From contig JBFLYR010000004.1 of NCBI GenBank assembly GCA_040756595.1, positions 22,695 through 86,694 on the forward strand: a stretch of 64,000 nt of DNA, given 5' to 3'. Positions 1 to 64,000 of the stretch are shown here, one piece after another (within the stretch, counting starts at the first letter, position 1; every line of letters starts with the position of its first letter). Origin of the DNA: Pseudomonadota bacterium (lineage in GTDB: Bacteria; Pseudomonadota; Gammaproteobacteria; Burkholderiales; Rhodocyclaceae). The translations under genes were made by a program, and so were the position numbers. The notes under the pieces were generated by a model. It ran no database searches. It had not been told where the DNA came from and saw only the letters and a list, made by a program, of their open reading frames with translations.

Positions 1-246
1 TTGACCTCAATCTTCTTCCTTGGCGGCTGGCTGTCGCCGGTCGGGTTCCTGCCTGACAGCATTGGCTGGCTGTTCCTGAAGATTGCAGCGCTGCTGTTCC
101 TCTTCCTCTGGTTCCGCGCGACCTTCCCGCGCTACCGCTATGACCAGATCATGCGCCTCGGCTGGAAGATCTTCATCCCGATCTGCATCGCGTGGATTTT
201 GGTCGTCGGCGTGTGGATGATGTCACCCCTGAATATCTGGAACTAA
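1..246 (+). CDS. nuoH: NADH-quinone oxidoreductase subunit H, C-terminal fragment (gene begins upstream of the window)
   Basis: The ORF is open at the window edge. Its hydrophobic C-terminus ([15 protein letters not shown]) is typical of NuoH/ND1, and nuoI-N follow in canonical order. Confidence 0.85.
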
Positions 247-253
247 GACGACC

Positions 254-742
254 ATGGGCGCAATCAAGGATTTCATCGGCAGCCTCTTCCTCAAGGATAT
301 GCTGCAGGGCATGGCGGTAACGGGCAAGTATTTCTTCGCCCGCAAGATTACCGTCCAGTACCCGGAAGAAAAGACGCCACTCGGCTTCCGCTTCCGTGGC
401 TTGCATGCGCTGCGCCGCTATCCGAACGGCGAAGAGCGTTGCATTGCCTGCAAGCTTTGTGAAGCGATCTGTCCGGCGCTGGCGATCACCATCGAGTCCG
501 CCGAGCGCGAAGACGGCACGCGCCGCACGACGCGCTACGACATTGACTTGACCAAGTGCATTTTCTGCGGCTTCTGCGAAGAGGCCTGTCCGGTCGATGC
601 CATTGTCGAATCGCACATCTTCGAGTACCACGGCGAGACGCGCGGCGACCTGCACTACACCAAGCAGATGCTGCTGGCCAACGGCGATCGTTACGAAGAA
701 GAAATTGCCAAGCGTCGTGCGCTGGACGCACCCTACCGGTAA
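254..742 (+). CDS. nuoI: NADH-quinone oxidoreductase subunit I (2x[4Fe-4S] ferredoxin type)
   Basis: 162 aa with two cluster motifs, [12 protein letters not shown] and [12 protein letters not shown]. Its position between nuoH and nuoJ fits. Confidence 0.95.
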
Positions 743-745
743 GCC

Positions 746-1384
746 ATGACCATGGAATTCAAGACTTTCATGTTCTATATGTTCGGGGCGATCATGCTGT
801 TCGCCTCGCTGCGCGTGATTACGGCACGGAACCCGGTGCATGCCGCCCTTTACCTCGTTTTGGCATTCTTCAATGCGGCAGGTATCTGGATGCTGCTGCA
901 GGCGGAGTTTCTCAGCATCCTGCTGGTGATGGTTTACGTCGGCGCGGTGATGGTGCTCTTCCTGTTTGTCGTCATGATGCTCGATATCGATCTGGTCCGT
1001 CTGCGCAGCGGCTTCTGGAGCTATCTGCCGCTGGGGGGCGTGATCGGCTTGCTGATGGTTGCCGAAATGGCACTGGTCCTGGGTGGAAAGTATTTCGGCG
1101 CGGCAGCGCTGCCGGGACAAACCCTGCCCGACGGCTACAGCAATACCAAGGAGTTGGGCCGGTTGCTCTATACCGAATATGTCTATCCTTTCGAACTGGC
1201 CTCCATCGTGCTGCTGGTCGGCATCATCGCCGCAGTCATGCTGACCTTGCGGCAGCGCAAGGACACCAAATACCAGAAGCCTTCCAAGCAGATTGCAGTC
1301 AGGCGAGAAGACTCCGTCCGACTGGTCAGCATGCCTGCGGAGAAGGATGAACCGGCAGAACCTGTGGAAAAGGGAGGCCAGTGA
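746..1384 (+). CDS. nuoJ: NADH-quinone oxidoreductase subunit J
   Basis: 212-aa polytopic membrane protein in the canonical operon position, with NuoJ-like [17 protein letters not shown] helices. Confidence 0.9.
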
Positions 1385-1385
1385 C

Positions 1386-1700
1386 ATGCTGACAACGCTC
1401 TCCCTGTCGCATTACCTGATCCTCTCGGCGGTCCTCTTCGCCATCAGCATCGTCGGCATTTTCCTCAACCGCAAAAACCTCATCGTGCTGCTCATGGCGA
1501 TCGAGTTGATGTTGTTGTCGGTCAATCTGAACTTCGTTGCCTTCTCGCATTATCTGAATGATCTTGCCGGCCAGTTGTTCGTGTTCTTCATCATGACCGT
1601 GGCTGCCGCCGAAGCGGCAATCGGCCTGGCGATCCTGGTGGTGTTGTTCCGCAACCTCTCGACCATCCATGTCGACGATCTCGACAGCCTGAAAGGGTAG
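1386..1700 (+). CDS. nuoK: NADH-quinone oxidoreductase subunit K
   Basis: ATG at 1386 sits 8 nt after an AGGGAGG Shine-Dalgarno sequence. The 104-aa protein has three helices ([18 protein letters not shown]...) and lies in the operon position. The track ORF starting at 1293 is an upstream extension. Confidence 0.9.
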
Positions 1701-1705
1701 TGCGC

Positions 1706-3727
1706 ATGAAACTGCTCTATCTCATCGTCCCGCTTGCTCCACTGTTCGGCGCAATCATTGCCGGGCTGTTCAGCAAGGCGATCGGCCGTGCTGGCGCGCA
1801 CATGGTCACGATTCTGGGTGTGGCGATTTCCTTCATTACATCAGTCCTCATCTTCAGAGACGTGATGGCCGGCAACACGTTCAACGGCGACCTCTATACC
1901 TGGCTGGAGTCTGGTGGCCTGTCGCTCAAAATCGGCTTCCTGATCGATCCGCTAACTGCGGTGATGATGATCGTCGTGACTTTTGTTTCCTTGATGGTGC
2001 ACATCTACACCATCGGCTACATGGCGCACGACGAAGAGAACTGGCCGACTGACAGCAAGGCGGGTACCAACAGCTATCAGCGTTTCTTCTCCTACATTTC
2101 GCTGTTTACCTTCTCGATGTTGATGCTCGTCATGAGCAACAACTTCGTCCAGCTCTTTTTTGGGTGGGAAGCGGTCGGTCTGGTCTCGTATCTGCTGATC
2201 GGTTTCTGGTCCACGCGCCCGACGGCGATTTACGCAAATCTCAAGGCCTTCCTGGTCAACCGCGTCGGTGACTTCGGTTTCCTGATGGGTATCGGCCTGA
2301 TCGCTGCGTACGCCGGCAGCCTCGACTACGCCACCGTGTTCGGCAAGTCGCGCGAACTGGCGACGCTGACCGAAGCCGTTACCGGTTGGCCGTTGATTAC
2401 CGCGATCTGCATTGGTTTGTTTATCGGTGCGATGGGCAAATCGGCACAGTTCCCCCTGCATGTCTGGCTGCCCGACTCGATGGAAGGCCCGACGCCGATC
2501 TCCGCGTTGATTCACGCCGCAACCATGGTCACGGCCGGCATCTTCATGGTTTCGCGCATGTCACCCCTGTTCGAACTGTCCGACACCGCATTGTCCATGG
2601 TCATCATCGTGGGCGCGATCACGACACTGTTCATGGCGCTGATCGCCATCGTGTCCACCGATATCAAGCGTGTGGTCGCCTACTCGACGCTGTCGCAGCT
2701 TGGTTATATGACCATGGCGCTCGGTGCGTCAGCCTACTCGGTCGCCATCTTCCACCTGATGACGCATGCCTTCTTCAAGGCGGTGCTATTCCTCGGTGCC
2801 GGTTCGGTGATCATCGCCATGCACCACGAGCAGGACATGCGCCGTATGGGTGGCCTGCGAAAATACATGCCGATTACCTATCTCACGGTGCTCATTGGTG
2901 CCATCGCCAACGCCGGTTTGCCACCGTTTGCTGGTTTCTTCTCGAAAGACTCGATCATCGAGGCGGTGCATCTGGCCAATGTGCCAGGTGCCGGTTTCGC
3001 CTACTTCTGTGCGCTCGCGGCGGTCTTTGTCGGTGGCCTGTACTCCTTCCGCCTCGTGTTCTTTGCCTTCCACGGCAAGGAGCGTTTCCGTGAAGCTGCG
3101 CATGGCCATGGGCACGATCATGACGATCACGGACATGGTCATGGTGTGCATGTGCCGCACGAATCGCCCAAGGTTGTGACCATCCCGCTGATCCTGCTGG
3201 CGATTCCGGCGATTGCATCTGGTTGGGTGATCGGTACGATGCTCTATGGTGGCTGGTTCGGCAATGCCATCTATATCGACGATGCTGTGCACAAGGGCAT
3301 GTCCACGATGGCGCACGAATTCCACGGCGTACTCGGCATGATGGCGCACGGTGTCACAACCTTGCCATTCTGGCTGGCGCTTTCCGGGGCTGTTCTGGCG
3401 TGGTTTCTGTACATCGTCCGTCCCGACCTGCCGGCCGTCATCAAGAAGAAGTTCGGCTTCCTGGCCACCATCCTTGAGAAGAAATATGGTCTGGACGAGT
3501 TTAACGAATGGTTCTTTGCCGGCGGCGCACGCGGTGTCGGTCGCGGTCTCTGGAAGGGGGGCGATCAGACGCTCATCGACGGCGTGGCGGTCAATGGTTC
3601 GGCACGTCTGGTCGGCTGGTTCGCCAGCGTCGTGCGCCTGATCCAGTCGGGCCACATCTATCAATACGCATTCTCCATGATCATCGGCGTCTTCGTGCTG
3701 CTGACCCTGTGGATGAACCGAGCCTGA
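1706..3727 (+). CDS. nuoL: NADH-quinone oxidoreductase subunit L
   Basis: About 673-aa antiporter-like subunit (WLPDSMEGPTPISALIHAATMVTAG motif). ATG 1706 is preferred over GTG 1700 because of the spacing from the GAAAGGG ribosome-binding site. It carries a His-rich loop at 3101-3160. Confidence 0.92.
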   Translation: MKLLYLIVPLAPLFGAIIAGLFSKAIGRAGAHMVTILGVAISFITSVLIFRDVMAGNTFNGDLYTWLESGGLSLKIGFLIDPLTAVMMIVVTFVSLMVHIYTIGYMAHDEENWPTDSKAGTNSYQRFFSYISLFTFSMLMLVMSNNFVQLFFGWEAVGLVSYLLIGFWSTRPTAIYANLKAFLVNRVGDFGFLMGIGLIAAYAGSLDYATVFGKSRELATLTEAVTGWPLITAICIGLFIGAMGKSAQFPLHVWLPDSMEGPTPISALIHAATMVTAGIFMVSRMSPLFELSDTALSMVIIVGAITTLFMALIAIVSTDIKRVVAYSTLSQLGYMTMALGASAYSVAIFHLMTHAFFKAVLFLGAGSVIIAMHHEQDMRRMGGLRKYMPITYLTVLIGAIANAGLPPFAGFFSKDSIIEAVHLANVPGAGFAYFCALAAVFVGGLYSFRLVFFAFHGKERFREAAHGHGHDHDDHGHGHGVHVPHESPKVVTIPLILLAIPAIASGWVIGTMLYGGWFGNAIYIDDAVHKGMSTMAHEFHGVLGMMAHGVTTLPFWLALSGAVLAWFLYIVRPDLPAVIKKKFGFLATILEKKYGLDEFNEWFFAGGARGVGRGLWKGGDQTLIDGVAVNGSARLVGWFASVVRLIQSGHIYQYAFSMIIGVFVLLTLWMNRA

Positions 3728-3740
3728 CGGAACCGACGAA

Positions 3741-5213
3741 ATGAGCTCTTCCCTTCTTAGTCTTGCCATCTGGGTTCCGATCCTCGGCGCCTTCGTGGTA
3801 TTTGCTGCCGGCAATGCCCAAAACCTGGCACGCTGGGCCGCACTGATTGCGGCGATTGCCGGTTTTGCCGTCACGGTTCCGCTCTACCTCGGTTTCGACG
3901 TTACCCAGGCGGGGATGCAGTTCGTCGAGCAGCGCGCCTGGATTCCGCGCTTCAACGTCGAATACTTCCTCGGCGTCGATGGTATTTCGGTGCTCTTCAT
4001 CCTGCTCAACAGCTTCATCACTATTTTGGTCGTGATCGCTGGCTGGGAAGTGATCAAGGACAAGGTCGCGCAGTACATGGGTGCTTTCCTGATCATGTCG
4101 GGCGTGATGAACGGCATCTTCAGTTCACTTGACGCAGTATTGTTCTACGTCTTCTTTGAAGCTTCGCTGATTCCGATGTACATCATCATCGGTGTCTGGG
4201 GCGGCCCGAACCGCGTTTATGCGGCCTTCAAGTTCTTCCTCTATACGCTGCTCGGCTCATTGCTGATGCTGATTGCGCTGATCTACCTGTTCCTCGCATC
4301 GGGTGGCAGCTTCAACCTGCTCGAATGGCACCAGCTCAGGGTCGAGATGACCCCGCAGATTCTTCTGTTCCTTGCATTTCTGGTTGCCTTCGCCGTCAAG
4401 GTACCGATGTGGCCGGTGCATACCTGGTTGCCTGATGCCCACGTCGAGGCGCCGACAGGCGGCTCTGTGGTCCTGGCGGCAATCATGTTGAAGTTGGGTG
4501 CCTACGGTTTCCTCCGCTTCTCGCTGCCGATCGCCCCGGATGCGAGCCACTATCTTGCGCCGATGATGATCACGCTGTCGTTGATAGCTGTGATTTACAT
4601 CGGGTTCGTGGCGCTGGTTCAGCTCGACATGAAGAAGCTGATCGCTTACTCGTCCATCTCGCACATGGGCTTCGTCACCCTCGGCTTTTTCATCTTCAAC
4701 CAGATCGGCTTGGAAGGTGCCTTGGTTCAGATGATTTCCCACGGCTTTGTTTCGGGCGCCATGTTCCTCTGCGTGGGGGTGATGTATGACCGCATGCACT
4801 CGCGGCAGATTGCCGACTACGGTGGGGTGGCGAATACCATGCCGAAGTTCGCCGGTTTCTTCATGCTCTTCGCGATGGCCAATGCCGGCTTGCCGGCCAC
4901 CTCGGGTTTCGTAGGTGAGTTCATGGTGATTCTGGGGGCGATCAAGTTCAACTTCTGGATCGGCTTCGCTGCAGCCATGACGTTGGTACTGGGCGCGGCG
5001 TATACGCTGTGGATGTACAAGCGTGTGATCTTCGGCCCGGTCGGCAACAAGCATGTCGCCGAACTGACTGACATTAACAGTCGAGAATTTCTCTTCCTGG
5101 CGGTACTGGCACTCTGCGTGCTGGCCATGGGTATCTATCCCTTCCCCTTCACCGAAGTGATGCATGCTTCTGTGGATAACCTGCTCAAGCATGTCGCGGT
5201 GAGCAAGCTCTAA
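3741..5213 (+). CDS. nuoM: NADH-quinone oxidoreductase subunit M
   Basis: 490-aa antiporter-like subunit (VHTWLPDAHVEAPTGGSVVLAAIMLKLG) in the operon position. Confidence 0.93.
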   Translation: MSSSLLSLAIWVPILGAFVVFAAGNAQNLARWAALIAAIAGFAVTVPLYLGFDVTQAGMQFVEQRAWIPRFNVEYFLGVDGISVLFILLNSFITILVVIAGWEVIKDKVAQYMGAFLIMSGVMNGIFSSLDAVLFYVFFEASLIPMYIIIGVWGGPNRVYAAFKFFLYTLLGSLLMLIALIYLFLASGGSFNLLEWHQLRVEMTPQILLFLAFLVAFAVKVPMWPVHTWLPDAHVEAPTGGSVVLAAIMLKLGAYGFLRFSLPIAPDASHYLAPMMITLSLIAVIYIGFVALVQLDMKKLIAYSSISHMGFVTLGFFIFNQIGLEGALVQMISHGFVSGAMFLCVGVMYDRMHSRQIADYGGVANTMPKFAGFFMLFAMANAGLPATSGFVGEFMVILGAIKFNFWIGFAAAMTLVLGAAYTLWMYKRVIFGPVGNKHVAELTDINSREFLFLAVLALCVLAMGIYPFPFTEVMHASVDNLLKHVAVSKL

Positions 5214-5225
5214 CGGCGCATAGCG

Positions 5226-6701
5226 ATGCTCAACAATTTCATCCCGCCCGATCTCTACCCGGCTTCAGCGGAAATCTTCCTGCTGGCCATGGCCTGCGCC
5301 ATCCTGCTGGTCGACGCCTTTATCGGCGCCGCCCAGCGCTGGATTACCGCTGCCCTGACCTTGGTGGCGCTGGTCGGCTGCGCCCTGATCACCTACCAGA
5401 CGATGGACGGGCAGGTGGTGCTGACTTTCAGCAACATGTTCGTCGATGACCTGCTGGCCGACTTCCTCAAGCTGATGCTGTACCTCGCGGTGATTGTTGT
5501 CATCGTCTATAGCCGCGACTATCTGGCTGCGCGCAACCTCGACAAGGGCGAGTACTACCTGCTGGTGCTGTTCGCCACCCTGGGCATGATGGTGATGATC
5601 TCGGCGGCGAGCTTCCTGACCATCTATCTCGGCCTTGAGCTGCTGTCGCTGTCGCTCTACGCCCTGGTCGCCATTGACCGCGATTCCCCGCGCGCGACCG
5701 AGGCGGCGATGAAGTACTTCGTCCTCGGCGCACTGGCTTCCGGCCTCTTGCTCTACGGCATGTCGATGGTGTATGGCGCTACCGGCACGCTGGAAATCGG
5801 TGGAGTCTCGCAGGCGCTGCATCTCGGCGTCGCAAACAAGACCGTGCTGGTCTTCGGCCTGGTCTTCATCGTTTCCGGCATCGCCTTCAAGTTGGGCGCC
5901 GTGCCTTTCCACATGTGGGTACCTGACGTTTATCACGGCGCACCGACGCCGATCACCCTGCTGATTGCCTCGGCACCGAAACTGGCTGCCTTCGCAATCA
6001 CGATGCGCATGCTGGTGTATGGCCTGTTCGAACTGGCCGAACACTGGCAGAGCATGCTGATGATCCTAGCGATGCTTTCGATCGCCGTTGGTAATCTTGT
6101 CGCCATCGCCCAGACCAATATCAAACGCATGTTGGCTTATTCGGCGATCTCGCACATGGGTTTCCTGTTGCTGGCCCTGATGAGTGGCGTGGTTGGCCCC
6201 GACAAGCACTTCGCGCTGAATGCCTACAGTTCCGCGATGTATTACGTGGTGGCCTACGTCATCATGTCGCTCGGCGCTTTCGGCACGGTGTTGCTGTTGT
6301 CGCGTGCCGGCTACGAAGCCGAGCATCTCGAAGACTTCAAAGGCCTCAACCAGCGCAGCCCGTGGTTTGCGGCGGTGATGATGGCAGTCATGTTCTCGAT
6401 GGCCGGCGTGCCTTTCTTCGTCGGCTTCTTTGCCAAGTTTTCCGTGTTGCTCGCCGTCGTCGATGCCGGCTACATCTGGGTTGCCGTATTCGCGGTCATG
6501 TTCTCGCTGATTGGCGCCTTCTACTACCTGCGCATCGTCAAGTTCATGTACTTCGATCCGCCAACCGATGCGGCGCCGATCACGGCCGGGCTCGACATGC
6601 GCTTCCTGCTGTCGGTCAACGGCGCTGCGGTGGCGCTGTTCGGCATCTTCCCCGATGCGCTGGTATCGCTTTGTACCTACGCTTTGCTGCGTTCGTTGTA
6701 A
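5226..6701 (+). CDS. nuoN: NADH-quinone oxidoreductase subunit N
   Basis: 491-aa antiporter-like subunit ([27 protein letters not shown]) and the last gene of the operon. Confidence 0.93.
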
Positions 6702-6725
6702 TCCACCTCCTTCCCGAGTTTTGCC

Positions 6726-7415
6726 GTGTCCCGACTGCTGAAGTCGATACTTCTATTTGTTGCGATCGTCATCGCCTTGCTGGCAGCACCATTGCTGTTT
6801 ATCTCGGATGAGGGCAAGCCTGTCCAGCAACCTGCAGAGGGATTGCCATGGCAAATCGAATTGCTGGCCGAAGGCCGCACACGTGTTTTTGGTCTGTCGC
6901 CGGGGAGTAGTACGCTTGACGACGCACGCGCACGCTTTGGTCCCGATGCCCAGATTGCTATGATCATCGCCAAAGGCGAAACGGGTTCGATTGAGGCTTA
7001 CTACGAAAGCCTCACTGCAGGTTTTGTCACCGGAAAGATGATCCTCACGCTGGAAACGACGATCGAGCAACGCGAAGCGATGCTCAAGCGTGCCATCAAG
7101 GCTGAATTCATGGAAAGCACGACCCGACGCATAACTCTGGCTGAAAGCGACTTGCAATCACTGACACAGGCTAAGATTTCTGCACTCGCGTTCATCCCCT
7201 CGGCGAATCTTTCGGAAGAGGTCGTCCTGCAGCGTTTCGGCCCACCTGCCGAACGTGTCCGCTCAAGTGAGCATGCGGAGCATTTTCTTTATCCAGCCAA
7301 GGGGCTCGACCTGCGGCTGGATGCCAAGGGCAAGGAATTGCTGCAATATGTGGCACCCAGCGAATTTTCCCGTTTGCGCGACCCGTTGCTCGCGGCAGCG
7401 AAGCAGGGCGCTTAA
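6726..7415 (+). CDS. Hypothetical membrane-anchored protein
   Basis: 229-aa ORF with a GTG start and an N-terminal hydrophobic anchor (LLKSILLFVAIVIALLAAPLLF). I recognise no family. The codon usage looks coding. Confidence 0.55.
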   Translation: MSRLLKSILLFVAIVIALLAAPLLFISDEGKPVQQPAEGLPWQIELLAEGRTRVFGLSPGSSTLDDARARFGPDAQIAMIIAKGETGSIEAYYESLTAGFVTGKMILTLETTIEQREAMLKRAIKAEFMESTTRRITLAESDLQSLTQAKISALAFIPSANLSEEVVLQRFGPPAERVRSSEHAEHFLYPAKGLDLRLDAKGKELLQYVAPSEFSRLRDPLLAAAKQGA

Positions 7416-7708
7416 GCCTTGCCCTTGTCCGCTTCGCGCTGGGTTTCGTAAGCTGACGGGCTGACGCCTGCATGCGCGAGGAATTCGCGCAGATGCTTGA
7501 TATCCTGCCGGCCGAAAACGCTACCCTGGTGCGGGTGGTGCAGGAAGTATTCGTGGCGGTTCAGCAGTACGCGGAACCGCGCGCCATGCACCGGTTCGAC
7601 TTCGGCGCCCAGATGGTGGAGCAGGGATTCGATTTCGCGCCAGTGGATGTTCGCGCTGGGCGGGTCCTGGAACAAACTGCGCAACAGGTGCAGATGTTTG
7701 TGGCTCAT
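7412..7708 (-). CDS. Small HicA-like (YcfA/HicA-fold) protein with no adjacent HicB partner
   Basis: 98 aa. The pattern W.E.ESLL..LG......G..FRV.L.......HHPH......DIK.LREFL resembles HicA mRNA-interferase family proteins. This assignment is from memory of the family pattern only. Confidence 0.4.
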   Translation of the reverse strand: MSHKHLHLLRSLFQDPPSANIHWREIESLLHHLGAEVEPVHGARFRVLLNRHEYFLHHPHQGSVFGRQDIKHLREFLAHAGVSPSAYETQREADKGKA

Positions 7709-7718
7709 GATGTTCTCC

Positions 7719-7808
7719 TGGCGGAGGCGGTGAGATTCGAACTCACGAACGCCTTGCGACGTTGCCGGTTTTCAAGACCGGTGCATTCAACCGCTCTGCC
7801 ACGCCTCC
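7719..7808 (-). tRNA. tRNA-Ser (anticodon UGA)
   Basis: The reverse complement reads GGAGGCG..GCAGAGCGG.., with anticodon loop CTTGAAA, a long variable arm, a GTTCGAATC T-loop and CGCCTCC-G-CCA at the 3' end. Confidence 0.9.
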
Positions 7809-7820
7809 GATGCGAGACGA

Positions 7821-8165
7821 TTATAGCCCGCCAAGCGGTGCCAGTCCGTGGCGACGGCGCGCTTCATCGCAGGATTCGTCACCCATGCCGAGTGCCGACA
7901 GTGGCGCGAAATCACGGCATGCTGCAGGCCGCTGCGTGTAGATCGAGCAGCGTACCGCCTTGCCGATAGTACCCTCCAGCGCAATGCAGCGACCGGGGAG
8001 GTCGGGGTTGTCGCGCATGCAGGCTGTCGTCGGCGTGTAGGGCTCCGTCAGTTCGTCCGGTACCCACCCGCCGGGCCGGCTGGCCAGATCGACACGGGGC
8101 AGGGTGATGCGGAAGGTGGCACAGCAGGCGCCGCATCCGCAGCAAACGGAAGGTTCGTTTTCCAT
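7821..8165 (-). CDS. YkgJ-family (UPF0153) cysteine-cluster protein
   Basis: 114 aa with an N-terminal CCGCGACC cluster and further Cys residues (CMRDN..GRCIAL..RCSIY..ACRDF), as in the YkgJ Fe-S/Zn family. Confidence 0.7.
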   Translation of the reverse strand: MENEPSVCCGCGACCATFRITLPRVDLASRPGGWVPDELTEPYTPTTACMRDNPDLPGRCIALEGTIGKAVRCSIYTQRPAACRDFAPLSALGMGDESCDEARRRHGLAPLGGL

Positions 8166-8199
8166 GCCGCACAGCCTAGCAAAAAAGTCGCCCGCATCG

Positions 8200-8228
8200 T
8201 TGCGCGAAACTTCCGATTCGTCTAGAAT
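8200..8228 (+). promoter_or_regulatory. Candidate sigma70 promoter for tRNA-Val(GAC)
   Basis: TTGCGC (8200-8205), a 17-nt spacer, then TAGAAT (8223-8228). The -10 box ends 14 nt before the mature tRNA 5' end. Confidence 0.4.
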
Positions 8229-8242
8229 CCGCGCCTCGTTGC

Positions 8243-8319
8243 AGGCGGTTAGCTCAGCTGGTTAGAGCGCCACGTTGACATCGTGGAGGTCGTTGGTTCG
8301 ATTCCAATACCGCCTACCA
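8243..8319 (+). tRNA. tRNA-Val (anticodon GAC)
   Basis: Acceptor stem AGGCGGT/ACCGCCT, D-arm GCTCAGCTGGTTAGAGC, anticodon loop TTGACAT, T-loop GGTTCGATTCC and an encoded CCA end. Confidence 0.92.
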
Positions 8320-8332
8320 AATACCCTGAAAA

Positions 8333-8364
8333 GCCGTTCCGATTCCGGAGCGGCTTTTTATTTT
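8333..8364 (+). terminator. Rho-independent terminator after tRNA-Val
   Basis: Stem GCCGTTCCG / CGGAGCGGC (one G-U pair), loop ATTC, followed by TTTTTATTTT. Confidence 0.75.
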
Positions 8365-8514
8365 GCAATTCGCGCTGACCGAGCGTCGATGGCGTTAGCG
8401 CGAAGCCCGTCTGGAATTTTGGCGTCTCTCCGGAATTTTGATGCGACTCAAGGATCGGCGCGATTCAAAACGGAACAATGCACGGACTTTTCCGGTAACT
8501 TCCAGATCATCACC

Positions 8515-9426
8515 ATGATGCCTTTTCGCACTCTCACTTCCGCCCTGGTCGCCGCCATGAGCATTGCCCTGTCGACTCCGGCTGCCAGCGCGGATGCCGA
8601 CCCGTTGCGCGCAGCGGTTGCTGCCCTCGGCAACATCAACGGCCGCGCATTGGCCTGCGGCCACACCGAGGTCGTCAGCCGTGCCAAGGCCATTGTCATC
8701 GCCCGCGTAGCCAAAACGCGGGAGCTCGGTGAAGCCTTCGAGCAGGCGACCAGCGCGGCCTTCCTCGCCCAGGGGCAGCAAAAGACGGCGTGCCCGCCAC
8801 GTGCGGTGTTGGCGGTGGAGCTGGAAGTCGCGGCCCGTCCGCTCAACCCGCCGAATGCCCACCAGCTGGCCGCCACGCCCGAAACGCCGGAGGTCGGTAT
8901 CAACCCGCGCTACCTGCTGCAGGCCGCAAACGGCCGCGCCGTGATGGACGGCGACTTCAAGGACCGCTTCCAGCTGATTACCTTCGGCTACACCTACTGC
9001 CCCGACATCTGCCCGACCACCCTGCTCGAAATGGCTGCGGTGCTTAAGCAGCTCGGCGATGACGCGGCCAAGGTGCAGGCCCTTTTCATCTCCGTCGATC
9101 CCGAACGCGATACGCTGGCGCTGCTGCGCACCTACACCGAATTCTTCGACGCCCGCATCCTGGGTGCCACCGGCTCGCCGGAACTGGTCAAGCGCGCCGC
9201 CGACAACTTCAAGGTGCGGTATGAGAGGGTGATCGACCCCAGGCTCAATCCCGCCCATTACGCGGTCGATCACTCCGCTGGCATGTACCTGCTTTCGCCT
9301 GGCGGCCAGTTCCTCACCAAGTTCCCTTACGGCAAACCGGTGGGCGAGATCGTCGCCCGCCTGCGCGAAGAGATCGCCCGGCGGGCGCCCGCAGACGGTG
9401 CACCCATGCAAGGAGTAGCAAAGTGA
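8515..9426 (+). CDS. SCO1/SenC-family copper chaperone / thiol-disulfide oxidoreductase with an extra N-terminal domain
   Basis: The C-terminal 170 aa has the SCO signature FGYTYCPDICPTT and DHSAGMYLL. The start is set at ATG 8515 (signal-like MMPFRTLTSALVAAMSIALSTPAASA). The track ORF starting at 8275 overlaps the tRNA. Confidence 0.85.
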   Translation: MMPFRTLTSALVAAMSIALSTPAASADADPLRAAVAALGNINGRALACGHTEVVSRAKAIVIARVAKTRELGEAFEQATSAAFLAQGQQKTACPPRAVLAVELEVAARPLNPPNAHQLAATPETPEVGINPRYLLQAANGRAVMDGDFKDRFQLITFGYTYCPDICPTTLLEMAAVLKQLGDDAAKVQALFISVDPERDTLALLRTYTEFFDARILGATGSPELVKRAADNFKVRYERVIDPRLNPAHYAVDHSAGMYLLSPGGQFLTKFPYGKPVGEIVARLREEIARRAPADGAPMQGVAK

Positions 9427-9917
9427 ATCGATCCAAGCCCAACCTGATCCTGGCCGGCTTGCTCGCCACAGCCATCAACGCTGGAATCGCCCATGCTGCC
9501 GGCGCGGCCGACCAGATCACCGTCAACGATGCCTATATCCGCCAGGCGCCCCCCGGGGCCATGGCGACCGGCGCCTTCATGGTAATCCGCAACGCCGGCC
9601 CTGACGAAGTGCGGGTCGTCAAGGCAGCCAGCACAGTTTCGCGCTTCACGGAACTGCATACCCACCTCAACGAGGGCGGCGTCATGAAAATGCGCCAAGT
9701 AAAGGATATCCCCGTGCCGCCCGGTGGCGAAGCCGTGCTCAAACCGGGCGGCCTGCATGTCATGCTGATCGAAATGAGGCTTTCGCTCAGGGAAGGCGAC
9801 ATGGTGCCGATCACACTCGGCCTGGACGACGGCAGCAGCAAGGTGATCAGCGTGCCCGTGAGAAACCCCAGTTCAAGTGCCGGATCAATGGGCGGGATGG
9901 TTGGGCACAAGCACTAG
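9423..9917 (+). CDS. Periplasmic copper chaperone PCu(A)C (DUF461)
   Basis: 164 aa with a GTG start overlapping the SCO stop codon. It has a signal peptide and the PCuAC motifs MATGAFMVIRN and H..M.M (HVMLIEM). Confidence 0.85.
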   Translation: MNRSKPNLILAGLLATAINAGIAHAAGAADQITVNDAYIRQAPPGAMATGAFMVIRNAGPDEVRVVKAASTVSRFTELHTHLNEGGVMKMRQVKDIPVPPGGEAVLKPGGLHVMLIEMRLSLREGDMVPITLGLDDGSSKVISVPVRNPSSSAGSMGGMVGHKH

Positions 9918-9938
9918 GATTCGATTCCAGCGCCGCTG

Positions 9939-9962
9939 AAAGTCGGCGCTGGCGGGACGGCA
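9939..9962 (+). repeat. 24-nt dispersed repeat, copy 1 (perfect)
   Basis: AAAGTCGGCGCTGGCGGGACGGCA. It is intergenic between the convergent PCuAC and metY genes and ends 1 nt before the metY stop codon. An upstream CCAGCGCCG (9927-9935) pairs with element nt 6-14. Confidence 0.95.
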
Positions 9963-9963
9963 C

Positions 9964-11235
9964 TCAGACGGCGGCGAGTGCCTGTTCCAGATCGGCCTTC
10001 AGGTCGTCGATGTGCTCGATGCCGATCGACAGCCGCACCATGTCTTCCGACACACCGGCCTTCGCCAGTTCGGCCGGCGAAAGCTGGCGGTGGGTCGTGC
10101 TGGCCGGGTGGCAGGCGAGGCTCTTGGCATCGCCGATGTTGACGAGGCGCGTGATGAGCTTGAGCGCATCCTGGAAGCGCGCGCCGCCGGTGGCTCCACC
10201 CTTGACGCCGAAGGTCAGGATGCCCGAAGCACGGCCGCCCATGTACTTCTGCGCCAGCGCATGCTCGCGGTGGTCGGGCAGGCCGGCGTAATTGACCCAG
10301 CCCACCTTGGCATGGCCCTTGAGGTACTCGGCCACGGCCTGCGTGTTGGCGCAGATGCGGTCCATGCGCACGGCCAGCGTCTCGATGCCTTGCAGGATCA
10401 GGAAGCTGTTGAAGGGTGAGATCGCCGCACCCATGTTGCGCAGGGGCACGACGCGCGCGCGGCCGATGTAGGCGGCCGGGCCGAGCGCTTCGGTATAGAC
10501 CACGCCGTGGTAGGAGACATCCGGCGTGTTGAGGCGCTTGAAGCGTTCCTTGTGGTCGGCCCAGGGGAACTTGCCCGAATCGACGAGCACGCCGCCGATG
10601 CTGTTGCCGTGGCCGCCGAGATACTTGGTGAGCGAATGCACGACGATGTCGGCGCCATGCTCGAACGGCCGGCACAGATAGGGTGTCGGCACGGTGTTGT
10701 CGACGATCAGCGGCACGCCGGCCGCGTGGGCGATTTCTGCGATGGCCGCGAGGTCGATGATGTTGCCGAGCGGATTGCCGATCGATTCGCAATACACCGC
10801 CTTGGTGCGCGAATCGATGAGAGGTTTAAAGCTCGCGGGGTCGCGATAGTCGGCGAAGCGCACCTCGATGCCATACTGCGGCAGCGTGTGGGCGAAGAGG
10901 TTGTAGGTGCCGCCGTAGAGCGTGCCCACCGAGACGATGTTGTCGCCGGCTTCGGCGATGGTCTGGATCGCATAGGTGATCGCCGCCGCGCCGGAAGCCA
11001 GACCCAGTGCGCCGATCCCGCCTTCCATCGCGGCCATTCGCTTCTCCAGCACGTCGGTGGTCGGGTTCATGATGCGCGTGTAGATGTTGCCGGCGACCTT
11101 CAGGTCGAACAGGTCGGCACCATGCTGCGTGTCGTCGAACGCGTACGAGGTGGTCTGGTAGATCGGCACCGCCACCGCTTTGGTGGTGGGGTCCGGGCTG
11201 TAGCCGCCGTGAACGGCGAGAGTTTCGATTTTCAT
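9964..11235 (-). CDS. metY: O-acetylhomoserine aminocarboxypropyltransferase/sulfhydrylase
   Basis: 423 aa, beginning [18 protein letters not shown], with a PLP-enzyme Cys/Met-metabolism fold ([10 protein letters not shown] lysine motif). Confidence 0.9.
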
Positions 11236-11386
11236 TGGATTCCCCTGCGTTGTTTTTGCTGCTGTTGTTGATAAACTAAGCTTTTCGCTCGATTATATGT
11301 ATCAATCTGATTTTTCGAAACACCCGAAAGATATCACCTGCTAACATCAATGTCCGACAAAACCAATCAAGCATCCGGAGAGACAC

Positions 11387-12316
11387 ATGCAAATCGCCAG
11401 CAACATCATTGAACTGATCGGCAACACCCCGCTGGTCAAGCTCAACCGCCTGAACACGACTCGGGCCACGATCGCGTTGAAGCTCGAATATTTCAACCCC
11501 GCGCACAGCGTCAAGGATCGCATCGCGGCGGCGATGATCGAGGCCGCCGAGCGTGCCGGCAAGATCAAGCCGGACACGATCATCCTCGAACCGACTTCCG
11601 GCAACACTGGCATCGGCCTCGCGATGGTCTGTGCGGCGCGCGGTTACAAGGCGACCTTCGTGATGCCCGAGACGATGAGCCGCGAGCGCAAGCTGATGCT
11701 CAAGGCCTTCGGCGCCGAACTGATCCTCACGCCCGGTCCGGAAGGCATGCCCGGCGCGATCAAGAAGGCGAACGAACTCGCGGCGGCCGATCCGCGTTAC
11801 TTCATCCCGCAGCAGTTTGATAACCCGGCCAACCCGACGATCCACCGCAAGACGACCGCCGAGGAAATCTGGCGTGATACCGATGGCCTGGTCGATATCT
11901 TCGTCTCGGGTATCGGCACGGGCGGCACGATCACCGGCGTGGGCGAAGTGCTCAAGGCGAAGAAGCCCGGCGTGCAGATCGTCGCGGTCGAACCCGATGC
12001 CAGCCCGGTGCTGTCCGGCGGCGCGCGTGGCCCGCACCCGATTCAGGGCATCGGCGCCGGCTTCGTGCCCAGCATTCTCAACACCAAGGTCTACGACGAG
12101 ATCGTGCGCGTCAAGAACGATGATGCGCTCACCACCGCACGTCGCCTTGCCAGCGAGGAAGGCCTGATGGTCGGCATCTCCTCCGGTGCCGCGGTGTGGT
12201 CGGCGCTGGAAGTCGCCAAGCGTCCCGAGAATGCCGGCAAACTGATCGTCGTCGTGATTCCTTCCTTTGGCGAGCGCTATCTCTCCACGGTGCTCTATCA
12301 GCATTTAGAAGTGTAA
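11387..12316 (+). CDS. cysK: Cysteine synthase A (O-acetylserine sulfhydrylase)
   Basis: 309 aa with NPAHSVKDR (PLP lysine), [12 protein letters not shown] and [10 protein letters not shown] motifs. Confidence 0.93.
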
Positions 12317-12355
12317 GAAGGGGGGCAGGGCGCGTGCTACCATGCCGCGCCCGCC

Positions 12356-14338
12356 ATGCCCGCCCAACCTGATCTAGACCGACTTTTCGCCGCCGACGGC
12401 CCGCTCGCTCGGGCCATTCCCGGTTACCGCCTGCGCGAACAGCAGATCGCCATGGCGCGCGAAGTGCAGGCGGCCATAGAAGCCAATCGCCTGCTGGTCG
12501 CCGAAGCCGGCACCGGCACCGGCAAGACCTTCGCCTATCTTGCACCCGCATTACTCTCAGGCGGCAAGGTGGTCATCTCCACCGGCACCAAGACCCTGCA
12601 GGACCAGCTCTTCAACCGCGACCTGCCGACCGTGCGCGACGCACTCGGCATGCCGGCGACCATCGCCTTGCTGAAGGGGCGCGCCAACTACCTCTGCCCG
12701 CACCATCTCGACCGCGCGCTCTCCGGCGGCAAGCTCAACTCGCGCGCCGAAGTGATGCACTTGCATGCCATCGCACGCTTCGCCAAGCTCACCGCGAGCG
12801 GCGACAAGGCCGAATGCACCGACGTGCCCGAGGATTCCGGCGCGTGGTACCTCGCCACCTCGACGCGCGAGAACTGCCTCGGGCAGGAGTGCGCCCACGT
12901 CAAGGAATGCTTCGTCCTCGCGGCGCGGCGCGAGGCGCTGCTCGCCGACGTGGTGGTCGTGAACCACCACCTGTTCTTCGCCGACGTGATGCTCAAGGAC
13001 GACGGCATGGGCGAACTGCTGCCGAGCTGCAACACCATCATCTTCGACGAAGCGCACCAGTTGCCCGAAGTGGCCGGCCTGTTCTTCGGCGAGAGCGTCG
13101 GCACGGGCCAGTTGCTCGATCTCGCGCGCGATGCCAAGCTCGAAGGCATCGCCGCCGCCAAGGACTACAAGCCGCTGCAGGAGGCGGTGAAGGCGCTGGA
13201 AAAGGCGGCGAAGGACTTGCGCCTCGCCTTCCGCCACGAGGGCCGCCTCGCCACCGCGCAATGGCTCCAGCACCCGCAGGCCATCGAGGCGCTGAAGCAT
13301 GTGCAGGCGATGCTCGACGAGCTTGGCAAGCATCTCGAAAGCCAGGCCGGACGCTCGGAAGGGCTGGCCAACTGCCTGCGCCGCTGCGGCGAACTCGTGC
13401 TGCTGCTGCGCCATTGGCAGAACGCGAAAGTCGGCGCTGACAAGACGGCACAGGGGGAGGACGAAGAGGAAGAAGAAATTCAGCCGGTACGCTGGGTCGA
13501 AGTAACGACCTACGGTGTCAGCTTCAATCTCACGCCGCTGTCGGTCGCACCGATCTTCCGCAAGCAACTCGAAGGCCATCCGCGCGCGTGGATCTTCACC
13601 TCGGCGACACTCGCGGTCGGCGAGGACTTTTCGCATTACCGCAATGCGCTGGGATTGACGGAGGCCGCCACCGGCCGCTGGGACAGTCCCTTCGACTACC
13701 CGGTCAACGCGCTGCTCTATTGTCCGACCGGCATGCCCGACCCGAACCATCCAGATTATGCCGAGGCCGTGGTCGAAGCCTGCTGGCCGGCGATCAAGGC
13801 ATCGCACGGCCGGGCCTTCGTGTTGTGCACCAGCCTACGCGCGATGCGGCGTATCCACGAACTGCTGGAACTGCGCATTGAAAACGACAGGCTCGACATG
13901 CCGTTGCTGCTGCAGGGACAGCGTTCGAAGTCCGAGCTGCTCGACAGCTTCCGCCGCCTCGGCAATGCCGTGCTGGTGGCGAGCCAGAGCTTCTGGGAAG
14001 GCGTTGATGTGCGCGGCGAGGCACTTTCGCTCGTCGTCATCGACAAGCTGCCCTTCGCGCCGCCCGACGACCCGGTGCTCGCGGCGCGCATCGATACCCT
14101 GAAGCGTCAGGGCCGCAATGCCTTCTTCGAGGTGCAGTTGCCGCGCGCGGTGATCAGCATGAAGCAGGGCGCGGGGCGGCTGATCCGCGACGAGACCGAC
14201 CGCGGCGTGCTGATGGTCTGCGACCCGCGCATGGTCGACAAGCCTTATGGCCGGCGCATCTGGCAGAGCCTGCCGCCGATGCGGCGCACGCGCGAGATCG
14301 CCGACGTCGAAGCGTTTTTCGAGAATCAGGAGAGCTGA
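12356..14338 (+). CDS. yoaA: ATP-dependent DNA helicase, XPD-like Fe-S family (YoaA/DinG type)
   Basis: 660 aa with [18 protein letters not shown] (Walker A), DEAH (FDEAHQL), a four-Cys region (C..C..C..C around residues 115-185), and an N-terminus resembling E. coli YoaA as I recall it. Confidence 0.8.
13427..13450 (+). repeat. 24-nt dispersed repeat, copy 2 (3 substitutions)
   Basis: AAAGTCGGCGCTGACAAGACGGCA lies in frame in yoaA, read as KVGADKTA. It is followed by a purine-rich tract encoding QGEDEEEEE. Confidence 0.8.
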
Positions 14339-14339
14339 C

Positions 14340-14660
14340 ATGGCATGGATCCTTCTTTTTCTGGCGGGCCTGTTCGAGGTGGCCTGGGCCATCGGCCTGA
14401 AATACACCGAAGGCTTCACGCGGCCCATCCCGTCGGCGCTGACGCTGGCGGCAATGGTGGCGAGCGTCGTGCTGCTCGGCATTGCCATGAAGTCGCTGCC
14501 GGTCGGCACCGCCTACGCAGTATGGGTCGGCGTCGGCGCGGTGGGCACCGCGATCCTCGGCATCGTGCTGTTCGCCGAGCCGGCCACGGCGGGCCGGCTG
14601 ATCAGTCTGGCCCTGATCGTCGCCGGCATCGTCGGGCTGAAATTGGCGACGCCGGCATGA
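14340..14660 (+). CDS. sugE: SMR-family guanidinium/quaternary ammonium efflux protein (SugE/Gdx)
   Basis: 106 aa, [26 protein letters not shown]..., with a conserved Glu in TM1 and four helices. Confidence 0.88.
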
Positions 14661-15289
14661 ACACGCCGGCACAGTCGTCACGCCTGCTGCTCGCGGGCAC
14701 GGTGCTGACGCTGGCAGTGCTCGTCTGGTCGGGCATCCGGCCCTTCGACCGCGCGACATGGATCATGGAAGTCGCGCCGGTCGTCATCGTGTTGCCCGTG
14801 TTGTGGGCGACCAGCAAGCGTTTTCCGCTGACCACCGTGCTGTACATCCTGATCTTCCTGCACGCCATCGTCCTGATGGTCGGCGGCGCCTACACCTACG
14901 CGCGCGTGCCGCTCGGTTTCGAAGTGGCCGAATGGTTCGGGTGGCAACGCAATCCCTATGATAGGCTCGGCCACTTCTTCCAGGGCTTCGTGCCCGCGCT
15001 CGCCGCGCGCGAAATCCTGCTGCGGGGCCGCACCGTGCAGGGTCGCCGCATGCTCGCCTTCATCGTCGTCTGCATCGTGCTGGCGATCAGCGCGAGCTAC
15101 GAACTGATCGAATGGGCTGCCGCGCTCGCGCTCGGGCAGGGCGCCGACGAATTCCTTGGCACGCAGGGCGATCCATGGGACACGCAGACCGACATGTTCA
15201 TGGCGCTGGTCGGTTCGCTGACGACGCTGGCGACATTGTCGAGGCTGCACGATCGCCAGATTGCGCGATTGACCTCAAAGAAAAGATAG
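14657..15289 (+). CDS. DUF2238 (YjdF-like) inner-membrane protein
   Basis: 210-aa polytopic protein whose ATG overlaps the sugE stop (ATGA). The [16 protein letters not shown] and ELIEWAAA motifs are recalled from the DUF2238 family. Confidence 0.65.
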
Positions 15290-15422
15290 TCTGGCTACCG
15301 GAACTTCCAGCCAACCATCAGAAGAATCGGTGCCGGCAGGATGACGTTTGCAGTGCGTGGAGGAACAGGGCCCGGCTCGAATTGATTCCGGAGTCGGCCC
15401 CATCCTCTCTTCTCTTCGGACT

Positions 15423-15746
15423 CTACTTGGGCGGCTGATAGCCAATCTCACCAGCCTGCTTCATGGCTCGAACTGACTCCCCCGAACTCAGCAGCGGGGT
15501 GGTCCTGTAGGAACTCATGGCGCCGCTTGAACCGACAGCCATCGAAAACGCCGCTGCGCCAACGTTGTCCGGCATTTCCGCAATAGCGACGAAATCGTAC
15601 TCGCCCAAGGCGAGCCAGAAACCGTGCAGTTTGCCCCCAGATTTTTCGATCATTCCCCGCACTGCGGTTGCACGATCCTGCGGATTCTTGATCATCGATG
15701 AAGTGGCCGTTGGGGAGTACGTGCCTTGAATCAGATAATTGGTCAT
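15423..15746 (-). CDS. GYD-domain protein
   Basis: 107 aa from ATG 15746, MTNYLIQGTYS...GEYDFVAIAEMPD..., which is the GYD family signature. Confidence 0.7.
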   Translation of the reverse strand: MTNYLIQGTYSPTATSSMIKNPQDRATAVRGMIEKSGGKLHGFWLALGEYDFVAIAEMPDNVGAAAFSMAVGSSGAMSSYRTTPLLSSGESVRAMKQAGEIGYQPPK

Positions 15747-15990
15747 TATTGTTTTCCTATGGTCTTCACGAGGGGAGCCCCGTCGACCCACCATACGCGC
15801 ATTGCCCACATGTGCAAGACAATTCGTGACCTTGTCAGCAGAGTTCGCTACGAAGCGAAAACCCACATATCAAGCATGGGAAGCAGAATGTGGCCTGGTG
15901 TTATAGGGGAACCACGATATGCGGAAAGTTGGCACTGGCAGGAGGGTGATGCAAGTAAGATGAATACCCCCATTAAAGATTGACCCGACC

Positions 15991-17070
15991 ATGACCGATC
16001 TGTTTTCACCTGCCCGTTTCGGCGCCATCGAGCTTGCCAACCGCATCGTGATGTCGTCGCTGACGCGTAACCGCGCGGGGGCGGGCAACGTGCCGACGCC
16101 GCTGGTGGCCGAGTACTACCGGCAGCGCGCCAGCGCCGGCCTGATCCTCACCGAGGCGTCGCCGATCTGCCCGGCGGGGCACGGCTATCCGCGCACGCCG
16201 GGCATTCACAGCGAGGCGCAGATCGCCGGCTGGCAGGGCGTGACCGATGCGGTGCATCGTGCCGGCGGCAAGATCGCCCTGCAGATTTGGCATGTGGGCC
16301 GCATCTCGCATCCGGATTTGCAGCCCGGCGGCCAGTTGCCCGTTGCGCCGTCGGCGCTCAAGCCGGCCGGCCAGACGTTCACGGGCACGGGCATGAAGGA
16401 CTTCGTCACACCGCGCGCGCTCGCGACGGACGAGATTCCCGGGCTGGTGGCCACGTATGCGCAAGCGGCGAAGAATGCGCTGGATGCCGGCTTCGACGGC
16501 GTCGAGGTGCATGCCGGCAACGGCTATCTGATCGACCAGTTCCTGCGTTCGTCGACCAACCAGCGCACCGATGCCTACGGCGGCAGCAAGGAGAAGCGCG
16601 CCCGCCTGCTGCTGGAAGTGCTCGATGCCGTGGCCGGCGCCATCGGCAACGATCGCGTCGGCCTGCGGCTCTCGCCGGTCACGCCCTTCAACGACATCCG
16701 CGACGACGCGCCGCAGGACACCTTCGACTACGTCGTGACGCAACTGAACCCACGCCGGCTGGCCTTCCTCGACATCCTGCAGGGCACCGGCGGTTCGCCG
16801 CGCGAGCAGTGGGAACCGTTCGACTACGACCGCCTGCGTGATCTGTACGAAGGCAACCTGATCCTCAACAACGGTTACGACTTTGCCAGCGCGCAAGCGG
16901 CGCTCAGTGCGGGCAAGGCCGACGCCGTTGCCTACGGCCGGCTGCTGCTGGCGAATCCCGATCTCGTCGAACGTTTCCGCCGCGGCGCGCCGCTCAACCA
17001 GCCGGACTACGACAGGCTCTACGTCGGCGAGGAAAAGGGCTACACCGACTATCCCGCGCTGACAGGCTGA
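15991..17070 (+). CDS. nemA: NADH:flavin oxidoreductase / N-ethylmaleimide reductase (Old Yellow Enzyme family)
   Basis: 359 aa. It is collinear with E. coli NemA as recalled (PLTRxRA, EYYRQRASAGLI, HxANGYLxxQFL, GYTDYP at the C-terminus). Confidence 0.85.
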   Translation: MTDLFSPARFGAIELANRIVMSSLTRNRAGAGNVPTPLVAEYYRQRASAGLILTEASPICPAGHGYPRTPGIHSEAQIAGWQGVTDAVHRAGGKIALQIWHVGRISHPDLQPGGQLPVAPSALKPAGQTFTGTGMKDFVTPRALATDEIPGLVATYAQAAKNALDAGFDGVEVHAGNGYLIDQFLRSSTNQRTDAYGGSKEKRARLLLEVLDAVAGAIGNDRVGLRLSPVTPFNDIRDDAPQDTFDYVVTQLNPRRLAFLDILQGTGGSPREQWEPFDYDRLRDLYEGNLILNNGYDFASAQAALSAGKADAVAYGRLLLANPDLVERFRRGAPLNQPDYDRLYVGEEKGYTDYPALTG

Positions 17071-17093
17071 AAGTCGGCGCCGGCGAGACGGCA
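17070..17093 (+). repeat. 24-nt dispersed repeat, copy 3 (2 substitutions)
   Basis: AAAGTCGGCGCCGGCGAGACGGCA. Its first A is the last base of the nemA TGA stop codon. Confidence 0.9.
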
Positions 17094-17115
17094 CGGGCGC
17101 GGTAAACTCGGCGCG

Positions 17116-18189
17116 ATGAAGCTTTCAGACCTTCCCGCCGATCTGCTGGCCGATCGGCCGCATCTGTTCTCTGCCGCCACCGTGCCGGTGACGGCGGACG
17201 ATATGGCGCGCATGCGGGAAGTGATCGACGCGGTCGAGCATGTGATTGCATTGAAAGTCGGCGCTGGTGAGACGGCAGCCGCAGCAGGGCACGGCGTCTT
17301 CATGGGCTACGACTTCCATCTGACGCCGGCCGGCCCGCAACTCATCGAGATCAACACCAATGCCGGCGGCGGGCTGCTCGCGGCATTGCAGGCGCAGCGC
17401 GACGACGTGCTGGCTGCCTACGCCGCGATGTTCCGCGCCGAATGCCCACGTGAACTCAAGGCGCTCGCCATCGTCGATGAACAGCCGGCGAGCCAGTACC
17501 TCTACCCGGAGTTCCTCGGCTTCAAGCAGTTGTTCGAGGCGCACGGCATCACGGCGGTGATCTGCGATCCGTCCGAACTGATGCTCTGCCACGGCAACCT
17601 TTGGCACGAGGAAACGAAGCTCGACCTCATCTACAACCGGCTCACCGATTTCGATTTTTCAATGCCGGCGCACGCGGTGCTGCGCGAGGCCTGGCGGCAG
17701 GGCGTGACGATCACGCCCAACCCGGTGCTGCACGCGCACTATGCCGACAAGAAGAACCTGATCGCTCTGACCGATGCCGCCCAACTGGAAGCTTGGGGCG
17801 TCGATGCCGGGACGCAACGCATCCTGCTCGATGGCATTCCACGCACCGAACAGGTTGCGACGGAACGTGCCGATGATTTCTGGCAGCGCCGCAAGCAACT
17901 GTTCTTCAAGCCGGCGCTGGGCTATGGCTCGAAGGGCTCATATCGCGGCGACAAGCTGACCAAGCGGGTGTTCGAGGAAATCCTCGCCGGCGACTATGTC
18001 GCGCAAGCCTTTGCTCCGCCGTCGACCGTCCCGCTTGATGTGGCCGGGGAAATGACCGAGCTCAAGGCTGATGTCCGCAACTATGTGTATCGTGGCGCGG
18101 TCCAACTGGTGGCAGCGCGCCTGTATCAGGGGCAGACGACGAATTTCAGGACACCGGGCGGCGGTTTCGCGAAGGTAATCGAGGCATGA
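17116..18189 (+). CDS. Uncharacterised protein, possibly ATP-grasp-like
   Basis: 357-aa ORF with good coding appearance. The motifs IEINTNAGGG and NFRTPGGGFA are reminiscent of ATP-grasp/GSP-synthetase-like folds. This is a weak, memory-based assignment. Confidence 0.5.
   Translation: MKLSDLPADLLADRPHLFSAATVPVTADDMARMREVIDAVEHVIALKVGAGETAAAAGHGVFMGYDFHLTPAGPQLIEINTNAGGGLLAALQAQRDDVLAAYAAMFRAECPRELKALAIVDEQPASQYLYPEFLGFKQLFEAHGITAVICDPSELMLCHGNLWHEETKLDLIYNRLTDFDFSMPAHAVLREAWRQGVTITPNPVLHAHYADKKNLIALTDAAQLEAWGVDAGTQRILLDGIPRTEQVATERADDFWQRRKQLFFKPALGYGSKGSYRGDKLTKRVFEEILAGDYVAQAFAPPSTVPLDVAGEMTELKADVRNYVYRGAVQLVAARLYQGQTTNFRTPGGGFAKVIEA
17254..17277 (+). repeat. 24-nt dispersed repeat, copy 4 (2 substitutions)
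   Basis: AAAGTCGGCGCTGGTGAGACGGCA lies in frame in the 17116 ORF and is read as KVGAGETA. Confidence 0.9.
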
Positions 18190-18683
18190 AGGTATTTGGC
18201 TTTGCCGGCTATTCCGGCTCGGGCAAGACGACGCTGATCGAGCAGCTGATTCCGCGCTTCACGGCGCGCGGGTTGCGCGTGTCGCTGATCAAGCATACCC
18301 ACCACAATTTCGACGTGGATCATCCGGGCAAGGATTCCTACCGCCATCGCGCGGCGGGTGCGGGCGAGGTGCTGCTGACCTGCGATACGCGCTGGGTGCT
18401 GATGCACGAACTGCGCGGCGCGACCGAGCCGACGCTGGCGGAACAGTTGCAGGTGTTGTCGCCCTGCGACCTCGTGCTGGTGGAGGGGTTCAAGCAGACG
18501 CCGATCTCCAAGCTCGAAATCCATCGCCCATCCTATGGCAAGCCGCCGATCTGGCCCGAGAATAAGAGCGTGGTCGCGGTGGCGACCGATGGCCAGATCG
18601 ATTGCCCGCTGCCGAAACTTGACCTCAACGACCCGGACGCCATCGTCCAATTCATCCTCGATTATCTGGATCGCCCATGCTGA
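18186..18683 (+). CDS. mobB: Molybdopterin-guanine dinucleotide biosynthesis adaptor protein MobB
   Basis: 165 aa, beginning MKVFGFAGYSGSGKTTLIEQLI (P-loop), with a LVEGFK motif. Confidence 0.88.
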   Translation: MKVFGFAGYSGSGKTTLIEQLIPRFTARGLRVSLIKHTHHNFDVDHPGKDSYRHRAAGAGEVLLTCDTRWVLMHELRGATEPTLAEQLQVLSPCDLVLVEGFKQTPISKLEIHRPSYGKPPIWPENKSVVAVATDGQIDCPLPKLDLNDPDAIVQFILDYLDRPC

Positions 18684-19978
18684 GTTACGAAGAAGCCCTC
18701 GATCATTTGCTTGCCGCCGCAGAGCCCGTGGCGGAAACGAAGCAGTTGCCACTCTCGGTTGCACGCGGCCGCATCCTCGCCGAAGCGGTCGCTTCGACCG
18801 TGACGGTGCCGCCGCTCGACAACAGCGCGATGGACGGCTATGCGGTGCGCTGCGCGGATGTCCAACAGACCGGTGTGGCATTGCCCATATCGCAGCGCAT
18901 CCCGGCGGGCAGCGTCGGCCATGCGCTCGCAGCCGGTACGGCAGCGCGCATCTTCACCGGCGCGCCGGTACCGGCCGGTGCCGATGCGGTGGTGATGCAG
19001 GAATATTGCACGCAAATGAGCGAGCACGGCCCCGATGGCAGGGTGATCGTCAATCAGGTGCCGAAGCCCGGCCAGAACATCCGCCGTGCGGGCGAGGACA
19101 TCACTGCCGGCGCCGCCGTGCTGCAAGCCGGCACGCGCATCGGCGCGGCCGAGATCGGCCTCGCGGCCTCGATCGGCATCGCGCAACTGCCGGTGCGGCG
19201 CCACCTGCGCGTCGCGCTGCTGTCGACCGGCGACGAGCTGACCGAACCCGGCAATCCCCTGCCGCCGGGCGGCATCTACAACTCGAACCGCCATTTCCTG
19301 CGTGCGATGTTCGAGCAGATGGGTTGCACGGTGACCGATGCCGGCCATGTGCCGGACACGCTCGATGCGACGCGTGCGGCGCTGCGCGCGGCGGCGGAAG
19401 CGCACGACCTGATCGTCACCTCCGGCGGCGTGTCGGTGGGCGAGGAAGATCACGTCAAGCCGGCGGTCGAGGCGGAAGGCGCGCTGTCGCTGTGGAAGAT
19501 CGCCATCAAGCCGGGCAAACCGCTGGCCTTCGGCCATGTGCGAAAAGTCGGCGCTGGGCCGTCCCAAGCCGACGCCCCCCCTGTGGGGGGCAGCGAGCCG
19601 GGTTTGCGAGCGAGGGGGGCCAATAAAGTCGGCGCTGGCGGGACGGCATTCATCGGCCTGCCGGGCAACCCGGTTTCCTGCTTCGTGACCTTCCTGCTGT
19701 TCCTGCGCCCCTATGTGCTGAAGCGCATGGGCATGGCGACCACCTTGCCGCTGGCGCGTCAACTCGTGTCGGCGTCCGACTGGACCAAGCCCGAGGATCG
19801 GCGCAGCTTCCTGCGCGCGCGCATCGCGCCGGACGGCCGCGTCGAGTTGTATCCGAACCAGAGTTCCGGCGTGCTGACCTCCTGCGCCTGGGCCGACGGA
19901 CTGGTGGATGTCGAGGCGAACAAGACCTTCAAGGCGGGCGACCCGGTGCGCTATCTCGCCTTCGCCGACTTGCTATAG
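18677..19978 (+). CDS. moeA: Molybdopterin molybdenumtransferase MoeA (carries an in-frame insertion of about 35 codons)
   Basis: 433 aa with the motifs PPLDNSAMDGYAV, SGGVSVGEEDH, KPGKPLAFG and GLPGNPVS. The insertion lies between the last two motifs. Confidence 0.9.
   Translation: MLSYEEALDHLLAAAEPVAETKQLPLSVARGRILAEAVASTVTVPPLDNSAMDGYAVRCADVQQTGVALPISQRIPAGSVGHALAAGTAARIFTGAPVPAGADAVVMQEYCTQMSEHGPDGRVIVNQVPKPGQNIRRAGEDITAGAAVLQAGTRIGAAEIGLAASIGIAQLPVRRHLRVALLSTGDELTEPGNPLPPGGIYNSNRHFLRAMFEQMGCTVTDAGHVPDTLDATRAALRAAAEAHDLIVTSGGVSVGEEDHVKPAVEAEGALSLWKIAIKPGKPLAFGHVRKVGAGPSQADAPPVGGSEPGLRARGANKVGAGGTAFIGLPGNPVSCFVTFLLFLRPYVLKRMGMATTLPLARQLVSASDWTKPEDRRSFLRARIAPDGRVELYPNQSSGVLTSCAWADGLVDVEANKTFKAGDPVRYLAFADLL
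19544..19557 (+). repeat. 24-nt dispersed repeat, copy 5 (5' 14 nt only)
   Basis: AAAGTCGGCGCTGG is followed by GCCGTCCCAAGCCGAC, which resembles a deleted reverse-orientation copy. It lies in frame in moeA. Confidence 0.7.
19625..19648 (+). repeat. 24-nt dispersed repeat, copy 6 (perfect)
   Basis: AAAGTCGGCGCTGGCGGGACGGCA lies in frame in moeA and is read as KVGAGGTA. Confidence 0.95.
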
Positions 19979-19985
19979 TCACGCC

Positions 19986-20228
19986 ATGTTGAAAGTGCTC
20001 TATTTCGCCAATCTCCGCGAGGCTATCGGTTTCGGGGCGGAGAGTATCGAACTGCCGGCGGGCGTGGCCACAGTGGGTGAACTGCATGCCGCACTGGGCA
20101 CGCGACATGCAGCCTTGCTGACGGCTAAGAACCTGCGCGCAGCAGTCAATCAGAAGATGTGCGGCCTGGACGCACCCATTGCCGATGGCGACGAGGTGGC
20201 CTTCTTTCCGCCGGTGACTGGTGGATGA
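19986..20228 (+). CDS. moaD: Molybdopterin synthase sulfur-carrier subunit MoaD
   Basis: 80 aa ending in the diagnostic C-terminal GG (FFPPVTGG). It lies between moeA and moaE. Confidence 0.88.
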   Translation: MLKVLYFANLREAIGFGAESIELPAGVATVGELHAALGTRHAALLTAKNLRAAVNQKMCGLDAPIADGDEVAFFPPVTGG

Positions 20229-20674
20229 ACGCAGTCGCTGTCCAGGAAGCCGACTTCGACGTCGGCGCGGAAATCGCGGCACTCTCGGCGAGCGATGCCG
20301 AGGCGGGAGCGGTCGCCAGCTTCGTCGGCCTCGTGCGGGGCGGCGAAGTGGCGGCGATGACGCTCGAACATTATCCGGGGATGACCGAGCAGGCGCTGGT
20401 GGAAATCGTCGCGCAGGCGCGGGAGCGCTGGGAAGTGCGGCGCGTGCGCGTGATCCATCGCGTCGGCAAGCTGCTGCCGGGCGAGCGCATCGTGTTTGTT
20501 GGCGTGAGCTCGGCGCATCGCCACGATGCATTCGCGGCCTGCGAATTCATCATGGACTACCTCAAGACACGCGCCCCGTTCTGGAAGAAAGAACAAACGG
20601 CCGCAGGCGGTCGTTGGGTTGATGCGCGGGAGTCGGATGATGCGGCCGCCCAGCGATGGCAGGGCGGCCAGTAG
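20225..20674 (+). CDS. moaE: Molybdopterin synthase catalytic subunit MoaE
   Basis: 149 aa whose ATG overlaps the moaD stop codon. It has the motifs GAVASFVGLVR, LEHYPGM and APFWKKE. Confidence 0.88.
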   Translation: MNAVAVQEADFDVGAEIAALSASDAEAGAVASFVGLVRGGEVAAMTLEHYPGMTEQALVEIVAQARERWEVRRVRVIHRVGKLLPGERIVFVGVSSAHRHDAFAACEFIMDYLKTRAPFWKKEQTAAGGRWVDARESDDAAAQRWQGGQ

Positions 20675-20692
20675 TACTCAAGCTTAAATCGC

Positions 20693-21208
20693 TTACTTCT
20701 TCTTCGCTGTGCTTTTCTGTGCCATTTCGGTCATGCCGGCGAAGCTGGCGGTCGTGGCCTTGGCCATCTGTTCGAAGGCGCTGTTGGCTGTGCTCATCGC
20801 CTGTTGCATCATTTCGAGCATGTTCGGTGTCTGGCCGGGCAGGGTCTTGAAGAAGCCCTGGAAGGCATCGGCCATTTCCTGACTGCCGGAGGCGAGCTGT
20901 TCGGTGAGCATGCGCGAGAAGGCAATGCGCGAATCGTTGCCGATCTCCGCGACCTGTTGTGCGACGCCCATCATCTTGCGCGCGGTTTCCTGTGCGTATT
21001 CAGCGCGCAGGCGCAATACTTCCTGCGGATCTTTCGCACCACTTTGCGCACGCGCATTCTGGACGCCATCATTGAACAGCTCGCGTGCCAGTTCGTTCTG
21101 CAGGGCCATCACACGCTGTGAATTCTCGATCGACAATTGCGCGAGGCGCATTGCCGCTTCCATGTTCTTGCGATTCAATTCGTTCAGATTTTCGACTTTT
21201 CCAACCAT
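20693..21208 (-). CDS. phaP: Phasin-family (PHA granule-associated) protein
   Basis: 171 aa, Ala/Gln/Met-rich and helical. The N-terminal NELNRKNMEAAMRLAQLSIENSQRV is typical of the TIGR01841-type phasins of betaproteobacteria. Confidence 0.75.
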   Translation of the reverse strand: MVGKVENLNELNRKNMEAAMRLAQLSIENSQRVMALQNELARELFNDGVQNARAQSGAKDPQEVLRLRAEYAQETARKMMGVAQQVAEIGNDSRIAFSRMLTEQLASGSQEMADAFQGFFKTLPGQTPNMLEMMQQAMSTANSAFEQMAKATTASFAGMTEMAQKSTAKKK

Positions 21209-21278
21209 GATGGATTCCTCCCTTGGGTAATCGGCCGATTCAATGTAACACGAGGCACTGGCAAAAATCTGACTGGAA

Positions 21279-22898
21279 TCAAGAATTTGTCACTTTTGTG
21301 TGGGCGAGCACCATCTTCGCGTGACCAAAGATGCGCGCGTCCATGAGGACGGGTGGCGCATGCATGACCGGCTTGAAATCCATGTGGGCGAGGATGTCGC
21401 GCTCGATGTCGATGCCCGGCGCGATCTCGGTCAATTCGAGGCCTTCCGCGCAGAGCCGGAAGACGCAACGCTCGGTGATGTAGAGCACGGTCTGTCCGCG
21501 CTTCCAGGCTTCCGATCCACTGAAGGTGCGGTGCTCGACTTCCGTGACGAACTTGTGTGACTTGCCTTCCTTGACGATGCGCAGCTTGCCGTCCTCGATC
21601 GCGATGTCGAGACTGCCGGCGGTGAAGGTGCCGACGAAGACCACCTTGCGCGCGGTCTGCGAAATGTTGATGAAGCCGCCGGCGCCGGCAAGGCGTGGAC
21701 CGAACTTGCTGACGTTGAGGTTGCCGGCCTGGTCGGCCTGTGCGAGGCCGAGGAAGGTGATGTCGAGGCCGCCGCCATCGTAGAAATCGAACTGGCTCGG
21801 CTGGTCGATGATGGCCTGCGTGTTGGTCGCCGCGCCGAAATTCAGGCCGCCGGCCGGGATGCCGCCGACAACGCCCGGCTCGGCGGTCATGGTCATCAGG
21901 TCGAGGATGCGCTCTTCGGCCGCAACGGCGGCGACACCTTCCGGCATGCCGATGCCGAGGTTGACGATCGCACCGGAGGTGAGTTCGAGCGCCGCGCGGC
22001 GCGCGATGATCTTGCGCTCGCTCATCGGCATTGGCGGAATCGCCGAAAGCGGTACCTTGATCTCGCCGGAGAAGGCCGGGCTGTACTGCTCGATGAAGGT
22101 CTGCATGTGGTATTCGGGCTTCTCGGCGATGACAATGCAATCGACGAGGATGCCGGGAATCTTCACGTTGCGCGGGTTGAGTGAACCGCGCGCGGCGACA
22201 CGCTCCACCTGCGCGATGACGATGCCTCCCGAATTGTGTGCGGCCATCGCGATGGCCTGCGCTTCCAGCGTCAGCGCTTCCTTTTCCATGCTGATGTTGC
22301 CGTCCTGGTCGGCCGTGGTGCCGCGGATGATGCCGACGTGGATCGGGAAGGCTTTGTAGAAAAGATATTCCTCACCGTCGATCTCCATTCGCCGCACGAC
22401 ATCAGTCGTCGTTTTCTCATTGAGCTTGCCGCCGCCGAAGCGTGGATCGACGAAGGTGCCGAGGCCAATGCGCGTCAGCGTGCCCGGCTTGCCGGCAGCG
22501 ATGTCGCGGAACAGGTGGGCGATCACGCCCTGCGGCAGGTTCCACGCCTCGATGCGGTTCCCGACCGCAAGTTCCTGCAGGCGCGGCGCCAGCCCCCAGT
22601 GGCCGCCGATGACGCGGCCGACCAGGCCGTTGTGGCCGAGGTGGTTGAGGCCGCGGTCCTTGCCGTCGCCCTGGCCGGCGGCATAGACGAGGCCGATGTT
22701 GCGCGGCGCACCTTCTTCCAGATAGCGCTCTTCGAGCGCGACGGCGATGTTCTCGGCGAAGCCGATGCCGACGAAGCCGCCTGTGGCGAGCATGTCGCCA
22801 TCCTTGATCAGGCCGACTGCCTCGCGTGCGCTCATGACCTTGCCGCTCTTGCGGGCCTGCAACGCCGCCAAGGCTAGGTTTTTCGTTCTTTCTGCCAT
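21279..22898 (-). CDS. Acyl-CoA:acetate/3-ketoacid (propionate) CoA-transferase, fused alpha-beta type
   Basis: 539 aa with the motifs [21 protein letters not shown] and GGFINISQ (family I CoA-transferase, YdiF/Pct-like). Confidence 0.8.
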
Positions 22899-22944
22899 CT
22901 CCGTCTCCCTGTTGTGCCGCGAATTATGCGCTGGCGGTCGGCAG

Positions 22945-22971
22945 TTGAAAATGACCTACGAAGCCCAATCT
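22945..22971 (+). promoter_or_regulatory. Candidate sigma32 (RpoH) heat-shock promoter of clpB
   Basis: TTGAAA (22945-22950), a 13-nt spacer, then CCCAATCT (22964-22971), compared with the consensus CTTGAAA-N13-14-CCCCATNT. It lies 29 nt upstream of the clpB ATG, with an AGGAG ribosome-binding site between. Confidence 0.6.
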
Positions 22972-22999
22972 TGGCAATAACCACATTCAGGAGTCAGTC

Positions 23000-25594
<2,595 letters not shown>

Positions 25595-25600
25595 CCCTGC

Positions 25601-27259
25601 TCAGGTGGCGTCGGCTTCGTCCGACGCCATGCGCCAGGTGTTGCGGCCGGCGCTCTTTGCGAAATACATCGCCCGGTCGGCAGCCGCAATCAGCGTATCG
25701 GCGTTTTCTCCATCCGAGGGGAAAGTGGCGACACCAATCGACACGGTGACGCCGAATTCGATGCCGTCGATCAGCAGCGGTGCGGCGAGAAGGCGCACGA
25801 TCTTTTCAGCAAGGACACCGGCCTCCGCAGTGTTTTCGATTTCCGGTGCCAGCACGACGAACTCGTCGCCGCCGAGGCGGGCGACCGTGTCGGATGCCCG
25901 AATGTGTTTGCCCAGCCGCTGCGCAATTTCGCACAGCACAGCATCGCCGATGCGGTGTCCATGGCTGTCGTTGATCGGCTTGAAGTTGTCGAGGTCGACG
26001 AAGAGCAGTGCGAACTGCCGCTGGTAGCGTTGCGCGTTGGCAAGGATGTGCTGCACCCGGTCGTTGAACAGGGCGCGATTGGGCAGCTTCGTCAGGAAGT
26101 CGTATTGCGCCATCTGCTGCATGCGTGCGGCGGCGGCCTTGTGCTCGGTGATGTCGGAAATGATGGCGACATGGTTGACGATCGCGCCGGCATCGTTGCG
26201 CAGCAAGGTGATGGAGAGCCAGTCGGCATTGATGCTGCCATCCTTGTGCCGGTTATGTACTTCGCCTTCCCAGCGTCCTCTTGAGGCCAGTGTCTTCCAG
26301 AGTTCGGCGTAGAACTCGTCTGAATGCTCGCCGGAGCGGAGGAGGGCGGGCGTCTGGCCGAGCGCTTCTTCGGCGGAATAGCCGGTGATCGCGGAGAACG
26401 CCTGGTTGATCGAGATGATGCGGTTTTCGGCGTTGGTGACGAAAATGCCGTCGTGGCTGGTATCGAAGACGGTCGCCGCGATCCGCAGTCGTTCCAAATC
26501 CTTTTTGCGCTCGTCGACGTCGGTGATAACGGCGATCATGCCGATCAGTTTGCCGTCCTCGTCGTTCATCCGGCTGGCGCTCAGATGGCCCCAGAATTCC
26601 GTGCCATCGTGGCGCCAGTAAAGCCGGTCAAATTCCGCGGTCTGGAACTCGTTGCCCGCCATTTTCATCAGGCTCCGGTGCGCGGCTTCGCGCTCGCGCG
26701 GATGCACGAGGCTGACATAGCCACTGCCAACCAGTTTGTCGAGCGGGCGACCGAACATGCGAGCTGCCGACTGGTTGGCGTGGATGAGCGTGCCGTGGGC
26801 ATCCGAAACCAGAATCGCGACGTTGGCCGTGTCGTAGATCGCCCGTAATAGCCGCTTGCGATCCTCGACCGCCTTCAGTGTGTCATGATGGGCGCTGACA
26901 TCCCAGCACGACCCGCCAAAGCCGAGGAAATTTCCGGCGCTGTCGTGAAGCGGCGACCCATTATCGACAATCCAGCGGTACTCGCCACTGTGATGCAGCA
27001 AGCGGTATTCGATCGAAAAAGCGGTGCGCGCATCAAAGTTCGCGTGGTAGATGCGCTGGCAGCGCTCGACGTCCGCGGGATGCACACCACTGGCCCAGCC
27101 GTCACCCATTTCCTGTTCGAGCGTGCGGCCAGTGAAATTCAGCCATGCCTGGTTGAACCACATGCACTGTTTGTCGGTACCCGAAACCCAGGTCAGAACA
27201 CTCGCCGACTCGGCCAGCGCCTGAAAATTGACCTCAAAAGAAGGAGGTGATGCTGACAT
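25601..27259 (-). CDS. PAS/PAC-sensor diguanylate cyclase (GGDEF)
   Basis: It has three PAS-like repeats and a C-terminal GGDEF domain (RLGGDEFVVLA, FKPINDSHGH). ATG 27259 is preferred; the longer ORF reaching 27334 would overlap tag by 44 nt. Confidence 0.85.
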   Translation of the reverse strand: MSASPPSFEVNFQALAESASVLTWVSGTDKQCMWFNQAWLNFTGRTLEQEMGDGWASGVHPADVERCQRIYHANFDARTAFSIEYRLLHHSGEYRWIVDNGSPLHDSAGNFLGFGGSCWDVSAHHDTLKAVEDRKRLLRAIYDTANVAILVSDAHGTLIHANQSAARMFGRPLDKLVGSGYVSLVHPREREAAHRSLMKMAGNEFQTAEFDRLYWRHDGTEFWGHLSASRMNDEDGKLIGMIAVITDVDERKKDLERLRIAATVFDTSHDGIFVTNAENRIISINQAFSAITGYSAEEALGQTPALLRSGEHSDEFYAELWKTLASRGRWEGEVHNRHKDGSINADWLSITLLRNDAGAIVNHVAIISDITEHKAAAARMQQMAQYDFLTKLPNRALFNDRVQHILANAQRYQRQFALLFVDLDNFKPINDSHGHRIGDAVLCEIAQRLGKHIRASDTVARLGGDEFVVLAPEIENTAEAGVLAEKIVRLLAAPLLIDGIEFGVTVSIGVATFPSDGENADTLIAAADRAMYFAKSAGRNTWRMASDEADAT

Positions 27260-27290
27260 AAGTTGAATTGATATTGGGGATGGCCGAATG

Positions 27291-27851
27291 CTACCGTAAC
27301 TCGGCATGCCGGTGGCAGCCGACCAGATGGTCATTGACCATGCCCGTGGCCTGCATGTGCGAATAGATCACCGTCGGGCCGACGAAGCGGAAGCCGCGTT
27401 GTTTCAGTTCCTTCGACAGCGCTGCGGCGGTCGGTGTGAATACCGGCACCTGTTCAAGCCATTTCCAGCGGTTGATGACGGGTTTCCCGTCGACATGTTT
27501 CCAGAATAGGTTGTTCAGGTTGCTGCCTGTCTCGTACAAGGAGAGGGTGGCGCGGGCGTTGTCGATTGCAGCAGCGATCTTCAGGCGGTTACGCACGATG
27601 CCGGCATCAGCCAGCAGGCGGGCGACTTCCTGTTCGCCGTAGCGTGCCACCTTCTCAGGGTCGAAGCCGTCGAAGGCGCGGCGATAGTTTTCGCGCTTGC
27701 GCAGGATGGTGATCCACGACAGGCCGGCCTGCGCACCTTCGAGGATCAGGAATTCGAACAGGGTGCGCTCGTCATGGCAGGGCACCCCCCATTCGGTGTC
27801 GTGATAGGCGACATACAACGGATCATCGCCGCACCACGGGCAGCGCTGCAT
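27291..27851 (-). CDS. tag: DNA-3-methyladenine glycosylase I
   Basis: 186 aa, beginning MQRCPWCGDDPLYVAYHDTEWGVP, with FEFLILEGAQAGLSW. These are classic Tag motifs, including the zinc snap. Confidence 0.92.
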   Translation of the reverse strand: MQRCPWCGDDPLYVAYHDTEWGVPCHDERTLFEFLILEGAQAGLSWITILRKRENYRRAFDGFDPEKVARYGEQEVARLLADAGIVRNRLKIAAAIDNARATLSLYETGSNLNNLFWKHVDGKPVINRWKWLEQVPVFTPTAAALSKELKQRGFRFVGPTVIYSHMQATGMVNDHLVGCHRHAELR

Positions 27852-27858
27852 GCCGGTC

Positions 27859-28422
27859 TTACCAGTGCCGCACGCGGCCGGTATCGAGGTGCACGAACTG
27901 GCTGCCGGGGTAATAGCCGACGCCGCCGAGCTTCAGCGATAGCGCCGCGTCGCGCACATCGGCAAGCGGTACGCCGGGCAGGCGGATGTCGATCGCCTTG
28001 CCATCCATGTGCAGGCTGCGCTTGGCCACGCCACCGCCACGGGTGTTTCTCAGTGTCTGGTTGGTGGTCGGGCAGCGATAACCCGAGATGACGTGGAATG
28101 GGTCGTTGCAGCCAAGCTCCTGTTGCAGGCGATGCAGCAGATCGAAAAGCTGCGGATCGATTCGGCCGATTTCGCCGGAATAGTGATCGCGCAGGAAGTG
28201 GTTCAGTACGGTCAGCGCATCCGGCACATAGAGTTCGTCGACGGCATAGGTCAGCGCGATGCGTTCGCCCGTGTGGGTATGGCTGAAAGCCAGGCTACGT
28301 GCATTGGGAAGTTCCGCCAAGTTCGCCAGCGCTTTTTGGGCGAAGGGCAGCATCATGCCGCCGATGGCCAACTTTGCCGAGTTGCGCAGGAAGATGCGGC
28401 GGGAATGTTTCTGTTGTTTCAT
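27859..28422 (-). CDS. mepK: DUF882 / peptidase M15 family murein endopeptidase (YcbK/MepK-like), Tat-signal
   Basis: 187 aa from ATG 28422. It has a twin-arginine leader (SRRIFLRNSAKLAIGG), then SGYRCPTTN, HMDGKAIDI and FVHLD metal ligands. Confidence 0.75.
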   Translation of the reverse strand: MKQQKHSRRIFLRNSAKLAIGGMMLPFAQKALANLAELPNARSLAFSHTHTGERIALTYAVDELYVPDALTVLNHFLRDHYSGEIGRIDPQLFDLLHRLQQELGCNDPFHVISGYRCPTTNQTLRNTRGGGVAKRSLHMDGKAIDIRLPGVPLADVRDAALSLKLGGVGYYPGSQFVHLDTGRVRHW

Positions 28423-28426
28423 GGGC

Positions 28427-29584
28427 TTATTGTAGCTCGTCAAGTCCGTAGAGATCGGGGAAGAAGCGGATGCGGCCATCGTCGCCGGGCAGCGCAGTGA
28501 GATAGGCAATCACCACCGGCAGGGGTTCCTGCAGGTGCAGCGTAGAGGAAATGCCTTTCGCCATCGCAACCTCGATGCGTGCCTGATCCCAGTCTGCTTG
28601 CGGGGCAAGAACGAACTTGGCCAGCGCCAGCGGTTCCTCGACGCGGATGCAGCCGTGGCTGAAATCGCGTCGCGCCTTGTTGAACAGGCGGACAGCCGGG
28701 GTGTGATGCAGGTAGATGTTGTCACTGTTGGGGAACACGAACTTGATGCCGCCCAGCGCATTCTTCGGCCCCGGCCGCTGGCGGATGCGCAGATTGCCCT
28801 CCAGTACTGCGGCCAGGTTGTCATCCGACAGCGTGGTGTCGGTACCTCCCGCGCGACTATAGAACTCGAAGCCCTGTTCTTCGAAGTAGGCCGGATCACT
28901 GCGCAGCTTGGGAATCGTCTCCTGGCGTGCGATCGACGGCGGCACGTTCCAATACGGGCTGAATTCGATGTAGCGCATTTCCTCGACGAACAGTGGCGTG
29001 CGCGTCTTCAGCGCACTGCCGACGATGATTTTCATGTGCAGCTTTTCCGTGTTCCCTTCGAATGCGCGCAGCGAGAATTCCGGCACATTGACAAGCAGCC
29101 AGCGCGGCGAAAATGGCAACTGCTTCAGGCGTTCGATATTCAGCTCGATCTGGCGCGCGCGTTGTGCCGGAGGAACCTTGAGTTGGGCCAGCGTGTCCTT
29201 GCCGATCACGCCATCGGGTTCGAGGCCGTGGCGACGCTGGAAAGCAACGACACCCTCGACGAGCTTGCCTGCGTAGCGTGGTGGCACTTCGGTGTCGGCA
29301 GGCAGGTCGCCCAGGGCGACAAGGCGCCCGATCAGCAGGGCGAGTCCGGCGTAGGGTTTACCGGGTTCGAGTTTGCGGGGGATGGGGGGGAGCGGTTCGC
29401 TCCACGCGGCTTGTACTGTCGGGTCGGCAGCCAGTTGCCGATAGTGCGGTAGCGCCGTATCGAGCCCGTCGATCAGCGGGTTTGCCTGCGCCACGCCGAA
29501 GATCAGCAGGCCGGCCAGAAAGGCCAGTAACCGCCCGCCTATGCCAACGTTTGGGAGTCGGCGCTGGCGGGACGGCACAGGCAT
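28427..29584 (-). CDS. L,D-transpeptidase (YkuD domain with PG-binding domain; YcbB/LdtD-like)
   Basis: 385 aa with a signal peptide, the PG-binding-like VVAFQRRHGLEPDGVIG, and the catalytic HGCIRV motif. Confidence 0.85.
   Translation of the reverse strand: MPVPSRQRRLPNVGIGGRLLAFLAGLLIFGVAQANPLIDGLDTALPHYRQLAADPTVQAAWSEPLPPIPRKLEPGKPYAGLALLIGRLVALGDLPADTEVPPRYAGKLVEGVVAFQRRHGLEPDGVIGKDTLAQLKVPPAQRARQIELNIERLKQLPFSPRWLLVNVPEFSLRAFEGNTEKLHMKIIVGSALKTRTPLFVEEMRYIEFSPYWNVPPSIARQETIPKLRSDPAYFEEQGFEFYSRAGGTDTTLSDDNLAAVLEGNLRIRQRPGPKNALGGIKFVFPNSDNIYLHHTPAVRLFNKARRDFSHGCIRVEEPLALAKFVLAPQADWDQARIEVAMAKGISSTLHLQEPLPVVIAYLTALPGDDGRIRFFPDLYGLDELQ
29554..29577 (+). repeat. 24-nt dispersed repeat, copy 8 (2 substitutions at nt 1-2)
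   Basis: GGAGTCGGCGCTGGCGGGACGGCA lies antisense within codons 3-10 of the L,D-transpeptidase and is read as PSRQRRLP. Confidence 0.88.
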
Positions 29585-32275
29585 CTAGTTGAGCACCAGC
29601 ACGCCGCGCTTGAGCCCGGAATCCTCGGGGTGCGGCGAGAGCACGAAGCCCAGGCTCGTCACGAACTGGATCATGCGGCGGTTCTCGGCGAGGAAATCGC
29701 CGTTCATGTACTTCACGCCACGCGAGCGCGCCGTATCGATGATTACACCCATCAGTCGGCGCGCCAGTCCCTTGCCCTGCCAGGTGTCGGCGACAACGAT
29801 GGCGAACTCGCAGGATTCGCCATCCGGATTCATCGCATAGCGCGCGACGCCGATCTCGACTTCAGCGCCGCCGATTTCCGTTACCGCGACGAAGGCCATT
29901 TCGCGATCGTAGTCGATCTGCGTGAGGCGCACGAGTTGCGAGGCCGACAGTTCGCGCAGCGTGTTCATGAAGCGGTAGTACTTCGTCTCGGCGGAGAGAT
30001 TGCGCACGAACTCCTGTTCGAGGTCGGCATCTTCCGGACGGATCGGGCGGATCGTCACGTTCAGGCCGTCGCGCGTCTGGTATTCCGTTGTCAGATGCGA
30101 CGGGTACGGATGGATCGCCATGTGGTCGTAGCGGCCGGCGGTGAGCGGGATATTCTCGATCGCGATGCGCGCATCGACGGCCACGGCGCCGTGCTCGTCG
30201 ACGATCAGCGGATTGATGTCCATCTCCTTGATCCACGGCAGTTCGCAGACCATTTCCGAGACGCGCAGCAGCACCGCTTCAAGCGCTTCCATACTCACCG
30301 GCGGCATGTTGCGGAACTCACCGAGGCGGGCCGAGGCGCGTGTCGAGGCGAGCATGTCGTCGACGAGGAACTTGTTGAGTGGTGGCAGGGCGACGGCGCG
30401 TTCGCTGCTGGCACTTTCGATGCCGGTACCGCCGGGGCCGAAGATGATGGTCGGGCCGAAGATCTGGTCGCGCGTCATGCCGACGACCAGTTCGCGGCCG
30501 TTGGCCTTCTGGATCATCGGTTCGATGGCGATGCCGTGGATGATCGCGTCCGGGCGGTTGCGCTTCACCTCGTCGAGGATCTCGTTGTAGGCGTCGCGCA
30601 CGGCGGCCAGCGAATTCAGATTGAGCCGCACGCCGCCGGAATCGGTCTTGTGCGTGATGTGTGGCGAGTCAATTTTCATCACCACCGGCAGGCCGATTTC
30701 TTCCGCCAGCACCATCGCCTCGGAGGGCGAGCGGGCCACCACGGTCTGCGCGATCGGGATGCGGAAGGCGGCGAGCAGCGCCTTCGACTCCATCTCGTTG
30801 AGCGATTTGCGGCCCTCGCCGAGCGCGGTTTCGATCACCAGCTTGGCCGATTCGAGGCGTGGCGCGACGTGGTCGGAAATCGAGGCCGGCGCCTGCATCA
30901 GCAACTGCTGGTTGCGGTAATAGTTCGAAATGTGCGAGAACAGTTCGACCGCCGGCTCCGGCGTATTGAAGGAAGGAATGCCGGCACCCTTGAACAGCAG
31001 GCGTGCCTCGCGCACCTGTTCTTCGCCCATCCAGCAGGTGACGATCGGCTTGTCGGTTTTCTTGGCGACCTCGATGACGGCGCGGGCAGCCTGAGTCGGG
31101 TCGGTCATCGCCTGCGGCGTCAGGATCGCCAGCACGCCATCGACCGCATCGTCCTCGACGCAAGCGGAAATCGCCGTTGCATAGCGTTCGGGCGTCGCGT
31201 CGCCGACGAGGTCGATCGGGTTGGCCTTCGACCAGGTGGGCGGCAATGTGGTGTCGAGCTGTGTACGTACCGTGTCGCTCATCTCGGCGAGCGGAATGCC
31301 GATGTCGGACGCGTGGTCAGCAGCCATCACGCCGGGGCCGCCCCCATTGGTGATGATCATCAGGCGGTTGCCGCGCGGCCGGAAATGCGAGAACAGCGCT
31401 TGTGCGGCGGCGTACATCTGGCCGACCTTGCCGAGGCGCACCACACCGGCACGGCGCAGTGCGGCGTCGAAGACGTCGTCGGCACCGACGAGTGCGCCGG
31501 TGTGCGAGAGCGCGGCCTGCTTGCCGGCCGGATGCTTGCCGACCTTGATCAGCAGCACCGGCTTGCAGCGCGCGGCGGCACGCAGTGCGCTCATGAAACG
31601 GCGGGCGTTCTTGATGCCCTCGATGTAGAGGAAGATGCTCTCGGTGCGGGGATCGGCCACCATGTAGTCGAGCACCTCGCCGAAATCGACATCGCTTTCG
31701 GCGCCGAGCGAGACGACATTCGAGAAGCCGACGTTGTTGGGCAGCGCCCAGTCGAGGATGGCGGTGCAGAGCGCACCCGATTGCGAGATCAGGCCGATGG
31801 TGCCGGGATTCGCGCTGCCATGGGCGAAGGTGGCATTGATGTGGCTGCTCGGGCGCATGATGCCGAGGCAATTGGGGCCGAGCAGGCGGACATTGTGGCG
31901 GCGGGCCGAATCGAGCGTGGAACGCAGCAGGTTGGCGCCGCGCGGTCCCATCTCGGCGAAGCCGCCGGAAATCACGATGACGTTGCGCGAGCCGGCGCGG
32001 CCGCAGGCTTCGACGATGCCAGGCACCGTTTCGGCCTTGGTGCAGATCACCGCGAGATCGAGACGCTGCGGAATGCTTTCGACCGAGTCGTAGGCGTTCT
32101 GGCCGAAGACCTTGTCGTGGCGGGGATTGACGAGGAAGAGCTTGCCTTTGTAGCCGCCGTCGATGACGTTGCGCACGAGGGTCGCGCCGACGGAGCCCTG
32201 GGTTTCCGAAGCGCCGATGATGGCGATCGACTTCGGCTCGAAAAGCGGAGTGAGGTAATGCTGTTCGTAGTTCAT
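29585..32275 (-). CDS. Pat/YfiQ-type protein lysine acetyltransferase (ADP-forming acyl-CoA synthetase-like domains plus a C-terminal GNAT)
   Basis: About 896 aa from ATG 32275 (MNYEQHYLTPLFEPKSIAIIGAS), with CoA-binding, succinyl-CoA-synthetase-like and ATP-grasp segments. The C-terminal GNAT has VADTWQGKGLARRLM. Confidence 0.85.
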   Translation of the reverse strand: MNYEQHYLTPLFEPKSIAIIGASETQGSVGATLVRNVIDGGYKGKLFLVNPRHDKVFGQNAYDSVESIPQRLDLAVICTKAETVPGIVEACGRAGSRNVIVISGGFAEMGPRGANLLRSTLDSARRHNVRLLGPNCLGIMRPSSHINATFAHGSANPGTIGLISQSGALCTAILDWALPNNVGFSNVVSLGAESDVDFGEVLDYMVADPRTESIFLYIEGIKNARRFMSALRAAARCKPVLLIKVGKHPAGKQAALSHTGALVGADDVFDAALRRAGVVRLGKVGQMYAAAQALFSHFRPRGNRLMIITNGGGPGVMAADHASDIGIPLAEMSDTVRTQLDTTLPPTWSKANPIDLVGDATPERYATAISACVEDDAVDGVLAILTPQAMTDPTQAARAVIEVAKKTDKPIVTCWMGEEQVREARLLFKGAGIPSFNTPEPAVELFSHISNYYRNQQLLMQAPASISDHVAPRLESAKLVIETALGEGRKSLNEMESKALLAAFRIPIAQTVVARSPSEAMVLAEEIGLPVVMKIDSPHITHKTDSGGVRLNLNSLAAVRDAYNEILDEVKRNRPDAIIHGIAIEPMIQKANGRELVVGMTRDQIFGPTIIFGPGGTGIESASSERAVALPPLNKFLVDDMLASTRASARLGEFRNMPPVSMEALEAVLLRVSEMVCELPWIKEMDINPLIVDEHGAVAVDARIAIENIPLTAGRYDHMAIHPYPSHLTTEYQTRDGLNVTIRPIRPEDADLEQEFVRNLSAETKYYRFMNTLRELSASQLVRLTQIDYDREMAFVAVTEIGGAEVEIGVARYAMNPDGESCEFAIVVADTWQGKGLARRLMGVIIDTARSRGVKYMNGDFLAENRRMIQFVTSLGFVLSPHPEDSGLKRGVLVLN

Positions 32276-32347
32276 AGGAGATAGACTTGTGGTCAAGCCC
32301 CCTGAAGATGTTGCGATGCAGCAGGTTACCACCAACCGTTAATCAAG

Positions 32348-33175
32348 ATGCAAGAAAAACACGAAATCCGCCCCGGCCAGTCGGTCGAACTGTTGAAGGA
32401 ACTCCACATCCTGACTCGCGAAGGCAAGCTGAATCAGGATAGCCGGCGCAAGCTCAAGCAGGTCTATCACCTAGTAGGGTTTATCGAGCCATTAATTAAG
32501 GAAATATTAGAAAAACAAGAAGATGTGCAGCTTGTCGATATCGGTGCCGGCAAGTCCTATCTCGGCTTCATCCTGTACGATCTACTGTTCAAAAGTTGCA
32601 CGGGAGATTCGTGTGTCCATGGCGTCGAAACCCGCGCCGAACTGGTCACGAAATCACAGGCGCTGGCCGCGCGACTTGGCTTCGCGGGGATGCGTTTCCA
32701 CGATCTGAATGCTGCAGGTGCACATGACTCTGGTTTGTTGCCCGAACGCATCGATATCGTCACGGCGCTACATGCCTGCAATACCGCTACCGATGACGCC
32801 ATCCGCTTCGCGCTGACACGCCGGGCGCTGTTCATCGTGCTGGTGCCCTGCTGCCAGGCCGAAGTGGCCGCCATGCTGCGACAGCACAAAGCCAGTATGC
32901 TGGCCAATCCGCTGGCTGAACTGTGGCGTCACCCGATCCATACACGTGAATTCGGCAGTCACGTCACCAACGTGCTGCGCTGCTTGCAACTGCAGGCGCA
33001 TGGCTATGACGTGAATGTCACCGAACTCGTCGGCTGGGAGCACTCGATGAAGAACGAGCTCATTGTTGCCCGGCAGGAAAGCCGTCCCGGACGCGTGGCG
33101 ACGGAACGTCTGAAGGTACTACTCGGACAACTCGGGCTGGAAGAGCTCAGCGAGCGCTTCTTCGTTCCGGACTGA
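32348..33175 (+). CDS. Class I SAM-dependent methyltransferase
   Basis: 275 aa with motif I VDIGAGKSYLGF. It is otherwise unassigned. Confidence 0.65.
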   Translation: MQEKHEIRPGQSVELLKELHILTREGKLNQDSRRKLKQVYHLVGFIEPLIKEILEKQEDVQLVDIGAGKSYLGFILYDLLFKSCTGDSCVHGVETRAELVTKSQALAARLGFAGMRFHDLNAAGAHDSGLLPERIDIVTALHACNTATDDAIRFALTRRALFIVLVPCCQAEVAAMLRQHKASMLANPLAELWRHPIHTREFGSHVTNVLRCLQLQAHGYDVNVTELVGWEHSMKNELIVARQESRPGRVATERLKVLLGQLGLEELSERFFVPD

Positions 33176-33199
33176 AAAGTCGGCGCTGGCAGGACGGCA
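33176..33199 (+). repeat. 24-nt dispersed repeat, copy 9 (1 substitution)
   Basis: AAAGTCGGCGCTGGCAGGACGGCA begins immediately after the TGA stop codon of the 32348 methyltransferase. Confidence 0.93.
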
Positions 33200-33323
33200 T
33201 CGGGCGCTGCCGCGGAGAAATATCATCCACAATTTCTGTGGACAAGCTTGTGCCCAATTGCCGCCAGGCCTTTTGGCGCAAGGAGTTATCCGGAAGATCT
33301 CGATTGGACATCAAGCAACTACG

Positions 33324-33686
33324 CTAATTGGGCTTTCGCGCATTCTCGATAAGCCGGGCCAGTTCGATTTTCTGCCCGCCCGACAGGCGATCGATGGAGC
33401 GCTTCCAGGGATAGGTCCGGTAATGTTGCTGGACATATTGCCAGCCGAGCGGACCGTATTTATTCACCTCGGCCCGAATGGGCGGAATGGCCTCGATAAC
33501 CGACCTGAACTGCTTCCAGCTCAATGACTGGAGATCCTTTTCCAGCTTCTGGCTGTCAGGAACGGATTTGGCGGGCAACACAGCCGAGGCGGACTTCACC
33601 GCTGCCCGTTCCGTTGCCGCAAAGCACGGATAGAGCAGCAGGCACAGCAATGATCCCAGCACGAACTTGCGCATCGATAAATCCAA
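33324..33686 (-). CDS. Hypothetical secreted protein
   Basis: 120-aa ORF (alternative ATG at 33674) with a signal peptide (FVLGSLLCLLLYPCFAA). I recognise no family. Confidence 0.5.
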   Translation of the reverse strand: MDLSMRKFVLGSLLCLLLYPCFAATERAAVKSASAVLPAKSVPDSQKLEKDLQSLSWKQFRSVIEAIPPIRAEVNKYGPLGWQYVQQHYRTYPWKRSIDRLSGGQKIELARLIENARKPN

Positions 33687-33690
33687 TTCC

Positions 33691-34029
33691 CTACGCTTTC
33701 TTCACGAACGCCGACTTCAGCCCCATCGCGCCAATGCCATCGATCTTGCAGTCGATGTCATGATCGCCTTCGACGAGACGAATGTTCTTGACCTTGGTTC
33801 CTACCTTGACGACGGACGAAGAACCCTTGACCTTGAGATCCTTGATGACGGTCACGGTATCCCCATCCTGCAGCACATTGCCGACCGCATCGCGTATGAC
33901 CATTCCAGACGCTGCGGGTTCAGTGTCAGCCACCTTGGCCCATTCGTGGGCGCATTCCGGGCAGACGTACATCTCCCCATCTTCGTAGGTGTATTCGGAC
34001 TTGCATTGCGGGCAGGCGGGCAGATTCAT
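33691..34029 (-). CDS. phnA: Zinc-ribbon protein PhnA
   Basis: 112 aa with CPQC...CPEC at the N-terminus and a conserved C-terminal [28 protein letters not shown]. Confidence 0.88.
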
Positions 34030-34063
34030 GAGTTTCTTTCAGATGGCGCGGTGCAGGGGGTTA

Positions 34064-34315
34064 TTACTTGAGGTTTTCTGCCGAATACAACACGGTCTTG
34101 TCACCCGCGAATTGCACGGAGACATGGCGCTTGTCGTCGCCCCATTGGCAGCTTTTGAATCCGGCCACGTCATCGCACGAAACCGGACTACCGAGCAGCG
34201 CCGTCACCTCGCTGTAGGTCATGCCCATCTTGAGCTTCGCGTAATTTTCCATGGTCAGCTTGCTGCAGCCACCCGCAATCACTATCAGGGAAATAAGCGC
34301 AACCACGGCTTTCAT
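34064..34315 (-). CDS. Small lipoprotein
   Basis: 83 aa with the lipobox LIVIAGGC. The remainder resembles the small DUF3862-type lipoproteins (KLKMGMTYSEV). Confidence 0.6.
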   Translation of the reverse strand: MKAVVALISLIVIAGGCSKLTMENYAKLKMGMTYSEVTALLGSPVSCDDVAGFKSCQWGDDKRHVSVQFAGDKTVLYSAENLK

Positions 34316-34838
34316 GTTTTTCTCCTTGGATTATTGGCTTGATGATACCTGTGCGGCCGGGATGTCGTGCCGAGGCATAGGCGCGTTTGCACAGCTTCCA
34401 TGATTCAGAAGCTGACGGCATTCGGGTGGTCGGCCACCCAAGGACTACTCACATCGAATTAAGAGGAATGCGAAGCTCCGGCCAAGAGCAGCCTTCGGCC
34501 TACGGGGAATCTACGTCAGCAACGAACCTGAAGCGGTCAATGGTAGTGTGAGGCGTGGCGGGCGGCACGTGGGCTAATACTGACTGTCAATTTTTTCGAC
34601 ACCGGACTTTCGGGAGTCTCAGCTTTCCAAGTAAGCTCCAGGCAGCAGCAATCGCCTCGTAGTGGTGATTCGAAAGCCCCCTGTCGACGGGCAAGCTCTC
34701 CGCCATGACGACCGTGATTTAAATCCACTATGACCCCTTTAAAAGCCCGACGTTCGAGGATGGCGATGCCGTGTCGCTCGCGACCTTCGATGTGAAAAAC
34801 TTTCAACCGGACGGATTATGGTGGATCAACAACTCATG

Positions 34839-34869
34839 AAAAAAGCGGCGATCTGAGTCGCCGCTTTTT
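34839..34869 (-). terminator. Rho-independent (bidirectional) terminator downstream of the PEP-CTERM gene
   Basis: AAAAAA-GCGGCGA-tctgag-TCGCCGC-TTTTT forms a perfect 7-bp stem flanked by A and T runs. It lies 18 nt after the stop codon at 34887. Confidence 0.8.
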
Positions 34870-34886
34870 AACACTGCCGGCAGCAC

Positions 34887-35456
34887 TCAGGCCTTGCGGC
34901 GACGCATCAGGCCCAAGCCGGCAAGTCCAATGCCGAGTAGTGCGAGAGAGGCAGGTTCCGGTACCTGGCCATTCTGGCTAGTCTGGTAAGCCCAGATGTT
35001 CAAATCCGTATCCTGGCTACCGGCGTTGGGGATGTTGGAGATGCTGTCTGAGACATCAAAGATGTTCCAACTAGTCTCGTAATCGTATGCCCACGCCCAG
35101 CCGATTAGGCTGGCATCGCCGCCGTCGTCGTAGGCGCCCCAGATGAGTTCGCGGTTGGGTGCATCGCCCATGATGGCTTTGTAGCCTGACCAGGCACCGC
35201 CGCCCACTAGGGACAGAGACCCCAGCAGTGCTTGGACGTCCGACTTGGTAGCAAACGTGAAGCCTGCCGCAGTAGCTGCGGTGACCATGTCTGCTGTGGA
35301 CTTGTTGAAGAAATTGTCCAAGTCCAGCCATACGCGACCGGTGTTGGTGTCTTGGAAGGTACTAAAGCCCCCGACGTCTGCAGATTCGATTACGGCAGCT
35401 TGAGCTGTGAAGGTGGTAGCCAGCAGGCAGGCTAGACAGATAAGGGTGCGCTTCAT
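34887..35456 (-). CDS. PEP-CTERM sorting-domain secreted protein
   Basis: 189 aa from ATG 35456. It has a signal peptide and the C-terminal VPEPASLALLGIGLAGLGLMRRRKA (PEP motif, TM helix and basic tail). Confidence 0.85.
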   Translation of the reverse strand: MKRTLICLACLLATTFTAQAAVIESADVGGFSTFQDTNTGRVWLDLDNFFNKSTADMVTAATAAGFTFATKSDVQALLGSLSLVGGGAWSGYKAIMGDAPNRELIWGAYDDGGDASLIGWAWAYDYETSWNIFDVSDSISNIPNAGSQDTDLNIWAYQTSQNGQVPEPASLALLGIGLAGLGLMRRRKA

Positions 35457-35492
35457 GATGTATCTCCAAGTCTTAGTTAGGTGTGCAAAACA

Positions 35493-35509
35493 AAGCACGA
35501 TTCACGCCA
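35493..35509 (-). promoter_or_regulatory. Candidate sigma54 (-24/-12) promoter for the PEP-CTERM gene
   Basis: The minus strand reads TGGCGTGAATCGTGCTT, with GG-N10-GC spacing as in TGGCAC-N5-TTGC. It lies about 37 nt upstream of the ATG. Confidence 0.3.
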
Positions 35510-35534
35510 TAAACCAAGTTCCTTATAAATTAAT

Positions 35535-35554
35535 GACTTGACTTGACTTGACTT
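35535..35554. repeat. Pentanucleotide tandem repeat (GACTT)x4
   Basis: gacttgacttgacttgactt lies 79-98 nt upstream of the PEP-CTERM ATG. It creates overlapping TTGACT hexamers on the + strand. Confidence 0.9.
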
Positions 35555-35864
35555 GTGGAAGTGTAAAAATCCCCTACAAAATTCTGCTCCATGTGGTCGC
35601 CGGCTGAAGACGTTCTCCATGGTGCGATAGTTTTCCCCACGTGGCCAAGTAACTGGCGACCGTCTGCAGGAGGTTCGCTGCTGCCCGAGATTGACGATCC
35701 CGGAAGCTAAACTGTCAGCCACCTCCCCACAGACCGCACCTGACGCCGACCTGCCCGCCGCTAGTGGCGTCCCCAAGGGCGGGAACGAGGCGACAGTGGC
35801 CTGATTGCTGGCCAAAGTGACGGGCCGCTTGGGGTCGTCAGCAGGCCTTTGAAGAAAGCGAATG

Positions 35865-35888
35865 TGCCGTCCCGCCAGTGCCGACTTT
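35865..35888 (-). repeat. 24-nt dispersed repeat, copy 10 (1 substitution)
   Basis: The + strand reads TGCCGTCCCGCCAGTGCCGACTTT. The copy is in gene-sense orientation and begins 6 nt after the ybiT stop codon. Confidence 0.93.
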
Positions 35889-35894
35889 CGCTAC

Positions 35895-37526
35895 TTAAGC
35901 GACGCCCTGACTGGCAAGGTATTCCTCGTAGTTGCCGTGGTAATCGACGATCTCGCCGTCGGTCCGGATTTCGATGATGCGTGTGGCGAGCGATGAGACG
36001 AATTCGCGGTCGTGCGAGACGAAGATCAGCGTGCCGGGGTATTTCTCCAGCGCGTTGTTGAGCGACTCGATGGATTCCATGTCGAGGTGGTTGGTCGGTT
36101 CGTCCATCAGCAGCACGTTGTTGTGCAGCAGGATCAGCTTGCCGAACAGCATGCGGCCCTGTTCGCCGCCGGAAATCACCTTGACCGATTTCTGCACCTC
36201 GTCGCCGGAGAACAGCAGCCGGCCGAGCGTGCCGCGGATCAGGGTTTCCACCTCGGCGCCGGCGAAGCCGCCTTCGCGCACCCACTGGCCCATCCAGTCG
36301 CTGAGGCTCATGTCCGTCGCGAAATCGTCCGCGTGGTCCTGCGCGAAGTAACCGGGACGCGCCTTTTCGGCCCACTTCAAATGGCCATGTGTGGGTGACA
36401 GACCACCCATTGCTTCGCCCGCAAAGAGCTTGAGGAGGGTGGTCTTGCCGACGCCGTTCTCGCCGATGATCGCCACTTTTTCGCCGGCATCGATGGCGGT
36501 GAAGAAGTTGTTGATGATCGGCGTGCCGGCCACGTAGCTGAAGCAGAGGTTTTCCGCTTCGACGGCGCGGCGGTGCAGCTTTTCCTTGAGGTTGTAGTCG
36601 AAGCCGATCCATGGATACTGGCGTGAGGAGGGCTTGATGTCCTCGATCTTGATCTTCTCGATCTGTTTCGCCCGCGAAGTGGCCTGCCGAGCTTTCGAGG
36701 CGTTGGCGGAGAAGCGTCGCACGAAGTTCTGCAGGTCGGCGACCTTCTCCTTGGCCTTGGCGTTGGCGGCCGACTGGCGCGCGCGCGCCTGCGTCGAGGC
36801 CTCCATGAAATCGTCGTAGTTGCCGGGATAGACGGTGATCTTGCCGTAGTCCAGGTCGGCCATGTGGGTGCAGACCTGGTTGAGGAAGTGGCGGTCGTGC
36901 GAGATGATGATCATCGTGCTCTCGCGCTCGTTGATCACGTTTTCCAGCCAGCGGATGGTGTTGATGTCGAGGTTGTTGGTCGGTTCGTCGAGCAGCAGGA
37001 TGTCGGGATTGGCGAACAGCGCCTGCACCAGCAGCACGCGCAGTTTCCAGCCCGGCGCGACTTCGCGCATCGGGCCGTTGTGCTTGTCGGTGGGGATGCC
37101 GACGCCCAGCAGCAGCTCGCCGGCGCGCGCTTCGGCCGTGTAGCCGTCGTATTCTGCGAACTGGGATTCCAGTTCCGCCGCATGCATGTAATCGTCTTCG
37201 GTCGCGTCCGGGTTGGCGTAGATCGCATCCTTCTCCTGCATTACCTTCCACATCGCCTCGTGGCCCATCATCACGACATCGAGTACCCGGACGTCTTCGT
37301 AGGCGAACTGATCCTGGCGCAGGAAGGCCATGCGCTCGTGCGTGTCGAGGCTGACGTTGCCTGCCGACGGCTCCAGAATGCCGGCGAGGATCTTCATGAA
37401 GGTGGTCTTGCCGGAGCCGTTGGCGCCGATCAGACCGTAGCGGTTGCCCTCGCCGAACTTGACGGAAACGTTCTCGAACAGGGGCTTGGCCCCGAACTGC
37501 ATGGTGATGTTGTTGGCGACGAGCAC
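35895..37526 (-). CDS. ybiT: ABC-F family ATPase YbiT
   Basis: 543 aa with two ABC cassettes and no TMD. It is near-collinear with E. coli YbiT as recalled ([34 protein letters not shown]). Confidence 0.9.
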
Positions 37527-37590
37527 TTAAATCCCTTGATTGGCAAGAAGAAAAGCCGCGGAGTCTACTCGCTCTTGTAAAGTGTCCTTC

Positions 37591-38298
37591 ATGAAAACAC
37601 TGACATTGGAAAAAATCCTGCAATCGCAGGGCTTCGGCACGAAGAAAATGTGCCGCTACATGGTGCTGGACGGTTTGGTGGAAATCGGCGGCGAGGTTGT
37701 GGACGATGTGCGCGCCGAGTTCGATCCCGCCAATCTCGAATTCACGGTCGATGGCGCAGCGTGGCAATACCGCGAACACGTCTATCTCGCGCTCAACAAG
37801 CCGACTGGCGTCGAATGCTCGCGCCGGCCGGCGGTCCATCGCGGTGTGCTCTCGCTGCTGCCCGACCCATTCACCGCGCGCGACGTGCAGCCGGTCGGCC
37901 GGCTCGACCACGACACCACCGGCCTGCTGCTGCTTTCGGACGACGGCGCCTTTATCCATTCCCAGTCGCATCCCAAGCGCCATGTGCCGAAAACCTATGT
38001 GGCGACCACGCATGAACCCGTGACGCCGGAACTGGTTGCCAAGCTGCAAGCTGGCGTGAAGCTGATGGACGAACCGGCGCTGCTCAATGCACAGGCACGG
38101 CAGGTCGGCGCATGCGAGATCGAGATCGTGCTCGACATGGGCAAATACCACCAGGTGAAGCGCATGCTCGCCGCCGCCGGCAGCCATTGCGTCGCGTTGC
38201 GGCGTACCGCGATCGGACAATTGACGCTGGCGTCGCTCGGTCTAGCCGAGGGCGAATGGTGTTATCTGGACGAGGCACAACGCGCACTGCTGGTATAA
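37591..38298 (+). CDS. rsuA: 16S rRNA pseudouridine synthase (RsuA family; S4 domain plus catalytic GRLD)
   Basis: 235 aa from ATG 37591, with the motifs ALNKPTGVECS, VGRLDHDTTGLLLLSDDG, KTYVAT and GKYHQVKRM. Confidence 0.75.
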   Translation: MKTLTLEKILQSQGFGTKKMCRYMVLDGLVEIGGEVVDDVRAEFDPANLEFTVDGAAWQYREHVYLALNKPTGVECSRRPAVHRGVLSLLPDPFTARDVQPVGRLDHDTTGLLLLSDDGAFIHSQSHPKRHVPKTYVATTHEPVTPELVAKLQAGVKLMDEPALLNAQARQVGACEIEIVLDMGKYHQVKRMLAAAGSHCVALRRTAIGQLTLASLGLAEGEWCYLDEAQRALLV

Positions 38299-38321
38299 AA
38301 GTCGGCGTTGGCGGGACGGCA
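38298..38321 (+). repeat. 24-nt dispersed repeat, copy 11 (1 substitution)
   Basis: AAAGTCGGCGTTGGCGGGACGGCA. Its first A is the last base of the rsuA TAA stop codon. Confidence 0.93.
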
Positions 38322-38353
38322 TCGAAACAACAACAAACCATGAGGGAATAACC

Positions 38354-39067
38354 ATGAAGCTCCTGATCTGCGGTGTATTGCTTTGTGCCAGCGGCTTGCT
38401 GCCCTTGAGTGGCCTGGCTGCGGACGCGCTGACCGAGGCCATCCAGAAATCCTATGCGCCGTACCGCGCGGCGCTGTACAAGACCAATGGCAAGTCGCAA
38501 GCCGAAGCACGCGAGGTGCTCGATCAGGCGCGCGAGGGCTGGGCACGGGTAGCCAGTCAGTTCGGCGTGCGTCCGCCGCCCCCGTATGACCGCGACAGGC
38601 AACTGCCGCAGACCTTCGATGACATCGACAAGGCCTATGCCAAAGCCAGCGGCGAAGTCGACCAGAACAAACTGGGCAAGGCACATGCGACGCTCGAAGA
38701 AGTGCGCGACCTGCTGGCCGACCTGCGCCGCCGCAATGGCGTGATTGTCTATAGCGATCACATGAATGCCTATCACACGGTGATGGAAGACATGGTCGCG
38801 GATGGCGCGGACTTGCTCGCCAAGCCCGATGGCAAGCTGCGTCTGATGGCACGCATCGGCGTGCTCGACTATCTGGCCAGGAACCTGAAGAGCGAAGCAT
38901 CGCCAGAACTGGCCGCGAACGCCGAGTTCGCCGAATTGGTGAAGGGCGTGGCGAAATCCGTCGCCGATCTGGAGGCCGCCATGCTGGCGGACAAGGAGGA
39001 GGCGGTGAAGGAAGCGATCAACGCACTGAAGAAGCCCTACAGCCGCATGTTCCTGAAATACGGTTGA
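38354..39067 (+). CDS. Hypothetical periplasmic protein
   Basis: 237 aa, helical, with a signal peptide (LLICGVLLCASGLLPLSGLAA). I recognise no family. Confidence 0.55.
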   Translation: MKLLICGVLLCASGLLPLSGLAADALTEAIQKSYAPYRAALYKTNGKSQAEAREVLDQAREGWARVASQFGVRPPPPYDRDRQLPQTFDDIDKAYAKASGEVDQNKLGKAHATLEEVRDLLADLRRRNGVIVYSDHMNAYHTVMEDMVADGADLLAKPDGKLRLMARIGVLDYLARNLKSEASPELAANAEFAELVKGVAKSVADLEAAMLADKEEAVKEAINALKKPYSRMFLKYG

Positions 39068-39606
39068 TGCATCCGGAAGCGCCTTCATCCTGGATCACGC
39101 GCTTCGCGCCGCTCATCCCGGCGGGCGGCGAGGTGCTCGACCTCGCTTGCGGCGCCGGGCGGCATGCGCGCCTGCTGGCGGGCATGGGCTATCGCGTCGA
39201 GGCGGTGGATCGTGACGCCGATGCGCTGGCAACGCTGGCCGGCGTGGCGAACGTCGCGACGCGCTGCGCTGATCTCGAGGGTGGGCCGTGGCCGTACTAC
39301 GCCGATGTCTTCGATGGCATCGTGGTGAGCCGTTACCTGTGGCGGCCGCTGTTCCCGCAAATCTTCAACTGCCTCGCCGAAGGCGGCGTGCTGATCTACG
39401 AAACCTTCATGGAAGGCCAGCAGTTGTATGGCAAGCCGAGCAATCCGGCCTTTCTGTTGCGCCCCGGCGAATTGCTGGAACTGGTCGGCAAGCGCTTCAC
39501 GGTGGTCGCCTTCGAGCAGGGTGAAATCGTGGGAACGGACGGGAACCCGCAGATGATCCAGCGGATCTGCGCGCGCCGCGGGCGTCCGGACCGATTGCCG
39601 GTCTAG
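39064..39606 (+). CDS. Class I SAM-dependent methyltransferase (TehB-like)
   Basis: 180 aa with motif I VLDLACGAGRHARLLA. Its start overlaps the upstream stop codon. Confidence 0.7.
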   Translation: MMHPEAPSSWITRFAPLIPAGGEVLDLACGAGRHARLLAGMGYRVEAVDRDADALATLAGVANVATRCADLEGGPWPYYADVFDGIVVSRYLWRPLFPQIFNCLAEGGVLIYETFMEGQQLYGKPSNPAFLLRPGELLELVGKRFTVVAFEQGEIVGTDGNPQMIQRICARRGRPDRLPV

Positions 39607-40658
39607 CCGGCCAGAATATCCCGCGCGATCGCATCGATGCTGGCGGGGCTCAAATCCTCGGCGATGAATTTCGCGGCATCCGTGTAGTCGCGGAAATTCT
39701 TCTCCTGCGAACGCTGGTAGAGCGGGTCGTAGTGCTTTTCCAGAAGTTCATCGACCAGCGTGCGGAAGTCGCCTGCCTCGATCAGCGTGGTCCAGCGCGC
39801 CAGCGTTTCGTTGCTCTGCAGGCCGCGCAGATGGCCGAGTTGCCCGATCAGCCATTGTGGCCGGCTGAGAAAATATTCGTAGTCGCGCAGCAGAAAGTCG
39901 GCTCTGGCGGGACGGCACGCGTCGATACGGATGCAGGGCGCGGCGCGCATGGCGAAGATCAGCGCGTCGGGAACCTGCAAGCTGCCAATGCGGCGGCTTT
40001 CCGCCTCGACAAAAACAGGCTGTGACGCGTCGAGTCTGGCCAGCGCAGCGAGGAGGTTCGTCTCGAACATGCGCTGCGATGGCTGTGGCGCATCGGGCAG
40101 GTTGCCGAGCACCGAGCCCTTGTGGGCAGCGAGCTCCTCGAGGTGCAGTACCTGAGCGCCCTGCGCACCGAGCGCTTCGAGGATGCGACTCTTGGCGCTG
40201 CCGGTCGGGCCGGAAATCACCTTGTAAGTGAACTGCGTCGGCAGCGTCGCCAACGTGTCGACGACATGGCGGCGCCAGGTCTTGTAGCCGCCGTCGAGGC
40301 GGTGCGCGTCCCAGCCGATCTCGCGCAGAATATGGGTGAAGGCACCTGAACGTTGCCCGCCGCGCCAGCAATAGACGAGGGGACGCCAGCTTTTCGGCTT
40401 GTCGAGGAACTGTGCCTCGATGTGCGCGGCGATATTTTTTGCGACGAGGGCGGCGCCGACTTTCTTCGCCTCAAAGGGCGAAACCTGCTTGTAGAGCGTG
40501 CCGACCTTGATCCGTTCCTCGTTCGACAGCACCGGGCAACTGGTAGCGCTGGGGATGTGGTCGTCGGCGAACTCGGCCGGCGAACGCGCGTCGAGCAGCG
40601 CATCGAATTCGCCCAACTGGGCCAGCGTGGCGACGCCGCGGGATCGGTGTTCGGCCAT
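39603..40658 (-). CDS. selU: tRNA 2-selenouridine synthase (rhodanese plus P-loop)
   Basis: 351 aa with a rhodanese active site (YCWRGGQRS) and a Walker A motif (SGPTGSAKS). It is collinear with E. coli SelU/YbbB as recalled. Confidence 0.85.
   Translation of the reverse strand: MAEHRSRGVATLAQLGEFDALLDARSPAEFADDHIPSATSCPVLSNEERIKVGTLYKQVSPFEAKKVGAALVAKNIAAHIEAQFLDKPKSWRPLVYCWRGGQRSGAFTHILREIGWDAHRLDGGYKTWRRHVVDTLATLPTQFTYKVISGPTGSAKSRILEALGAQGAQVLHLEELAAHKGSVLGNLPDAPQPSQRMFETNLLAALARLDASQPVFVEAESRRIGSLQVPDALIFAMRAAPCIRIDACRPARADFLLRDYEYFLSRPQWLIGQLGHLRGLQSNETLARWTTLIEAGDFRTLVDELLEKHYDPLYQRSQEKNFRDYTDAAKFIAEDLSPASIDAIARDILAG
39894..39917 (+). repeat. 24-nt dispersed repeat, copy 12 (1 substitution)
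   Basis: AAAGTCGGCTCTGGCGGGACGGCA lies antisense inside selU and is read as CRPARADF. Confidence 0.93.
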
Positions 40659-40660
40659 GA

Positions 40661-41269
40661 TCAGCGTTTCAGTAAGGGTTTGAGTGCGGCCCAGACGTGA
40701 TCGCGGATCATCGGCTGGGCGGCTGCGGTCGGATGCAGGCGGTCGGGCTGGAAGGCCGCATCGTCCAGCGCGATCGGTTCAAGCAGGAAGGGCAACAAAG
40801 CGGTCTTGCGTTGTTGCGCCAGATCGCGGAACACGGCTCCGAAACGCTGCGTGTAGTCGGGGCCGTAGTTCGGCGGTAGTTGCATGCCGGCCAGCAACAC
40901 GTGTGCGCCGGCGGACTGGGCCGCCACGATCATTGCGTCCAGGTTCGCGCGCATCGCCTGCGGCGGGAGGCCGCGCAGGCCGTCGTTGGCGCCGAGCGCG
41001 AGGATGACAATGCGCGGCTGGTGCTGCCTGATGGCAGCCGGCAGGCGGCTGCGACCACCCGCTGTCGTTTCGCCGCTGATGCTGGCGTTGACGACCGTGA
41101 GCGGGAACTTTTCCTGGCGCAGGCGTTCTGCCAGAAGGTTTGGCCAGCTTTGCTCGATGGCGATGCCATAGCCGGCCGACAGGCTGTCGCCGAAGACGAG
41201 CAGCTTGTCCGCGGCGGCGGCAAGGCTCGCGCACAGGCACAACAACAATGATGCGAGAATCCGGAACAT
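40661..41269 (-). CDS. tesA: GDSL arylesterase / acyl-CoA thioesterase I
   Basis: 202 aa from ATG 41269 with a signal peptide and the motifs FGDSLSAGYG, LGANDGLRG and a DRLHP catalytic His block. Confidence 0.88.
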   Translation of the reverse strand: MFRILASLLLCLCASLAAAADKLLVFGDSLSAGYGIAIEQSWPNLLAERLRQEKFPLTVVNASISGETTAGGRSRLPAAIRQHQPRIVILALGANDGLRGLPPQAMRANLDAMIVAAQSAGAHVLLAGMQLPPNYGPDYTQRFGAVFRDLAQQRKTALLPFLLEPIALDDAAFQPDRLHPTAAAQPMIRDHVWAALKPLLKR

Positions 41270-41942
41270 GATCAAAACGGTATTGCAGGTCGATGAGCTG
41301 GGCAAGGATGTGGCCAGCGGGGAGTCTACCCTGACCATCCTCGATGGCATTGGTTTTGCGGTCGGTGCAGGCGAGTCGGTCGCCATCGTCGGTGCGTCGG
41401 GGTCGGGCAAGTCGACGCTGCTGGGGCTGATGGCGGGCCTTGACCAGCCGACGCGTGGCAGCGTCACGCTCGCCGGGCAAAAGCTGTCGGCGCTGGACGA
41501 GGACGGCCGCGCCGCCCTGCGCGGGCGCGAACTCGGCTTCGTCTTCCAGTCCTTCCACCTGCTGCCGGCGCTTACCGCGCTCGAAAACGCCATGCTGCCG
41601 CTCGAACTGCTCGGCCTGCCGAATCCGCAGGTAGTGGCGGAGGCCATGCTCGCGCGCGTCGGGCTGGCCGACCGGCTCGGTCACTATCCCAAGCATCTCT
41701 CGGGAGGCGAGCAGCAGCGCGTTGCGTTGGCGCGCGCCTTCGCTGTCCATCCGCGCCTGCTACTCGCCGACGAGCCGACTGGTAACCTCGACGCCGCGAC
41801 CGGCCGGCAGGTCATCGACCTGATGTTCGCGATGAATGCAGAGCAGGGCACGACGTTGGTGCTCGTCACCCACGATGAAACGCTGGCCAGTCGCTGCGGC
41901 CGCACGCTACGATTGGTGGCCGGACGTCTCGCGCAGGATTGA
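41268..41942 (+). CDS. ybbA: ABC transporter ATP-binding protein (YbbA/LolD-like)
   Basis: 224 aa with GASGSGKSTLL, LSGGEQQRVALARA and LLLADEPTGNLD. It is divergent from tesA as in E. coli, and the two start codons overlap (CATG). Confidence 0.8.
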   Translation: MIKTVLQVDELGKDVASGESTLTILDGIGFAVGAGESVAIVGASGSGKSTLLGLMAGLDQPTRGSVTLAGQKLSALDEDGRAALRGRELGFVFQSFHLLPALTALENAMLPLELLGLPNPQVVAEAMLARVGLADRLGHYPKHLSGGEQQRVALARAFAVHPRLLLADEPTGNLDAATGRQVIDLMFAMNAEQGTTLVLVTHDETLASRCGRTLRLVAGRLAQD

Positions 41943-43184
41943 ACGTGCGGCGGCCACGCCGCTCCTGACCGCGCCTTCGAGCGTGGCAGGGTAATCCCCA
42001 GCCACGTAGTCGCCCGCCAGCCAGACGTTCGGCAACCCGGTTGCTGTTGGTGGTCGCTCCAGGCTTGGCGTACAGGCGAAGGTGGCGCGCTTTTCCTCGA
42101 TCACCCAATGCTTGAGTGGCGGTCGCAGGCCGGGCAGCAGCGCGGCGATCTGGGCATGGATGGAAGCGGCCAGCGCGTCGTGATCGAGTTCCTGCCACGG
42201 GCCGGTGCCGCTGATGACTGCCGCGAGGATGCCGGGTTGGCCACAGAGCGCGCCGCGGTCGAAAATCCACTGGGCATAACCATTGTCCAGGCCGATCATC
42301 GGGAAGGGCAGCAGCGTGGCACCGGGATAGGCGAGGTAGCAGGTGGCGATGGGTTGCCAGTCGAACCGGAACCGTGCGGCAATCTCTGGCAGCAGCGCCG
42401 CCAGATGGTAGGGCGCGACGGCGATGACCTTGTGGTCGAAGCGGCCGAGTTCGTTGAGTTCCGCCAGCGTCCGGATGCGGGTGCCGCGGACGACACGGCC
42501 GCCATGACTTGCGATGAAACGTGCCGCCGGCTCGGGGAACAGGCTGGAAAAATCGGTCGCCGGCAGCAGCAGGTCGGAGGCCGCTCGATCGGCGGCGAGG
42601 CTGTCGCGCAGCACATTGAGGAAAACCTGTGCCGAAGCGCTGGCGACGGGTGTGTTGAGCGCGGCGAGGCAGAGCGGTTCCCAGAGGAAGCGCCGCACGC
42701 GTTCGGGTTGCCGATGGGCGGAGAAGAGGTCGGCGGCGCTCAAGTCTTCGGGCAAGCGGAAGTTGCGCGCCTGTTGCGCGCGCATGAAACGGATGGCGGC
42801 AATCTTGTCCTTGAACGAAAGCCCGCGGGCCGTGAGCAGCGCCCAGCCGAGATGCAGCGGAGCCGGCAGATTGGGCGCGGCCACTTTGACTTGTCCGGGG
42901 AACTCCAGATGCAAGAACTCACGCTTTAGTGGCTTTAGTGCCGTCCTGTCAGCGCCGACTTTTTCCATCAAGCGCAGAGTTTCGCGATAGGCACCGACGA
43001 GGATGTGCGCGCCGTTGTCGACGGTCATGCTGTCGAGCGTGACGGCACGGGCGCGGCCGCCGAGCGTGTGAGAAGCCTCGAAAACTTCGACGGCCACGCC
43101 GGCCTCTGCCAGTTCGACCGCGCTGGCGAGGCCGGCGTAACCCGCCCCAATCACGGCTACTTTCGTGGCTACGCGCGCAGCCAT
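41907..43184 (-). CDS. hpnE: Hydroxysqualene dehydroxylase (FAD-dependent amine-oxidase family)
   Basis: 425 aa from ATG 43184 with the dinucleotide fold VAVIGAGYAGLASAVELA. It is the last gene of an hpnC-hpnD-hpnE arrangement. Confidence 0.8.
   Translation of the reverse strand: MAARVATKVAVIGAGYAGLASAVELAEAGVAVEVFEASHTLGGRARAVTLDSMTVDNGAHILVGAYRETLRLMEKVGADRTALKPLKREFLHLEFPGQVKVAAPNLPAPLHLGWALLTARGLSFKDKIAAIRFMRAQQARNFRLPEDLSAADLFSAHRQPERVRRFLWEPLCLAALNTPVASASAQVFLNVLRDSLAADRAASDLLLPATDFSSLFPEPAARFIASHGGRVVRGTRIRTLAELNELGRFDHKVIAVAPYHLAALLPEIAARFRFDWQPIATCYLAYPGATLLPFPMIGLDNGYAQWIFDRGALCGQPGILAAVISGTGPWQELDHDALAASIHAQIAALLPGLRPPLKHWVIEEKRATFACTPSLERPPTATGLPNVWLAGDYVAGDYPATLEGAVRSGVAAARSILRETSGHQS
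42939..42962 (-). repeat. 24-nt dispersed repeat, copy 13 (2 substitutions)
   Basis: The + strand reads TGCCGTCCTGTCAGCGCCGACTTT. The copy lies in sense and in frame in hpnE and is read as KVGADRTA. Confidence 0.9.
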
Positions 43185-44002
43185 GCCTTCAGTGCGAGCC
43201 AGGCCTTGCGTGCGGGCGGCAGCGCGGTGCGGCGGTCGAGGACGAGAAAGCCGTCGCGTTCGATCTCGTCGAGTAGCGTGCGGTAGATCGCCGCCATGAT
43301 CAAGCCAGGCCGTTGCGCCTTGCGGTCGGCCTTGGGCAGTTGTGCGAAGGCGCGCTCGTAGTGTTCGCGGGCGCGCTGCGCCTGGAAGGCCATCAGCGCT
43401 GCGAATTCCGGTGTGTGGCGTGCGTTCAGGATGCCGCTTTCCCTGACACCGAAGCGGACGAGTTCGTCCTGCGGCAGGTAGATGCGGCCGCGGCGCGCAT
43501 CTTCGCCGACGTCGCGGATGATGTTGGTGAGTTGGAAGGCGAGTCCCAGGGCATGTGCGTACTTCAGCGTATGGCGGTCCTCGTAGCCGAAAATCTCGGC
43601 CGACAGCAGGCCGACGACGCCGGCCGCGCGATGGCAATACAACTGCAACTGGGCGAAGTCTTCGTAGCGTGCCAGATCGAGATCCATCTGCATTCCGTCA
43701 ATGATCTCGCCGAGTTGTTCGACCGGCAGTTCGAAATGTGTGCGCGCAGTGGCGAGGGCCTGCATCACCGGATGCCCGGGCTGGCCGTCTTCCAGCTTGC
43801 CGAGTTCGCTGCGCCACCAGTCGAGTGTGGCGCGGGCGATGGCTGGTTCGCGACATTCGTCGACGACGTCGTCGACTTCGCGGCAAAAGGCATACAGCGC
43901 GTTGATCGCCTGCCGGCGCAGTGGATCGAGGAAGCGGAAGCTCGCCGCGAAGCTGGAACCGCTCTGCCTGACCTTGTCGGCGCAGTAGTCGTCGGGGTTC
44001 AC
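43169..44002 (-). CDS. hpnD: Presqualene diphosphate synthase
   Basis: 277 aa whose GTG 44002 overlaps the hpnC stop codon (GTGA). It has the squalene/phytoene synthase motifs YAFCREVDDVVD and NIIRDVGEDARRGRIYLP. Confidence 0.82.
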   Translation of the reverse strand: MNPDDYCADKVRQSGSSFAASFRFLDPLRRQAINALYAFCREVDDVVDECREPAIARATLDWWRSELGKLEDGQPGHPVMQALATARTHFELPVEQLGEIIDGMQMDLDLARYEDFAQLQLYCHRAAGVVGLLSAEIFGYEDRHTLKYAHALGLAFQLTNIIRDVGEDARRGRIYLPQDELVRFGVRESGILNARHTPEFAALMAFQAQRAREHYERAFAQLPKADRKAQRPGLIMAAIYRTLLDEIERDGFLVLDRRTALPPARKAWLALKAWLRA

Positions 44003-44823
44003 AATGCTTTCCAGAGAACGCGCGGCCAATCGAGTGCGCTGAGTACCGGACGCCGATTGAAGACGTCGTAGTCGGCCGCTTCGATCTTGGCCAGAATGCA
44101 CAGGCCGCCGGCGACGATGGCGCGGATTTCCATGCCGATGCGACCCGGCAGATCGTGGCCGAGCGATGCGCCGCTCAGCATCAGCGCGCGGGCACGCTCG
44201 ACCTGAAAGCGCATCAGTGCGCAAAAGTCGGCGCTGGCGAGACGGCTGCTCAGGGACTGTTCGGTCACGGCAAAACGCTTCATGTCTTCCTGCGGCAAAT
44301 AGATGCGGCCATTGTGCCCCTTATCGAGGTCGATGCCGACATCCTGCCAGTGATTGATGAGCTGCAGGGCGGAACAGATGGCGTCCGAGCGGCGCAGCTT
44401 GTCCGGGGTGGTGGTACCAAAGAGGTGCAGCAGCAAGCGGCCGACCGGATTCGCCGAACGGCGGCAGTAGTCCATCAACTCATCGTAACTGGCGTAGCGG
44501 TCCTTGACGACATCCTGCGCGAAGGCGTCGAGCAGGTCGCGAAAGAGCTGGAGGGGGAGTTTGTACTCTTGGATGTGCGGCCGCAGCTGCAGGAAAACCG
44601 GGTGTGCCGTCGGTTCGCTACGCTCGATGCGATCCAGTTCGGCCTGATAGCCGGCCAGCAGGCGCAGGCGTTCTTCCGGTGGCAGGCTGCCTTCATCGGC
44701 GAAATCGTCTGCCGAACGGGCGAAGACGTAGATCGCCGTTACGGCAGGTCGCAAGTGCGCCGGCAGCAAGAGCGAAGCAACGGGGAAATTCTCGTAGTGA
44801 TCCGGTTTTTCGGGCGGGGCCAT
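43999..44823 (-). CDS. hpnC: Squalene synthase HpnC
   Basis: 274 aa with the motifs HYENFPVAS, YVFARSADDFADEG and INHWQDVGIDLDKGHNGRIYLP. Confidence 0.82.
   Translation of the reverse strand: MAPPEKPDHYENFPVASLLLPAHLRPAVTAIYVFARSADDFADEGSLPPEERLRLLAGYQAELDRIERSEPTAHPVFLQLRPHIQEYKLPLQLFRDLLDAFAQDVVKDRYASYDELMDYCRRSANPVGRLLLHLFGTTTPDKLRRSDAICSALQLINHWQDVGIDLDKGHNGRIYLPQEDMKRFAVTEQSLSSRLASADFCALMRFQVERARALMLSGASLGHDLPGRIGMEIRAIVAGGLCILAKIEAADYDVFNRRPVLSALDWPRVLWKAL
44224..44247 (+). repeat. 24-nt dispersed repeat, copy 14 (2 substitutions)
   Basis: AAAGTCGGCGCTGGCGAGACGGCT lies antisense inside hpnC and is read as SRLASADF. Confidence 0.88.
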
Positions 44824-44878
44824 TGCCCGGCAGTATAGGTTCTAAGCGGGGTATTTAGGCGCTAGAATGCCCGGTCGC

Positions 44879-44963
44879 GCGAGGGTGGCGGAATTGGTAG
44901 ACGCACTGGATTTAGGTTCCAGCGGGGTAACCTGTGAGGGTTCGAGTCCCTCCCTTCGCACCA
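44879..44963 (+). tRNA. tRNA-Leu (anticodon UAG)
   Basis: Acceptor stem GCGAGGG/CCTTCGC, D-arm GGAATTGGTAGAC, anticodon loop TTTAGGT, a long variable arm, T-loop GGTTCGAGTCC and a CCA end. A TAGAAT hexamer lies 10 nt upstream. Confidence 0.9.
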
Positions 44964-45008
44964 TCGCATAACTTCTTCATTCTTTTCGCTTCATTTCAAG
45001 GATTCTTC

Positions 45009-46337
45009 ATGGAAACGACCCAGGACACCACCGCCCAAGCCGCCAGCCCGGCCCCCAATCCTCTGGAGCGCCGCATCGATATGGCGGTGACGCTCGCCGC
45101 GATCGAGCAGGAAGTGGAACAGCAGCTCAAGCGCATCGCCAAGACCGCCAAGATGGCCGGTTTCCGCCCGGGCAAGGTGCCGATGAAGATGGTGGCGCAG
45201 ATGTACGGTGGCCAGGCGCGTTCCGATGCGATCGGCGCGGCCATCGACAAGGCCTTCGGCGAAATGGTGCGCACGCAGAACCTGCGCATCGCCGGCCAGC
45301 CACGCGTCGAGCCGAAGAAATCCGAAGATGCGGCAAAGATGGAATTCACCGCGATCTTCGAGGTGTATCCCGAGTTCCAGATCGCTGAGGTTGCCGGCAA
45401 GGCGATCGAAAAGCCGGTGCTGACCGTGGGTGATGCCGAAGTCGACAAAACCATTGAAGTGCTGCGCAAGCAACGCACCACTTACAGCGATGCCGGCCGT
45501 GCCGCCGTCACAGGCGATCGCCTCATCATCGACTTTACCGGCCGGAAGGATGGTGAAGAGTTCGATGGCGGCAAGGCGACCGACTACCCTGTCTTCGTCG
45601 GCGGCGGCATGATGCTGCCCGACTTCGAGGCTGCGCTGGAAGGCGTGACCACAGGGCAGGAAAAGACCTTCGACGTGAAGTTCCCGGATGATTACCACGC
45701 CAAGAACCTGGCGGGCAATCTCGTGCAATTCACCGTGACCGTCAAGAAGGTCGAAGCGCCGCAGCTACCAGCCATTGATGCCGACTTCGCCCGTGCACTG
45801 GGCGTCAAGGACGGCGACACCGCCAAGATGCGCAGCGAAGTGCAATCCAACCTCGAACGGGAAGTGGCCAAGCGGCTGCGCGCCCGCGTCAAGGAGCAGG
45901 CCATGAATGCCCTGCTCGAATCCAACCCGATCGACGTGCCGCAGGCGATGGTGCAGGCCGAGGCCCAGCAGATGGCTGAAAATGCCCTCAACGATCTCAA
46001 GCAGCGCAACCCGCAGATGAAGGACATGCCGGTCGAGGCCAGCTGGTTCACCGATCAGGCGGCCAAGCGCGTGAAACTCGGGCTGATCGTCGCCGAACTG
46101 GTCAAAGCCAAGGACCTGCACGTCAAGCCCGAGCAGGTGCGTGCTGTGGTCGATGACTTCGCCGCGACCTTCGAGGACCCGAAGGAGGTCGTGCGCTGGT
46201 ACTACAGCCAGCCGCAGCGTCTGGCCGAAGCCGAGGCGCTGGCGATGGAAAACAACGTGGTCGACTGGGTGCTCGCCAATGCGCAGGTTAGCGACAAGGC
46301 GGTCGGTTTTGACGAGTTGATGGGTAGTCAGGCATGA
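45009..46337 (+). CDS. tig: Trigger factor
   Basis: 442 aa from ATG 45009 with the ribosome-binding motif GFRPGKVP and an FKBP-type middle domain. The gene order tig-clpP-clpX-lon is classic. Confidence 0.93.
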
Positions 46338-46975
46338 TCCCGAGCATGGACACAATGCAACGTCAGGACGATCCTCAGGCGCTGGGTCTGGTGCCGATGG
46401 TCATCGAGACCAGTGGTCGCGGCGAGCGTGCTTATGACATTTATTCGCGCCTGTTGCGCGAGCGGGTGATCTTCCTCGTCGGCCCGGTGAATGATGTCAC
46501 CGCCAACCTGGTGGTCGCCCAGATGCTGTTCCTTGAATCCGAGAATCCGGACAAGGATATCTACCTGTACATCAATTCGCCCGGCGGCTCGGTGACATCC
46601 GGCCTCGCGATCTACGACACGATGCAGTTCATCAAGCCGGATGTGTCGACGCTGTGCGTCGGCCAGGCGGCCTCGATGGGCGCTTTCCTGCTGGCTGCCG
46701 GCACAGCCGGCAAGCGCTACTGCCTGCCGAACTCGCGCGTGATGATCCACCAGCCGATGGGTGGTTTCCAGGGCCAGGCCTCGGACATCGAGATTCACGC
46801 CAAGGAAATCCTCTTCATCAAGCAGCGCCTCAACGAGATGCTGGCGAAGCACACCGGCCAGCCGCTCGAGCGCATCGAACGTGACACCGATCGCGACAAC
46901 TTCCTGTCCGCCGAGGCTGCCGTGGAATACGGCCTGGTCGACAAGATGCTGACGAGCCGCGCCGACGCGGCCTGA
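46334..46975 (+). CDS. clpP: ATP-dependent Clp protease proteolytic subunit
   Basis: 213 aa with the motifs [30 protein letters not shown] (catalytic Ser) and MIHQP (His). Confidence 0.95.
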
Positions 46976-46998
46976 TACAAAACCCAAGGAGACCGGCG

Positions 46999-48261
46999 AT
47001 GGCAGAGAAAAATAACAGCCCCGAGAAGCTGCTTTACTGTTCCTTCTGCGGCAAAAGCCAGCACGAGGTCAAGAAACTGATCGCTGGTCCGTCGGTGTTC
47101 ATCTGCGACGAGTGCATCGACCTCTGCAACGACATCATCCGTGATGATACCGGCGGTACCGAAACCACGAAGCCGACGAACGATCTGCCGATTCCGGGCG
47201 AGATCCTCCAGGTGCTCGACCAGTACGTGATTGGCCAGGGACGGGCGAAGAAGATTCTCGCCGTTGCCGTTTACAACCATTACAAGCGTTTGCGCGGCGA
47301 AGGCAAAAAGGACGAGGTCGAGCTGTCGAAGAGCAACATCCTGCTCGTCGGCCCGACCGGCTCAGGCAAGACGCTGCTGGCACAGACGCTGGCGCGCATG
47401 CTCAATGTGCCCTTCGTGATCGCCGATGCGACGACGCTGACCGAAGCCGGCTATGTCGGCGAAGACGTCGAGAACATCATCGCCAAGCTGCTGCAGAAGT
47501 GCGATTACGAGCCTGCCAAGGCGCAGCAGGGGATCGTCTACATTGACGAGATCGACAAGATCTCCCGCCGCAGCGAGAACCGCTCGATCACGCGCGACGT
47601 GTCGGGCGAGGGTGTGCAGCAGGCACTGCTCAAGCTGGTCGAGGGCACCATAGCCTCGGTGCCGCCGCAGGGCGGACGCAAGCACCCGAACCAGGACTTC
47701 GTGCAGGTCGATACCGCCAACATCCTGTTCATCTGCGGTGGCGCCTTCGACGGCCTCGACAAGATCATCCAGGAGCGTTCGGAGAAGTCGGGTATCGGCT
47801 TCGGTGCGCAGGTCAAGAGTAAAACCAATGTCAGCATCAGCGAAGTGCTCGCGCAGGTCGAGCCTGACGATCTCGTCAAGTACGGCCTGATCCCGGAACT
47901 CATCGGCCGTCTGCCGGTGGTGGCCAACCTTTCCGAACTCGACGAGGACGCGCTGGTCCAGATCCTGATCGAACCGAAGAATGCGCTGATCAAGCAATAC
48001 CAGAAGCTCTTCGCCATGGAAGGGGTCGAACTGGAAGTGCGTCCCTCGGCCCTGCAGGCGATTGCCAGGAAAGCGGTGATGCGCAAAACCGGCGCGCGCG
48101 GCCTGCGTTCCATCATGGAAAACGTGTTGCTCGACACCATGTTCGAACTCCCCAGCCTGAGCGGTGTCGAAAAAGTCGTGATCGACGAGAACATGATCGA
48201 ATCGGGCAACAAACCGCTGCTGATCTACGCCGACCAGCCCAAGGTTTCCGGCTCTAACTAG
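46999..48261 (+). CDS. clpX: ATP-dependent Clp protease ATP-binding subunit ClpX
   Basis: 420 aa with a zinc-binding N-terminus (CSFCGK...CDEC), Walker [16 protein letters not shown] and the pore loop GYVGED. Confidence 0.97.
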
Positions 48262-48317
48262 GGCAGTTTTCTTTTGCGGTATCCTGCCGTTGCCCGCTGT
48301 GATTGAGCGGGTGGCGG

Positions 48318-48345
48318 CTTGAATCCCTTGCCGCTGTCCCCATGT
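48318..48345 (+). promoter_or_regulatory. Candidate sigma32 (RpoH) heat-shock promoter of lon
   Basis: CTTGAAT (48318-48324), a 13-nt spacer, then CCCCATGT (48338-48345). This is a near-perfect match to CTTGAAA-N13-14-CCCCATNT and ends 35 nt before the lon ATG. Confidence 0.7.
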
Positions 48346-48380
48346 GGGGAAGACACGATTTTTCATGAGAGGATGCGTCC

Positions 48381-50816
<2,436 letters not shown>

Positions 50817-50852
50817 GTGGCAAGGCTTGCTAGAATCTGCCTCGGTTTGTGA

Positions 50853-50928
50853 GGGTGCTTAGCTCAGTTGGTAGAGCGTCGCCCTTACAAGGCGAATGTC
50901 GGGGGTTCGAGCCCCTCAGCACCCACCA
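50853..50928 (+). tRNA. tRNA-Val (anticodon UAC)
   Basis: Acceptor stem GGGTGCT/AGCACCC, D-arm AGCTCAGTTGGTAGAGC, anticodon loop CTTACAA, T-loop GGTTCGAGCCC and a CCA end. A TAGAAT hexamer lies 16 nt upstream. Confidence 0.92.
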
Positions 50929-50961
50929 ATAAACCTTGCAAACCAATTTGAGGTAATCTCG

Positions 50962-50987
50962 AAAGCCCGCCCAGTGCGGGCTTTTTG
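50962..50987 (+). terminator. Rho-independent terminator after tRNA-Val(UAC)
   Basis: AAGCCCGC-ccagt-GCGGGCTT followed by TTTT. Confidence 0.75.
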
Positions 50988-51009
50988 TTCGTTGCGCCAA
51001 CGCCAAAAG

Positions 51010-51897
51010 ATGCTGCTACGCATACTCGCCATCATCTTCCCGATCTTCGCCATAGTCGCGGCTGGCTGGCTCTACTCCCGCTATCGAAAGACGCGTGGCG
51101 GCATCGACATGGCATTCGCCAACCAGCTCAACATGGAAATTTTTGTGCCGGCGCTGATTTTTGCCGCGCTGGCATCGAAAAGTTTCGACCTCGCTGCCTA
51201 TGACCGTCTGGCGCTGGGCGCGCTGCTGTTAATGCTGGGGGCTGGTGTCCTGTCATGGGGGCTCACTTTGGTACTGCGCGAACAGCCCAAAACCTTTGTG
51301 CCGCCGATGATGTTCGTCAACTCCGGCAACATGGGCCTGCCGCTGATGGTGCTGGCCTTCGGTGACGCGGCTCTGCCGGCCGCAGTGGTGCTGTTCTTCG
51401 TCGAGAACGTGCTGCACTACACGCTTGGCACCTGGATGCTCGATCATCACGCACGATTGTGGAACCTCTGGCGCGTGCCGGTCATTTTCGCCGCACTGGT
51501 GGCGCTGGCGATCAATCTCTCCGGCTTTGAGCTCTGGCAGCCGCTGTACCTGTCGATCAAGCTGCTTGGCGACGTGGCAATTCCCTTGCTGCTGTTTTCA
51601 CTGGGCGTGCGGCTGGCCGTGTCGAATTGGAGCGATGTGCGCCTTGGCCTGATCGGTGCCGTGGCCTGTCCGGTGAGCGGCATGCTGCTCGCCTGGCTGT
51701 TGGCGTGGCTGCTCGGCTTGAATGAGAGCGACGCCGCCTTGCTCATGGTGTTCGGGGCCTTGCCGCCGGCCGTGCTCAATTATGTTTTCGCTGAACGCTA
51801 CCAGCAGGAGCCGGCCAAGGTGGCGTCGATCGTCATGATCGGCAATCTTGGTGCGCTGGTCTTCGTGCCGCTGGCGCTCGCCCTGACTTTGAAATAG
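51010..51897 (+). CDS. AEC-family (auxin efflux carrier-like) transporter
   Basis: 295 aa from ATG 51010, a polytopic membrane protein. The MLLRILAIIFPIFAIVAAGW start and overall pattern are typical of the AEC family. Confidence 0.7.
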   Translation: MLLRILAIIFPIFAIVAAGWLYSRYRKTRGGIDMAFANQLNMEIFVPALIFAALASKSFDLAAYDRLALGALLLMLGAGVLSWGLTLVLREQPKTFVPPMMFVNSGNMGLPLMVLAFGDAALPAAVVLFFVENVLHYTLGTWMLDHHARLWNLWRVPVIFAALVALAINLSGFELWQPLYLSIKLLGDVAIPLLLFSLGVRLAVSNWSDVRLGLIGAVACPVSGMLLAWLLAWLLGLNESDAALLMVFGALPPAVLNYVFAERYQQEPAKVASIVMIGNLGALVFVPLALALTLK

Positions 51898-51912
51898 GAG
51901 TTGCAGATTCCC

Positions 51913-52239
51913 ATGTCGCCACCTGAACAACCCGGATTCATCGGCAAACTGGTTTCCGTCATCATCGGTGCGATGCTGCTGGTGCTCGGCTTCATGTTCT
52001 CGATGGTGCTGCTGGCCGCCATCGTCGTTGTGGGTCTTGCCATCTGGGCCTGGTTCTGGTGGAAGACCCGGAAGCTGCGCCAGCAGATCGACGCACGCAT
52101 GCGTGAAAGTGCGGCGAATGCGCATGACTCGACCGGCGGCGACATCATCGAGGGTGAGGCGGTGGTCGTCGAAGAAGAGATTACTCGGGTAACTTCGAAT
52201 CGATTGCCAGAGTCACCGGACCGGCGTTCACCAGACTGA
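51913..52239 (+). CDS. Small membrane protein (hypothetical)
   Basis: 108 aa from ATG 51913 with two hydrophobic helices followed by an acidic tail. Its 3' 59 nt overlap the convergent dtd gene, so the true C-terminus is uncertain. Confidence 0.4.
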
Positions 52240-52633
52240 CCTGCATGTCGGCACCGAACACCCCGGTCGGTACCGGGCGTCCGAGTGCAGTGCCCAGCGC
52301 GGCGACGAAGCGTTCAAACATCGGTTGCGAAAAATCGGCTCTGGCGGCACGGCTCCATGAGGGGCGGTTGCCCTTCTTCACCGACGCGTAGAGCGTGAAT
52401 TGCGACACGGCGAGAACCTCGCCGCCGCTGTCGACGACGCTGAGGTTCATCACGCCTTGCGCATCCGAGAAGATGCGCAAGCCAAGCAGTTTGCGCACCA
52501 TCCAGTCGACGTCGGCGCCAGTATCACTGTCCTCGAAGCCGGTCAGCACCAGCATGCCAGGGCCGATGCTACCGGTGGTATTCCCGGCGACCGTGACGGA
52601 AGCGCATGTAACCCGCTGTACGACGACTCTCAT
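52181..52633 (-). CDS. dtd: D-aminoacyl-tRNA deacylase
   Basis: 150 aa with [23 protein letters not shown] and [15 protein letters not shown]. It is collinear with E. coli Dtd. The 639-aa track ORF is this gene plus an antisense shadow of recC. Confidence 0.92.
52331..52354 (+). repeat. 24-nt dispersed repeat, copy 15 (degenerate, 4 substitutions)
   Basis: AAAATCGGCTCTGGCGGCACGGCT lies antisense inside dtd and is read as SRAARADF. Confidence 0.6.
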
Positions 52634-52684
52634 GATGGACGCGAGTATAGCGATTCGCCGCCGCGATTCGGCTAGCATTCGGGG

Positions 52685-55600
52685 ATGCTGCACATCCACC
52701 ATGGCAATCGTCCGGACAGCCTCGTCGCCGCGTTGACGACGCTGTTGCGCGTCGATCCGCTGCCGCTGCTGGAACCGGAAACCATCGTCGTCCCCTCGAC
52801 CGCGATGGCGCGCTGGCTGGGCTTCCAGCTTGCGGACGGGCTGGGGATCGCGGCCCAGAATGCCTTCGTCTTTCCGGCGTCCTACGTCTGGCAATTGTTC
52901 GGCCGCGTGCTGCCCGACGTGGCGACGAGCAATCCCTTCGACCGGGATGCAATGCATTGGCGCCTGCTGCGTTTGCTGGGTGACAGTCGCGCACCGGAAA
53001 TCCGCCATTACCTCGACGGGGATGACGGTGCACGCCAGTACGAACTGGCGGGAAAGCTTGCCAGCCTGTTCGATCGTTATCTCGTCGAGCGGCCCGACTG
53101 GATCGCGGCATGGAGTGCAGGCAAGCGGCTCGGCCTCGGTCCGGATGAAGTCTGGCAATCCGGACTCTGGCGCACGTTGCGCGCCGACCTGCCAGAGGTT
53201 GCGACGGAACATCCGCGCGAGCGCTTCCTCGCGGCATTGCGTGCCCAACCGGCCGTGCGTGCGCGCCTGCCGCGCCGACTCAGCCTGTTCTGTGTCGAGG
53301 CGATGCCTGCGCTGTATTGGGAAGTCTTTGTCGGACTCGCAGTGTGGCTCGACGTGCATGTCTTCGTGCTGGCGCCCTGTCGCGAATACTGGGGCGACAT
53401 CGAGAAAATGCGTGAACGGCTGCGCATGGAACTCGAACAACCCGAGGCGGCCCTGCTTTATGAAACCGGCCATCCGCTGCTGGCCTCGCTGGGCCGGGCG
53501 CGCCAGCATGCGGTGCTGCGGCTTGCCGATGCTGCAACGCAGACCGCCAGTGCCGAACATGAGTATTTCGTTGCTCCGCCCTCGACATTGTTGGGTGCCT
53601 TGCAGCGCGACATCCTTGACCTTTCGGCCAGTCGCGCGGTAGCGATGGACGCCACGCTGCAGATCCACGACTGCCACGGTGCGCAGCGCGAAGCAGAGGT
53701 ACTGCTCGACCGCCTGCTCGATCTGTTCGAACGGCTGCCGGATTTGCGACCAGCCGACATTCTGATCCTCACGACCGACATCGAAGCCTACGGTCCGATC
53801 ATCGAGGCCGTGCTGGCACATGCGCCGCGGGAGCGGCGTATTCCATGTACCGTGGCCGACCGGCCGCTCGCCATTGCGCCGCTCTGGCGCGCGCTGCGTC
53901 AGCTGTGCGTCGTGGCGGCGGGTGAGTTCGATGCGGAAAGCGTGCTGTCCCTGCTTGACGAACCCGCGCTGCGGCGCGCATTCGACATCGATGAAAACGA
54001 ATTGCCGCGACTGCGCGACTGGGTGGGCGAGGCTGGCATCCGCTGGGGCATCGACGGCGCGGCGCGTGCCCGACATGGTCTGCCGGCGGAAGATGCCCAC
54101 AGCTGGCGTGCCGGGCTACAGCGGCTGCTACTGGGCGTGGCGTTGCCGGATGCGCCCGAGCGTCTGTGGCAGGGCATGCTGCCGGTGACGGGAATCGAAG
54201 GCGAGCGGGCTGAGTTGCTGGGCCGTTTCGTCGATTTCACCGAAGCTTTGTTTGGGCTGAGTGAAAAAGTCGGCGCTGGCAGGACGGCATCGGAATGGTG
54301 TCGGCTGCTTGCCGCGACGCTGGAACACTTTCTCGCACCCGACGAAGCGGAGGAGGGGCAGGCGCAAGGCTTGCGGGAAACGCTGACCCGGCTCGGCGAA
54401 CTGGCGGATTCCGCGCGATGCGCCACCCGGCTGCCGTTGTCGGTGCTATTGCGTGAAATTGATGAACGGCTGAAAGAGCAGGCGCCCGCACAGGCATTCG
54501 TTTCCGGCACGGCGACGATCGCGGCGCTGCAACCCGGCCGTCCCGTTTCCGCGCGTGTCATCTGTCTCGTCGGCATGAACGACGGGGCCTGGCCGCGCCC
54601 GGCGACGCCACAGGGTTTCGACCTGATGGCCGCGCATCCGCGTCCCGGTGATCGCAACCGGCGCGGCGAGGAGCGTCATGCTTTCCTCGAAGCACTGCTG
54701 TGCGCGGGAGATGCCCTGATCGTCACGTATGCCGGGCGCGATCCGCGCAGCAACCTTGAATTGCCGCCCGCTGCACCGCTCGCCGAACTGATCGACACTC
54801 TTGTGGCAATGACCGGGAAAGCGGCCGATGCGCTGGTAGTGCAGCATCCATTGCAACCCTTTGGCAGCGCGTATTTCGATGGTAGAGACACGCGTATCTT
54901 CAGTTTCGATGCCGAGCATTGCCGACAAGCCTCCGTGCCGGCAGCCTCCGCATTCCTTGGCCGGAAGGTGCGTGTCGAAGCGCTTGACGTTGATGAAATC
55001 GACCTGCCGGAACTGCAGCGCTTTTTTGCTCACCCGGTGCGTCATTTCCTGCGCGAGCGCATGGGCATCCATCTCGAAGAGTCCGAGGAATTGCTCGACA
55101 TGCACGAACCCTTCGTGCCGAATGCGCTCGAAGCCTACCGGTTGCGGGAGGCGCAGTTCGCAGGGCTGGTGGCCGGCCACCCGGTTGATGAGGTGACCGC
55201 GCTATTGCATGCCCGTGGCTGGTTGCCGCAGGGGGTGGCGGGCGACCTGGCCGCGCGCGCGGCGCACGACGAGGCATTGCCGCTCTGGCAGAGCGCGCAA
55301 GCCTGGCTCGATGCAGGGCGCCAACCTGACTGCGCGGTGGAATTCGCAGCGCACGGGATACGCCTGAGCGGCCGGCTCGACGGCCTGACCGACCGCGGAC
55401 TCTGGCGCGTGCGCCACGGCAAGCTGCGCGCGAAGGACCGCTTGCGCCTGTGGCTCGATCATCTGCTGCTGAATGTCGCGGCGCCGGCCGGTGTGCCGCT
55501 GCACAGCAGCTTGATTGCCCGCGATGCGTTCATGCAGCTCGTACCGGAACCGCGTGCGCGTGAGGTTCTGGCTGGTCTGCTGGCGCTCTATCGTGATGGC

Positions 55601-55831
55601 TTGCTGCAGGCCTTGCCCATCTATCCGGAAACGGCGTGGGCCTGGTTGGAACAGAAGAACTGGCGCCGGGAGTGGGAGGGCGATGCTTTCAACTACAAGC
55701 CTGGCGAGCGCGATGACGCATATGTGCGCCTGGCCTTGCGCGATCGCCCGGAAGACCCGCTCGGCGCTGAGTTCCAGCAATTGGCAGAGCACATCTTTGG
55801 CCCCCTGAAACAGAAAGTCGGCGATGGCTGA
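52685..55831 (+). CDS. recC: Exodeoxyribonuclease V gamma subunit
   Basis: 1048 aa, beginning MLHIHHGNR...L, as is typical of RecC. It is followed by overlapping recB and recD genes. Confidence 0.9.
54266..54289 (+). repeat. 24-nt dispersed repeat, copy 16 (1 substitution)
   Basis: AAAGTCGGCGCTGGCAGGACGGCA lies in frame in recC and is read as KVGAGRTA. Confidence 0.93.
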
Positions 55832-55837
55832 ACGGCA
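55814..55837 (+). repeat. 24-nt dispersed repeat, copy 17 (3 substitutions)
   Basis: AAAGTCGGCGATGGCTGAACGGCA. The substitutions create the recB ATG (55824) and the recC TGA (55829-55831). Confidence 0.75.
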
Positions 55838-58800
55838 CTTCGTTCCCCTCGATTCGCCTTTCGAGGTCGAACTGACCGGCACGCGCCTGCTCGAAGCCGG
55901 CGCCGGTACCGGCAAGACCTGGATGCTGGCCGCGCTGGTCCTGCGCCTGCTGCTTGAACAGCAGATCGAGATTGGCAAGATCCTCGTCGTCACCTACACA
56001 CGCGCAGCCAGCGGCGAGCTGCGCGGCCGCGTTCGTGCCCGGCTGGTCGAGGCGCTCGCGGCTTTCGATGCGGGTCGCGCGGATGAACCCTACTTGCAAG
56101 CGCTGGTCGAGCGCATCGGTACCACGGGTACCGCTGGCGCCACCGCTGCCAGGGTACGCCTGCGGCTGGCGATCGAGAGCTTCGACGAAGCGTCCATCTT
56201 CACGATCCACGGTTTCTGCCAGCGCGCGCTCGGCGAAACGGCCTTCGCCGCCGGCCAAGCTTTCGAACGTGAATTGATTGCCGATCAGGGCGAGTTGCTC
56301 GCCGCCGTGGCACGTGATGCCTGGCGCAGGGAAATGGCGACGGCCTCGCCGCTCTGGGCGCAATGGCTGATTGACCACGTGCAGGGACCGGAGGGGCTGG
56401 CCGCCATCGTCAGATCGCATCTGGGACGCGTCGATGCGCGACTTGAAGCCCCCGCTCAGGTGGATCGGAAAGCCGCGGAGCAGCGCTTTGCCGCTGCCTT
56501 CGTAATGGTCAGGGACCTCTGGAAAGCCGATGCGGCGCGGATTCTCGACTGGCTGGCTGGCGCGAAACTGAACCAGCAAAGCTACAGCGCGAAGAAGATG
56601 CAGCCGCGCAGCGTTGCGCTCGGATTGTGGCTGTCCGCTGAACCACCCCTGTCGCCCCTGCTGCCTTTGCCCGAGGGCATCGAACATTTCGGGCTGGCGA
56701 AGATCGCGGCCAAGTTGAACAAAGGCGGTCAATTGCCGCAGCATGCTTTCTTCGCTGCCATGGACGAGCTGCTGCAATCCGCTGGCGAATTGCAGGCGGC
56801 TTGCGAAAGCGCGACGCGCCGGCTGCTGCAGGATTTCCTGCTGACTGCGCGAACCGGGCTTGCGGAGAGAAAACGGCGCAGTGGCCAGCAGACCTACGAT
56901 GACCTGCTGGTCGACCTCGCGCAGGCGCTCGACGGCCCGGCCGGGCCCCGACTGGTTGATAGCCTGCGGGCGCGCTACCGCATCGCCCTCGTCGATGAGT
57001 TCCAGGACACCGATCCGCTGCAGTTGCGAATCTTCATGTGTATCTTCGGTACCGACGAACGGCCGCTGATTTTCGTCGGCGATCCGAAACAGGCGATCTA
57101 CGGTTTCCGTGGTGCCGACGTATTCGCCTATCTCAAGGCGCGCACGCAAGCGGACACCGGTTATGCGCTGTTGGAGAATCGGCGCTCCGATCCGCCGCTG
57201 CTCAAGGCGGTGAATGCGCTGTTCGCCCGGCCGCTGCCGTTCCTGCTCGACGGCATGCCTTACGAGCCTTCCCGTGCGGCGGACAGGGTGCGGGAGATCT
57301 GCCGGATCGATGATGACGCCGCGCCGCTGTCACTCTGGACGATGCAAGCGCCCGAGGGCGGAAAAGGCTTCCCGAAGGACACGGCGCGCACGATGGCTGC
57401 CGAGGCCGTCGCCGCCGATATCGCGCGGCTGTTGGGCCTGAGCGCCACGGGGCGCGCGACGCTCGGCGAACGTCCTCTGGGCGGCGGCGATATCGCCGTG
57501 CTGGTGCGCCGGCATCGGGATGGTGATCTGGTCCGGCAGGCGCTGGCGCGGCACGGCATCCCCAGCGTCAGCGGCGGTGGTGGCAGCGTCTGGCACAGCG
57601 ATGAGGCAGTCGAGATCGAACGGCTGCTGCTCGCGGTGGCCGCGCCGGCGCGCGAGGGCTTGGTGCGCGCGGCATTGGCGACGATATTGCTCGGCGCGGA
57701 TGCAGCGCAGCTGGCAGCATGGCTGCACGATGAACCGGCGTGGAGTGCGCGCCTCGATTGCTTTCATGATGATCTGCTGCTATTCCGCGAACGCGGCTTC
57801 ATGGCGATGTGGCGCCGGCTGCTGCGCCGCGAAGGTGTTGTCGCGCGCGTGCTGGAACGGCCGGATGGCGAGCGGCGGCTGACCAACTACCGCCATCTGG
57901 CCGAATTGCTGCAGGCCGCCGAACAGGGCGCTGCGCTCGATGTCGAGGGGCTCGCGCGTCATATCGCGCAGCAGCGGCAGGCACCGGAAGGCGAGGAGAG
58001 CCAGTTGCGGCTGGAAAGCGACGCGCATCTCGTGCGCATCGTCACCCTGCATGCCGCGAAGGGTTTGCAATACCCCATTGTGTATTGTCCCTTCCTCTGG
58101 CTGGGACCCGAGGAGGACAAGACGGGCTGGCCCGTATTGGCACATCATGAGGGCAAAGCCTGCCTCGACTTCGGCTCGGAAGGCATCGACGGCCTGCGGG
58201 CGGCGGCGGATCGCGAGGACGCGGCCGAGGAGCTCCGGCTCGCCTACGTCGCGCTGACGCGCGCCGAACATCGCTGCATCCTTGCCTGGGGCAAGGTGAA
58301 CAACTGCGCCCGCTCGCCGCTCGCCTGGCTGCTGTTCGGGCCGCGCGAATCCGTGGCCGAAGAACCGCGTGTCTGGCTGGCGCGTTGGCTGGAAACCCAT
58401 GACGAAAGCGCGGCGCTGCACGCGCTCGAAGCGGGCCTCGACAGAGCCTTGAAGGTGATGCCGTTGCCGGGCGACGGTAGCGCGCCGCTGCCGCCCGCGG
58501 AAACGGTGCGAGCACATCGGCCACGGGACTTCATGAGCAAGGTGCCCGCGCCGTGGCGGGTTCAGAGCTTCTCGTCGCTCGCTGCCCGTCTCTCCGAAGA
58601 GGCGGAAACCGCCGATCGCGACGCGGTCGTGCCAGCCAGTGCCGTACCGCCAGCGCCGACTTTTTCGAATATTCAAAACTTCCCGCGCGGCACACGTGCC
58701 GGTAGCTGCCTGCATGCCTTGTTCGAGCGCATCGATTTCCAGGGCCGCACGCCAGTCGGCCCGACCGCCGCTGCGACGCTGGTGGCCTTCGGTTACGCGC

Positions 58801-59273
58801 CCGACTGGCAGCCGGTGCTCGAGCGACTGGTGGCGGATGTCCTGGGCACGACTTTGAATGCGGATGGGCTGCGGTTGGCCGACGTGCCGCGCGGCGAACG
58901 ATTGGTCGAGCTCGAGTTCACCTTCCCGTTTGGTTCGGCAGCGGAGCGTGCCGGCTACATGAAGGGCTTCATCGACCTCGTGTTCCGTCATGCAGGTCGC
59001 TGGTACATCGTCGACTGGAAGTCGAACTGGCTGGAAGACTATGGGCCGGCGTCCCTCGCCGCCGCCATGCAGGCGCATCGCTACGAGTTGCAGGCGCGCA
59101 TCTACGCGGCCGCCCTCAAGCGGGCGCTGGCTGTGCGCGAGCCGCAAAATGACTGGGAGAGTAGCTTCGGCGGCATGTTCTACCTGTTCCTGCGCGGCAT
59201 GGCGCCGGGCAGTTCGGACGGGATCCATTTTTTCCGGCCAGCGATTGACGAGATTGCGGAATTTCTGTCATGA
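55824..59273 (+). CDS. recB: Exodeoxyribonuclease V beta subunit (helicase-nuclease)
   Basis: 1149 aa with UvrD-like motifs (EAGAGTGKTW, DEFQDTD, RSDPPLL) and a C-terminal PD-(D/E)xK nuclease (GFIDLVF..YIVDWKSN). Confidence 0.93.
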   Translation: MAERHFVPLDSPFEVELTGTRLLEAGAGTGKTWMLAALVLRLLLEQQIEIGKILVVTYTRAASGELRGRVRARLVEALAAFDAGRADEPYLQALVERIGTTGTAGATAARVRLRLAIESFDEASIFTIHGFCQRALGETAFAAGQAFERELIADQGELLAAVARDAWRREMATASPLWAQWLIDHVQGPEGLAAIVRSHLGRVDARLEAPAQVDRKAAEQRFAAAFVMVRDLWKADAARILDWLAGAKLNQQSYSAKKMQPRSVALGLWLSAEPPLSPLLPLPEGIEHFGLAKIAAKLNKGGQLPQHAFFAAMDELLQSAGELQAACESATRRLLQDFLLTARTGLAERKRRSGQQTYDDLLVDLAQALDGPAGPRLVDSLRARYRIALVDEFQDTDPLQLRIFMCIFGTDERPLIFVGDPKQAIYGFRGADVFAYLKARTQADTGYALLENRRSDPPLLKAVNALFARPLPFLLDGMPYEPSRAADRVREICRIDDDAAPLSLWTMQAPEGGKGFPKDTARTMAAEAVAADIARLLGLSATGRATLGERPLGGGDIAVLVRRHRDGDLVRQALARHGIPSVSGGGGSVWHSDEAVEIERLLLAVAAPAREGLVRAALATILLGADAAQLAAWLHDEPAWSARLDCFHDDLLLFRERGFMAMWRRLLRREGVVARVLERPDGERRLTNYRHLAELLQAAEQGAALDVEGLARHIAQQRQAPEGEESQLRLESDAHLVRIVTLHAAKGLQYPIVYCPFLWLGPEEDKTGWPVLAHHEGKACLDFGSEGIDGLRAAADREDAAEELRLAYVALTRAEHRCILAWGKVNNCARSPLAWLLFGPRESVAEEPRVWLARWLETHDESAALHALEAGLDRALKVMPLPGDGSAPLPPAETVRAHRPRDFMSKVPAPWRVQSFSSLAARLSEEAETADRDAVVPASAVPPAPTFSNIQNFPRGTRAGSCLHALFERIDFQGRTPVGPTAAATLVAFGYAPDWQPVLERLVADVLGTTLNADGLRLADVPRGERLVELEFTFPFGSAAERAGYMKGFIDLVFRHAGRWYIVDWKSNWLEDYGPASLAAAMQAHRYELQARIYAAALKRALAVREPQNDWESSFGGMFYLFLRGMAPGSSDGIHFFRPAIDEIAEFLS
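58640..58663 (-). repeat. 24-nt dispersed repeat, copy 18 (1 substitution)
   Basis: The + strand reads TGCCGTACCGCCAGCGCCGACTTT. The copy lies antisense in recB, is read as AVPPAPTF, and sits just before the nuclease domain. Confidence 0.93.
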
Positions 59274-60859
59274 ATCCATCGCCGCTCATCACGCATTTTG
59301 CGCGCTTCCTAGGTGGCACCGATGAACAGGCGAAGCTGGCGGCGGCGCTGGCCGTGCAGGCGACGCAGGCAGGCCATGTCTGCGCCGATCTGGATTGCGA
59401 ATCCGGCTGGGGACCATGGGCGGAAACACTGGATGCCGATCAGCGGGCAGAGTTCCGCGTGCAGTTGCCGCACTTGGCCATCGTCGGTGGCGCGGACGAG
59501 TGGACGCCATTGGTCTGGGATGGCCAGCGGCTCTACCTGCGGCGCTATTTCGATTACGAACGGCGCGTTGCCGCCGATCTGCTGGCGCGCATCGCAACGC
59601 CCGACATACCCGGAGCGCCCGATCTGCAAGCCGAATCACGACTGGCGGAACGCTTCGCCGATGGCGGCCAGCGCAACGCCGCGCGCATCGCGCTGTCGCA
59701 TCGGCTGGCCTTGATTTCCGGCGGCCCCGGTACCGGCAAGACGCACACGCTGGCGCGCATTATCGGCTTGCTGCAGGAACAGAATCCGTCCCTGCGTATC
59801 GCACTGGCCGCGCCGACCGGCAAGGCGGCCGCACGCATGACGGAGGCGCTGCAGGCGGCGGGCGTCGCGACGGAGGCAGGTGCGCAAACCCTGCATCGCC
59901 TGCTCGGCATGCGTGCCGACGGCAGCGGGTTTCGCCATCGCAACGAATATCCGCTCGCCTGCGATGTTCTGGTCGTTGATGAGGCCTCGATGATCGACCT
60001 GTCGCTGATGGCGCATCTGCTCGACGCCTTGCCCGCAGCGGCGCGGCTGATCCTGCTTGGCGACCGTGACCAGCTCGCCGCCGTCGAGGCGGGTGCGGTG
60101 TTCGCCGACCTTTGCGACAGTCCGCGCCTCGATGTCTGCGTGGCACTGCTGACGACGAGTTTCCGGTTCGGCGGCGACAGCGGCATCGGACAACTGGCGG
60201 AACGCTTGCGTAGCGGCGATGCGGAGGGCGTCGTCGCGCAATTGCGGGCAGACGGCAATGATCTCGTCTGGCAGGTAGAGGAGGATACGGTCGTCGGCGC
60301 TGCGCGCGCGGGTTACCGCGAATATCTGGAAGGCGTGGCATCGGCAGCGCCTCCGCACGAATTGTTCGAACGCTTCAATCGCTTCCGGGTACTGTGTGCC
60401 CACCGGCAGGATGTCGTGACGATCAATCGTGCCCTGGCAGGTGGCAGCCTGCACCCGACGCCGGGCATGCCGCTGCTGGTGTTGCGCAACGATTCACTGC
60501 TGCGCGTGTTCAACGGGGATATCGGCCTCGTGTTGCCCGATCCGGCCGATGGCCAGCTCAAGGCTTGCTTCCCGGGCACTGCTGAAAACGCATCGCGCTG
60601 GATTTCGCTGTCCCGCCTGCCGGAATGGGAGCCGGCCTGGGCGATGACGGTGCACAAGTCGCAGGGATCGGAGTTCGCGCAGGTGCTGCTGGTGCTGCCG
60701 TCCGCCGTTTCCCCGGTGACGACGCGCGAACTGGTCTATACCGGCATCACGCGGACGAAACAGGGCGTCGCACTCCGGGCGGGCGAAACGGTATTGCGTG
60801 CGGCCGTCGAGCGCCGTGCCGAACGCATGTCCGGCCTGCGCGAACGTCTGCAGCAGTAA
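59270..60859 (+). CDS. recD: Exodeoxyribonuclease V alpha subunit
   Basis: 529 aa with SF1 helicase motifs (GGPGTGKTHT, VVDEASMID, VHKSQGSEF). Confidence 0.92.
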   Translation: MNPSPLITHFARFLGGTDEQAKLAAALAVQATQAGHVCADLDCESGWGPWAETLDADQRAEFRVQLPHLAIVGGADEWTPLVWDGQRLYLRRYFDYERRVAADLLARIATPDIPGAPDLQAESRLAERFADGGQRNAARIALSHRLALISGGPGTGKTHTLARIIGLLQEQNPSLRIALAAPTGKAAARMTEALQAAGVATEAGAQTLHRLLGMRADGSGFRHRNEYPLACDVLVVDEASMIDLSLMAHLLDALPAAARLILLGDRDQLAAVEAGAVFADLCDSPRLDVCVALLTTSFRFGGDSGIGQLAERLRSGDAEGVVAQLRADGNDLVWQVEEDTVVGAARAGYREYLEGVASAAPPHELFERFNRFRVLCAHRQDVVTINRALAGGSLHPTPGMPLLVLRNDSLLRVFNGDIGLVLPDPADGQLKACFPGTAENASRWISLSRLPEWEPAWAMTVHKSQGSEFAQVLLVLPSAVSPVTTRELVYTGITRTKQGVALRAGETVLRAAVERRAERMSGLRERLQQ

Positions 60860-60862
60860 GTT

Positions 60863-61108
60863 TTAGCGGCCCTGCTGGATCTTGTTGAGCATGCGGGCGC
60901 GGCCGGAAGCTTCGGCCTGGTTGGCCGCCGAAACCTGCCGACCGTAGGCGTCGCGATCCTCCTTGGAGCGCTTCACGGCCTCGATGCTCTTGATACAGCG
61001 CCAACGCGATCCTGTCTTGGTGATCAGCAACTTCATCTCCTCCACGGGATGATGAGTGCGGCAGTGATAGCAGTAGCGTGTCGCGGGTTCTTTTTTCTCG
61101 GTACTCAT
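60863..61108 (-). CDS. Small conserved-looking hypothetical protein
   Basis: 81 aa and basic, with a CYHC...C pattern. It has an ATG with an upstream ribosome-binding-site-like sequence. I recognise no family. Confidence 0.45.
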   Translation of the reverse strand: MSTEKKEPATRYCYHCRTHHPVEEMKLLITKTGSRWRCIKSIEAVKRSKEDRDAYGRQVSAANQAEASGRARMLNKIQQGR

Positions 61109-61155
61109 AAGCCTGCGGATTATACCTGTTTCGATTATTTTGCTTAATACCTCTG

Positions 61156-63495
61156 CTATGACGCCGGCTGCAGGCCGGTCGGCTTGAGTTTGGACGGAAT
61201 GGCGTGGCCCTTGCGGGCACGCTGGCCGCGATAGGCGGCGGCATCCTTGCCGGACAACTTCCAGTCGGTCGGTTTACCCCCTCGGCCACTACCGGTGACG
61301 ATGAAACTGTCGGCACCGACAGCGACGGCGGCCAGCTCGTCCTTGGCGTCAAGCGTCTGGATGATGGTGCCGCGCCCCTTGGCCATGGTCTTGAGTTCGG
61401 CGAGCGGGAAGAGCAGCAGCCGGCCGCAGGCCGTAATCGCTGCTGCCGTCCCGCCAGCGCCGACTTTTGCCGGGACGAGCGGCTTCTCGCCCTTGTCGAG
61501 CGACATGAAGGCCTTGCCGGCGCGGTTGCGCGAGACGAGATCGGCAATGCCGGCGATGAAGCCGTAGCCGCCGGAATTGGCGAACAGGTACTGCGTTTCC
61601 GGCGCATCGGTGAGCGCGTGGGCAAGCTTGCTGCCGTCCTGGAAGTCGACCAGCGTGGTGATCGGCACCCCGTCGCCGCGACCGCCCGGCAGGTCGGCCA
61701 CGCGTACGCTGTACGCTCTGCCATTGGTGTCGATGACGACCAGCGGCCAGATCGTGCGGCTTTCCTGAACGATATAGGGGAAGTCACCGGTCTTGTATCC
61801 GATGCTGGCCGGATCGATGCCATGGCCCTGGCGCGTGCGCACCCAGCCGTTCTTAGAGACGATCACGGTCACCGGCTCGTCGGGGATCGCGACTTCCGCG
61901 GCGGTCACCGGGGCGACGGCCTCAATTAGCGTACGGCGCTCGTCGCCGTATTTCTTCGCGTCCTCGGTGATCTCGCGCACGACGAGTTTGGTCAACTCCT
62001 TGCGGTCTTCGAGGATGCGGCGCAGTTCCTTCGCTTCCTCGGCCAGCGCCTTCTGTTCCTGCTCGATCTTGATGCCTTCGAGTTTCGCGAGCTGGCGCAG
62101 GCGGATTTCGAGGATGTCCTCGGCCTGAATCTCCGAAAGCTTGAACTTGGCCATCAGTTCGGCCTTGGGTTCGTCGGCCTCGCGGATGGTCTTGATGATC
62201 TTGTCGATCGACAGGAAGGCGAGCAGGCGGCCAGCGAGGATGTGCAGGCGGCGCTCGACTTCGCAGAGGCGGTGGGCGGAACGACGCTCGACGGTGGCAT
62301 GGCGGAACTGCACCCATTCGTGCAGCACCTGCAGCAGGTTTTTTTGCGCCGGCCGGCCATCGGTGCCCATCATGGTCATGTTGACCGACACGTTGGCTTC
62401 GAGGCTGGTGCGCGCGAGCAGTACGGCCATGAACTCGTCCTGCGGCACCTTCGACGTGCGCGGCTCCAGCACGATGCGCACGGGGTCCTTTTCGTTCGAT
62501 TCGTCGCGCACGGCGTCGAGCACGCCGAGCATCACCTGCTTGAGGTTCTTCTGCTCCTGCGAGACATCCTTCTTGCCCGGGCGTGCTTGCGGGTTGGTGA
62601 CGGCCTCGATTTCCGAGAGTACTTGCGCCGTGGAAACACCATGCGGCAGTTCGTAGACGATGACGCGCCACTGGCCGCGCGCCAGTTCCTCGATGCGCCA
62701 GCGGCAGCGCATGCGGACGCTGCCGCGGCCGGATTCGTAGGCGGCGCGGATGTCGGCATGGAGCGAGATGATCTGGCCGCCGCCGGGAAAGTCCGGGCCG
62801 GGCAGGGCGGCAAGCACTTCATCGAGCTGCGCACTCGGTTTGCGGATCACCAACTTGAGTGCTTCAGCCACTTCGCGCAGGTTGTGCGGTGGAATCTCGG
62901 TGGCCATGCCGACGGCGATGCCCGAGGCACCGTTGAGCAGCACGAAGGGCAGGCGGGCGGGCAGCAGCGACGGCTCGGTCATCGTGCCGTCATAGTTGGG
63001 CACGAAGTCGACCGTGCCCTTGTCGATCTCCGCTAGCAGCAGTTCTGCAATCGGTGTCAGGCGGCATTCGGTGTAGCGCATCGCCGCCGCGCCGTCGCCG
63101 TCGCGCGAGCCGAAGTTGCCTTGGCCGTCGACCAGCGGATAGCGCAGCGAGAAGTCCTGGGCGACGCGCACCATGGCGTCGTAGACGCTGCTGTCGCCGT
63201 GGGGGTGGAACTTGCCGATGACGTCGCCGACCACGCGCGCCGACTTGACGTGCTTGGCCGTCGACGGCAGGCGCATGTCGTTCATCGCGTGGAGGATGCG
63301 GCGCTGCACCGGCTTCAAGCCGTCTTCGACCTGCGGCAGGGCGCGCGATTTCACCACGCTCATCGCGTAGGCGAGGTAGGCGCGCTCTGCATAACTGTCG
63401 AGGGGCAGCGCCTCGCCTTCTGCAAAAGTCGGCTCTGGTGGGACGGCAGGGGGCGGCAGATCTGCCGCTGCTTCGAAAAGATCAGGCGTGTTCAT
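61156..63495 (-). CDS. parC: DNA topoisomerase IV subunit A
   Basis: 779 aa with the motifs [11 protein letters not shown], the AAMRYTE catalytic Tyr block and a C-terminal beta-pinwheel. Its start overlaps the parE stop codon (ATGA). Confidence 0.93.
61444..61467 (-). repeat. 24-nt dispersed repeat, copy 19 (perfect)
   Basis: The + strand reads TGCCGTCCCGCCAGCGCCGACTTT. The copy lies in sense and in frame in the parC C-terminal domain and is read as KVGAGGTA. Confidence 0.95.
63425..63448 (+). repeat. 24-nt dispersed repeat, copy 20 (2 substitutions)
   Basis: AAAGTCGGCTCTGGTGGGACGGCA lies antisense in the parC N-terminal extension and is read as AVPPEPTF. Confidence 0.9.
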
Positions 63496-64000
63496 AGGTC
63501 GGCCTCAACCAGATTTCCTTTTTCTTCCATCCATGCCCGACGGCCGGAAGCTTCGCCCTTGCCCATCAGCAGGTTGAAGAGTTTCAGGGTGTCGTCATGC
63601 GCTTCGGCACGCTCGAACACCGGCAGCACGCGGCGTGTCGCCGGATCCATGGCGGTTTCGCGCAACTGCTCGGGATTCATTTCGCCGAGGCCCTTGAAGC
63701 GGCCGACTTCGATCCTGTCGAGCGCGATGCCTTCCTTCTGGACGCGATCCTTGATGGCGTCGAGTTCGCCTTCGTCGAGGGCGTAGAGCCGCTTGGCCGG
63801 GCGTTTCTTTCCGGAAGCCGGCACATCGACACGATAGAGCGGTGGTTGGGCGATATAAACGTGGCCGCGTGCGATCAGCGCCGGGAAGTGGCGGTAGAAC
63901 AGCGTGAGCAGCAGCGTCTGGATGTGCGCGCCATCGACGTCGGCATCCGACATGATGACCACCTTGCCGTAGCGCAGGTTGGCCAGGTCAGGGTTGTCAG
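63492..64000 (-). CDS. parE: DNA topoisomerase IV subunit B, C-terminal part (gene continues beyond the window)
   Basis: It has the TOPRIM/tail motifs [32 protein letters not shown] and [11 protein letters not shown]. The reading frame stays open to nt 64000. Confidence 0.9.

Follow-up and report, generated by a model that had tools for sequence, protein, structure and literature searches.

The 64-kb window (the whole stretch of DNA that was analysed) contains, among others, genes for a DinG-like helicase, MoeA, ClpB, Dtd, RecC, RecB and ParC, and no transposase-like gene. Scattered over it is a 24-nt word, AAAGTCGGCGCTGGCGGGACGGCA, which matches at 18 sites with 3 mismatches or fewer, against 0 expected. 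Three of these are perfect (9939, 19625, 61444), 7 have one mismatch, 6 have two and 2 have three. A copy with 4 mismatches (52331) and a half copy comprising only the 5' 14 nt (19544) come in addition. A first-pass annotation of the same DNA had listed these 20 copies; the search at up to 3 mismatches reproduced the coordinates and strands of the 18 words exactly, and the two others were verified as well. Dinucleotide-preserving shuffles of the window, a comparison that the annotation had proposed, yielded a word match in 0 of 100 cases.

Similarity between the copies stops at the word, their flanks being unrelated, and this delimits the unit sharply to 24 nt; the base at position -1 is A in 56% of the copies. 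Sub-words of 10 nt were almost never found outside full words, and there is no core-only class. The two best-conserved blocks form a direct repeat (GTCGGC / GACGGC), 14 nt apart. The word is not palindromic, forms no hairpin and has a fold z-score around 0, which separates it from REP/BIME/ERIC-type repeats, and it is not a MITE or IS because terminal inverted repeats and target duplications are absent. The annotation had drawn the same distinctions, and it was also right in excluding a CRISPR repeat. Its impression that the word belongs to no described family agrees with our searches, as neither Rfam nor the searchable literature gave a match.

Sites of the word in the window

According to the gene map, 15 of the 20 copies lie in coding sequence, as annotated before. 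The remaining 5 are each located 0-6 nt from a stop codon (here and below, words are on the plus strand unless noted). The perfect word at 9939-9962 is intergenic, 1 nt past the stop of a minus-strand gene for a Cys/Met PLP-enzyme (9964-11235). At 17070-17093 (2 mismatches) the first A of the word also serves as the final base in the TGA stop of an OYE flavin oxidoreductase gene (15991-17070), and at 38298-38321 (1 mismatch) it finishes the TAA stop of a pseudouridine synthase gene (37540-38298). The word at 33176-33199 (1 mismatch, filled in L195) directly follows the TGA stop of a methyltransferase gene (32348-33175), and the minus-strand word at 35865-35888 (1 mismatch, filled in L191 and L192) lies 6 nt past the stop of an ABC-F gene (35895-37526, minus strand). 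Outside the set of 20, a decayed copy with 6 mismatches (15925-15948) is found upstream of the OYE gene; its L192 ortholog is a word with 2 mismatches.

Within genes, the word is read in sense frame 0 in an indel-rich segment of the DinG-like helicase gene (13427-13450, 3 mismatches, KVGADKTA; gene 12356-14338), in a hypothetical gene (17254-17277, 2 mismatches, KVGAGETA; gene 17116-18189), in moeA (19625-19648, 0 mismatches, KVGAGGTA; gene 18677-19978), in a hypervariable loop of clpB (24563-24586, 1 mismatch, KVGAGGTA; gene 23000-25594), in an amine-oxidase/HpnE-like gene (42939-42962, minus strand, 2 mismatches, KVGADRTA; ORF 41907-43637, minus strand), in recC (54266-54289, 1 mismatch, KVGAGRTA; gene 52685-55831) and in the part of parC encoding the C-terminal domain (61444-61467, minus strand, 0 mismatches, KVGAGGTA, exact in L101 and L005; gene 61156-63495, minus strand). 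One word (55814-55837, 3 mismatches) spans the recC stop (KVGDG, then stop) and the ATG start of recB at 55824.

Antisense words are found at codons 3-10 of a YkuD L,D-transpeptidase gene (29554-29577, 2 mismatches, PSRQRRL; gene 28427-29584, minus strand), a signal-peptide-like N-terminus where the site is filled in L191, L192 and Sulfuricystis thermophila, and in genes for a rhodanese-domain protein (39894-39917, 1 mismatch, CRPARADF; gene 39603-40658, minus strand) and a squalene/phytoene synthase (44224-44247, 2 mismatches, SRLASADF; gene 43999-44823, minus strand). Others are located in dtd (52331-52354, 4 mismatches, SRAARADF; gene 52181-52636, minus strand), in the recB linker (58640-58663, minus strand, 1 mismatch, AVPPAPTF, filled in L005; gene 55824-59273) and in the parC N-terminal tail (63425-63448, 2 mismatches, AVPPEPTF), where L101 has a word with 3 mismatches. 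Words are absent from tig-clpP-clpX-lon and from putative NADH-dehydrogenase (nuo-type) membrane-subunit ORFs, which were identified by ORF sizes only.

Word sites in related genes

The annotation had spoken of copies of a dispersed repeat, to be scored as filled or empty sites, which implies inserted units. This is not supported by the alignments, in which words inside genes replace existing residues with a length change of 0 to 1 residue. We compared Dtd, RecC, RecB, ParC, ClpB and squalene synthase with E. coli or word-less relatives, and a gain of 8 codons at the word was absent at all 7 sites tested in these 6 alignable genes. Dtd aligns with E. coli Dtd without gaps across the word at 52331, and the word at 54266 aligns, again without gaps, with GLAQERPL of E. 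coli RecC. At 58640, E. coli RecB has VV-EEPTL and the window is 1 residue longer; at 61444, E. coli ParC has 1 residue more than the window. In ClpB, the length of the loop is unchanged in the word-less L111, L113 and L116, and 13 of 24 bases at the L111 site match the word. The Pfam domains of squalene synthase and Dtd align about 1:1, and for the squalene/phytoene synthase this indicates that no length was inserted. Some sites, among them those in DinG and MoeA compared with L133, do have a net gain in length over word-less relatives.

A comparison of filled and empty sites, also suggested by the annotation, gave the same picture: "empty" orthologs have unrelated or half-matching sequence of the same length, and orthologous sites are filled across species. 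The site at 17254 is filled in L192, L193 and L195; in the word-less L111 and L114 a longer, unrelated stretch is found there. The moeA loop at 19625 reads KADGKAW in the word-less L114 and KAS in L133. In these alignments the word occupies pre-existing sequence, and is not an inserted unit.

The one true insertion is an 81-nt in-frame element inside the moeA word. The first 14 nt of a word (19544-19557) are parted from the remainder by X, a 67-nt element rich in G/C runs (19558-19624), after which the 14 nt are repeated as part of the full word. The same moeA site lacks X in L192, L193 and L195; elements related to X are present in L007, L026 (two units in tandem), L102 and L038.

Conservation, density and range of the word

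The word is conserved at the DNA level above its flanks. In 19 orthologous pairs, picked without regard to the word, word identity was 90.8%, versus 82.8% for the flanks of 60 nt on each side (74.8% counting indels). Of 42 word differences in these pairs, 25 fell on positions 12, 15, 17 and 24. Positions 3, 6, 18 and 21, where changes would be synonymous in 12 sense-frame pairs, together showed a single change. Orthologous sites remain filled in relatives of 76-93% identity, and species pairs whose flanks share 72-84% identity usually have 24/24 in both alleles, at loci selected for an exact copy. The ClpB word is kept in most of 120 homologs at 88-100% identity, while the surrounding loop varies by indels.

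In 169 kb of word-bearing DNA, chosen without regard to the word, we counted 57 words with 5 or fewer mismatches, which corresponds to roughly one per 3 kb and 0.8% of the DNA; the count in 619 kb of word-less Betaproteobacteria with similar GC content was 0. Numbers for 0, 1, 2, 3, 4, 5 and 6 mismatches were 6, 14, 23, 8, 4, 2 and 3, so that decayed relics are few. Among the peptide readings, KVGAGGTA was counted 25 times, AVPPAPTF 16, KSALAGR 9 and CRPASADF 8 times. A two-flank scan covering 252 copies gave 0 for both arginine-rich frames; it missed the only such case, which forms a signal-peptide n-region. Stop codons pile up right at either end of the word.

Word orientation shows no relation to GC skew (107 versus 126) and no strand polarity, and the 16:4 strand bias in the window does not generalise to other loci. 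Spacing was somewhat more even than random in 5 of 6 sets, which include overlapping loci (coefficient of variation 0.47-0.72 versus 0.83-0.93 expected, p 0.03-0.27), and not in the sixth (L192, 0.94 versus 0.88). Inverted word pairs or terminator-type arrangements were not seen in the window or the inspected loci, where they were looked for without a systematic count.

At least 110 stretches contain the exact word; they come from about 39 species-level assemblies of Rhodocyclaceae/Sterolibacteriaceae, one of which is a closed chromosome of 3.05 Mb (OW818671.1). These assemblies are independent and were made with different assemblers, which excludes the assembly or adapter artefact that the annotation had considered. 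E. coli genomes have no match, and the syntenic relatives L111, L113 and L114 lack any word. A dialect, AAAGTCAGY...GGCG..ACGCYG, is carried by the sister lineages L209 and L210, with 3 hits in L209 and 9 in the 22.6 kb of L210, versus 5 in 617 kb of background. The word is restricted to a clade of uncultured Rhodocyclaceae, with a dialect in sister lineages. Its presence does not follow ClpB identity cleanly, as L126 (82%) has the word and L111 (87%) lacks it.

Possible roles of the word and known systems

Our best, though tentative, explanation is that the word serves in self-recognition like a DNA-uptake signal and is maintained by molecular drive or by selection; both the reading by a protein and uptake as the process are inferred from the pattern. 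A clade-specific factor, most likely belonging to a pathway of DNA uptake or transformation, would read the word as a mark of "self" DNA. Better-matching alleles would be preferentially fixed, by biased uptake and recombination (molecular drive) or by direct selection, and substitutions or allele replacement would therefore write the word wherever the genome tolerates it, in variable protein loops in small-residue frames, in protein tails and in the first bases past stop codons. Once written, it would stay near consensus. In favour we count the density, in-place writing, conservation, scarcity of relics, frame use, gene ends, distribution and lack of polarity, and also the gaps in the most constrained genes and the agreement with the published features of DUS and USS. 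Against it, the constraint extends over about 20 of the 24 positions, and a receptor would need to span two helical turns; unlike for DUS and USS, no inverted pairs or terminator arrangement were seen in the window or the inspected loci; build-up by point substitution needs a graded advantage of partial matches, yet intermediates with 5-7 mismatches are few; and the range does not track ClpB identity. For this clade we know of neither a competence phenotype nor a receptor or a bias in uptake.

It is rather unlikely, though worth weighing, that the word is the binding site of a clade-specific chromosomal factor unrelated to uptake, with each site under direct selection, such as a nucleoid or condensin-type organiser or a self-marker for a nuclease or defence system, as Chi is for RecBCD. 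Such a factor would account equally for the DNA-level constraint, in-place writing and clade restriction, and also for the somewhat even spacing in 5 of 6 sets. The direct-repeat blocks suit tandem protein contacts, and full constraint over 24 bp is easier to reconcile with a dedicated DNA-binding protein than with a pilin receptor. However, the word shows none of the polarity of Chi and KOPS-type signals. Conservation within it is lowest at the Chi-like centre GCTGGCGG, which is degenerate in the dialect, and no candidate protein was identified. To our knowledge, no chromosomal signal joins a 24-nt asymmetric word, about one copy per 3 kb and lack of strand polarity.

We consider it improbable that a trans-acting enzyme or templated patch-writer spread the word as a very small mobile or copy-writing element, similar to the cyanobacterial small dispersed repeats, with selection removing all but tolerated in-frame copies. 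The sharp boundaries of a 24-nt unit, a length divisible by three, the presence of one master sequence and its close variants, and net longer sites such as those in DinG and MoeA would fit. Small-element mobility does exist in these genomes, because X is inserted in a word and tandemly duplicated in L026. Yet an 8-codon gain in the 6 alignable genes, target duplications, terminal repeats, a hairpin and a transposase-like gene in the window are all lacking. Orthologous words stay near consensus at divergences where decay of neutral copies would be expected, and there are few relics. Chance, composition, assembly error or adapter contamination has virtually no likelihood: nothing was found in its favour, and it is refuted by the shuffles, the GC-matched relatives, the many independent assemblies and the in-frame position inside intact conserved genes.

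Among known systems, REP/REPIN-RAYT and the hairpin repeats that pair with Ssn nucleases (NTS/dRS3) are likewise short, clade-specific in sequence, present in hundreds of copies and presumed to have a dedicated protein reader. In contrast to the word, they form hairpins and are almost always extragenic; NTS repeats are in genes in 2% of cases, versus 34% for DUS (PMC11893778). Chi (GCTGGTGG in E. coli) has a similar density and differs by one base from the centre of the word, but the word lacks the replication-strand polarity of Chi/KOPS-type signals. That the window encodes RecBCD is a coincidence. Small dispersed repeats (SDR, 21-27 nt), reportedly described by Elhai et al. in 2008 in Nostoc and other cyanobacteria, are said to be inserted, structured, mobile units. 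They resemble the word in size, copy number and nested insertion (X inside a word), and differ in being structured and in adding length.

Known uptake sequences are 9-12 nt long: the DUS of Neisseriaceae is the 12-mer ATGCCGTCTGAA with its dialects, and the USS of Pasteurellaceae has the core AAGTGCGGT in a consensus of about 30 nt. Like the word, they are over-represented at a thousand-copy scale (about 1% of the genome), in either orientation, within and between genes, with dialects in related lineages and outsiders devoid of the motif. They too occupy permissive core-genome sites without change in protein length, are better conserved than the sequence on either side and have a bias in reading frame (PMC2397512; bioRxiv 10.1101/2025.10.24.684340). 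About half of DUS and USS are in terminators (bioRxiv 10.1101/2025.10.24.684340). The word differs in its absence of a core-only class and of visible terminator pairs, and in its hosts, environmental Rhodocyclaceae/Sterolibacteriaceae for which uptake specificity, receptor and competence are unreported. As leads only, its reverse complement starts with TGCCGTC, like Neisseria AT-DUS, and its 5' end, AAAGT.CGG, resembles Hin-USS. An uptake-type word of 24 nt would be about twice as long as those of Neisseria and Haemophilus, and would occur in a family without any known one.

A 24-nt word in an ordinary core-genome region

The word, AAAGTCGGCGCTGGCGGGACGGCA, was present at every position listed by the first-pass annotation, which had judged it far too frequent for chance. 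Indeed, 18 matches with at most 3 mismatches were found in the window, and none of 100 shuffled sequences yielded any. Further copies are located at 52331 (4 mismatches), 19544 (a 14-nt half) and 15925 (a decayed copy with 6 mismatches). The sequences around the individual copies are unrelated, which delimits the unit sharply to 24 nt; the sole preference beyond it is for an A at position -1. The word is the only substantial repeat family of the window.

According to open reading frames and Pfam matches, the window is an ordinary core-genome region without mobile-element genes. It encodes a DinG-like helicase, moeA, clpB, tig, clpP, clpX, lon, dtd, recC, recB, recD and parC, together with four tRNAs, and contains three long plus-strand ORFs (1700-6701) for putative NADH-dehydrogenase (nuo-type) membrane subunits, called by ORF size alone. 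As had been claimed, genes contain 15 of the 20 occurrences; the remaining five are 0-6 nt from a stop codon. A 3-mismatch copy at 55814-55837 holds the overlapping recC stop and recB start (ATGGCTGA), so that a translationally coupled gene junction is bridged by the word. No word lies in the most constrained genes, which are tig-clpP-clpX-lon and those for the putative membrane subunits of the nuo type.

The first word stands at 9939. Positions 1-8000 have a strongly negative AT skew (-0.18 to -0.19) and a GC content of 0.58, below that of the rest of the window. The longest word-free gap (44248-52330, 8.1 kb) contains tRNA-Leu, tig, clpP, clpX, lon, tRNA-Val and a membrane transporter gene. 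Between two words, at 33200-35860, there are only short ORFs without Pfam match and a PEP-CTERM protein gene (34887-35498). This interval is a local hotspot of rearrangement, given that two word-bearing relatives (L191 and L192) have other genes on the downstream side of the methyltransferase gene.

No significant secondary structure was predicted for the word (fold z-scores of +0.37 and +0.14). Only the four tRNAs of the window passed the Rfam gathering threshold, no family matched the word, and Rfam hits around a 105-nt composite in moeA (see below) were at chance level. A hairpin or structured RNA was therefore rejected, and so were REP or Ssn-type hairpin repeats (PMC11893778): REP/REPIN and Ssn-associated repeats are extragenic imperfect palindromes, whereas the word is unstructured and mostly genic. 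The exclusion of REP-type elements in the first-pass annotation thus stands, as does that of a CRISPR array, since copies are 184 to 8,107 nt apart, compared to the regular intervals set by unique 25-70 nt spacers in such arrays. Neither the word nor its reverse complement was found in the searchable literature, in agreement with the view that it is not a described family, and the same literature yielded no link of uptake sequences or repeats to Rhodocyclaceae/Sterolibacteriaceae taxa.

Distribution and dialects

Among species-representative genomes, an exact match to the 24-mer was found in at least 110 stretches. Nearly all listed carriers are metagenome-assembled genomes labelled Rhodocyclaceae, Sterolibacteriaceae, Sulfuritalea, Sulfurisoma or 'Methyloversatilis'. 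These carriers stem from many projects and assemblers and include one closed chromosome (OW818671.1), which refutes the assembly or adapter artefact that had been considered at the outset. The 1.87-Mb contig BAAFTW010000001.1 is a further carrier.

We counted words at up to 5 mismatches in the window and in five ClpB loci of relatives (L191-L195), which had been chosen without regard to the word. This 169-kb set contained 57 words, about 1 per 3 kb, and there were no matches in 619 kb from other Betaproteobacteria of similar GC content. By extrapolation, a genome of 3-4 Mb would carry in the order of 1,000 copies. Three loci (L111, L113 and L114) share synteny with the window, and their ClpB proteins are 83-87% identical to its own, yet they have zero copies; the word is absent from 75 other betaproteobacterial loci, too. 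A metagenome scan returned mostly distant ClpB loci, which were used as negative controls. Among 80 betaproteobacterial loci, no other lineage was found to have a comparable word.

Two sister lineages (loci L209 and L210) carry a dialect, AAAGTCAGY...GGCG..ACGCYG, with 9 hits in 22.6 kb of L210 and 3 in L209, against a background of 5 in 617 kb. In the cultured Sulfuricystis thermophila (AP019373.1), the word is present at lower density, including the ClpB and YkuD sites.

Locus L126 (Ga0233425_10000005) has six words in 22.6 kb, with a ClpB only 82% identical to that of the window, whereas the closer relatives L111 (87%) and L113 (86%) are without the word. Such a patchy distribution implies that the system was lost in some lineages or has spread laterally.

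Only 13 of 2.9 million IMG/VR contigs contain the exact word, and a phage origin was rejected on this basis. The IMG/VR contig 3300009945_000063 (L196) has a 316-nt unit in 4.7 tandem repeats (629-2123 and 3489-4269), each unit with one word and an attC-like GTTAGGC/GCCTAAC pair. Together with an adjoining ORF that has an integron-integrase-like N-terminus, these pairs make the region look like an integron cassette array with duplicated cassettes. In L195, a two-gene island (7939-9937; DUF4411 and an HTH/M78-peptidase gene), absent from the window, is flanked by two words in opposite orientation (7939, plus strand; 9914, minus strand).

Conservation of the word and its origin in place

Conservation was assessed for 19 orthologous pairs with checked synteny, each made up of a site in the window and its counterpart in a relative that had been retrieved by way of ClpB and not of the word. 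Identity was 90.8% for the word, compared to 82.8% for the flanks (60 nt on each side), or 74.8% if indels count. Positions 12, 15, 17 and 24 account for 25 of the 42 differences in the word. Positions 3, 6, 18 and 21 show one change across all pairs, even though changes there would be synonymous in the 12 sense-frame pairs. It is thus the DNA, rather than the peptide, that is under constraint. In more distant species, where identity of the flanks falls to 72-84%, the two alleles usually both match at 24/24 positions while neighbouring bases differ, a comparison biased by the selection of loci for an exact copy. At the ClpB site, most of 120 homologs, with identities as low as 88%, still encode the word, and the surrounding loop varies by indels. 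The distribution of mismatches has its maximum at 1-2 and almost lacks a tail of decayed copies. Sub-words of 10 bases are very rare except as part of a full word, which means that a shorter core does not exist.

Reading frames were scanned for 252 copies, and only those with agreeing flanks were counted, because calling based on GC3 is noisy. The sense frame 0 (KVGAGGTA) was found 25 times, followed by an antisense frame (AVPPAPTF, 16), the sense +1 frame (KSALAGR, 9) and another antisense frame (CRPASADF, 8). The two arginine-rich frames (SRRWRDG and PSRQRRL) were not found in the scan; the single such case, missed by it, is in the window, where it encodes the positively charged beginning of a signal peptide. 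Stop codons of adjoining genes cluster directly against either end of the word.

Comparison with proteins lacking the word indicates that it was written in place. In alignments with the E. coli proteins, the word peptides of Dtd (52331, SRAARADF) and RecC (54266, KVGAGRTA versus 'GLAQERPL') cause no gap and leave the length unchanged, ParC (61444, KVGAGGTA versus 'VIEDASDML') is one residue shorter in the window, and RecB (58640, AVPPAPTF versus 'VV-EEPTL') is one residue longer. The Pfam domains of squalene synthase and Dtd align approximately 1:1. The ClpB word falls in a hypervariable loop of equal length in word-less relatives; in L111 this loop has AAGGCGGGCGAGGGCAAGGCCACG at the word site, with 13 of 24 bases matching. 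At 13427, 17254 and in moeA, the word is located in indel-rich segments that are longer or shorter than in orthologs without rule. Transposition would need a gain of 24 nt, which is not what is seen. Mobile insertion of the 24-mer was therefore rejected, based on six host proteins aligned to E. coli or word-less homologs. The inserted copies implied by the term 'dispersed repeat' in the first-pass annotation are not borne out, since filled and empty sites in these aligned proteins differ by 0-1 residue. Its rejection of MITE and IS elements remains valid: these have terminal inverted repeats and target-site duplications, whereas the word has neither, and its flanks are unrelated.

Some ClpB homologs (among P0023, P0042, P0051, P0069, P0076 and P0111) have interrupted or duplicated word peptides (KVGAG-QGEH-GA, KVGADG-DNQ-TA, KVSEGTQSAGAGDTA, NLNAGGTTPAGVGAGGTA), which suggest small indels or duplications within the word at this site.

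An in-frame insertion of 81 nt, unique to the window, follows word position 14 in moeA and consists of a 67-nt G/C-run element, termed X (19558-19624), and a repeat of word nt 1-14. The MoCF domain of the product is 26 residues longer than the Pfam profile. Three relatives (L192, L193 and L195) have an uninterrupted word at this site, so the 105-nt composite is the derived state, and the idea that the 24-mer is a solo remnant of it was rejected. X-like sequences were found inside words in L007 (about 620-684) and L102 (5916-5953), inside and outside words in L026 (4908-5103 and 7956-7980; tandem, two units), and outside a word in L038 (about 1700-1790). The family is about 60-70 nt long, with a core of C7-TGT-G6 followed by GCAGCGAGCC, a variable loop and GAGCG-G6. 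X has no Rfam match and no significant fold, and its core was in none of the 2.9 million IMG/VR contigs; among plasmids, the composite had only a weak and partial match, on a plasmid of Azoarcus sp. KH32C. X is a separate small element that is able to land in the word and does not explain it.

Readings of the word and comparison with DNA uptake sequences

We tentatively favour the reading that the word is a self-recognition signal similar to the DNA uptake sequences of Neisseriaceae (DUS) and Pasteurellaceae (USS), which would be maintained through molecular drive or selection. The main reservations are its 24-nt length with about 20 constrained positions and the lack of terminator-type inverted pairs. 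The chief rival, which we consider rather unlikely, is a chromosomal binding site with a role other than uptake, kept by direct selection. Polarity of the Chi/KOPS type was pursued because of the 16:4 strand bias in the window and the internal GCTGGCGG, and was rejected along with a Chi-like function. Chi and KOPS are biased to the direction of replication and the word is not: relative to GC skew, 107 words in 110 loci were co-oriented and 126 counter-oriented (Spearman rho -0.05, p 0.60), adjacent words showed only a slight tendency to point the same way (84:60, p 0.055), and variability within the word is highest at its centre. The bias in the window is thus local. Spacing was somewhat more even than random in 5 of 6 sets, a weak effect among loci that are not independent.

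Slightly less probable still is a genome-wide self-marker of a new class, either an asymmetric signal of 24 bp, recognised across two helical turns and serving a function distinct from DNA uptake, or the templated in-place overwriting of 24-nt patches. Its reader would be a protein or a nucleic-acid guide, acting on about 1,000 sites that include the interiors of recB, recC, parC, clpB and dtd. A tiny mobile or patch-writing element is the weaker rival and improbable.

The Neisseriaceae and Pasteurellaceae, the only families from which sequence-specific DNA uptake is known, are host-associated, whereas the carriers of the word are free-living and mostly uncultured Rhodocyclaceae/Sterolibacteriaceae. 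In Neisseria, the cognate DUS receptor is a ComP-type minor pilin. If the word is an uptake signal, it would represent a third independent system with a receptor that must read about 24 bp, and would offer a practical handle to transform environmentally important sulfur and nitrogen cyclers; otherwise, it is a chromosomal signal of a new kind. In both cases, the word provides a clean natural case of DNA-level pressure overriding protein sequence, strong enough to remodel eight residues of essential proteins with repair or chaperone functions, and a diagnostic marker for contig binning in this clade.

As of 2025, uptake sequences were known solely from Neisseriaceae and Pasteurellaceae (bioRxiv 10.1101/2025.10.24.684340). 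The word differs from them in being 24 nt long, twice the known length (9-12 nt), with no core-only occurrences. Inverted DUS/USS pairs often serve as terminators, whereas intergenic words abut stop codons singly, and close inverted pairs were absent from the window and loci inspected, though not systematically counted. Given the deviating length, the word is no more than a putative member of the uptake-sequence family, whose defining property is to promote uptake or transformation of the DNA on which the motif lies. The genomic signature of the word is nevertheless the one published for DUS and USS, which makes a DUS/USS-like signal the best explanation. Neisserial DUS and pasteurellacean USS occupy permissive core-genome positions in place, are more conserved than their flanks, show a frame bias and form dialects (PMC2397512; bioRxiv 10.1101/2025.10.24.684340). 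Likewise, the word has a copy number far above compositional expectation, is found in place at permissive core-genome sites and is more conserved than its flanks, has a reading-frame bias, and is absent from outsiders while relatives (L209 and L210) carry it as a dialect.

Follow-up and report, generated by a model that had tools for sequence, protein, structure and literature searches.

Why should a bacterial chromosome carry the same 24-nucleotide word again and again, within genes as well as between them? The question is raised by AAAGTCGGCGCTGGCGGGACGGCA, the 24-mer at positions 9939-9962 of the window, by which we mean the whole 64-kb stretch of Rhodocyclaceae DNA analysed here. The original prediction saw in this word two invariant arms around a mutable core. 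It took variants shared between distant copies as a sign of subfamilies that had spread from copy to copy or by gene conversion, and it considered either a protein recognition site or the termini of an element as the likely nature of the repeat.

Sequence and abundance of the motif

The 24-mer at 9939-9962 is the exact consensus of the copies in the window, and the motif is more fully defined as the 25-bp word a-AAAGTCGGCGCTGGCGrGACGGC-r. A search allowing up to three mismatches returned 18 copies in the window, against none in 100 dinucleotide-preserving shuffles, and the arms-only pattern TCGGC-N9-ACGGC matched 19 times, where 0.58 matches were expected. The same 19 copies were returned at up to four mismatches, a density of one per 3.4 kb (Table 1). 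The mismatch spectrum in the window is bimodal: beyond these 19 copies a single sequence falls at five to six mismatches, seven to eight mismatches are at background level, and there is no tail of decayed copies. The single degenerate relative (15925-15948) may be a decaying or a nascent copy. After masking of the motif, no second repeat family was found in the window.

Table 1. Copies of the motif and parts of element X in the window. Substitutions are numbered by motif position; L numbers denote loci of other genomes.
Feature	Position	Strand	Context
Reference copy, exact consensus	9939-9962	+	intergenic; ends 1 nt short of the stop codon of the Cys/Met PLP-enzyme gene (9964-11292, minus strand)
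Copy 14A, 16A, 17A	13427-13450	+	in DinG-like helicase gene, read KVGADKTA
Sole degenerate relative, 6 mismatches	15925-15948	+	
Copy 12C, 17A	17070-17093	+	first A is last base of TGA stop of flavin oxidoreductase gene (15964-17070)
Copy 15T, 17A	17254-17277	+	in ORF 17071-18189 (no Pfam family), read KVGAGETA
Duplicated motif head (positions 1-14)	19544-19557	+	left of element X in moeA
Core of element X, 67 nt	19558-19624	+	moeA
Exact copy	19625-19648	+	in moeA, read KVGAGGTA
Copy 12C	24563-24586	+	clpB linker; orthologous copy in L090
Copy 1G, 2G	29554-29577	+	antisense, first codons of YkuD-family gene; orthologous copy in Sulfuricystis thermophila (L212:18863)
Copy 16A	33176-33199	+	intergenic, immediately 3' of TGA stop
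Copy 10A	35865-35888	-	intergenic, 6 nt past stop of ABC-F gene (35895-37526, minus strand)
Copy 11T	38298-38321	+	overlaps TAA stop of pseudouridine synthase gene (37540-38298)
Copy 10T	39894-39917	+	antisense in rhodanese-domain ORF, read CRPARADF
Copy 14A, 16A	42939-42962	-	between ORFs 41943-42929 and 42939-43286; coding status uncertain
Copy 17A, 24T	44224-44247	+	antisense in squalene/phytoene-synthase gene
Most divergent copy, 4 mismatches	52331-52354	+	antisense in dtd
Copy 16A	54266-54289	+	in recC; orthologous copies in L123 (also 16A) and L125
Copy 11A, 16T, 18A	55814-55837	+	holds recC stop (TGA) and recB start (ATG); conserved in L123, L125
Copy 18T	58640-58663	-	antisense in recB; orthologues in L018/L125, L120, L132; degraded in L123 without length change; taken by element X in L121
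Exact copy	61444-61467	-	in parC, read KVGAGGTA
Copy 10T, 15T	63425-63448	+	antisense, proline-rich N-terminus of parC; split by 33-36 nt insertion in L018/L125

Re-tabulation of the 19 copies reproduced exactly the 29 substitutions counted in the original prediction, of which positions 10-18 account for 24 (binomial p = 8e-7). It agreed on the invariance of positions 3, 5-9, 13 and 19-23, and the arms GTCGGC (4-9) and GACGGC (18-23), with starts 14 nt apart, were confirmed. The notion of a free middle required refinement once the position profile was drawn from 236 copies, namely those in the window and 217 copies in 119 loci of other genomes. Variation is indeed concentrated centrally, but the centre is not uniformly free, since positions 11, 13 and 14 are nearly invariant. 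Position 17 varies most, followed by 18, then by 12, 16 and 15, then by 10; position 24 is A or G by lineage, and position 0 is mostly A. Outside positions 0-24 no conservation was detected in the 217 further copies, which gives the motif sharp boundaries of 24-25 bp.

Neither strand of the 24-mer folds better than its shuffles (-3.0 and -0.5 kcal/mol, z 0.2 and 1.1), ruling out a hairpin or REP-like structure. A known RNA family was ruled out by Rfam, which returned four tRNAs and nothing else from the window, and no match for element X, an insertion described below. The consensus contains neither the DUS core GCCGTCTGAA nor the USS core AAGTGCGGT on either strand, and the motif therefore stands outside these two families of uptake sequences, resembling them in behaviour only.

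Distribution along the DNA

The copies in the window are spaced more evenly than random (CV 0.59 versus 0.95, p = 0.011). Thirteen of the 19 lie inside ORFs, and about one third of the copies are intergenic, compared to about 13% of the window (p = 0.03); many copies are found just 3' of genes. All six reading frames are used, with some preferred, the commonest readings being KVGAGGTA and AVPPAPTF, and the coding copies of ClpB, MoeA and ParC fall in linkers or loops. The most conserved operons of the window, nuo and tig-clpP-clpX-lon, hold no copies. DNA-maintenance genes carry 6 of the 19 copies while accounting for about 17% of the window, numbers too small for an enrichment test, and no pilus or com genes lie within the 64 kb.

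Copies in the window show a strand bias of 15:4. The same ratio describes their co-orientation with GC skew, which is 51:33 in the other loci and 66:37 when pooled; by our estimate, a motif with five excess G would reach 60-69% co-orientation on a skewed background. With local GC skew the copies correlate only weakly (p = 0.06 to 0.8 by threshold, in loci shorter than a replichore), which leaves a KOPS- or Chi-like replication polarity unsupported.

These results bear on the reading of the motif as the binding site of a host chromosomal protein with a cellular role, such as nucleoid organisation, segregation or a Chi-type "self" recombination signal, in which ordinary selection would act at each position. 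Positions 10-17, GCTGGCGG, are one base off the E. coli Chi sequence GCTGGTGG, recB and recC lie in the window, and the G-rich strand is modestly co-oriented with GC skew. Moreover, the conservation of the DNA, the even spacing, the restriction to one clade and the dialects described below fit such a site equally well as they fit a drive by DNA uptake. Yet the Chi-like octamer comprises the most variable positions (12 and 15-17) while the arms outside it are invariant, the co-orientation is about as weak as background skew predicts, and a positional function would hardly tolerate sites built into the loops of ClpB, ParC, RecB and MoeA. We know of no class of chromosomal site that joins 24 asymmetric bp with about one copy per 3 kb in both orientations. 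On balance, we consider a chromosomal-protein site unlikely, though a contender to be taken seriously.

Taxonomic range and dialects

The exact 21-mer core was matched by at least 119 stretches, and these come from no fewer than 66 species-level assemblies. Their labels are mostly Sulfuritalea, Sulfurisoma, Propionivibrio, Methyloversatilis, Azonexus or Rhodocyclaceae; a few have other labels or labels of higher rank only. The motif is confined to a Sulfuritalea/Sulfuricystis-type clade of the Rhodocyclaceae. The loci from other genomes, 862 kb in all, contained the further 217 copies; apart from the exact copy by which each locus was selected, this is about one per 10 kb. Relatives with ParC at 72-78% identity had no copies, including in 22 kb of L127; the sister group free of the motif is of the L126-L131 type (Ca. 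Nitricoxidivorans). Sulfuricystis thermophila is a cultured carrier, whose 22.6 kb around clpB contain three copies. Among contigs labelled as viral, those with the motif have more copies of it, at roughly two thirds of the density in hosts, and proviral host flanks are a possible cause of this.

Position 24 is A in 17 of the 19 copies of the window, and G in 8/8, 6/6 and 5/5 copies of other genomes, so that all copies of one genome shift jointly at this position. Our literature search returned no paper with the motif sequence and none linking uptake sequences to these taxa.

Origin of the copies

How the copies came about was examined at nine orthologous sites: those in ClpB, ParC (two sites), MoeA, Dtd, a squalene-synthase-type gene and a UbiE-like gene, and two non-genic ones. 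At all of these, relatives without the motif have the same length to within two codons, graded intermediates exist, and at no site compared was a clean 24-nt presence/absence observed. The copies were therefore built in place and not pasted in. The ClpB linker keeps its length of 36 residues through a graded series of relatives leading towards the motif. At the ParC site 61444, the outgroup sequence AAGGTC---GCCGGCGACACG (protein KV-AGDTV) leads through intermediates to the full motif, and the N-terminal ParC site 63425 likewise shows a graded series among relatives. Dtd has 144 residues for 144 Pfam profile positions, and hence no insertion; the squalene-synthase-type protein (copy 44224) has 257 residues against 260 profile positions, indicating that it has no 8-residue insertion either. 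The MoeA loop of Sulfurisoma is one codon shorter and of the same length class, from which it follows that the moeA copy 19625 also arose in place. The UbiE-like site differs by two codons, and in the pairs L098/L009 and L001/L026 substitutions are the sole differences.

The extra length of ClpB and MoeA with respect to E. coli might be read as an insertion, but closer relatives resolved it into a clade-typical loop and element X. An insertion element was also rejected in general: flank homology, target duplications and clean indels were sought and none was found, nor do the copies have terminal inverted repeats. The suggestion that the conserved ends are element termini thus found no support, given flanks without homology and nine orthologous sites without a motif-length indel.

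Conservation at the DNA level

At the four-fold degenerate sites of the ParC copy 8.7% of sequence pairs differ, compared to 31% at those elsewhere in the gene (p = 0.017 by column permutation). The ClpB copy is identical at 23 of 24 positions to the copy in a Propionivibrio-labelled MAG, while the gene overall is 78% identical. Noncoding copies are only slightly nearer to the consensus than coding ones. As the synonymous conservation inside the copy and the lack of a decayed tail show, the motif is actively maintained. The sharp boundaries, position-specific tolerance, conserved synonymous sites and joint shift at position 24 form the conservation pattern that a recognition site would be predicted to show, in line with the first of the two original suggestions, and they point to a factor that reads the sequence in trans.

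A quite different way of keeping copies alike would be the rewriting of near-matching sites to the consensus from a nucleic-acid template in trans, by reverse-transcribed or small-RNA-guided patch repair. Such rewriting would account for the sharp 24-nt borders, the in-place conversion of partial matches, the genome-wide dialect shifts and a lagging- versus leading-strand bias. However, the window showed no template locus, reverse transcriptase or structured RNA (Rfam found tRNAs only), and the position-specific tolerance together with the small gap between coding and noncoding copies argues for graded recognition and not for all-or-none copying. We know of no precedent for a system of this kind, and find it barely credible.

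Shared variants

The variants reported as shared between distant copies are all present: 14A+16A at 13427 and 42939, 16A at 33176 and 54266, 10T at 39894, 52331 and 63425, 12C at 17070 and 24563, and 17A at 17070, 17254 and 44224, to which 13427 has to be added. Their interpretation as copy-from-copy spread was not supported. The copies originated in place, and for most shared variants there are simpler causes: the few tolerated positions are hit repeatedly, orthologous sites pass their variants on (L123 has the same 16A in its RecC copy), and coding needs impose some of them, as in copy 55814 with the RecC stop and the RecB start inside. There is nevertheless some real linkage of variants, with 17A+18T occurring 12 times versus 2.4 expected and 1G+2G six times versus 0.8 expected, and for the pair 14A+16A, present twice in the window, no explanation was found. 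Gene conversion may have played a minor role.

The linked variants also speak for a very small mobile or conversion-propagated repeat, similar to the 21-27 nt SDRs of cyanobacteria, with the shared variants as its subfamilies. Its length of 24 nt is a multiple of three, and all six frames of the 24-mer are free of stop codons, as can be read from its sequence. Several motif copies have insertions of 33, 54 or 81 nt clustered within or next to them, and the gene-end copy L003:1870 lies within a 30-nt stretch absent from L039. Against this stand the substitution series or changes of one to two codons at the nine sites, the flanks described above, and the fact that copies compared across genera are better conserved than neutral sites, unlike insertion relics. 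A homology of 24 bp is also short for RecA-mediated conversion. We therefore give a mobile repeat little credence.

Element X

The moeA copy is accompanied by element X, whose core of 67 nt makes up, with the duplicated 14-nt motif head, an 81-nt in-frame insertion in the MoeA loop. Element X was found within the motif at six independent loci: moeA in the window, parC in L123, recB in L121, and L021, L081 and L074; in L081 it forms a tandem pair or array. At every motif-associated insertion the left flank consists of motif positions 1-14 and the right flank of the full motif. For the parC and recB sites there are relatives with the plain motif, indicating that X entered a pre-existing copy. 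X begins with an inverted motif, shortened but with both arms (GCCGTCCC-AA-GCCGAC), which pairs with the duplicated head. A protein search with the X-encoded peptide returned two short hypothetical proteins and nothing else; X is thus not a common in-frame insert in that frame. The motif is the specific insertion site of this 81-nt element, which keeps the reading frame where it enters housekeeping genes.

Could the motif then exist mainly for X and its relatives, as their attachment or target site or as a terminus that they left behind, comparable to dRS3 of Neisseria? The constant flanks, the plain motif in parC and recB relatives and the inverted motif at the start of X would all agree with this. 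However, X is rare: in 1.4 Mb about 8 copies of it compare with over 300 plain motifs. L112 and L022 have relatives of X that lack the motif, plain motifs develop in place out of sequence that was no motif, unlike leftovers of excision, and it is not evident why a host should conserve landing sites by the hundred. Such an origin is very improbable: the landing-site role is a property of the motif and does not explain its abundance.

A signal resembling DNA uptake sequences

What has to be explained is a word that is abundant, sharply bounded, built in place, conserved at the DNA level, evenly spaced, restricted to one clade and divided into lineage "dialects". The explanation we favour, and hold tentatively, is that the 24-mer would be a lineage-specific signal read in trans on DNA and accumulating in place, most like a DNA uptake sequence, and not mobile DNA. 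Copies would start where the chromosome has a partial match, in flexible protein loops and linkers, at gene ends and in short stop-adjacent spacers. Point mutations and indels of one to two codons would then perfect the match, and perfected copies would be kept near the consensus by a force acting on the DNA itself. The likeliest force would be a competence machinery that prefers to bind and take up word-bearing fragments, and we infer that the reader of the motif is this uptake apparatus. Better-matching alleles would be over-transmitted by natural transformation and so accumulate (molecular drive). The main contacts would be the two G(T/A)CGGC arms and G13-G14, with weak contacts at positions 10, 12 and 15-18.

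Several features count against the uptake reading. With 24 conserved bp the motif far exceeds in information the cores of known uptake sequences, which have 9-12 bp, the density is below that of Haemophilus or Neisseria (about 1 per kb), the strand bias of 15:4, or 66:37 pooled, is not a classical property of uptake sequences, and copies on viral-labelled contigs would be unexpected under strict exclusion from foreign DNA.

To our knowledge, sequence-specific DNA uptake has been documented in two families only, both of them host-associated, the Pasteurellaceae and the Neisseriaceae. It is tempting to speculate, and we do so with more reserve, that the motif may represent a third, independently evolved family of DNA uptake signals: a 24-bp two-armed "self" tag of free-living sulfur- and hydrogen-oxidising Rhodocyclaceae (Sulfuritalea/Sulfuricystis group), which would have reshaped loops of essential proteins, among them ClpB, ParC, RecB, RecC and MoeA, and would now serve as the homing site of the 81-nt in-frame element. 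If no fewer than 66 environmental species do have an uptake sequence, transformation biased towards self would not be peculiar to pathogens and commensals. The reading of DNA by a receptor could then be studied on a much longer recognition word, and metagenome bins of the group would gain a natural marker by which recently acquired DNA can be told from the core. Whatever the reader, a constraint on 24 bp of DNA is strong enough to alter amino acids in ClpB, ParC, RecB/C and MoeA, and a small element uses the motif as a landing pad within genes. With Sulfuricystis thermophila there is a cultured carrier with a complete genome, AP019373, which makes the idea directly testable; OW818671 is a further complete genome of a carrier.

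Comparison with known systems

REPs form palindromic hairpins outside genes and owe their mobility to RAYT transposases. The motif shares with REP/BIME and REPIN elements the character of an abundant short chromosomal repeat, but it does not fold, and most of its copies in the window lie inside ORFs. Among cyanobacterial repeats, Elhai and colleagues reportedly described in 2008 the SDRs (21-27 nt), said to be inferred mobile insertions, some with a conserved hairpin, and HIP1, which spreads in place. With the SDRs the motif shares the size class, the copies in genes and the insertions nested within copies (compare element X), and with HIP1 the in-place spread; unlike for SDRs, insertion of the motif is unsupported and it has no structure. 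The dRS3 of Neisseria are intergenic inverted-repeat units of about 20 bp, which flank mosaic elements (NIME arrays) and act as integration targets. Here, too, a short repeat is the landing site and flank of small units (element X and its tandem array in L081), although the 24-mer is mostly solitary, often coding and non-palindromic.

Chi has 8 nt, GCTGGTGG in E. coli, is recognised by RecBCD/AddAB and is strongly co-oriented with replication. Like Chi, the motif is G-rich, would be a lineage-specific "self" signal and has a density of about 1 per 3-5 kb; it includes GCTGGCGG, and RecBCD genes are present. In contrast to Chi, this octamer is the least conserved part of the motif and co-orientation is weak.

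The DUS of Neisseriaceae has 10-12 bp, GCCGTCTGAA. DUS come in lineage-specific dialects (PMC3630211), and our motif is similarly found in one betaproteobacterial family-level clade with genome-wide fixed lineage variants (position 24, A versus G). As with DUS, many copies lie directly downstream of genes. Unlike DUS, the motif is twice as long and has a larger coding share, no inverted terminator pairs were seen among its copies, and no ComP-type receptor is known for it.

The USS of Pasteurellaceae consists of a 9-bp core, AAGTGCGGT, in a motif of about 30 bp. The motif described here differs from it in its unrelated sequence, its hosts (Rhodocyclaceae, Betaproteobacteria), its conserved block of 24 bp as opposed to 9 bp with weak flanks, and its lower density. 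Both motifs are long, asymmetric, highly over-represented and present in both orientations. Of the uptake sequences known, 35-65% are situated inside ORFs, where residues of low conservation are favoured (PMC2817400). Like USS, our motif has many genic copies, in preferred frames and at poorly conserved residues, it is evenly spaced, and its copies have accumulated in place and not by transposition.

Anatomy of the repeated motif

The reference copy of the 24-nt motif reads AAAGTCGGCGCTGGCGGGACGGCA. With up to three mismatches allowed it has 18 copies in the window, against 0 in 100 dinucleotide-preserving shuffles; the arms-only pattern TCGGC-N9-ACGGC matches 19 times where 0.58 matches are expected, and a limit of four mismatches recovers the same 19. 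The mismatch spectrum is bimodal, with 19 sequences at four mismatches or fewer, none at five and one at six (15925), and the counts at seven to eight mismatches equal the Markov background. After masking of the motif no further repeat family was found in the window, and neither motif strand folds better than shuffles. Tabulation of the 19 copies reproduced the invariance of positions 3, 5-9, 13 and 19-23, the placing of 24 of the 29 substitutions within positions 10-18 (p = 8e-7), and all of the shared variants listed in the original prediction.

That prediction had described two arms around a mutable 9-nt core. We gathered at least 119 stretches from other genomes via the exact 21-mer core, taking one genome per species, and found 217 copies (up to four mismatches) in 862 kb, and 0 in the shuffled loci. 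In the logo of these copies, conservation spans position 0 (the preceding base, mostly A) to position 24 and does not extend beyond. Positions 11, 13 and 14 hardly vary; changes fall mainly at 17 (G to A), 18, 12 (T to C), 16, 15 and 10, and at position 24 there are 134 copies with G and 69 with A. The centre is therefore not a free 9-mer, and the unit is a 25-bp word in which two strong arms flank a conserved central GG and a few tolerant positions.

Distribution and dialects

At least 66 species-level assemblies carry the motif. Most are labelled Sulfuritalea, Sulfurisoma, Propionivibrio, Methyloversatilis, Azonexus, Sterolibacteriaceae or Rhodocyclaceae, and a few have other labels or higher-rank ones only. 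ClpB of the window is identical to a 'Pseudomonadota bacterium' MAG protein and 96% identical to Sulfuritalea proteins. The boundary of this clade was read from metagenome contigs found via ParC, and thus chosen independently of the motif: most ParC relatives with at least 83% identity have copies, and those at 72-78% identity have none, including 22 kb of one contig (L127). Among the cultured or named organisms examined, three copies were found within 22.6 kb around clpB of Sulfuricystis thermophila, two weak ones in Sulfurisoma sediminicola, and none in Ca. Nitricoxidivorans. The base at position 24 depends on the genome, being A in 17 of the 19 window copies and G in 8/8, 6/6, 5/5, 5/5 and 5/5 copies of five other assemblies, and orthologous copies take the variant of their own genome, as at clpB in the window and in the genome locus L090. 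The exact 21-mer core was also present in 59 viral-labelled IMG/VR stretches (L153-L211), where additional copies have a density of 0.64 per 10 kb, compared to 0.99 per 10 kb in genome loci; these may lie either in host flanks of proviruses or in true phage DNA.

Placement in the chromosome

The window is ordinary core chromosome, and its main features are collected in the table.

Coordinates of the features discussed (window positions, or stretch:positions for other genomes)
Feature	Location	Strand	Remark
Reference motif copy	9939-9962
Copy at the recC/recB junction	55814-55837
moeA composite of element X and motif	19544-19648
Element X in other genomes	L123:3241-3345
Element X in other genomes	L121:5016-5120
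Element X in other genomes	L021:606-713
Element X in other genomes	L081:4894-5103
Element X in other genomes	L074:1335-1431
Motif-free stretch	1-7000		nuoI-N
Motif-free stretch	44900-50800		tig-clpP-clpX-lon
Low-G+C segment	32000-36000		phnA/yjdM-like gene, small ORFs
Probable recD	59249-60859
tRNA gene (Rfam)	7722-7808	-
tRNA gene (Rfam)	8243-8316	+
tRNA gene (Rfam)	44879-44960	+
tRNA gene (Rfam)	50853-50925	+
Other window genes			cysteine and methionine enzymes, DinG-like helicase, moeA, clpB, tag, YkuD-family gene, ABC-F gene, hopanoid-type squalene synthases, dtd, recC, recB, parC

Thirteen of the 19 window copies lie within ORFs of coding-type GC3. The sense copies are all KVGAGGTA-like and the antisense copies CRPASADF-like or AVPPAPTF-like; in the loci of other genomes all six reading frames are used, with the KVGAGGTA- and AVPPAPTF-like ones the commonest. 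Intergenic sequence holds about one third of the window copies, compared to at most 13% of the window (p = 0.03), and intergenic copies sit tight against gene ends. A stop codon ending -6 to +3 nt from the AAA end was found for 18 of 236 copies, compared to 8 of 1180 random positions; the A-rich 5' end thus adjoins or overlaps a stop codon at roughly ten times the rate of random positions (in the window, for example, at 17070, 33176, 38298, 9939 and 35865). Copies are more evenly spaced in the window than random (CV 0.59 vs 0.95, p = 0.011), and the two longest motif-free stretches encode its most conserved proteins. The low-G+C segment (0.56-0.57 vs about 0.64) contains copies 33176 and 35865, and no copy is associated with any of the four tRNA genes.

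The plus strand, whose GC skew is positive over most of the window, carries 15 of the 19 copies. In the loci, copy orientation is only weakly associated with local skew (51:33 where |skew| > 0.04; pooled 66:37). We estimate that a word whose G count exceeds its C count by five, arising from near-matches on a skew of 0.04-0.08, would be co-oriented in 60-69% of cases; real polarity is possible but not needed to account for the strand bias.

Origin in place

The key result is that, judged from orthologous sites, the copies appear not to have been inserted. In ClpB, the E. coli protein is 7 residues shorter under the motif, and a constant-length series leads towards the motif among 120 close homologues. 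At the ParC site 61444, outgroups have AAG GTC --- GCC GGC GAC ACG (KV-AGDTV), and intermediates (L134, L129, L120) bridge this form and the exact motif; the N-terminal ParC site, inside a proline-rich tail, has a similar graded series. Dtd matches its Pfam profile with 144 residues to 144 positions, and the squalene-synthase-type protein has 257 residues for 260 profile positions, so neither has room for an 8-residue insertion. The Sulfurisoma MoeA loop RIATDGGGAD differs by one codon from the 11-residue loop of the window, a UbiE-like site by two codons, and the pairs L098/L009 and L001/L026 by substitutions only. In one comparison (L003 with L039), a gene-end copy lies inside a 30-nt stretch that L039 lacks. 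No clean 24-nt indel was found at any orthologous site compared, and the flanks of the 19 window copies have nothing in common over 70 bases each side. The mobile or conversion repeat of the original prediction, which had its basis in the shared variants, fails these insertion tests and is quite improbable. Template-directed rewriting we consider the least probable reading of all.

Maintenance and variant patterns

Where genera share a copy, it is far more conserved than the sequence around it. At clpB the motif has 23/24 identical bases, compared to 78% identity for the whole gene, and RecC, RecB and ParC copies are also found among L018, L120, L123, L125 and L132. At four-fold degenerate third positions of ParC, in loci not chosen for the motif, 8.7% of sequence pairs differ inside the copy, compared to 31% elsewhere (column permutation p = 0.017). 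These conserved sites, and the missing tail of decayed copies, mean that some force acts on the DNA sequence itself.

Coding needs account for some variants. The copy at 55814 has the centre GATGGCTGA, which holds the recC stop and the recB start and has the same form in L123 and L125; here the motif is fitted around an overlapping gene junction. Noncoding copies are nearer to the consensus than coding ones, with GGG at positions 16-18 in 81% of them, against about 65% of coding copies overall and 53-80% across coding frame classes. Some variants are inherited, such as 16A of the RecC copy, also found in L123. Linkage between variants is in part real (17A+18T in 12 copies vs 2.4 expected; 1G+2G in 6 vs 0.8), and 14A+16A occurs in two unrelated copies with unrelated flanks (13427 and 42939), where per-position frequencies predict about 0.03. 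Most of the predicted subfamilies are not due to copy-from-copy descent: most shared variants reflect changes that recur at tolerant positions, preferences of a lineage or the constraints of coding.

Insertions in the motif

Ahead of the moeA copy lies element X, an insertion of 81 nt that keeps the reading frame and joins a duplicate of the motif head (positions 1-14) to a G/C-hairpin core of 67 nt. At its start X has a shortened, inverted motif, both arms retained, which pairs with the duplicated head; Rfam has no match for X. At the 61444 site, parC of L123 has a composite of X and motif 98% identical to that of moeA, and at the 58640 site recB of L121 has an inverted X; identity of X in parC and recB of other genomes is 93-98%, and in relatives both sites hold the motif without X. 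A tandem pair (L081), further copies (L021, L074) and X relatives without the motif (L112, L022) were also found. L018/L125 have different insertions, of 33 and 54 nt and likewise in frame, within the motif or immediately next to it in parC and recB, at sites orthologous to 58640, 61444 and 63425. Each repeats part of the motif, with CCAAT/ATTGG adjoining a motif fragment, and they may be degraded relatives of X. X is inserted within the motif where relatives have it plain, and the motif thus serves as a preferred landing site as well. That it is primarily the target or terminus of X is very improbable, as X is too rare to account for the motif.

A candidate uptake-type signal

The main rival is a host chromosomal binding site under ordinary selection, including a Chi-like signal, which we consider possible but rather unlikely. 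The motif centre (positions 10-17; 9948-9955 in the reference copy), GCTGGCGG, is one base from E. coli Chi, GCTGGTGG, and the 15T variant restores exact Chi in several copies of other genomes; however, conservation within the motif is lowest in this Chi-like octamer. The window contains recC, recB and a probable recD.

We tentatively favour an uptake-type signal accumulating by transmission bias, with the conserved arms and G13-G14 as its predicted main contacts. The reason is a set of features jointly known only for DNA uptake sequences: a long, asymmetric, high-copy word, in both orientations, evenly spaced and originating in place; genic copies that favour certain frames and fall on poorly conserved residues, with conservation beyond protein need; and restriction to one clade, with genome-wide dialects (PMC2817400, PMC3630211). 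Our literature search found no paper with the motif sequence or with uptake sequences in these taxa, and Sulfuricystis thermophila offers a cultured system for an experimental test of function. Its sequence places the motif outside the DUS/USS families, from which it differs in length (24 conserved bp), taxon, ecology and the homing of an element into it; the likeness is one of behaviour.

Follow-up and report, generated by a model that had tools for sequence, protein, structure and literature searches.

A recurrent 24-bp DNA word in Rhodocyclaceae chromosomes, with DNA-level constraint, a reading-frame bias and a possible likeness to uptake sequences

Copies of the word in the window

The window, a 64 000-nt stretch of a Rhodocyclaceae contig, carries among others genes for a DinG-like helicase, MoeA, ClpB, RecC, RecB and ParC, and the 24-bp word AAAGTCGGCGCTGGCGGGACGGCA recurs through it. 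This word is confirmed as real: 19 copies are found at four or fewer mismatches (15 on the + strand and four on the − strand), three mononucleotide shuffles of the window gave no match below seven mismatches, and a repeat search recovered the same family. Matches with five to eight mismatches form a continuous tail that exceeds the control. The copies and their surroundings are as follows.

9939..9962, +: perfect copy in a convergent intergenic gap between a PCuAC gene (stop 9917) and a PLP-enzyme gene (stop 9964)
13427..13450, +: sense copy, frame 1, KVGADKTA, in a DinG-like helicase gene (12356-14338)
15925..15948, +: degenerate intergenic copy, six mismatches
17070..17093, +: copy overlapping a stop, its first A being the final TGA base of an OYE-type oxidoreductase gene (15991-17070)
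17254..17277, +: sense copy, frame 1, KVGAGETA, in a gene (17116-18189) with no Pfam family
19544..19648, +: 105-nt composite in moeA, with a left word half (19544-19557), a 67-nt insert and a full copy (19625-19648)
24563..24586, +: sense copy, frame 1, KVGAGGTA, in the variable linker from the ClpB middle domain to NBD2
29554..29577, +: antisense copy, PSRQRRL, in the signal-peptide n-region of a YkuD L,D-transpeptidase gene (28427-29584, − strand)
33176..33199, +: copy immediately 3' of the TGA stop of a methyltransferase gene (32348-33175)
35865..35888, −: copy in gene-sense orientation, 6 nt downstream of the stop of an ABC-F ATPase gene (35895-37526, − strand)
38298..38321, +: copy overlapping a stop, its first A being the final TAA base of a pseudouridine synthase gene; conserved in L040
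39894..39917, +: antisense copy, CRPARADF frame, in a rhodanese-domain gene (39603-40658, − strand); the L040 orthologue is of equal length with three differences
42939..42962, −: sense copy, frame 1, KVGADRTA, in an amine-oxidase (HpnE-like) gene
44224..44247, +: antisense copy, SRLASADF, in a squalene-synthase-like gene (43999-44823, − strand); length-neutral against HpnC 4hd1
52331..52354, +: antisense copy, four mismatches, SRAARADF, in the conserved dtd gene; no indel against E. coli Dtd (SKGASPDR), and Sulfuricystis matches the word better there
54266..54289, +: sense copy, frame 1, KVGAGRTA, in recC; length-neutral against E. coli RecC (GLAQERPL)
55814..55837, +: copy at the recC/recB junction; recC reads KVGDG-stop and recB starts from an internal ATG (MAER…)
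58640..58663, −: antisense copy, AVPPAPTF, in the RecB linker directly before the nuclease domain; one residue longer than E. coli RecB, with additional inserts alongside in relatives
61444..61467, −: sense copy, frame 1, KVGAGGTA, in the ParC C-terminal domain; one residue shorter than E. coli ParC, and identical or 1 nt off in L008 and L065
63425..63448, +: antisense copy, AVPPEPTF, in a proline-rich N-terminal extension of ParC; of equal length in relatives, among them the word-free Denitratisoma

Five full copies (9939, 17070, 33176, 35865 and 38298) stood outside the coding set of the preliminary description; they are non-coding or overlap a stop. The element is a non-palindromic, bipartite word (25 bp with the A/G in front), in which a AAAGTCGGC arm and a GACGGCA arm enclose a variable centre. 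Copies in the window are more evenly spaced than random ones (CV 0.59 versus 0.93, P = 0.011). That none of the word's six translations contains a stop codon, as first pointed out from the sequence alone, is correct but unremarkable, since the same holds for 28% of random 24-mers at 62% GC and for 46% of shuffles of the word.

Two of the listed sites are more complex. The moeA composite opens with a partial word, its left 14 nt; the insert holds a C7-TGT-G6 hairpin as well as a partial copy in inverted orientation, and the whole is translated as 35 aa, MoeA being ~34 aa longer there than E. coli MoeA. At 55814, the recC TGA and the recB ATG (ATGGCTGA) result from three substitutions, so that this copy is read in two frames, a layout also conserved in L227 and Sulfuricystis.

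Distribution, conservation and dialects

At least 113 stretches among species-representative genomes contain the word, essentially all of Rhodocyclaceae type. The carriers belong to a Rhodocyclaceae/Sterolibacteriaceae clade (Methyloversatilis, Sulfuritalea, Sulfurisoma, Sulfuricystis and many MAGs), and the recD loci of other taxa (1.1 Mb) held no copies. Density in carrier chromosomes is ~1-3 per 10 kb, and ~30 assemblies showed 1-3 extra copies per 10 kb. As many as 43% of the copies are non-coding, although non-coding sequence makes up 9% of the DNA (P = 1e-42), and these copies cluster at stop codons. The 138 coding copies comprise 76 sense and 62 antisense.

Over 18 pairs of orthologous copies, identity is 92% in the word versus 80% in its flanks (P = 2e-4), and positions 12, 16, 17 and 24 account for 26 of the 36 differences. 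Four-fold sites 6, 9, 15, 18 and 21 are nearly invariant between orthologous copies, the variability profile is equal in every coding class and in intergenic copies, and the word is retained at orthologous sites across genera. The large non-coding share and the frozen third-codon positions together indicate that it is the DNA word that is conserved, with proteins only filtering the surviving frames. We hold it highly probable that the constraint acts on DNA, and that it comes in dialects.

Whole lineages carry concerted variants of the word (AAAGTCAGCGCTGG…, AAAGTCAGCCGTGG…) at orthologous sites. Position 7 is A in 13 of 14 copies in L225/L227 (a long-read assembly) and L233 (an independent short-read assembly), versus G in all 242 other copies (Fisher P = 8e-20). 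When sites of L227 and L233 were matched to window gene sites, six of seven corresponded to window copies, all of them G7; four of the 14 dialect sites lie outside this comparison. A further dialect, AAAGTCAGCCGTGGCGGKACGCCR, is shared by L231 and L232: it accounts for the top 11-mers in L231 (five copies in 22 kb), has three copies in L232, and also has the highest pooled count. It stands at the N-terminal ParC site in both, and at the C-terminal ParC site in L231 (aligned) and apparently in L232 (match at 12059).

Proposed recognition of the word and origin of its copies

We infer recognition of the word by a conserved trans-acting machinery, with a sequence-specific drive that keeps the copies matched to it; the only mechanism that we know to do such matching is the biased uptake of self-DNA by competent cells, followed by recombination. 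It seems to us an even call whether the word is a DNA-level recognition word kept uniform by sequence-specific drive and most like DNA uptake sequences, and we only tentatively take the machinery itself to be DNA uptake. The word would then be a counterpart of Neisseria DUS and Pasteurellaceae USS, and may be a third such system beside the Neisseria and Haemophilus DNA-uptake tags.

Like uptake sequences, the word lacks a robust orientation bias, clusters at stop codons and is evenly spaced. Dialects are documented for uptake sequences (PMC3630211), as are biased frames and a location at residues of low conservation (PMC2817400). The right arm equals the Neisseria DUS over 7 nt (TGCCGTC), which at a chance of ~0.015 is a lead only. 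Unlike known uptake sequences, the word at 24 bp is twice as long as any of them, its density is 3-7x below that of DUS or USS, it shows occasional whole-unit insertions, and it does not occur in inverted terminator pairs: of 128 neighbouring pairs a single one was close and inverted, and the intergenic copies of the window show no hairpin plus T-run. The searched literature held no uptake or competence data for the carrier genera, and no competence or pilin genes were found in the window; a TfoX_N gene was sighted by chance in L232. Separately, ~3% of the copies are split by short inserts, and there is an 81-nt unit that has the word as its target; both fall outside the predictions of an uptake model.

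A different way to account for constraint on DNA is that a chromosomal protein binds the copies, each of which ordinary selection would maintain; the array could serve replication, segregation or nucleoid architecture, or signal to RecBCD as Chi does. The two conserved arms with a variable centre and the even spacing would suit this. So would strand asymmetry: in the window alone, 15 copies lie on the G-rich strand versus four on the other, and clade orientation relative to GC skew is 102:72 where |skew| >= 0.02. Over the clade as a whole, however, the count is 123:101, and 70 neighbouring pairs share orientation versus 58 that do not, so that any bias is at most ~65:35; strand bias of the word across the clade is weak or absent. 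The word's centre, GCTGGCGG, is one base from E. coli Chi, GCTGGTGG, and the density of the word resembles that of Chi in E. coli, but conservation within the word is lowest at this very centre. Site-by-site re-tuning of hundreds to thousands of sites is moreover hard to imagine, where drive would do so automatically, and we know of no architectural protein with a 24-bp asymmetric site at such density inside genes. We consider this explanation unlikely.

More doubtful still is a selfish miniature insertion element: the word would spread as a 24/25-nt unit to new places, genes and phages among them, and only harmless in-frame insertions would survive and so give the frame bias, much as in the Rickettsia palindromic elements (RPE). 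Several observations do point this way. L042 versus L087 shows a clean 25-nt presence/absence exactly at the word borders, between abutting convergent stop codons, and L002 has a C-terminal addition of ~21 nt. Information content is zero directly beyond positions 0-24. AT-richer phage-like contigs (45-55% GC) contain perfect copies, often as C-terminal tails. Twelve copies complete a stop codon (T-R-A) with its final base, the pattern that would follow if gene ends were the one place where out-of-frame insertions survive. The 105-nt composite is present in other genes and genomes as well.

Against insertion, five of the seven tested coding copies in the window overwrite existing codons and are about length-neutral relative to distant homologues (ParC C-terminal domain −1, Dtd 0, HpnC-like 0, RecC 0 and RecB +1 residues). 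The RPE-like view of inserts in surface loops is thus not supported; residues are gained only at ClpB (+3 to +7, where the linker is hypervariable) and at the MoeA composite (+34). Among 120 ParC orthologues, look-alike proto-sites pre-exist at both present word sites, PAKV(S/A)G(D/G)T (the reading at 61444 in distant orthologues) and VPP(A/R)(P/L)TF. Judged from such alignments, most coding copies evidently sit on pre-existing, poorly conserved codons with protein length unchanged. Furthermore, copies common to genomes with ~20% flank divergence keep their four-fold sites, as neutral relics would not, and old insertions cannot account for the lineage-wide dialect changes at orthologous sites. 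The word forms no hairpin, neither terminal inverted repeats nor a target-site duplication were found at it, and to our knowledge no transposase for such a unit exists. Under the uptake-sequence reading, new copies would instead arise at local sequence already resembling the word.

Reading frames and the probable role of protein tolerance

Window frames were checked against Pfam-verified genes. The seven complete sense copies (13427, 17254, 19625, 24563, 42939, 54266 and 61444) all place word base 1 at codon position 1; for seven of seven to share one unspecified frame, P = 0.0014 under equal use. Nine same-frame sense copies had been counted originally, and these seven stand, 19544 being a half copy and 55814 (KVGDG-stop) being read in two frames. 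The antisense assignments in the window hold throughout: (C/S)R(P/L/A)A(S/R)ADF at 39894, 44224 and 52331, AVPP(A/E)PTF at 58640 and 63425, and PSRQRRL at 29554. The host genes are intact rather than pseudogenes, ClpB for example aligning end to end with E. coli ClpB.

Across 211 independent (de-duplicated) sites from ~40 related assemblies, sense copies are divided 49 KVGAGGTA : 12 KSALAGR : 0 SRRWRDG (chi-square P = 1e-14) and antisense copies 16 : 37 : 1 (P = 1e-8), a result unchanged without the window and at every gene-score threshold. The preference is therefore real and far from 1:1:1, strong but not absolute, and uneven in antisense also. The use of all three antisense frames noted in the preliminary description applies only to the six window copies; clade-wide, the PSRQRRL frame is nearly absent.

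Over the six frames, usage falls as arginine count (Spearman -0.96) and amino-acid cost (-0.94) rise, so that frame-specific acquisition, suggested earlier, is not needed. The frame bias is very probably a by-product of protein tolerance. New copies would become fixed only where the protein tolerates them; purifying selection on proteins would remove arginine- and tryptophan-rich frames (SRRWRDG, PSRQRRL), and so produce the bias, while frames with small, uncharged peptides would be spared and copies would accumulate just beyond stop codons at no cost. The earlier comparison with frame preferences of uptake sequences was apt, strong biases being documented there (PMC2817400), with cheap frames and permissive regions preferred (bioRxiv 10.1101/2025.10.24.684340).

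That the octapeptide KVGAGGTA is itself selected, as a flexible loop module for many proteins, is very improbable. It would accord with the ~80% of sense copies in this frame and with the copies in linkers (ClpB, the RecB tether, the ParC N-terminus), but selection for a Gly/Ala loop is already contradicted by the 43% of copies that are non-coding and by the antisense copies, which are about as frequent as sense ones. Its third-codon positions are, moreover, as invariant as in intergenic copies while non-synonymous positions 16 and 17 vary, and identical DNA is kept even when read as CRPASADF. An origin of the frame pattern in codon usage or in chance, given that GC-rich genomes limit which frames resemble coding sequence and that the original count rested on 7-9 copies, can be dismissed; it is contradicted by the chi-square values on de-duplicated sites and by a codon-usage score that peaks for KSALAGR, a frame used 4x less than KVGAGGTA.

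Two details may be added on tolerance by the host protein: among the degenerate positions, G17A shows enrichment solely in frames where it alters the residue (Gly to Glu, or Pro to Leu), and the single copy in the PSRQRRL frame lies where the n-region of the signal peptide is positively charged.

Abundance and placement of the word

The 24-nt word AAAGTCGGCGCTGGCGGGACGGCA is present 19 times in the window (62.5% GC) at up to four mismatches, our definition of a copy; three copies are perfect, seven have one mismatch and six have two, and the strand split is 15 (+) to four (−). In three shuffles of the window no match had fewer than seven mismatches, and repeat finding in the window recovered the same family independently. 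An exact-pattern scan of species-representative genomes found at least 113 stretches with the word; among the matches listed, the carriers are almost all of Rhodocyclaceae type (Methyloversatilis, Sulfuritalea, Sulfurisoma, Sterolibacteriaceae and many MAGs), and one consensus is common to Methyloversatilis, Sulfuritalea, Sulfuricystis and others. The window together with 804 kb of the listed matches holds 242 copies, and about 30 assemblies still carry 1–3 copies per 10 kb once one ascertained copy per locus is dropped. No copies occur in a control set of recD loci from other taxa (1.1 Mb); these came from a metagenome scan with a RecD query, in which nearly all matches were distant RecD homologues (35–47% identity). 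Information content is high over 24 consecutive positions, with a weak A/G preference at position 0, and is zero just outside. Our literature search found no paper containing the word sequence.

Among the compared loci, a Sterolibacteriaceae MAG (L085) and contig_23020 (L225/L227) come nearest to the window, with nucleotide identities of about 88%. The culturable Sulfuricystis thermophila has nine copies in 22 kb, orthologous with window copies. The 22-kb locus of Denitratisoma oestradiolicum (L230) has none; the 11-mer CGACCTGCCCG occurs five times there and may lie within the repetitive flagellin gene at 1–2399.

Of the 242 copies, 104 are non-coding or straddle a gene end, though non-coding sequence makes up 9% of the DNA (P = 1e-42); the other 138 (57%) are inside genes, 76 in sense and 62 in antisense orientation. 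Non-coding copies are concentrated within 0–20 nt of stop codons: in 12, the last base of a T-R-A stop doubles as the first A of the word; in nine, the word follows the stop immediately; and about thirty copies in antisense orientation are found 0–20 nt beyond one. The two longest word-free stretches of the window are 1–9900 (nuo operon) and 44250–52300 (tig-clpP-clpX-lon). Their genes are highly conserved, in keeping with copies that survive only where the protein permits. Copies in the window are spaced more evenly than random (CV 0.59 vs 0.93, P = 0.011).

The strand ratio of the window, 15:4 in favor of the G-rich strand, is an outlier against the clade-wide counts. Orientation relative to local GC skew is 123:101, and 102:72 where |skew| is at least 0.02, with skew in 8-kb chunks being a noisy proxy that leaves a moderate bias compatible with these counts; neighboring copies are in the same orientation 70 times and opposite 58 times, and this 55% concordance limits any bias to at most about 65:35.

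An RNA or hairpin function was rejected: the word folds no better than its shuffles (z = 0.22 and 1.12), and an Rfam search of the window returned only four tRNAs (7722–7808 on the − strand, 8243–8316, 44879–44960 and 50853–50925) and no family for the word. A terminator role was likewise rejected, as a hairpin plus T-run is absent at the five non-coding window copies; inverted pairs within 30 nt occur once among 128 neighboring pairs.

Reading frames and the conserved DNA word

Genes were called with a codon log-odds model and verified with Pfam, and frames are named here by the peptide they encode. The preliminary description had placed nine sense coding copies in one frame, K-V-G-A-(G/D)-(G/E/K/R)-T-A. 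This stands for the seven complete copies, all of them read from the first base of the word as a codon start; the copy at 19544 is a half copy, and that at 55814 is read in two frames. The six antisense frame assignments made there are correct.

Sense copies of the window
13427, 17254, 19625, 24563, 42939, 54266 and 61444: complete sense copies, KVGAGGTA frame
19544: left 14 nt of the word only, at the start of a 105-nt composite
55814–55837: copy in which three substitutions create ATGGCTGA, the recB start plus recC stop

At 55814 the end of recC reads KVGDG-stop and the start of recB reads MAER…, and the arrangement is kept in L227 and in S. thermophila (ATGACTGA). This copy has become a recC/recB translational-coupling junction. 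A lone left half of the word (AAAGTCGGCGCCGC…) also occurs at 40450–40463 (− strand), in sense frame 1 of a rhodanese-domain gene.

To count frames beyond the window we merged orthologous sites among the matches listed and the window, leaving 211 independent sites.

Frame use at independent sites
Sense: KVGAGGTA 49, KSALAGR 12, SRRWRDG 0 (chi-square P = 1e-14)
Antisense: CRPASADF 16, AVPPAPT 37, PSRQRRL 1 (chi-square P = 1e-8)

Sense usage is thus far from 1:1:1. The pattern persists when window members are left out (43:12:0 sense, 14:35:0 antisense) and at every gene-score threshold. The proposal that the alternative sense frames are never used holds for SRRWRDG alone, as KSALAGR has its 12 sites. 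That none of the six frames contains a stop is true and unremarkable: stops are likewise lacking in 28% of random 24-mers of 62% GC, and in 46% of sequences made by shuffling the word. Codon usage fails to account for the choice of frame, since the codon score is highest for KSALAGR. Frame usage instead drops with arginine count (Spearman −0.96) and with mean biosynthetic cost of the amino acids (Spearman −0.94; cost values reportedly those of Akashi and Gojobori).

The sole PSRQRRL-frame copy among the 138 coding copies, at 29554–29577, encodes the positively charged n-region in the signal peptide MPVPSRQRRLPNVGIGGRLLAFLAGLLIFGVAQA of a YkuD L,D-transpeptidase, and the orthologous gene in L225 has a perfect copy of the word at this site. 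A signal-peptide n-region is the one context in which a peptide of this kind is welcome.

What is conserved is the DNA. In 18 orthologous pairs, identity is 92% within the word and 80% in the flanks (P = 2e-4); 26 of the 36 differences fall at word positions 12, 16, 17 and 24, and the four-fold third positions of the KVGAGGTA frame (6, 9, 15, 18 and 21) nearly never differ. The arms, positions 1–9 and 18–23, are nearly invariant and most variation is in the center, positions 10–17 (GCTGGCGG); coding copies of every class and intergenic copies share this variability profile. The change G17A has a frequency of 48% in KVGAGGTA-frame copies, where it turns Gly into Glu, 60% in CRPASADF-frame copies, where it turns Pro into Leu, and about 20% elsewhere. 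Because the word is frozen at synonymous sites while G17A depends on frame, two layers of constraint are at work: a fixed DNA word, and a host protein that picks among the variants the word permits. The frame bias itself is very probably a by-product of protein tolerance. Selection for a small Gly/Ala loop, one of the explanations first offered for the single frame, does not survive the non-coding share of the copies, the 62 antisense coding copies and the frozen synonymous sites.

Overwriting, insertion and dialects

The other early idea, of in-frame inserts that add residues as Rickettsia palindromic elements (RPEs) do, fails at most of the window coding copies, since five of the seven tested are length-neutral and only the ClpB and MoeA copies lengthen the protein.

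Length change at window coding copies relative to distant homologues
ParC C-terminal domain: −1 aa
Dtd (SKGASPDR to SRAARADF): 0
HpnC-like protein: 0
RecC (GLAQERPL to KVGAGRTA): 0
RecB: +1 aa
ClpB: +7 vs E. coli, +3 to +5 vs close relatives, in a hypervariable linker
MoeA composite: about +34 aa

Among 120 aligned ParC orthologues (72–94% identity), distant relatives have PAKV(S/A)G(D/G)T and VPP(A/R)(P/L)TF at the two word sites, and the N-terminal site of Denitratisoma ParC has the same length in a 22-kb locus that holds no copy. Matches with 5–8 mismatches are also more numerous than in a triplet-shuffle control. These look-alike sequences, the near-match excess and the length-neutral copies together argue that most coding copies arose in place, probably at look-alike sequence rather than by insertion. 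Whole-unit insertion is also found: L042 and L087 differ by a clean 25-nt presence/absence between abutting convergent stop codons, with no target-site duplication, no conserved flank and no internal symmetry in the word, L002 shows a C-terminal extension of roughly 21 nt, and the perfect copies of the phage-like contigs described below belong here too.

Two further features of ParC length were seen. A proline-rich N-terminal extension of ~49 aa (residues 1–49; window 63349–63495), absent from E. coli ParC and highly variable in length across the 120 orthologues, hosts copy 63425. In orthologues P0139, P0146, P0147, P0162 and P0204 and in L008 (at about 4600), an 11-aa insert of the type (A/Q/I/L/P)A(G/K)(S/L/A)-(A)(A/T)(N/T)(M/T)G directly follows the word copy. 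The HpnC-like gene belongs to a hopanoid-type cluster (window 41907–44823; two squalene/phytoene-synthase genes and an amine oxidase, hpnC/D/E-like) with two word copies.

Copies change in concert within lineages. In the long-read contig L225/L227, about 88% identical to the window, nine of ten copies read AAAGTCAG…, with A at position 7. All six L227 copies lie at sites where the window copy has G7; two L225 copies match the window clpB and 35865 copies, one is without a window counterpart, and the sole G7 copy of L225 is at the 29554 site. Position 7 is G in 100% of the other 242 copies (Fisher P = 8e-20), and A7-type words are nearly absent from the 113 main-dialect loci among the matches listed (one match). 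Systematic nanopore error was considered and rejected, because the independent short-read contig L233 has A7 in four of four copies. A more distant clade (L231 and L232, ParC 77–78% identical) uses the dialect AAAGTCAGCCGTGGCGGKACGCCR (AAAGTCAGCCGTGG…), which supplies the top 11-mers in L231 (five copies in 22 kb), has three copies in L232 and has the highest pooled count. It stands at the N-terminal ParC site in both loci and at the C-terminal site in L231 (aligned) and apparently L232 (match at 12059). Such site-by-site change of all copies in a lineage points to a trans-acting specificity that would co-evolve with the genomic copies; concerted change of specificity and copies has been described for the dialects of DNA uptake sequences (DUS) of Neisseriaceae (PMC3630211).

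An 81-nt unit, consisting of a 67-nt insert plus a duplicated word segment (its left 14 nt), has entered word copies that were already present. The insert holds an inverted partial word copy and a C7-TGT-G6 hairpin. The resulting 105-nt composite adds about 27–34 residues in moeA and parC, and its identical 35-aa translation is found in the window MoeA, in ParC of three other genomes, and in L011 and L049 (tandem). The unit looks like a small mobile element targeting the 24-mer; since it inserts into the word, the word also serves as a landing site, much as REPs serve some insertion sequences. Short inserts, often with a GC-rich palindrome or an inverted partial word copy, split about 3% of copies, which suggests that the word may be prone to local rearrangement. 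The inserts are 12–66 nt long, many with GC-rich palindromes (GGGACGTCCC, GGGAATCCC, CCCCGCATGGGG, GTCCCCTTGGGGAC); one of the interrupted or flanked copies is without its central 6 nt.

Composite, interrupted and phage-borne copies
81-nt unit or composite: window 19544–19648; L011 606–719; L049 4894–5103; ParC proteins P0136, P0145 and P0157
Interrupted or flanked copies: L008 7465–7542; L229 about 14881; L038 6237; L052 38; L053 7908; L067 220; L077 5363; L017 6174 and 6439
Phage-like contigs with the word: L125 1242 and 1457; L115; L122; L140; L124; L128

The phage-like contigs carry perfect copies of the word, at 71% GC, in flanks of 45–55% GC. In these contigs one copy forms a C-terminal tail before the stop, and the tail KVGAG(G/R)TAPEGHN is common to three of them. 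L119, a contig from a viral collection, has 4.7 repeats, 91% identical, of a 316-nt unit (629–2123 and 3489–4269); each unit holds one word copy and an attC-like GCCTAAC…GTTAGGC pair, and the array, which adjoins an integron-integrase-like gene, looks like a putative amplified integron cassette. In L228 a mobile-element block (1–7400; HigB toxin, resolvase, Mu-type transposase, IstB, recombinase and DDE transposase genes) has no copies and the remaining 15 kb has four, numbers too small for significance.

Candidate functions and known systems

DNA uptake sequences have so far been described in two families only, Neisseriaceae (DUS) and Pasteurellaceae (USS) (bioRxiv 10.1101/2025.10.24.684340), and their signature includes frame bias and the overwriting of tolerant residues (PMC2817400; bioRxiv 10.1101/2025.10.24.684340). 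Like them, the word is short, occurs in hundreds to thousands of copies in both orientations, in and between genes, and is evenly spaced and enriched in permissive places. It shows a strong frame bias toward cheap, versatile peptides, and its coding copies occupy residues of low conservation and involve no indels, so that the likeness to uptake-sequence frame preferences noted at the outset is borne out. It is also common to several genera, has lineage dialects and is conserved as DNA at orthologous sites. Its right arm TGCCGTC equals bases 2–8 of the Neisseria DUS ATGCCGTCTGAA; with a chance of about 0.015 for the 7-nt identity, we treat this as a lead, not as evidence.

Several differences count against membership among DUS/USS: the word is bipartite and, at 24 bp, longer than their 9–12 bp, is 3–7 times less dense, does not form inverted terminator pairs, shows occasional whole-unit insertions, split copies and copies in low-GC phage-like contigs, and has a frame bias independent of codon preference. 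A Pfam search of the 64-kb window found no competence or receptor genes (ComP-type, ComN), and our literature search found nothing linking uptake sequences or natural competence to these genera.

Conservation at the DNA level, dialects, both orientations, frame-biased overwriting, permissive DNA and even spacing together match the signature published for uptake sequences (PMC2817400; bioRxiv 10.1101/2025.10.24.684340) and lead us to rank an uptake-like reading first. No drive other than biased uptake with recombination is known to hold thousands of copies to a single specificity. We give a function as DNA uptake signal somewhat less than an even chance, and the explanation of the frame bias is much better supported than this function. 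The word would then be classed as uptake-sequence-like, though long, bipartite and in a new family.

An array of binding sites for a chromosomal protein would fit the even spacing and conserved arms; it sits poorly with the weak polarity and the ease of dialect change, and we consider it unlikely. The same holds, slightly more strongly, for a selfish element spreading by unit insertion: clean indels and phage copies are what it would produce, and length-neutral copies, frozen synonymous sites and dialects are not. A further view without uptake, which we hold to be less probable again, is that the word is the recognition and writing site of a sequence-directed machinery that installs and re-homogenizes the 24-bp unit in chromosomes and resident phages. 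Writing would proceed by unit insertion or short-patch conversion, which would account jointly for the clean 25-nt insertions, the perfect copies carried by low-GC phage contigs, the split copies with inverted partial duplicates, the 81-nt unit targeting the word and the concerted dialect shifts at orthologous sites. Selection for the peptide is highly improbable given the conservation of the DNA, and codon usage or chance can practically be set aside.

Other repeat families share single traits with the word. RPEs are 100–150-bp palindromic insertions that add residues; the word resembles them in being repeated within intact protein-coding genes and translated in frame, and its 105-nt composite really does add residues, but the word is 24 bp, has no secondary structure, mostly replaces existing codons, is conserved at synonymous sites and has dialects. 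REPs are imperfect palindromes, strictly extragenic, and insertion targets of some IS elements. With REP/BIME/REPIN sequences the word shares high copy number, shortness, clustering near gene ends and use as an insertion target of small mobile units, whereas it does not fold and has more than half of its copies inside genes; no RAYT (TnpA_REP) gene was found in the window. The MITE traits of terminal inverted repeats and target-site duplication were not found for the word. HIP1 (GCGATCGC) of cyanobacteria is an 8-bp palindrome linked to methyltransferases; it is likewise lineage-specific, over-represented in coding and non-coding DNA and kept at the DNA level, while the word is long and asymmetric. 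Like Chi and KOPS, the word is G-rich, with a Chi-comparable density, a center resembling GCTGGTGG and the strand bias of the window, but it is three times longer and its clade-wide orientation bias is weak or absent. We rejected the Chi hypothesis because the Chi-like center is the most variable part of the word.

If the word marks a third uptake system, this system belongs to environmentally dominant Betaproteobacteria of wastewater and groundwater, with a much longer, bipartite word and clear dialects. Self-DNA tagging would then be more widespread and varied than thought, gene flow barriers among Rhodocyclaceae would become accessible, and the origin of the Neisseria DUS/ComP system could be tested via the TGCCGTC block. 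Even if it is no uptake signal, the word is a rare clean case of two constraint layers in one sequence, in which the protein filters frames and degenerate positions select the residue that does least harm. In these genomes the word, with its dialects, offers a practical marker for binning and foreign-DNA detection, and culturable carriers such as S. thermophila make experiments possible, an uptake assay among them. As a separate observation, L232, from a genome with the AAAGTCAGCCG dialect, contains a fragment of a TfoX_N gene (competence-regulator family) at 22204–22376, 10 kb from parC.

Follow-up and report, generated by a model that had tools for sequence, protein, structure and literature searches.

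The DNA uptake sequence (DUS) of Neisseriaceae is the 12-mer ATGCCGTCTGAA, which occurs in dialects and has ComP as its receptor, and the USS of Pasteurellaceae consists of a 9-mer core inside a motif of ∼30 bp. A molecular-drive model has been proposed for both. A preprint describes a reading-frame bias and a genome-maintenance bias as known for DUS and USS, and counts only two families as known carriers of such sequences. About half of the DUS and USS copies are located in terminators (preprint) and an association of USS with genes of the RecBCD complex has been reported (preprint).

Here, we analyzed the 24-bp word AAAGTCGGCGCTGGCGGGACGGCA in a window (the whole stretch of DNA under study, 64,000 nt) and in related genomes. 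The word appears to have no earlier description, and a literature search returned nothing on uptake or transformation in the carrier clade. Like DUS, it is clade-specific, hyper-abundant and asymmetric, occurs on both strands, is tolerated in coding sequence with a reading-frame bias, keeps its positions between species, has lineage-specific dialects, holds information far above need and is present in recBCD and topoisomerase genes. It differs from DUS in its length (24 bp versus 10–12), in lacking the CTG core, with the common TGCCGTC being largely coincidental, in its density (∼1 per 3.4 kb versus ∼1 per kb), in the small number of inverted pairs or terminators and in its occurrence in Sterolibacteriaceae instead of Neisseriaceae with their ComP receptor. 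With USS it shares an extended motif of similar overall length and unequal conservation, a spread by point mutation and not by insertion, and copies in poorly conserved protein parts. Unlike USS, which have one core and AT-rich flanks, all 24 positions of the word are informative and it has two GC-rich cores; it is also less dense, and any link to competence is putative.

Abundance and structure of the word

The window contained ∼20 copies of the word, 1 per 3.4 kb, where 0 were expected by chance (Table 1). A 24-base repeat had been proposed in the initial annotation and is real: 18 matches with up to 3 mismatches were present in the window versus 0 in 100 shuffles. In 143 kb of sequence that was not selected by the word we counted 42 copies, again 1 per 3.4 kb, or by extrapolation some 900–1200 copies per genome. 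The consensus was (A/G)AAAGTCGGCGCTGGCGGGACGGC(A/G). A logo of 210 copies showed conservation confined to positions 0–24 and thus sharp borders, and the information in the word amounted to ∼35 bits, whereas 12.7 bits would suffice to specify this number of sites; both DUS and USS have a comparable surplus. The strongest cores were TCGGC (positions 5–9) and ACGGC (positions 19–23), a direct repeat 14 bp apart. Positions 10–17 were the least conserved part, and positions 18 and 24, variable in 16% and 41% of the non-seed copies, were also among the least conserved. The word was not palindromic and had no fold (z about 0).

Table 1. Copies of the 24-bp word in the window, with gene identities from NCBIfam.
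Feature	Positions	Strand	Mismatches	Context
Intergenic copy	9939..9962	+	perfect	convergent genes PCuAC 9423-9917 (+) / metY 9964-11235 (-)
yoaA (DinG-family repair helicase)	13427..13450	+	3	sense, frame 1, KVGADKTA
Weak intergenic copy	15925..15948	+	6	upstream of N-ethylmaleimide reductase-like gene
Copy at stop codon	17070..17093	+	2	begins at last base of stop, ORF 15991-17070
ORF 17116-18189 (no family match)	17254..17277	+	2	sense, frame 1, KVGAGETA
moeA, type A composite	19544..19648	+		half copy 19544-19557 and perfect copy 19625-19648
clpB	24563..24586	+	1	sense, frame 1, KVGAGGTA; length-variable linker before LLRTQV
YkuD L,D-transpeptidase gene	29554..29577	+	2	antisense, first codons
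Copy after methyltransferase gene 32348-33175	33176..33199	+	1	directly 3' of stop codon
Copy after ABC-F ATPase gene 35895-37526 (-)	35865..35888	-	1	6 nt past stop
Pseudouridine synthase gene 37540-38298	38298..38321	+	1	begins at last base of stop
Rhodanese-domain gene 39603-40658 (-)	39894..39917	+	1	antisense, CRPARADF
hpnE (-)	42939..42962	-	2	sense, frame 1, KVGADRTA
hpnC (-)	44224..44247	+	2	antisense, SRLASADF
dtd (52181-52633, -), degenerate copy	52331..52354	+	4	antisense, SRAARADF
recC	54266..54289	+	1	sense, frame 1, KVGAGRTA
recC/recB junction variant AAAGTCGGCGATGGCTGAACGGCA	55814..55837	+		spans recC stop (TGA) and recB start (ATG)
recB	58640..58663	-	1	antisense, AVPPAPTF; orthologous in L111-L114
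parC (-)	61444..61467	-	perfect	sense, frame 1, KVGAGGTA; orthologous in L111, L112, L114
parC, second copy	63425..63448	+	2	antisense, AVPPEPTF

Distribution and dialects

Exact matches came from more than 110 blocks of 8 kb. Almost all of these belonged to metagenome-assembled genomes (MAGs) labeled Methyloversatilis, Sulfuritalea, Sulfurisoma, Sterolibacteriaceae or Rhodocyclaceae, and other labels accounted for a few single matches. No copies with up to 4 mismatches were present in 1.44 Mb of 80 other beta- and gammaproteobacterial genomes, and none in 76 other RecD-seeded loci. On the complete 3.05-Mb chromosome OW818671 the copies were spread along the molecule (matches at 0.03–2.5 Mb). 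The word is a genome-wide signature of mostly uncultured betaproteobacteria of the Sterolibacteriaceae/Rhodocyclaceae type from freshwater and soil.

Several lineages had their own variants. G4>C was carried by 24 of the 35 unbiased copies in MAG CAZAWN versus 13 of 114 in all others (Fisher p = 1.4e-10), with orthologous sites in recC and recB changed in parallel. In OW818671 the variants T3 and G24 were linked and look like subfamilies related by descent, and G7>A in MAG CAWJAK was regional and not genome-wide.

Orientation and placement

In the window, 15 of 19 copies lay on the G-rich plus strand (p = 0.02). Together with the core GCTGGCGG of the word, one base from E. coli Chi, and the location of recBCD inside the window, this might point to a polar chromosome signal, Chi-like or KOPS, oriented with replication. 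The larger set of 243 copies contradicted such polarity, as orientation relative to local GC skew was 110:133 overall and 46:50 where |skew| exceeded 0.04. Further, the Chi-like segment is the least conserved of the word, and at 24 bp the word is three times as long as any Chi or KOPS known; we regard this explanation as extremely improbable.

Transcription imposed no polarity either, with 73 sense and 66 antisense copies inside genes. The reading frame was strongly biased: 50 of the 73 sense copies used frame 1 (p = 4e-10) and 40 of the 66 antisense copies shared one frame (p = 3e-6), and at the protein level the coding copies occupied linkers. In the YkuD gene, the copy codes for PSRQRRL, which is the charged n-region of the signal peptide. 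Overall, 57% of the copies were inside genes and 43% were intergenic. Among the latter, convergent gene pairs were over-represented (27% versus 12% expected) and divergent pairs depleted (12% versus 27% expected), and between tandem genes the copy was found at a median of 12 nt past the upstream stop codon. Copies were rarely part of terminator-like hairpins; one such hairpin is formed at 9939..9962, where CCAGCGCCG (9927-9935), located upstream, pairs with positions 8–16 of the copy.

Conservation and origin in place

Homologous loci showed that copies can be old. The recC copy at 54266 had orthologous copies in L112–L114, the recC/recB junction variant recurred identically at the identical place in L111–L114, and the parC copy at 63425 had orthologous, partly decayed counterparts in L111, L112 and L114, with L115 having a similar peptide of equal length without a copy. 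In outgroups without the word, the recC site showed no gap and the length at the recC, recB and both parC sites differed by 1–2 residues at most, never by the 8-residue gap expected from an insertion. Of 189 pairs of homologous loci that span a copy, 110 kept the copy and 22 had at least 5 substitutions within it without a gap; a gap of at least 12 nt occurred in only one pair and a clean 24-nt indel never. Indels accumulated beside the word, not within it. In 17 orthologous pairs, identity was 91% in the word versus 71% in the 90-nt flanks (p = 1.5e-5). The same site ranged from 0 to more than 7 mismatches among close relatives, with both decay and improvement free to occur. Judged from these alignments, the single copies are products of point substitution kept in place, not inserted DNA. 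In this respect the word resembles HIP1 (GCGATCGC) of cyanobacteria, a genome-wide enriched word that is common in coding sequence and likewise made by substitution and kept in place; unlike the asymmetric 24-bp word, HIP1 is palindromic, 8 bp long and linked to methyltransferases.

The conservation of orthologous positions well above their flanks could also reflect a binding-site array for a chromosomal DNA-binding protein (nucleoid organisation, self-DNA marking or similar), in which sites are kept by natural selection and variants represent co-evolution with the protein. The two cores are arranged as for a tandem dimer, the copies are spread along the OW818671 chromosome, and their spacing in the window was somewhat more even than random (CV 0.62 versus 0.95, p = 0.02–0.07). 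However, each site holds nearly three times the information needed, the variation among close relatives argues against strong selection per site, and the positions track tolerance (linkers, stop-codon edges, convergent gene ends) and not functional landmarks. About 1000 sites of 24 bp maintained by selection alone would also represent a heavy mutational load. Such an array seems unlikely to us.

Genome-maintenance genes and the Neisseria DUS

The initial annotation had drawn a parallel with DUS from a concentration of coding copies in genome-maintenance genes and from a match to the Neisseria 12-mer. The six copies it named, in yoaA (13427), recC (54266), recC/recB (55814), recB (58640) and parC (61444 and 63425), were all recovered, and its total of 15 coding copies is correct if the moeA half copy is included and 14 otherwise. 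Genome-maintenance genes constitute 22.6% of the coding bases of the window, and the enrichment was marginal and post hoc throughout (one-sided binomial p = 0.035 for n = 12, 0.052 for n = 13 and 0.10 for n = 15). In relatives, a function-blind sample of 105 element-bearing ORFs, taken from element-seeded loci of about 45 MAGs, showed no significant excess (Fisher p = 0.5), with RecB once, ParC twice, a GyrA-like protein once and photolyase twice, and 1–3 maintenance genes among 105 length-weighted control ORFs. Within the population of copies, those in recBCD, parC and yoaA are nothing out of the ordinary and not evidence for special repair-gene targeting. The window simply has a recBCD-parCE cluster in it; the genes of this cluster are long, their linkers vary, and the copies in them are orthologous and of old date.

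The sequence match fared no better. The reverse strand opens with TGCCGTC and ATGCCGTC is present, in five copies and not the four reported, but this stretch covers the poorly conserved positions 18 and 24, so that GCCGT alone is well conserved. The base following position 24 was C in 25 and T in 8 of the 42 copies not selected by the word, which places the leading A outside the motif, as it precedes only 8 of 42 copies. The CTG/TGAA half is absent, and none of the Neisseriales loci sampled (L148, L157, L189, L205, L230) contained a copy. On these grounds it is very improbable that the word is truly related to the Neisseriaceae DUS and is bound by a minor pilin of the ComP type, even though both motifs belong to Betaproteobacteria and the carriers have pilin genes. 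Inverted pairs, a third supposed likeness, were uncommon, with an adjacent inverted 8-mer or longer at ∼10% of copies versus 4% at random positions. What stands of the parallel is that of a DUS/USS-like motif in general, not the enrichment and the DUS match on which it had relied.

Hairpin composites

At some loci the word was part of longer composites, which were of two types. Besides moeA of the window, five unrelated loci had type A (81–93 nt); in moeA a half copy, an inverted partial copy (GCCGTCCC..GCCGAC), a G/C hairpin and a perfect copy follow each other, adding 81 nt or 27 codons in frame. Type B has the order F'(1-17)-loop-R-linker-F, with R always being one inverted variant (CGTCCCGCCGGGCGCC...), and R and F form a 19-bp hairpin (dG -24 to -26 kcal/mol, z -4.2 to -4.6). 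It was present at no fewer than 15 loci with unrelated flanks, and tandem arrays of 2–3 units with a period of 54–57 nt occurred within contigs of one metagenome sample. In recB, a filled/empty pair was observed: at the site of the 58640 copy, L112/L005 had an additional 54 nt (18 codons) versus a single copy in the window, L111, L113 and L114. L286 also contained a +54-nt composite, in a recB-like context judged from the flanks. The composite insertions suggest recognition of the word by a recombinase or transposase as well. These rare composites resemble the Rickettsia palindromic elements (RPE) as 54–93 nt of palindromic DNA in frame in conserved genes, recB and moeA, that are not destroyed; RPEs differ in measuring 100–150 nt and in not being built around a stand-alone 24-mer.

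The composites raise the question of a family like the REP/REPIN elements with their RAYT transposases, in which a dedicated single-strand transposase or recombinase would recognise the word, the hairpin doublets would be the mobile unit, and the single copies immobile relatives homogenised by ectopic conversion. Hundreds to thousands of copies of a ∼25-nt word, singlets next to hairpin doublets, 54-nt doublets behaving as small mobile or expanding units, linked variant subfamilies and lineage-specific variants would all fit. Single copies, however, represent more than 95% of all copies and have no insertion signature, and they neither fold nor form palindromes. More than half are inside genes with a frame bias, whereas REPs are extragenic, and the identical 24-mer is common to several genera, whereas REPs mostly vary from species to species. 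In 1.8 Mb of loci there was no IS200/RAYT-like motif, which is a weak test for a single-copy gene. We consider an origin of this kind doubtful.

A candidate uptake signal

The reading that we tentatively prefer, as a possibility somewhat short of even, is that of an uptake-signal-like motif maintained by drive. A DUS/USS-like role is supported by the clade specificity, the lack of polarity, the frame bias, the in-place substitution, the conservation of orthologous sites, the dialects, and the type IV pilins that element-bearing MAGs encode together with MshE/PilB-type ATPases. A directional, sequence-specific force would act on double-stranded DNA regardless of orientation, and copies would arise and persist by point substitution where they are tolerated, which is in flexible linkers with two or three preferred frames, at C-terminal ends and in the first bases past stop codons. 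The most likely force would be biased DNA uptake in natural transformation: a receptor for DNA on the cell surface, plausibly associated with type IV pili, may favour word-bearing fragments, and homologous recombination would let better-matching alleles displace poorer ones. Uptake, receptor and drive are steps that we infer from the pattern of the copies.

Several observations argue against an uptake signal. The word has a length of 24 bp with conservation over all of it, it is ∼3x less dense than DUS or USS, and its inverted neighbors are as scarce as given above. Hairpin composites lie at or beside copies at many unrelated loci and form tandem arrays, the linked variants of OW818671 have the look of descent, and G7>A in CAWJAK is regional. 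As for competence genes proper, the sampled loci yielded no comEA, comEC or dprA.

A 24-nt word recurs across the window

The element under study is the 24-nt word AAAGTCGGCGCTGGCGGGACGGCA. Eighteen copies with at most three mismatches were found in the window, compared with 0 in 100 dinucleotide-preserving shuffles, and the total came to 18–20 copies against 0 expected by chance. A logo built from 210 copies of related genomes showed no conservation outside positions 0–24; this marks the word as a free-standing unit rather than the center of some larger repeat. In non-seed copies two cores, TCGGC (positions 5–9) and ACGGC (positions 19–23), were near-invariant, while positions 4, 16–18 and 24 were variable. 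The density in word-unselected sequence (the window plus four RecD-seeded loci) was 1 per 3.4 kb (42 copies in 143 kb). The word holds ∼35 bits of information in 24 informative positions, and 12.7 bits would be needed for that many sites. No secondary structure was found for the word alone (z about 0), and it belonged to no Rfam family, the sole Rfam matches being four tRNAs.

Genes identified with NCBIfam and Pfam included yoaA, recC, recB, recD, parC, clpB, moeA, hpnC, hpnE, dtd and an ABC-F gene. The window has 14 coding copies, or 15 when the half copy in moeA is included; the copy in dtd is counted among them, even though a simple ORF list hides this gene, and so is the copy that supplies a signal-peptide n-region. 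The dtd gene also runs convergently into a small membrane-protein ORF, overlapping its end. The arrangement of stop and start codons within the copy at the recC/recB junction was conserved in four relatives. As the recC stop lies inside this variant copy, RecC acquires a K(V/L)(G/S)DG tail, which is missing from two of the compared loci (L115 and L132).

Neither the tig-clpP-clpX-lon cluster nor the nuo operon, which are both highly conserved, contained a copy. The probability that the first 9.9 kb would be copy-free was 0.03–0.05, and the two empty regions fit a placement limited by tolerance. Two copies, inverted relative to each other, enclose 2.7 kb of low-GC sequence (56% G+C) that contains small ORFs and a gene for a PEP-CTERM protein but no further copy; this segment may be an island.

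Features of the window and loci with type B units
Feature	Position or loci	Strand	Description
nuo operon	1-9938		no copies
Weak copy	15925		6 mismatches
Half copy	19544		half copy of the word
Insertion in moeA	19544-19648		27 codons in frame: half copy, inverted partial copy, G/C hairpin, full copy
YkuD L,D-transpeptidase copy	29554-29577		third antisense frame of the word (PSRQRRL), as positively charged n-region of the signal peptide
Low-GC stretch	33176-35888
hpnC-hpnD-hpnE squalene-synthesis cluster	41907-44823	minus	copies in two of the three genes
tig-clpP-clpX-lon cluster	44900-52300		no copies
Small membrane-protein ORF	51901-52239
dtd (D-aminoacyl-tRNA deacylase)	52181-52633	minus	beneath a longer spurious ORF (52181-54100), antisense through recC
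Weak copy	52331		4 mismatches
recC/recB junction copy	55814-55837		variant GCGATGGCTGA containing the recC stop codon and the recB start codon
Type B units, 54-57 nt	L395-L408; L005, L275, L286, L340, L359		11 of the 14 loci L395-L408 are contigs of metagenome sample Ga0209172

The word is restricted to one clade

Among the matches listed, over 220 blocks of 8 kb from Sterolibacteriaceae/Rhodocyclaceae-type MAGs had the exact word. Nearly all listed matches were labeled as MAGs of Methyloversatilis, Sulfuritalea, Sulfurisoma, Sterolibacteriaceae or Rhodocyclaceae, and NCBI assigns the first two genera to Sterolibacteriaceae. The few other labels among those listed were single matches, one of them to an isolate, Tepidimonas thermarum. 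Distant genomes from a clpB-seeded scan served as negative controls: across 1.44 Mb of sequence surrounding clpB, 80 other beta- and gammaproteobacteria yielded 0 copies. Likewise, 76 RecD-seeded loci of other taxa, Neisseriales included, contained 0 copies, and altogether the word was absent from about 150 loci of other proteobacteria. Single exact out-of-clade copies occurred on short contigs of T. thermarum AA-1 (L273), a Hydrogenophilales MAG (L308) and a Desulfuromonadales-labeled MAG (L047). These may be due to contamination, mis-binning or transfer.

Single copies change by substitution in place

Four relatives with a RecD identity of 68–72% had copies at matching positions in recC, the recC/recB junction, recB and parC, and identity between these orthologous copies was 91% within the word vs. 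71% in the flanks. A mobile 24-nt insertion would have left a gap of 8 codons in relatives lacking the word. This gap was never found in the word-less outgroups at the recC, recB and parC sites, where lengths differed by at most 1–2 residues, and in ParC the outgroup peptide was already similar to the copy. Of 189 homologous locus pairs, 110 had a copy in both members, 22 differed by at least five substitutions without a gap and 56 had small indels, which concentrated directly outside the word; a gap of at least 12 nt was seen in one pair. Together, the missing 8-residue gaps, the pair counts and the position of the indels indicate that single copies change by in-place substitution and not by inserted DNA. 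Insertion of a mobile 24-nt unit was therefore ruled out, as none of the 189 pairs showed a clean presence/absence indel.

Orientation, reading frame and position of the copies

Orientation, frame and intergenic placement were analyzed in a pool of 244 copies. Orientation followed neither local GC skew (110:133) nor gene direction (73:66, sense to antisense), and this removes Chi/KOPS-like and RNA-level explanations. A polar signal had been considered because the strands were used 15:4 in the window and because of the GCTGGCGG core. Chi/KOPS-type signals are strongly co-oriented with replication, the 24-mer is not, and the window ratio is a local feature; such a role is unlikely and was ruled out by the pooled count. 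An RNA-level element or known RNA family was rejected on the absence of sense/antisense bias, of an Rfam family and of structure.

The copies were genic in 57% and intergenic in 43% of cases. Sense copies preferred frame 1 (KVGAGGTA; 50 of 73, p = 4e-10; 8 of 8 in the window) and antisense copies preferred AVPPAPTF (40 of 66, p = 3e-6). A peptide-level motif KVGAGGTA was nevertheless ruled out by the intergenic share and by the use of three other frames. The copy in ClpB sits in a length-variable linker, and those in RecC, RecB and ParC in linkers or poorly conserved stretches. Intergenic copies were commoner at convergent gene ends and rarer in divergent (promoter) regions; between tandem genes they were located a median of 12 nt past the upstream stop codon. 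An adjacent inverted 8-mer or longer was present at ∼10% of the intergenic copies vs. 4% of random positions. This low share, and the fact that the word does not fold, mostly rule out a terminator role.

Copies in genome-maintenance genes

The initial annotation had described a concentration of the word in genome-maintenance genes. The gene identities bear out the six copies in yoaA, recC, the recC/recB junction, recB and parC (two copies). The bias itself was marginal in the window, where such genes make up 22.6% of coding bases: 6 of 12–15 copies, p = 0.035–0.10 depending on the coding-copy count used. A function-blind test set 105 word-containing ORFs, taken from loci that had been located solely through the word, against 105 control ORFs of those loci, weighted by length. 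The word-containing set covered 169 Pfam families of very diverse functions. Its maintenance genes were RecB (one), ParC (two), a GyrA-like protein (one) and photolyase (two), and those of the control set were ParE (one) and two DEAD/Helicase_C proteins. The excess was not significant (at least 6/105 vs. 1–3/105, p = 0.5), in a comparison of limited resolution that listed only families with at least two members. Targeting of repair genes by the word is thus at most weakly supported.

Apparent lineage-specific variants

A variant with C at position 4 (AAACTCGGC...) accounted for 24 of 35 non-seed copies in the MAG CAZAWN vs. 13 of 114 elsewhere (p = 1.4e-10), and matches to the exact C4 word were dominated by this MAG. 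The same change also occurred at the orthologous recC, junction and recB sites. C4 and G4 forms coexisted on the same contigs, and MAG chimerism may lie behind the apparent dialects. In a second MAG, CAWJAK, G7>A was present in each of the six copies in the recBCD-parC region (L114) vs. 0 of 5 on another contig (L086); this regional change could stem from DNA imported from a lineage with another dialect or from mis-binning. On the complete 3.05-Mb chromosome OW818671.1 the changes A3>T and A24>G occurred together in three copies (in L029, L081 and L092). This linkage is subfamily-like and is not predicted by a single preferred sequence.

Composite elements

Rare larger forms combine forward and inverted copies. 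Type B adds 54 nt: a forward copy in decay is followed by a loop, an inverted variant that is always the same, a linker and a full copy, with a 19-bp hairpin between the inverted and forward copies. It occupies the recB site in L112 and L005, where the window has a single copy, and, judged by the flanks, a recB-like context in L286. Type B was found at many unrelated loci, and in one metagenome sample some contigs had two or three units in tandem; the loops were identical within an array and different between loci. Type A (81–93 nt) is represented in the window by the in-frame insertion in moeA. A type A composite of about 105 nt was present at five other loci with unrelated flanks (L007, L026 with two tandem units, L102, L320 and L342), and its inner part was also found without the word, including in a Hydrogenophaga MAG.

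In behavior the composites resemble small palindromic elements that move or expand and either exploit the word or imitate it. They share the features of REP/REPIN-RAYT systems, which are imperfectly palindromic, extragenic and spread by insertion. The single copies differ from these systems, as they do not fold, are largely genic and show no indel signature. No RAYT-like gene turned up in 1.8 Mb of carrier loci scanned for motifs, a weak test. A REP/REPIN-like system is an improbable explanation for the word.

Comparison with uptake signals and a possible mechanism

The single copies would require a directional, sequence-specific force acting on either strand. This force would convert near-matches, repair decayed copies and shift in concert within a lineage, limited only by the tolerance of the host sequence. 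The force we propose is biased DNA uptake followed by homologous recombination, the one mechanism known to us that yields such a pattern. An array of sites selected for protein binding appears rather unlikely.

Sequence-specific DNA uptake has been recorded in two bacterial families only, both host-associated, and reading-frame bias, genome-maintenance bias and dialects have been described for their signals, DUS and USS. The 24-mer shares with this class the clade restriction and huge over-representation, the equal use of both strands without replication or transcription polarity, the toleration in coding sequence with a frame bias in weakly constrained regions, and the origin by point mutation at conserved positions. 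DUS/USS differ in that they occur at ∼1 per kb, have a core of 9–12 nt and are found to a large share in terminators or inverted pairs, although intergenic copies of the 24-mer do favor gene 3′ ends. A resemblance to the Neisseria DUS over ATGCCGTC did not withstand closer inspection: it hinges on positions 18 and 24, whose conservation is among the lowest; the extra A occurred in only 8 of 42 copies, and of the DUS-like stretch only GCCGT was well conserved. Neisseriaceae DUS are 10–12-mers (GCCGTCTGAA) with a CTG core, whereas the reverse strand of the 24-mer reads TGCCGTCCCGCC and falls outside this type. True homology to the Neisseria DUS is unlikely.

Type IV pilins and MshE/PilB-type ATPases were present in carrier MAGs, which is weak support for the uptake model; motif scans for comEA, dprA, comEC and secretin, which are weak tests, gave no match in the sampled loci. 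By analogy with DUS and USS, the word may quite possibly be uptake-signal-like, with caution imposed by its length, lower density, scarce terminator contexts and composites. Pending experiment, it is most readily classed among the uptake signals, as a novel variant. More tentatively, it could represent a third, independent uptake-signal family in environmental Sterolibacteriaceae/Rhodocyclaceae, unusually long (24 bp) and bipartite, with its own dialects and a novel putative receptor; hairpin elements of 54–93 nt would home into or expand from the signal and be tolerated in frame inside essential genes. The literature searched contained no paper with this sequence or tying uptake sequences to this clade.

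The origin and purpose of uptake signals are old questions, and a signal of this kind, if true, would add an independent case from a free-living, environmental clade. The word carries three times the needed information, changes through substitutions and, at orthologous sites, has undergone an apparent dialect shift. An uptake role would make the molecular-drive model testable, a new type of DNA receptor searchable and recombination among uncultured lineages traceable in metagenomes. Should uptake be wrong, a 24-bp word at ∼1000 positions per genome, including recBCD, parC, clpB and moeA, still demands explanation. On the practical side, the word offers a sharp taxonomic marker for use in binning, and in annotation it gives rise to spurious "repeats".

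Copies on viral contigs

Only 13 viral contigs with the exact word were found, and these were host-like in appearance; for this reason they are uninformative on phage depletion. The IMG/VR contig 3300009945_000063 (L382; 629-2123 and 3489-4269) contained an array of 4.7 tandem units, 316 bp in size; every unit includes one copy of the word and has ends that resemble attC (..TAAC / GTTAGGC). The array adjoins an ORF that, read by eye, resembles an integron integrase, and it looks like a set of duplicated integron cassettes.
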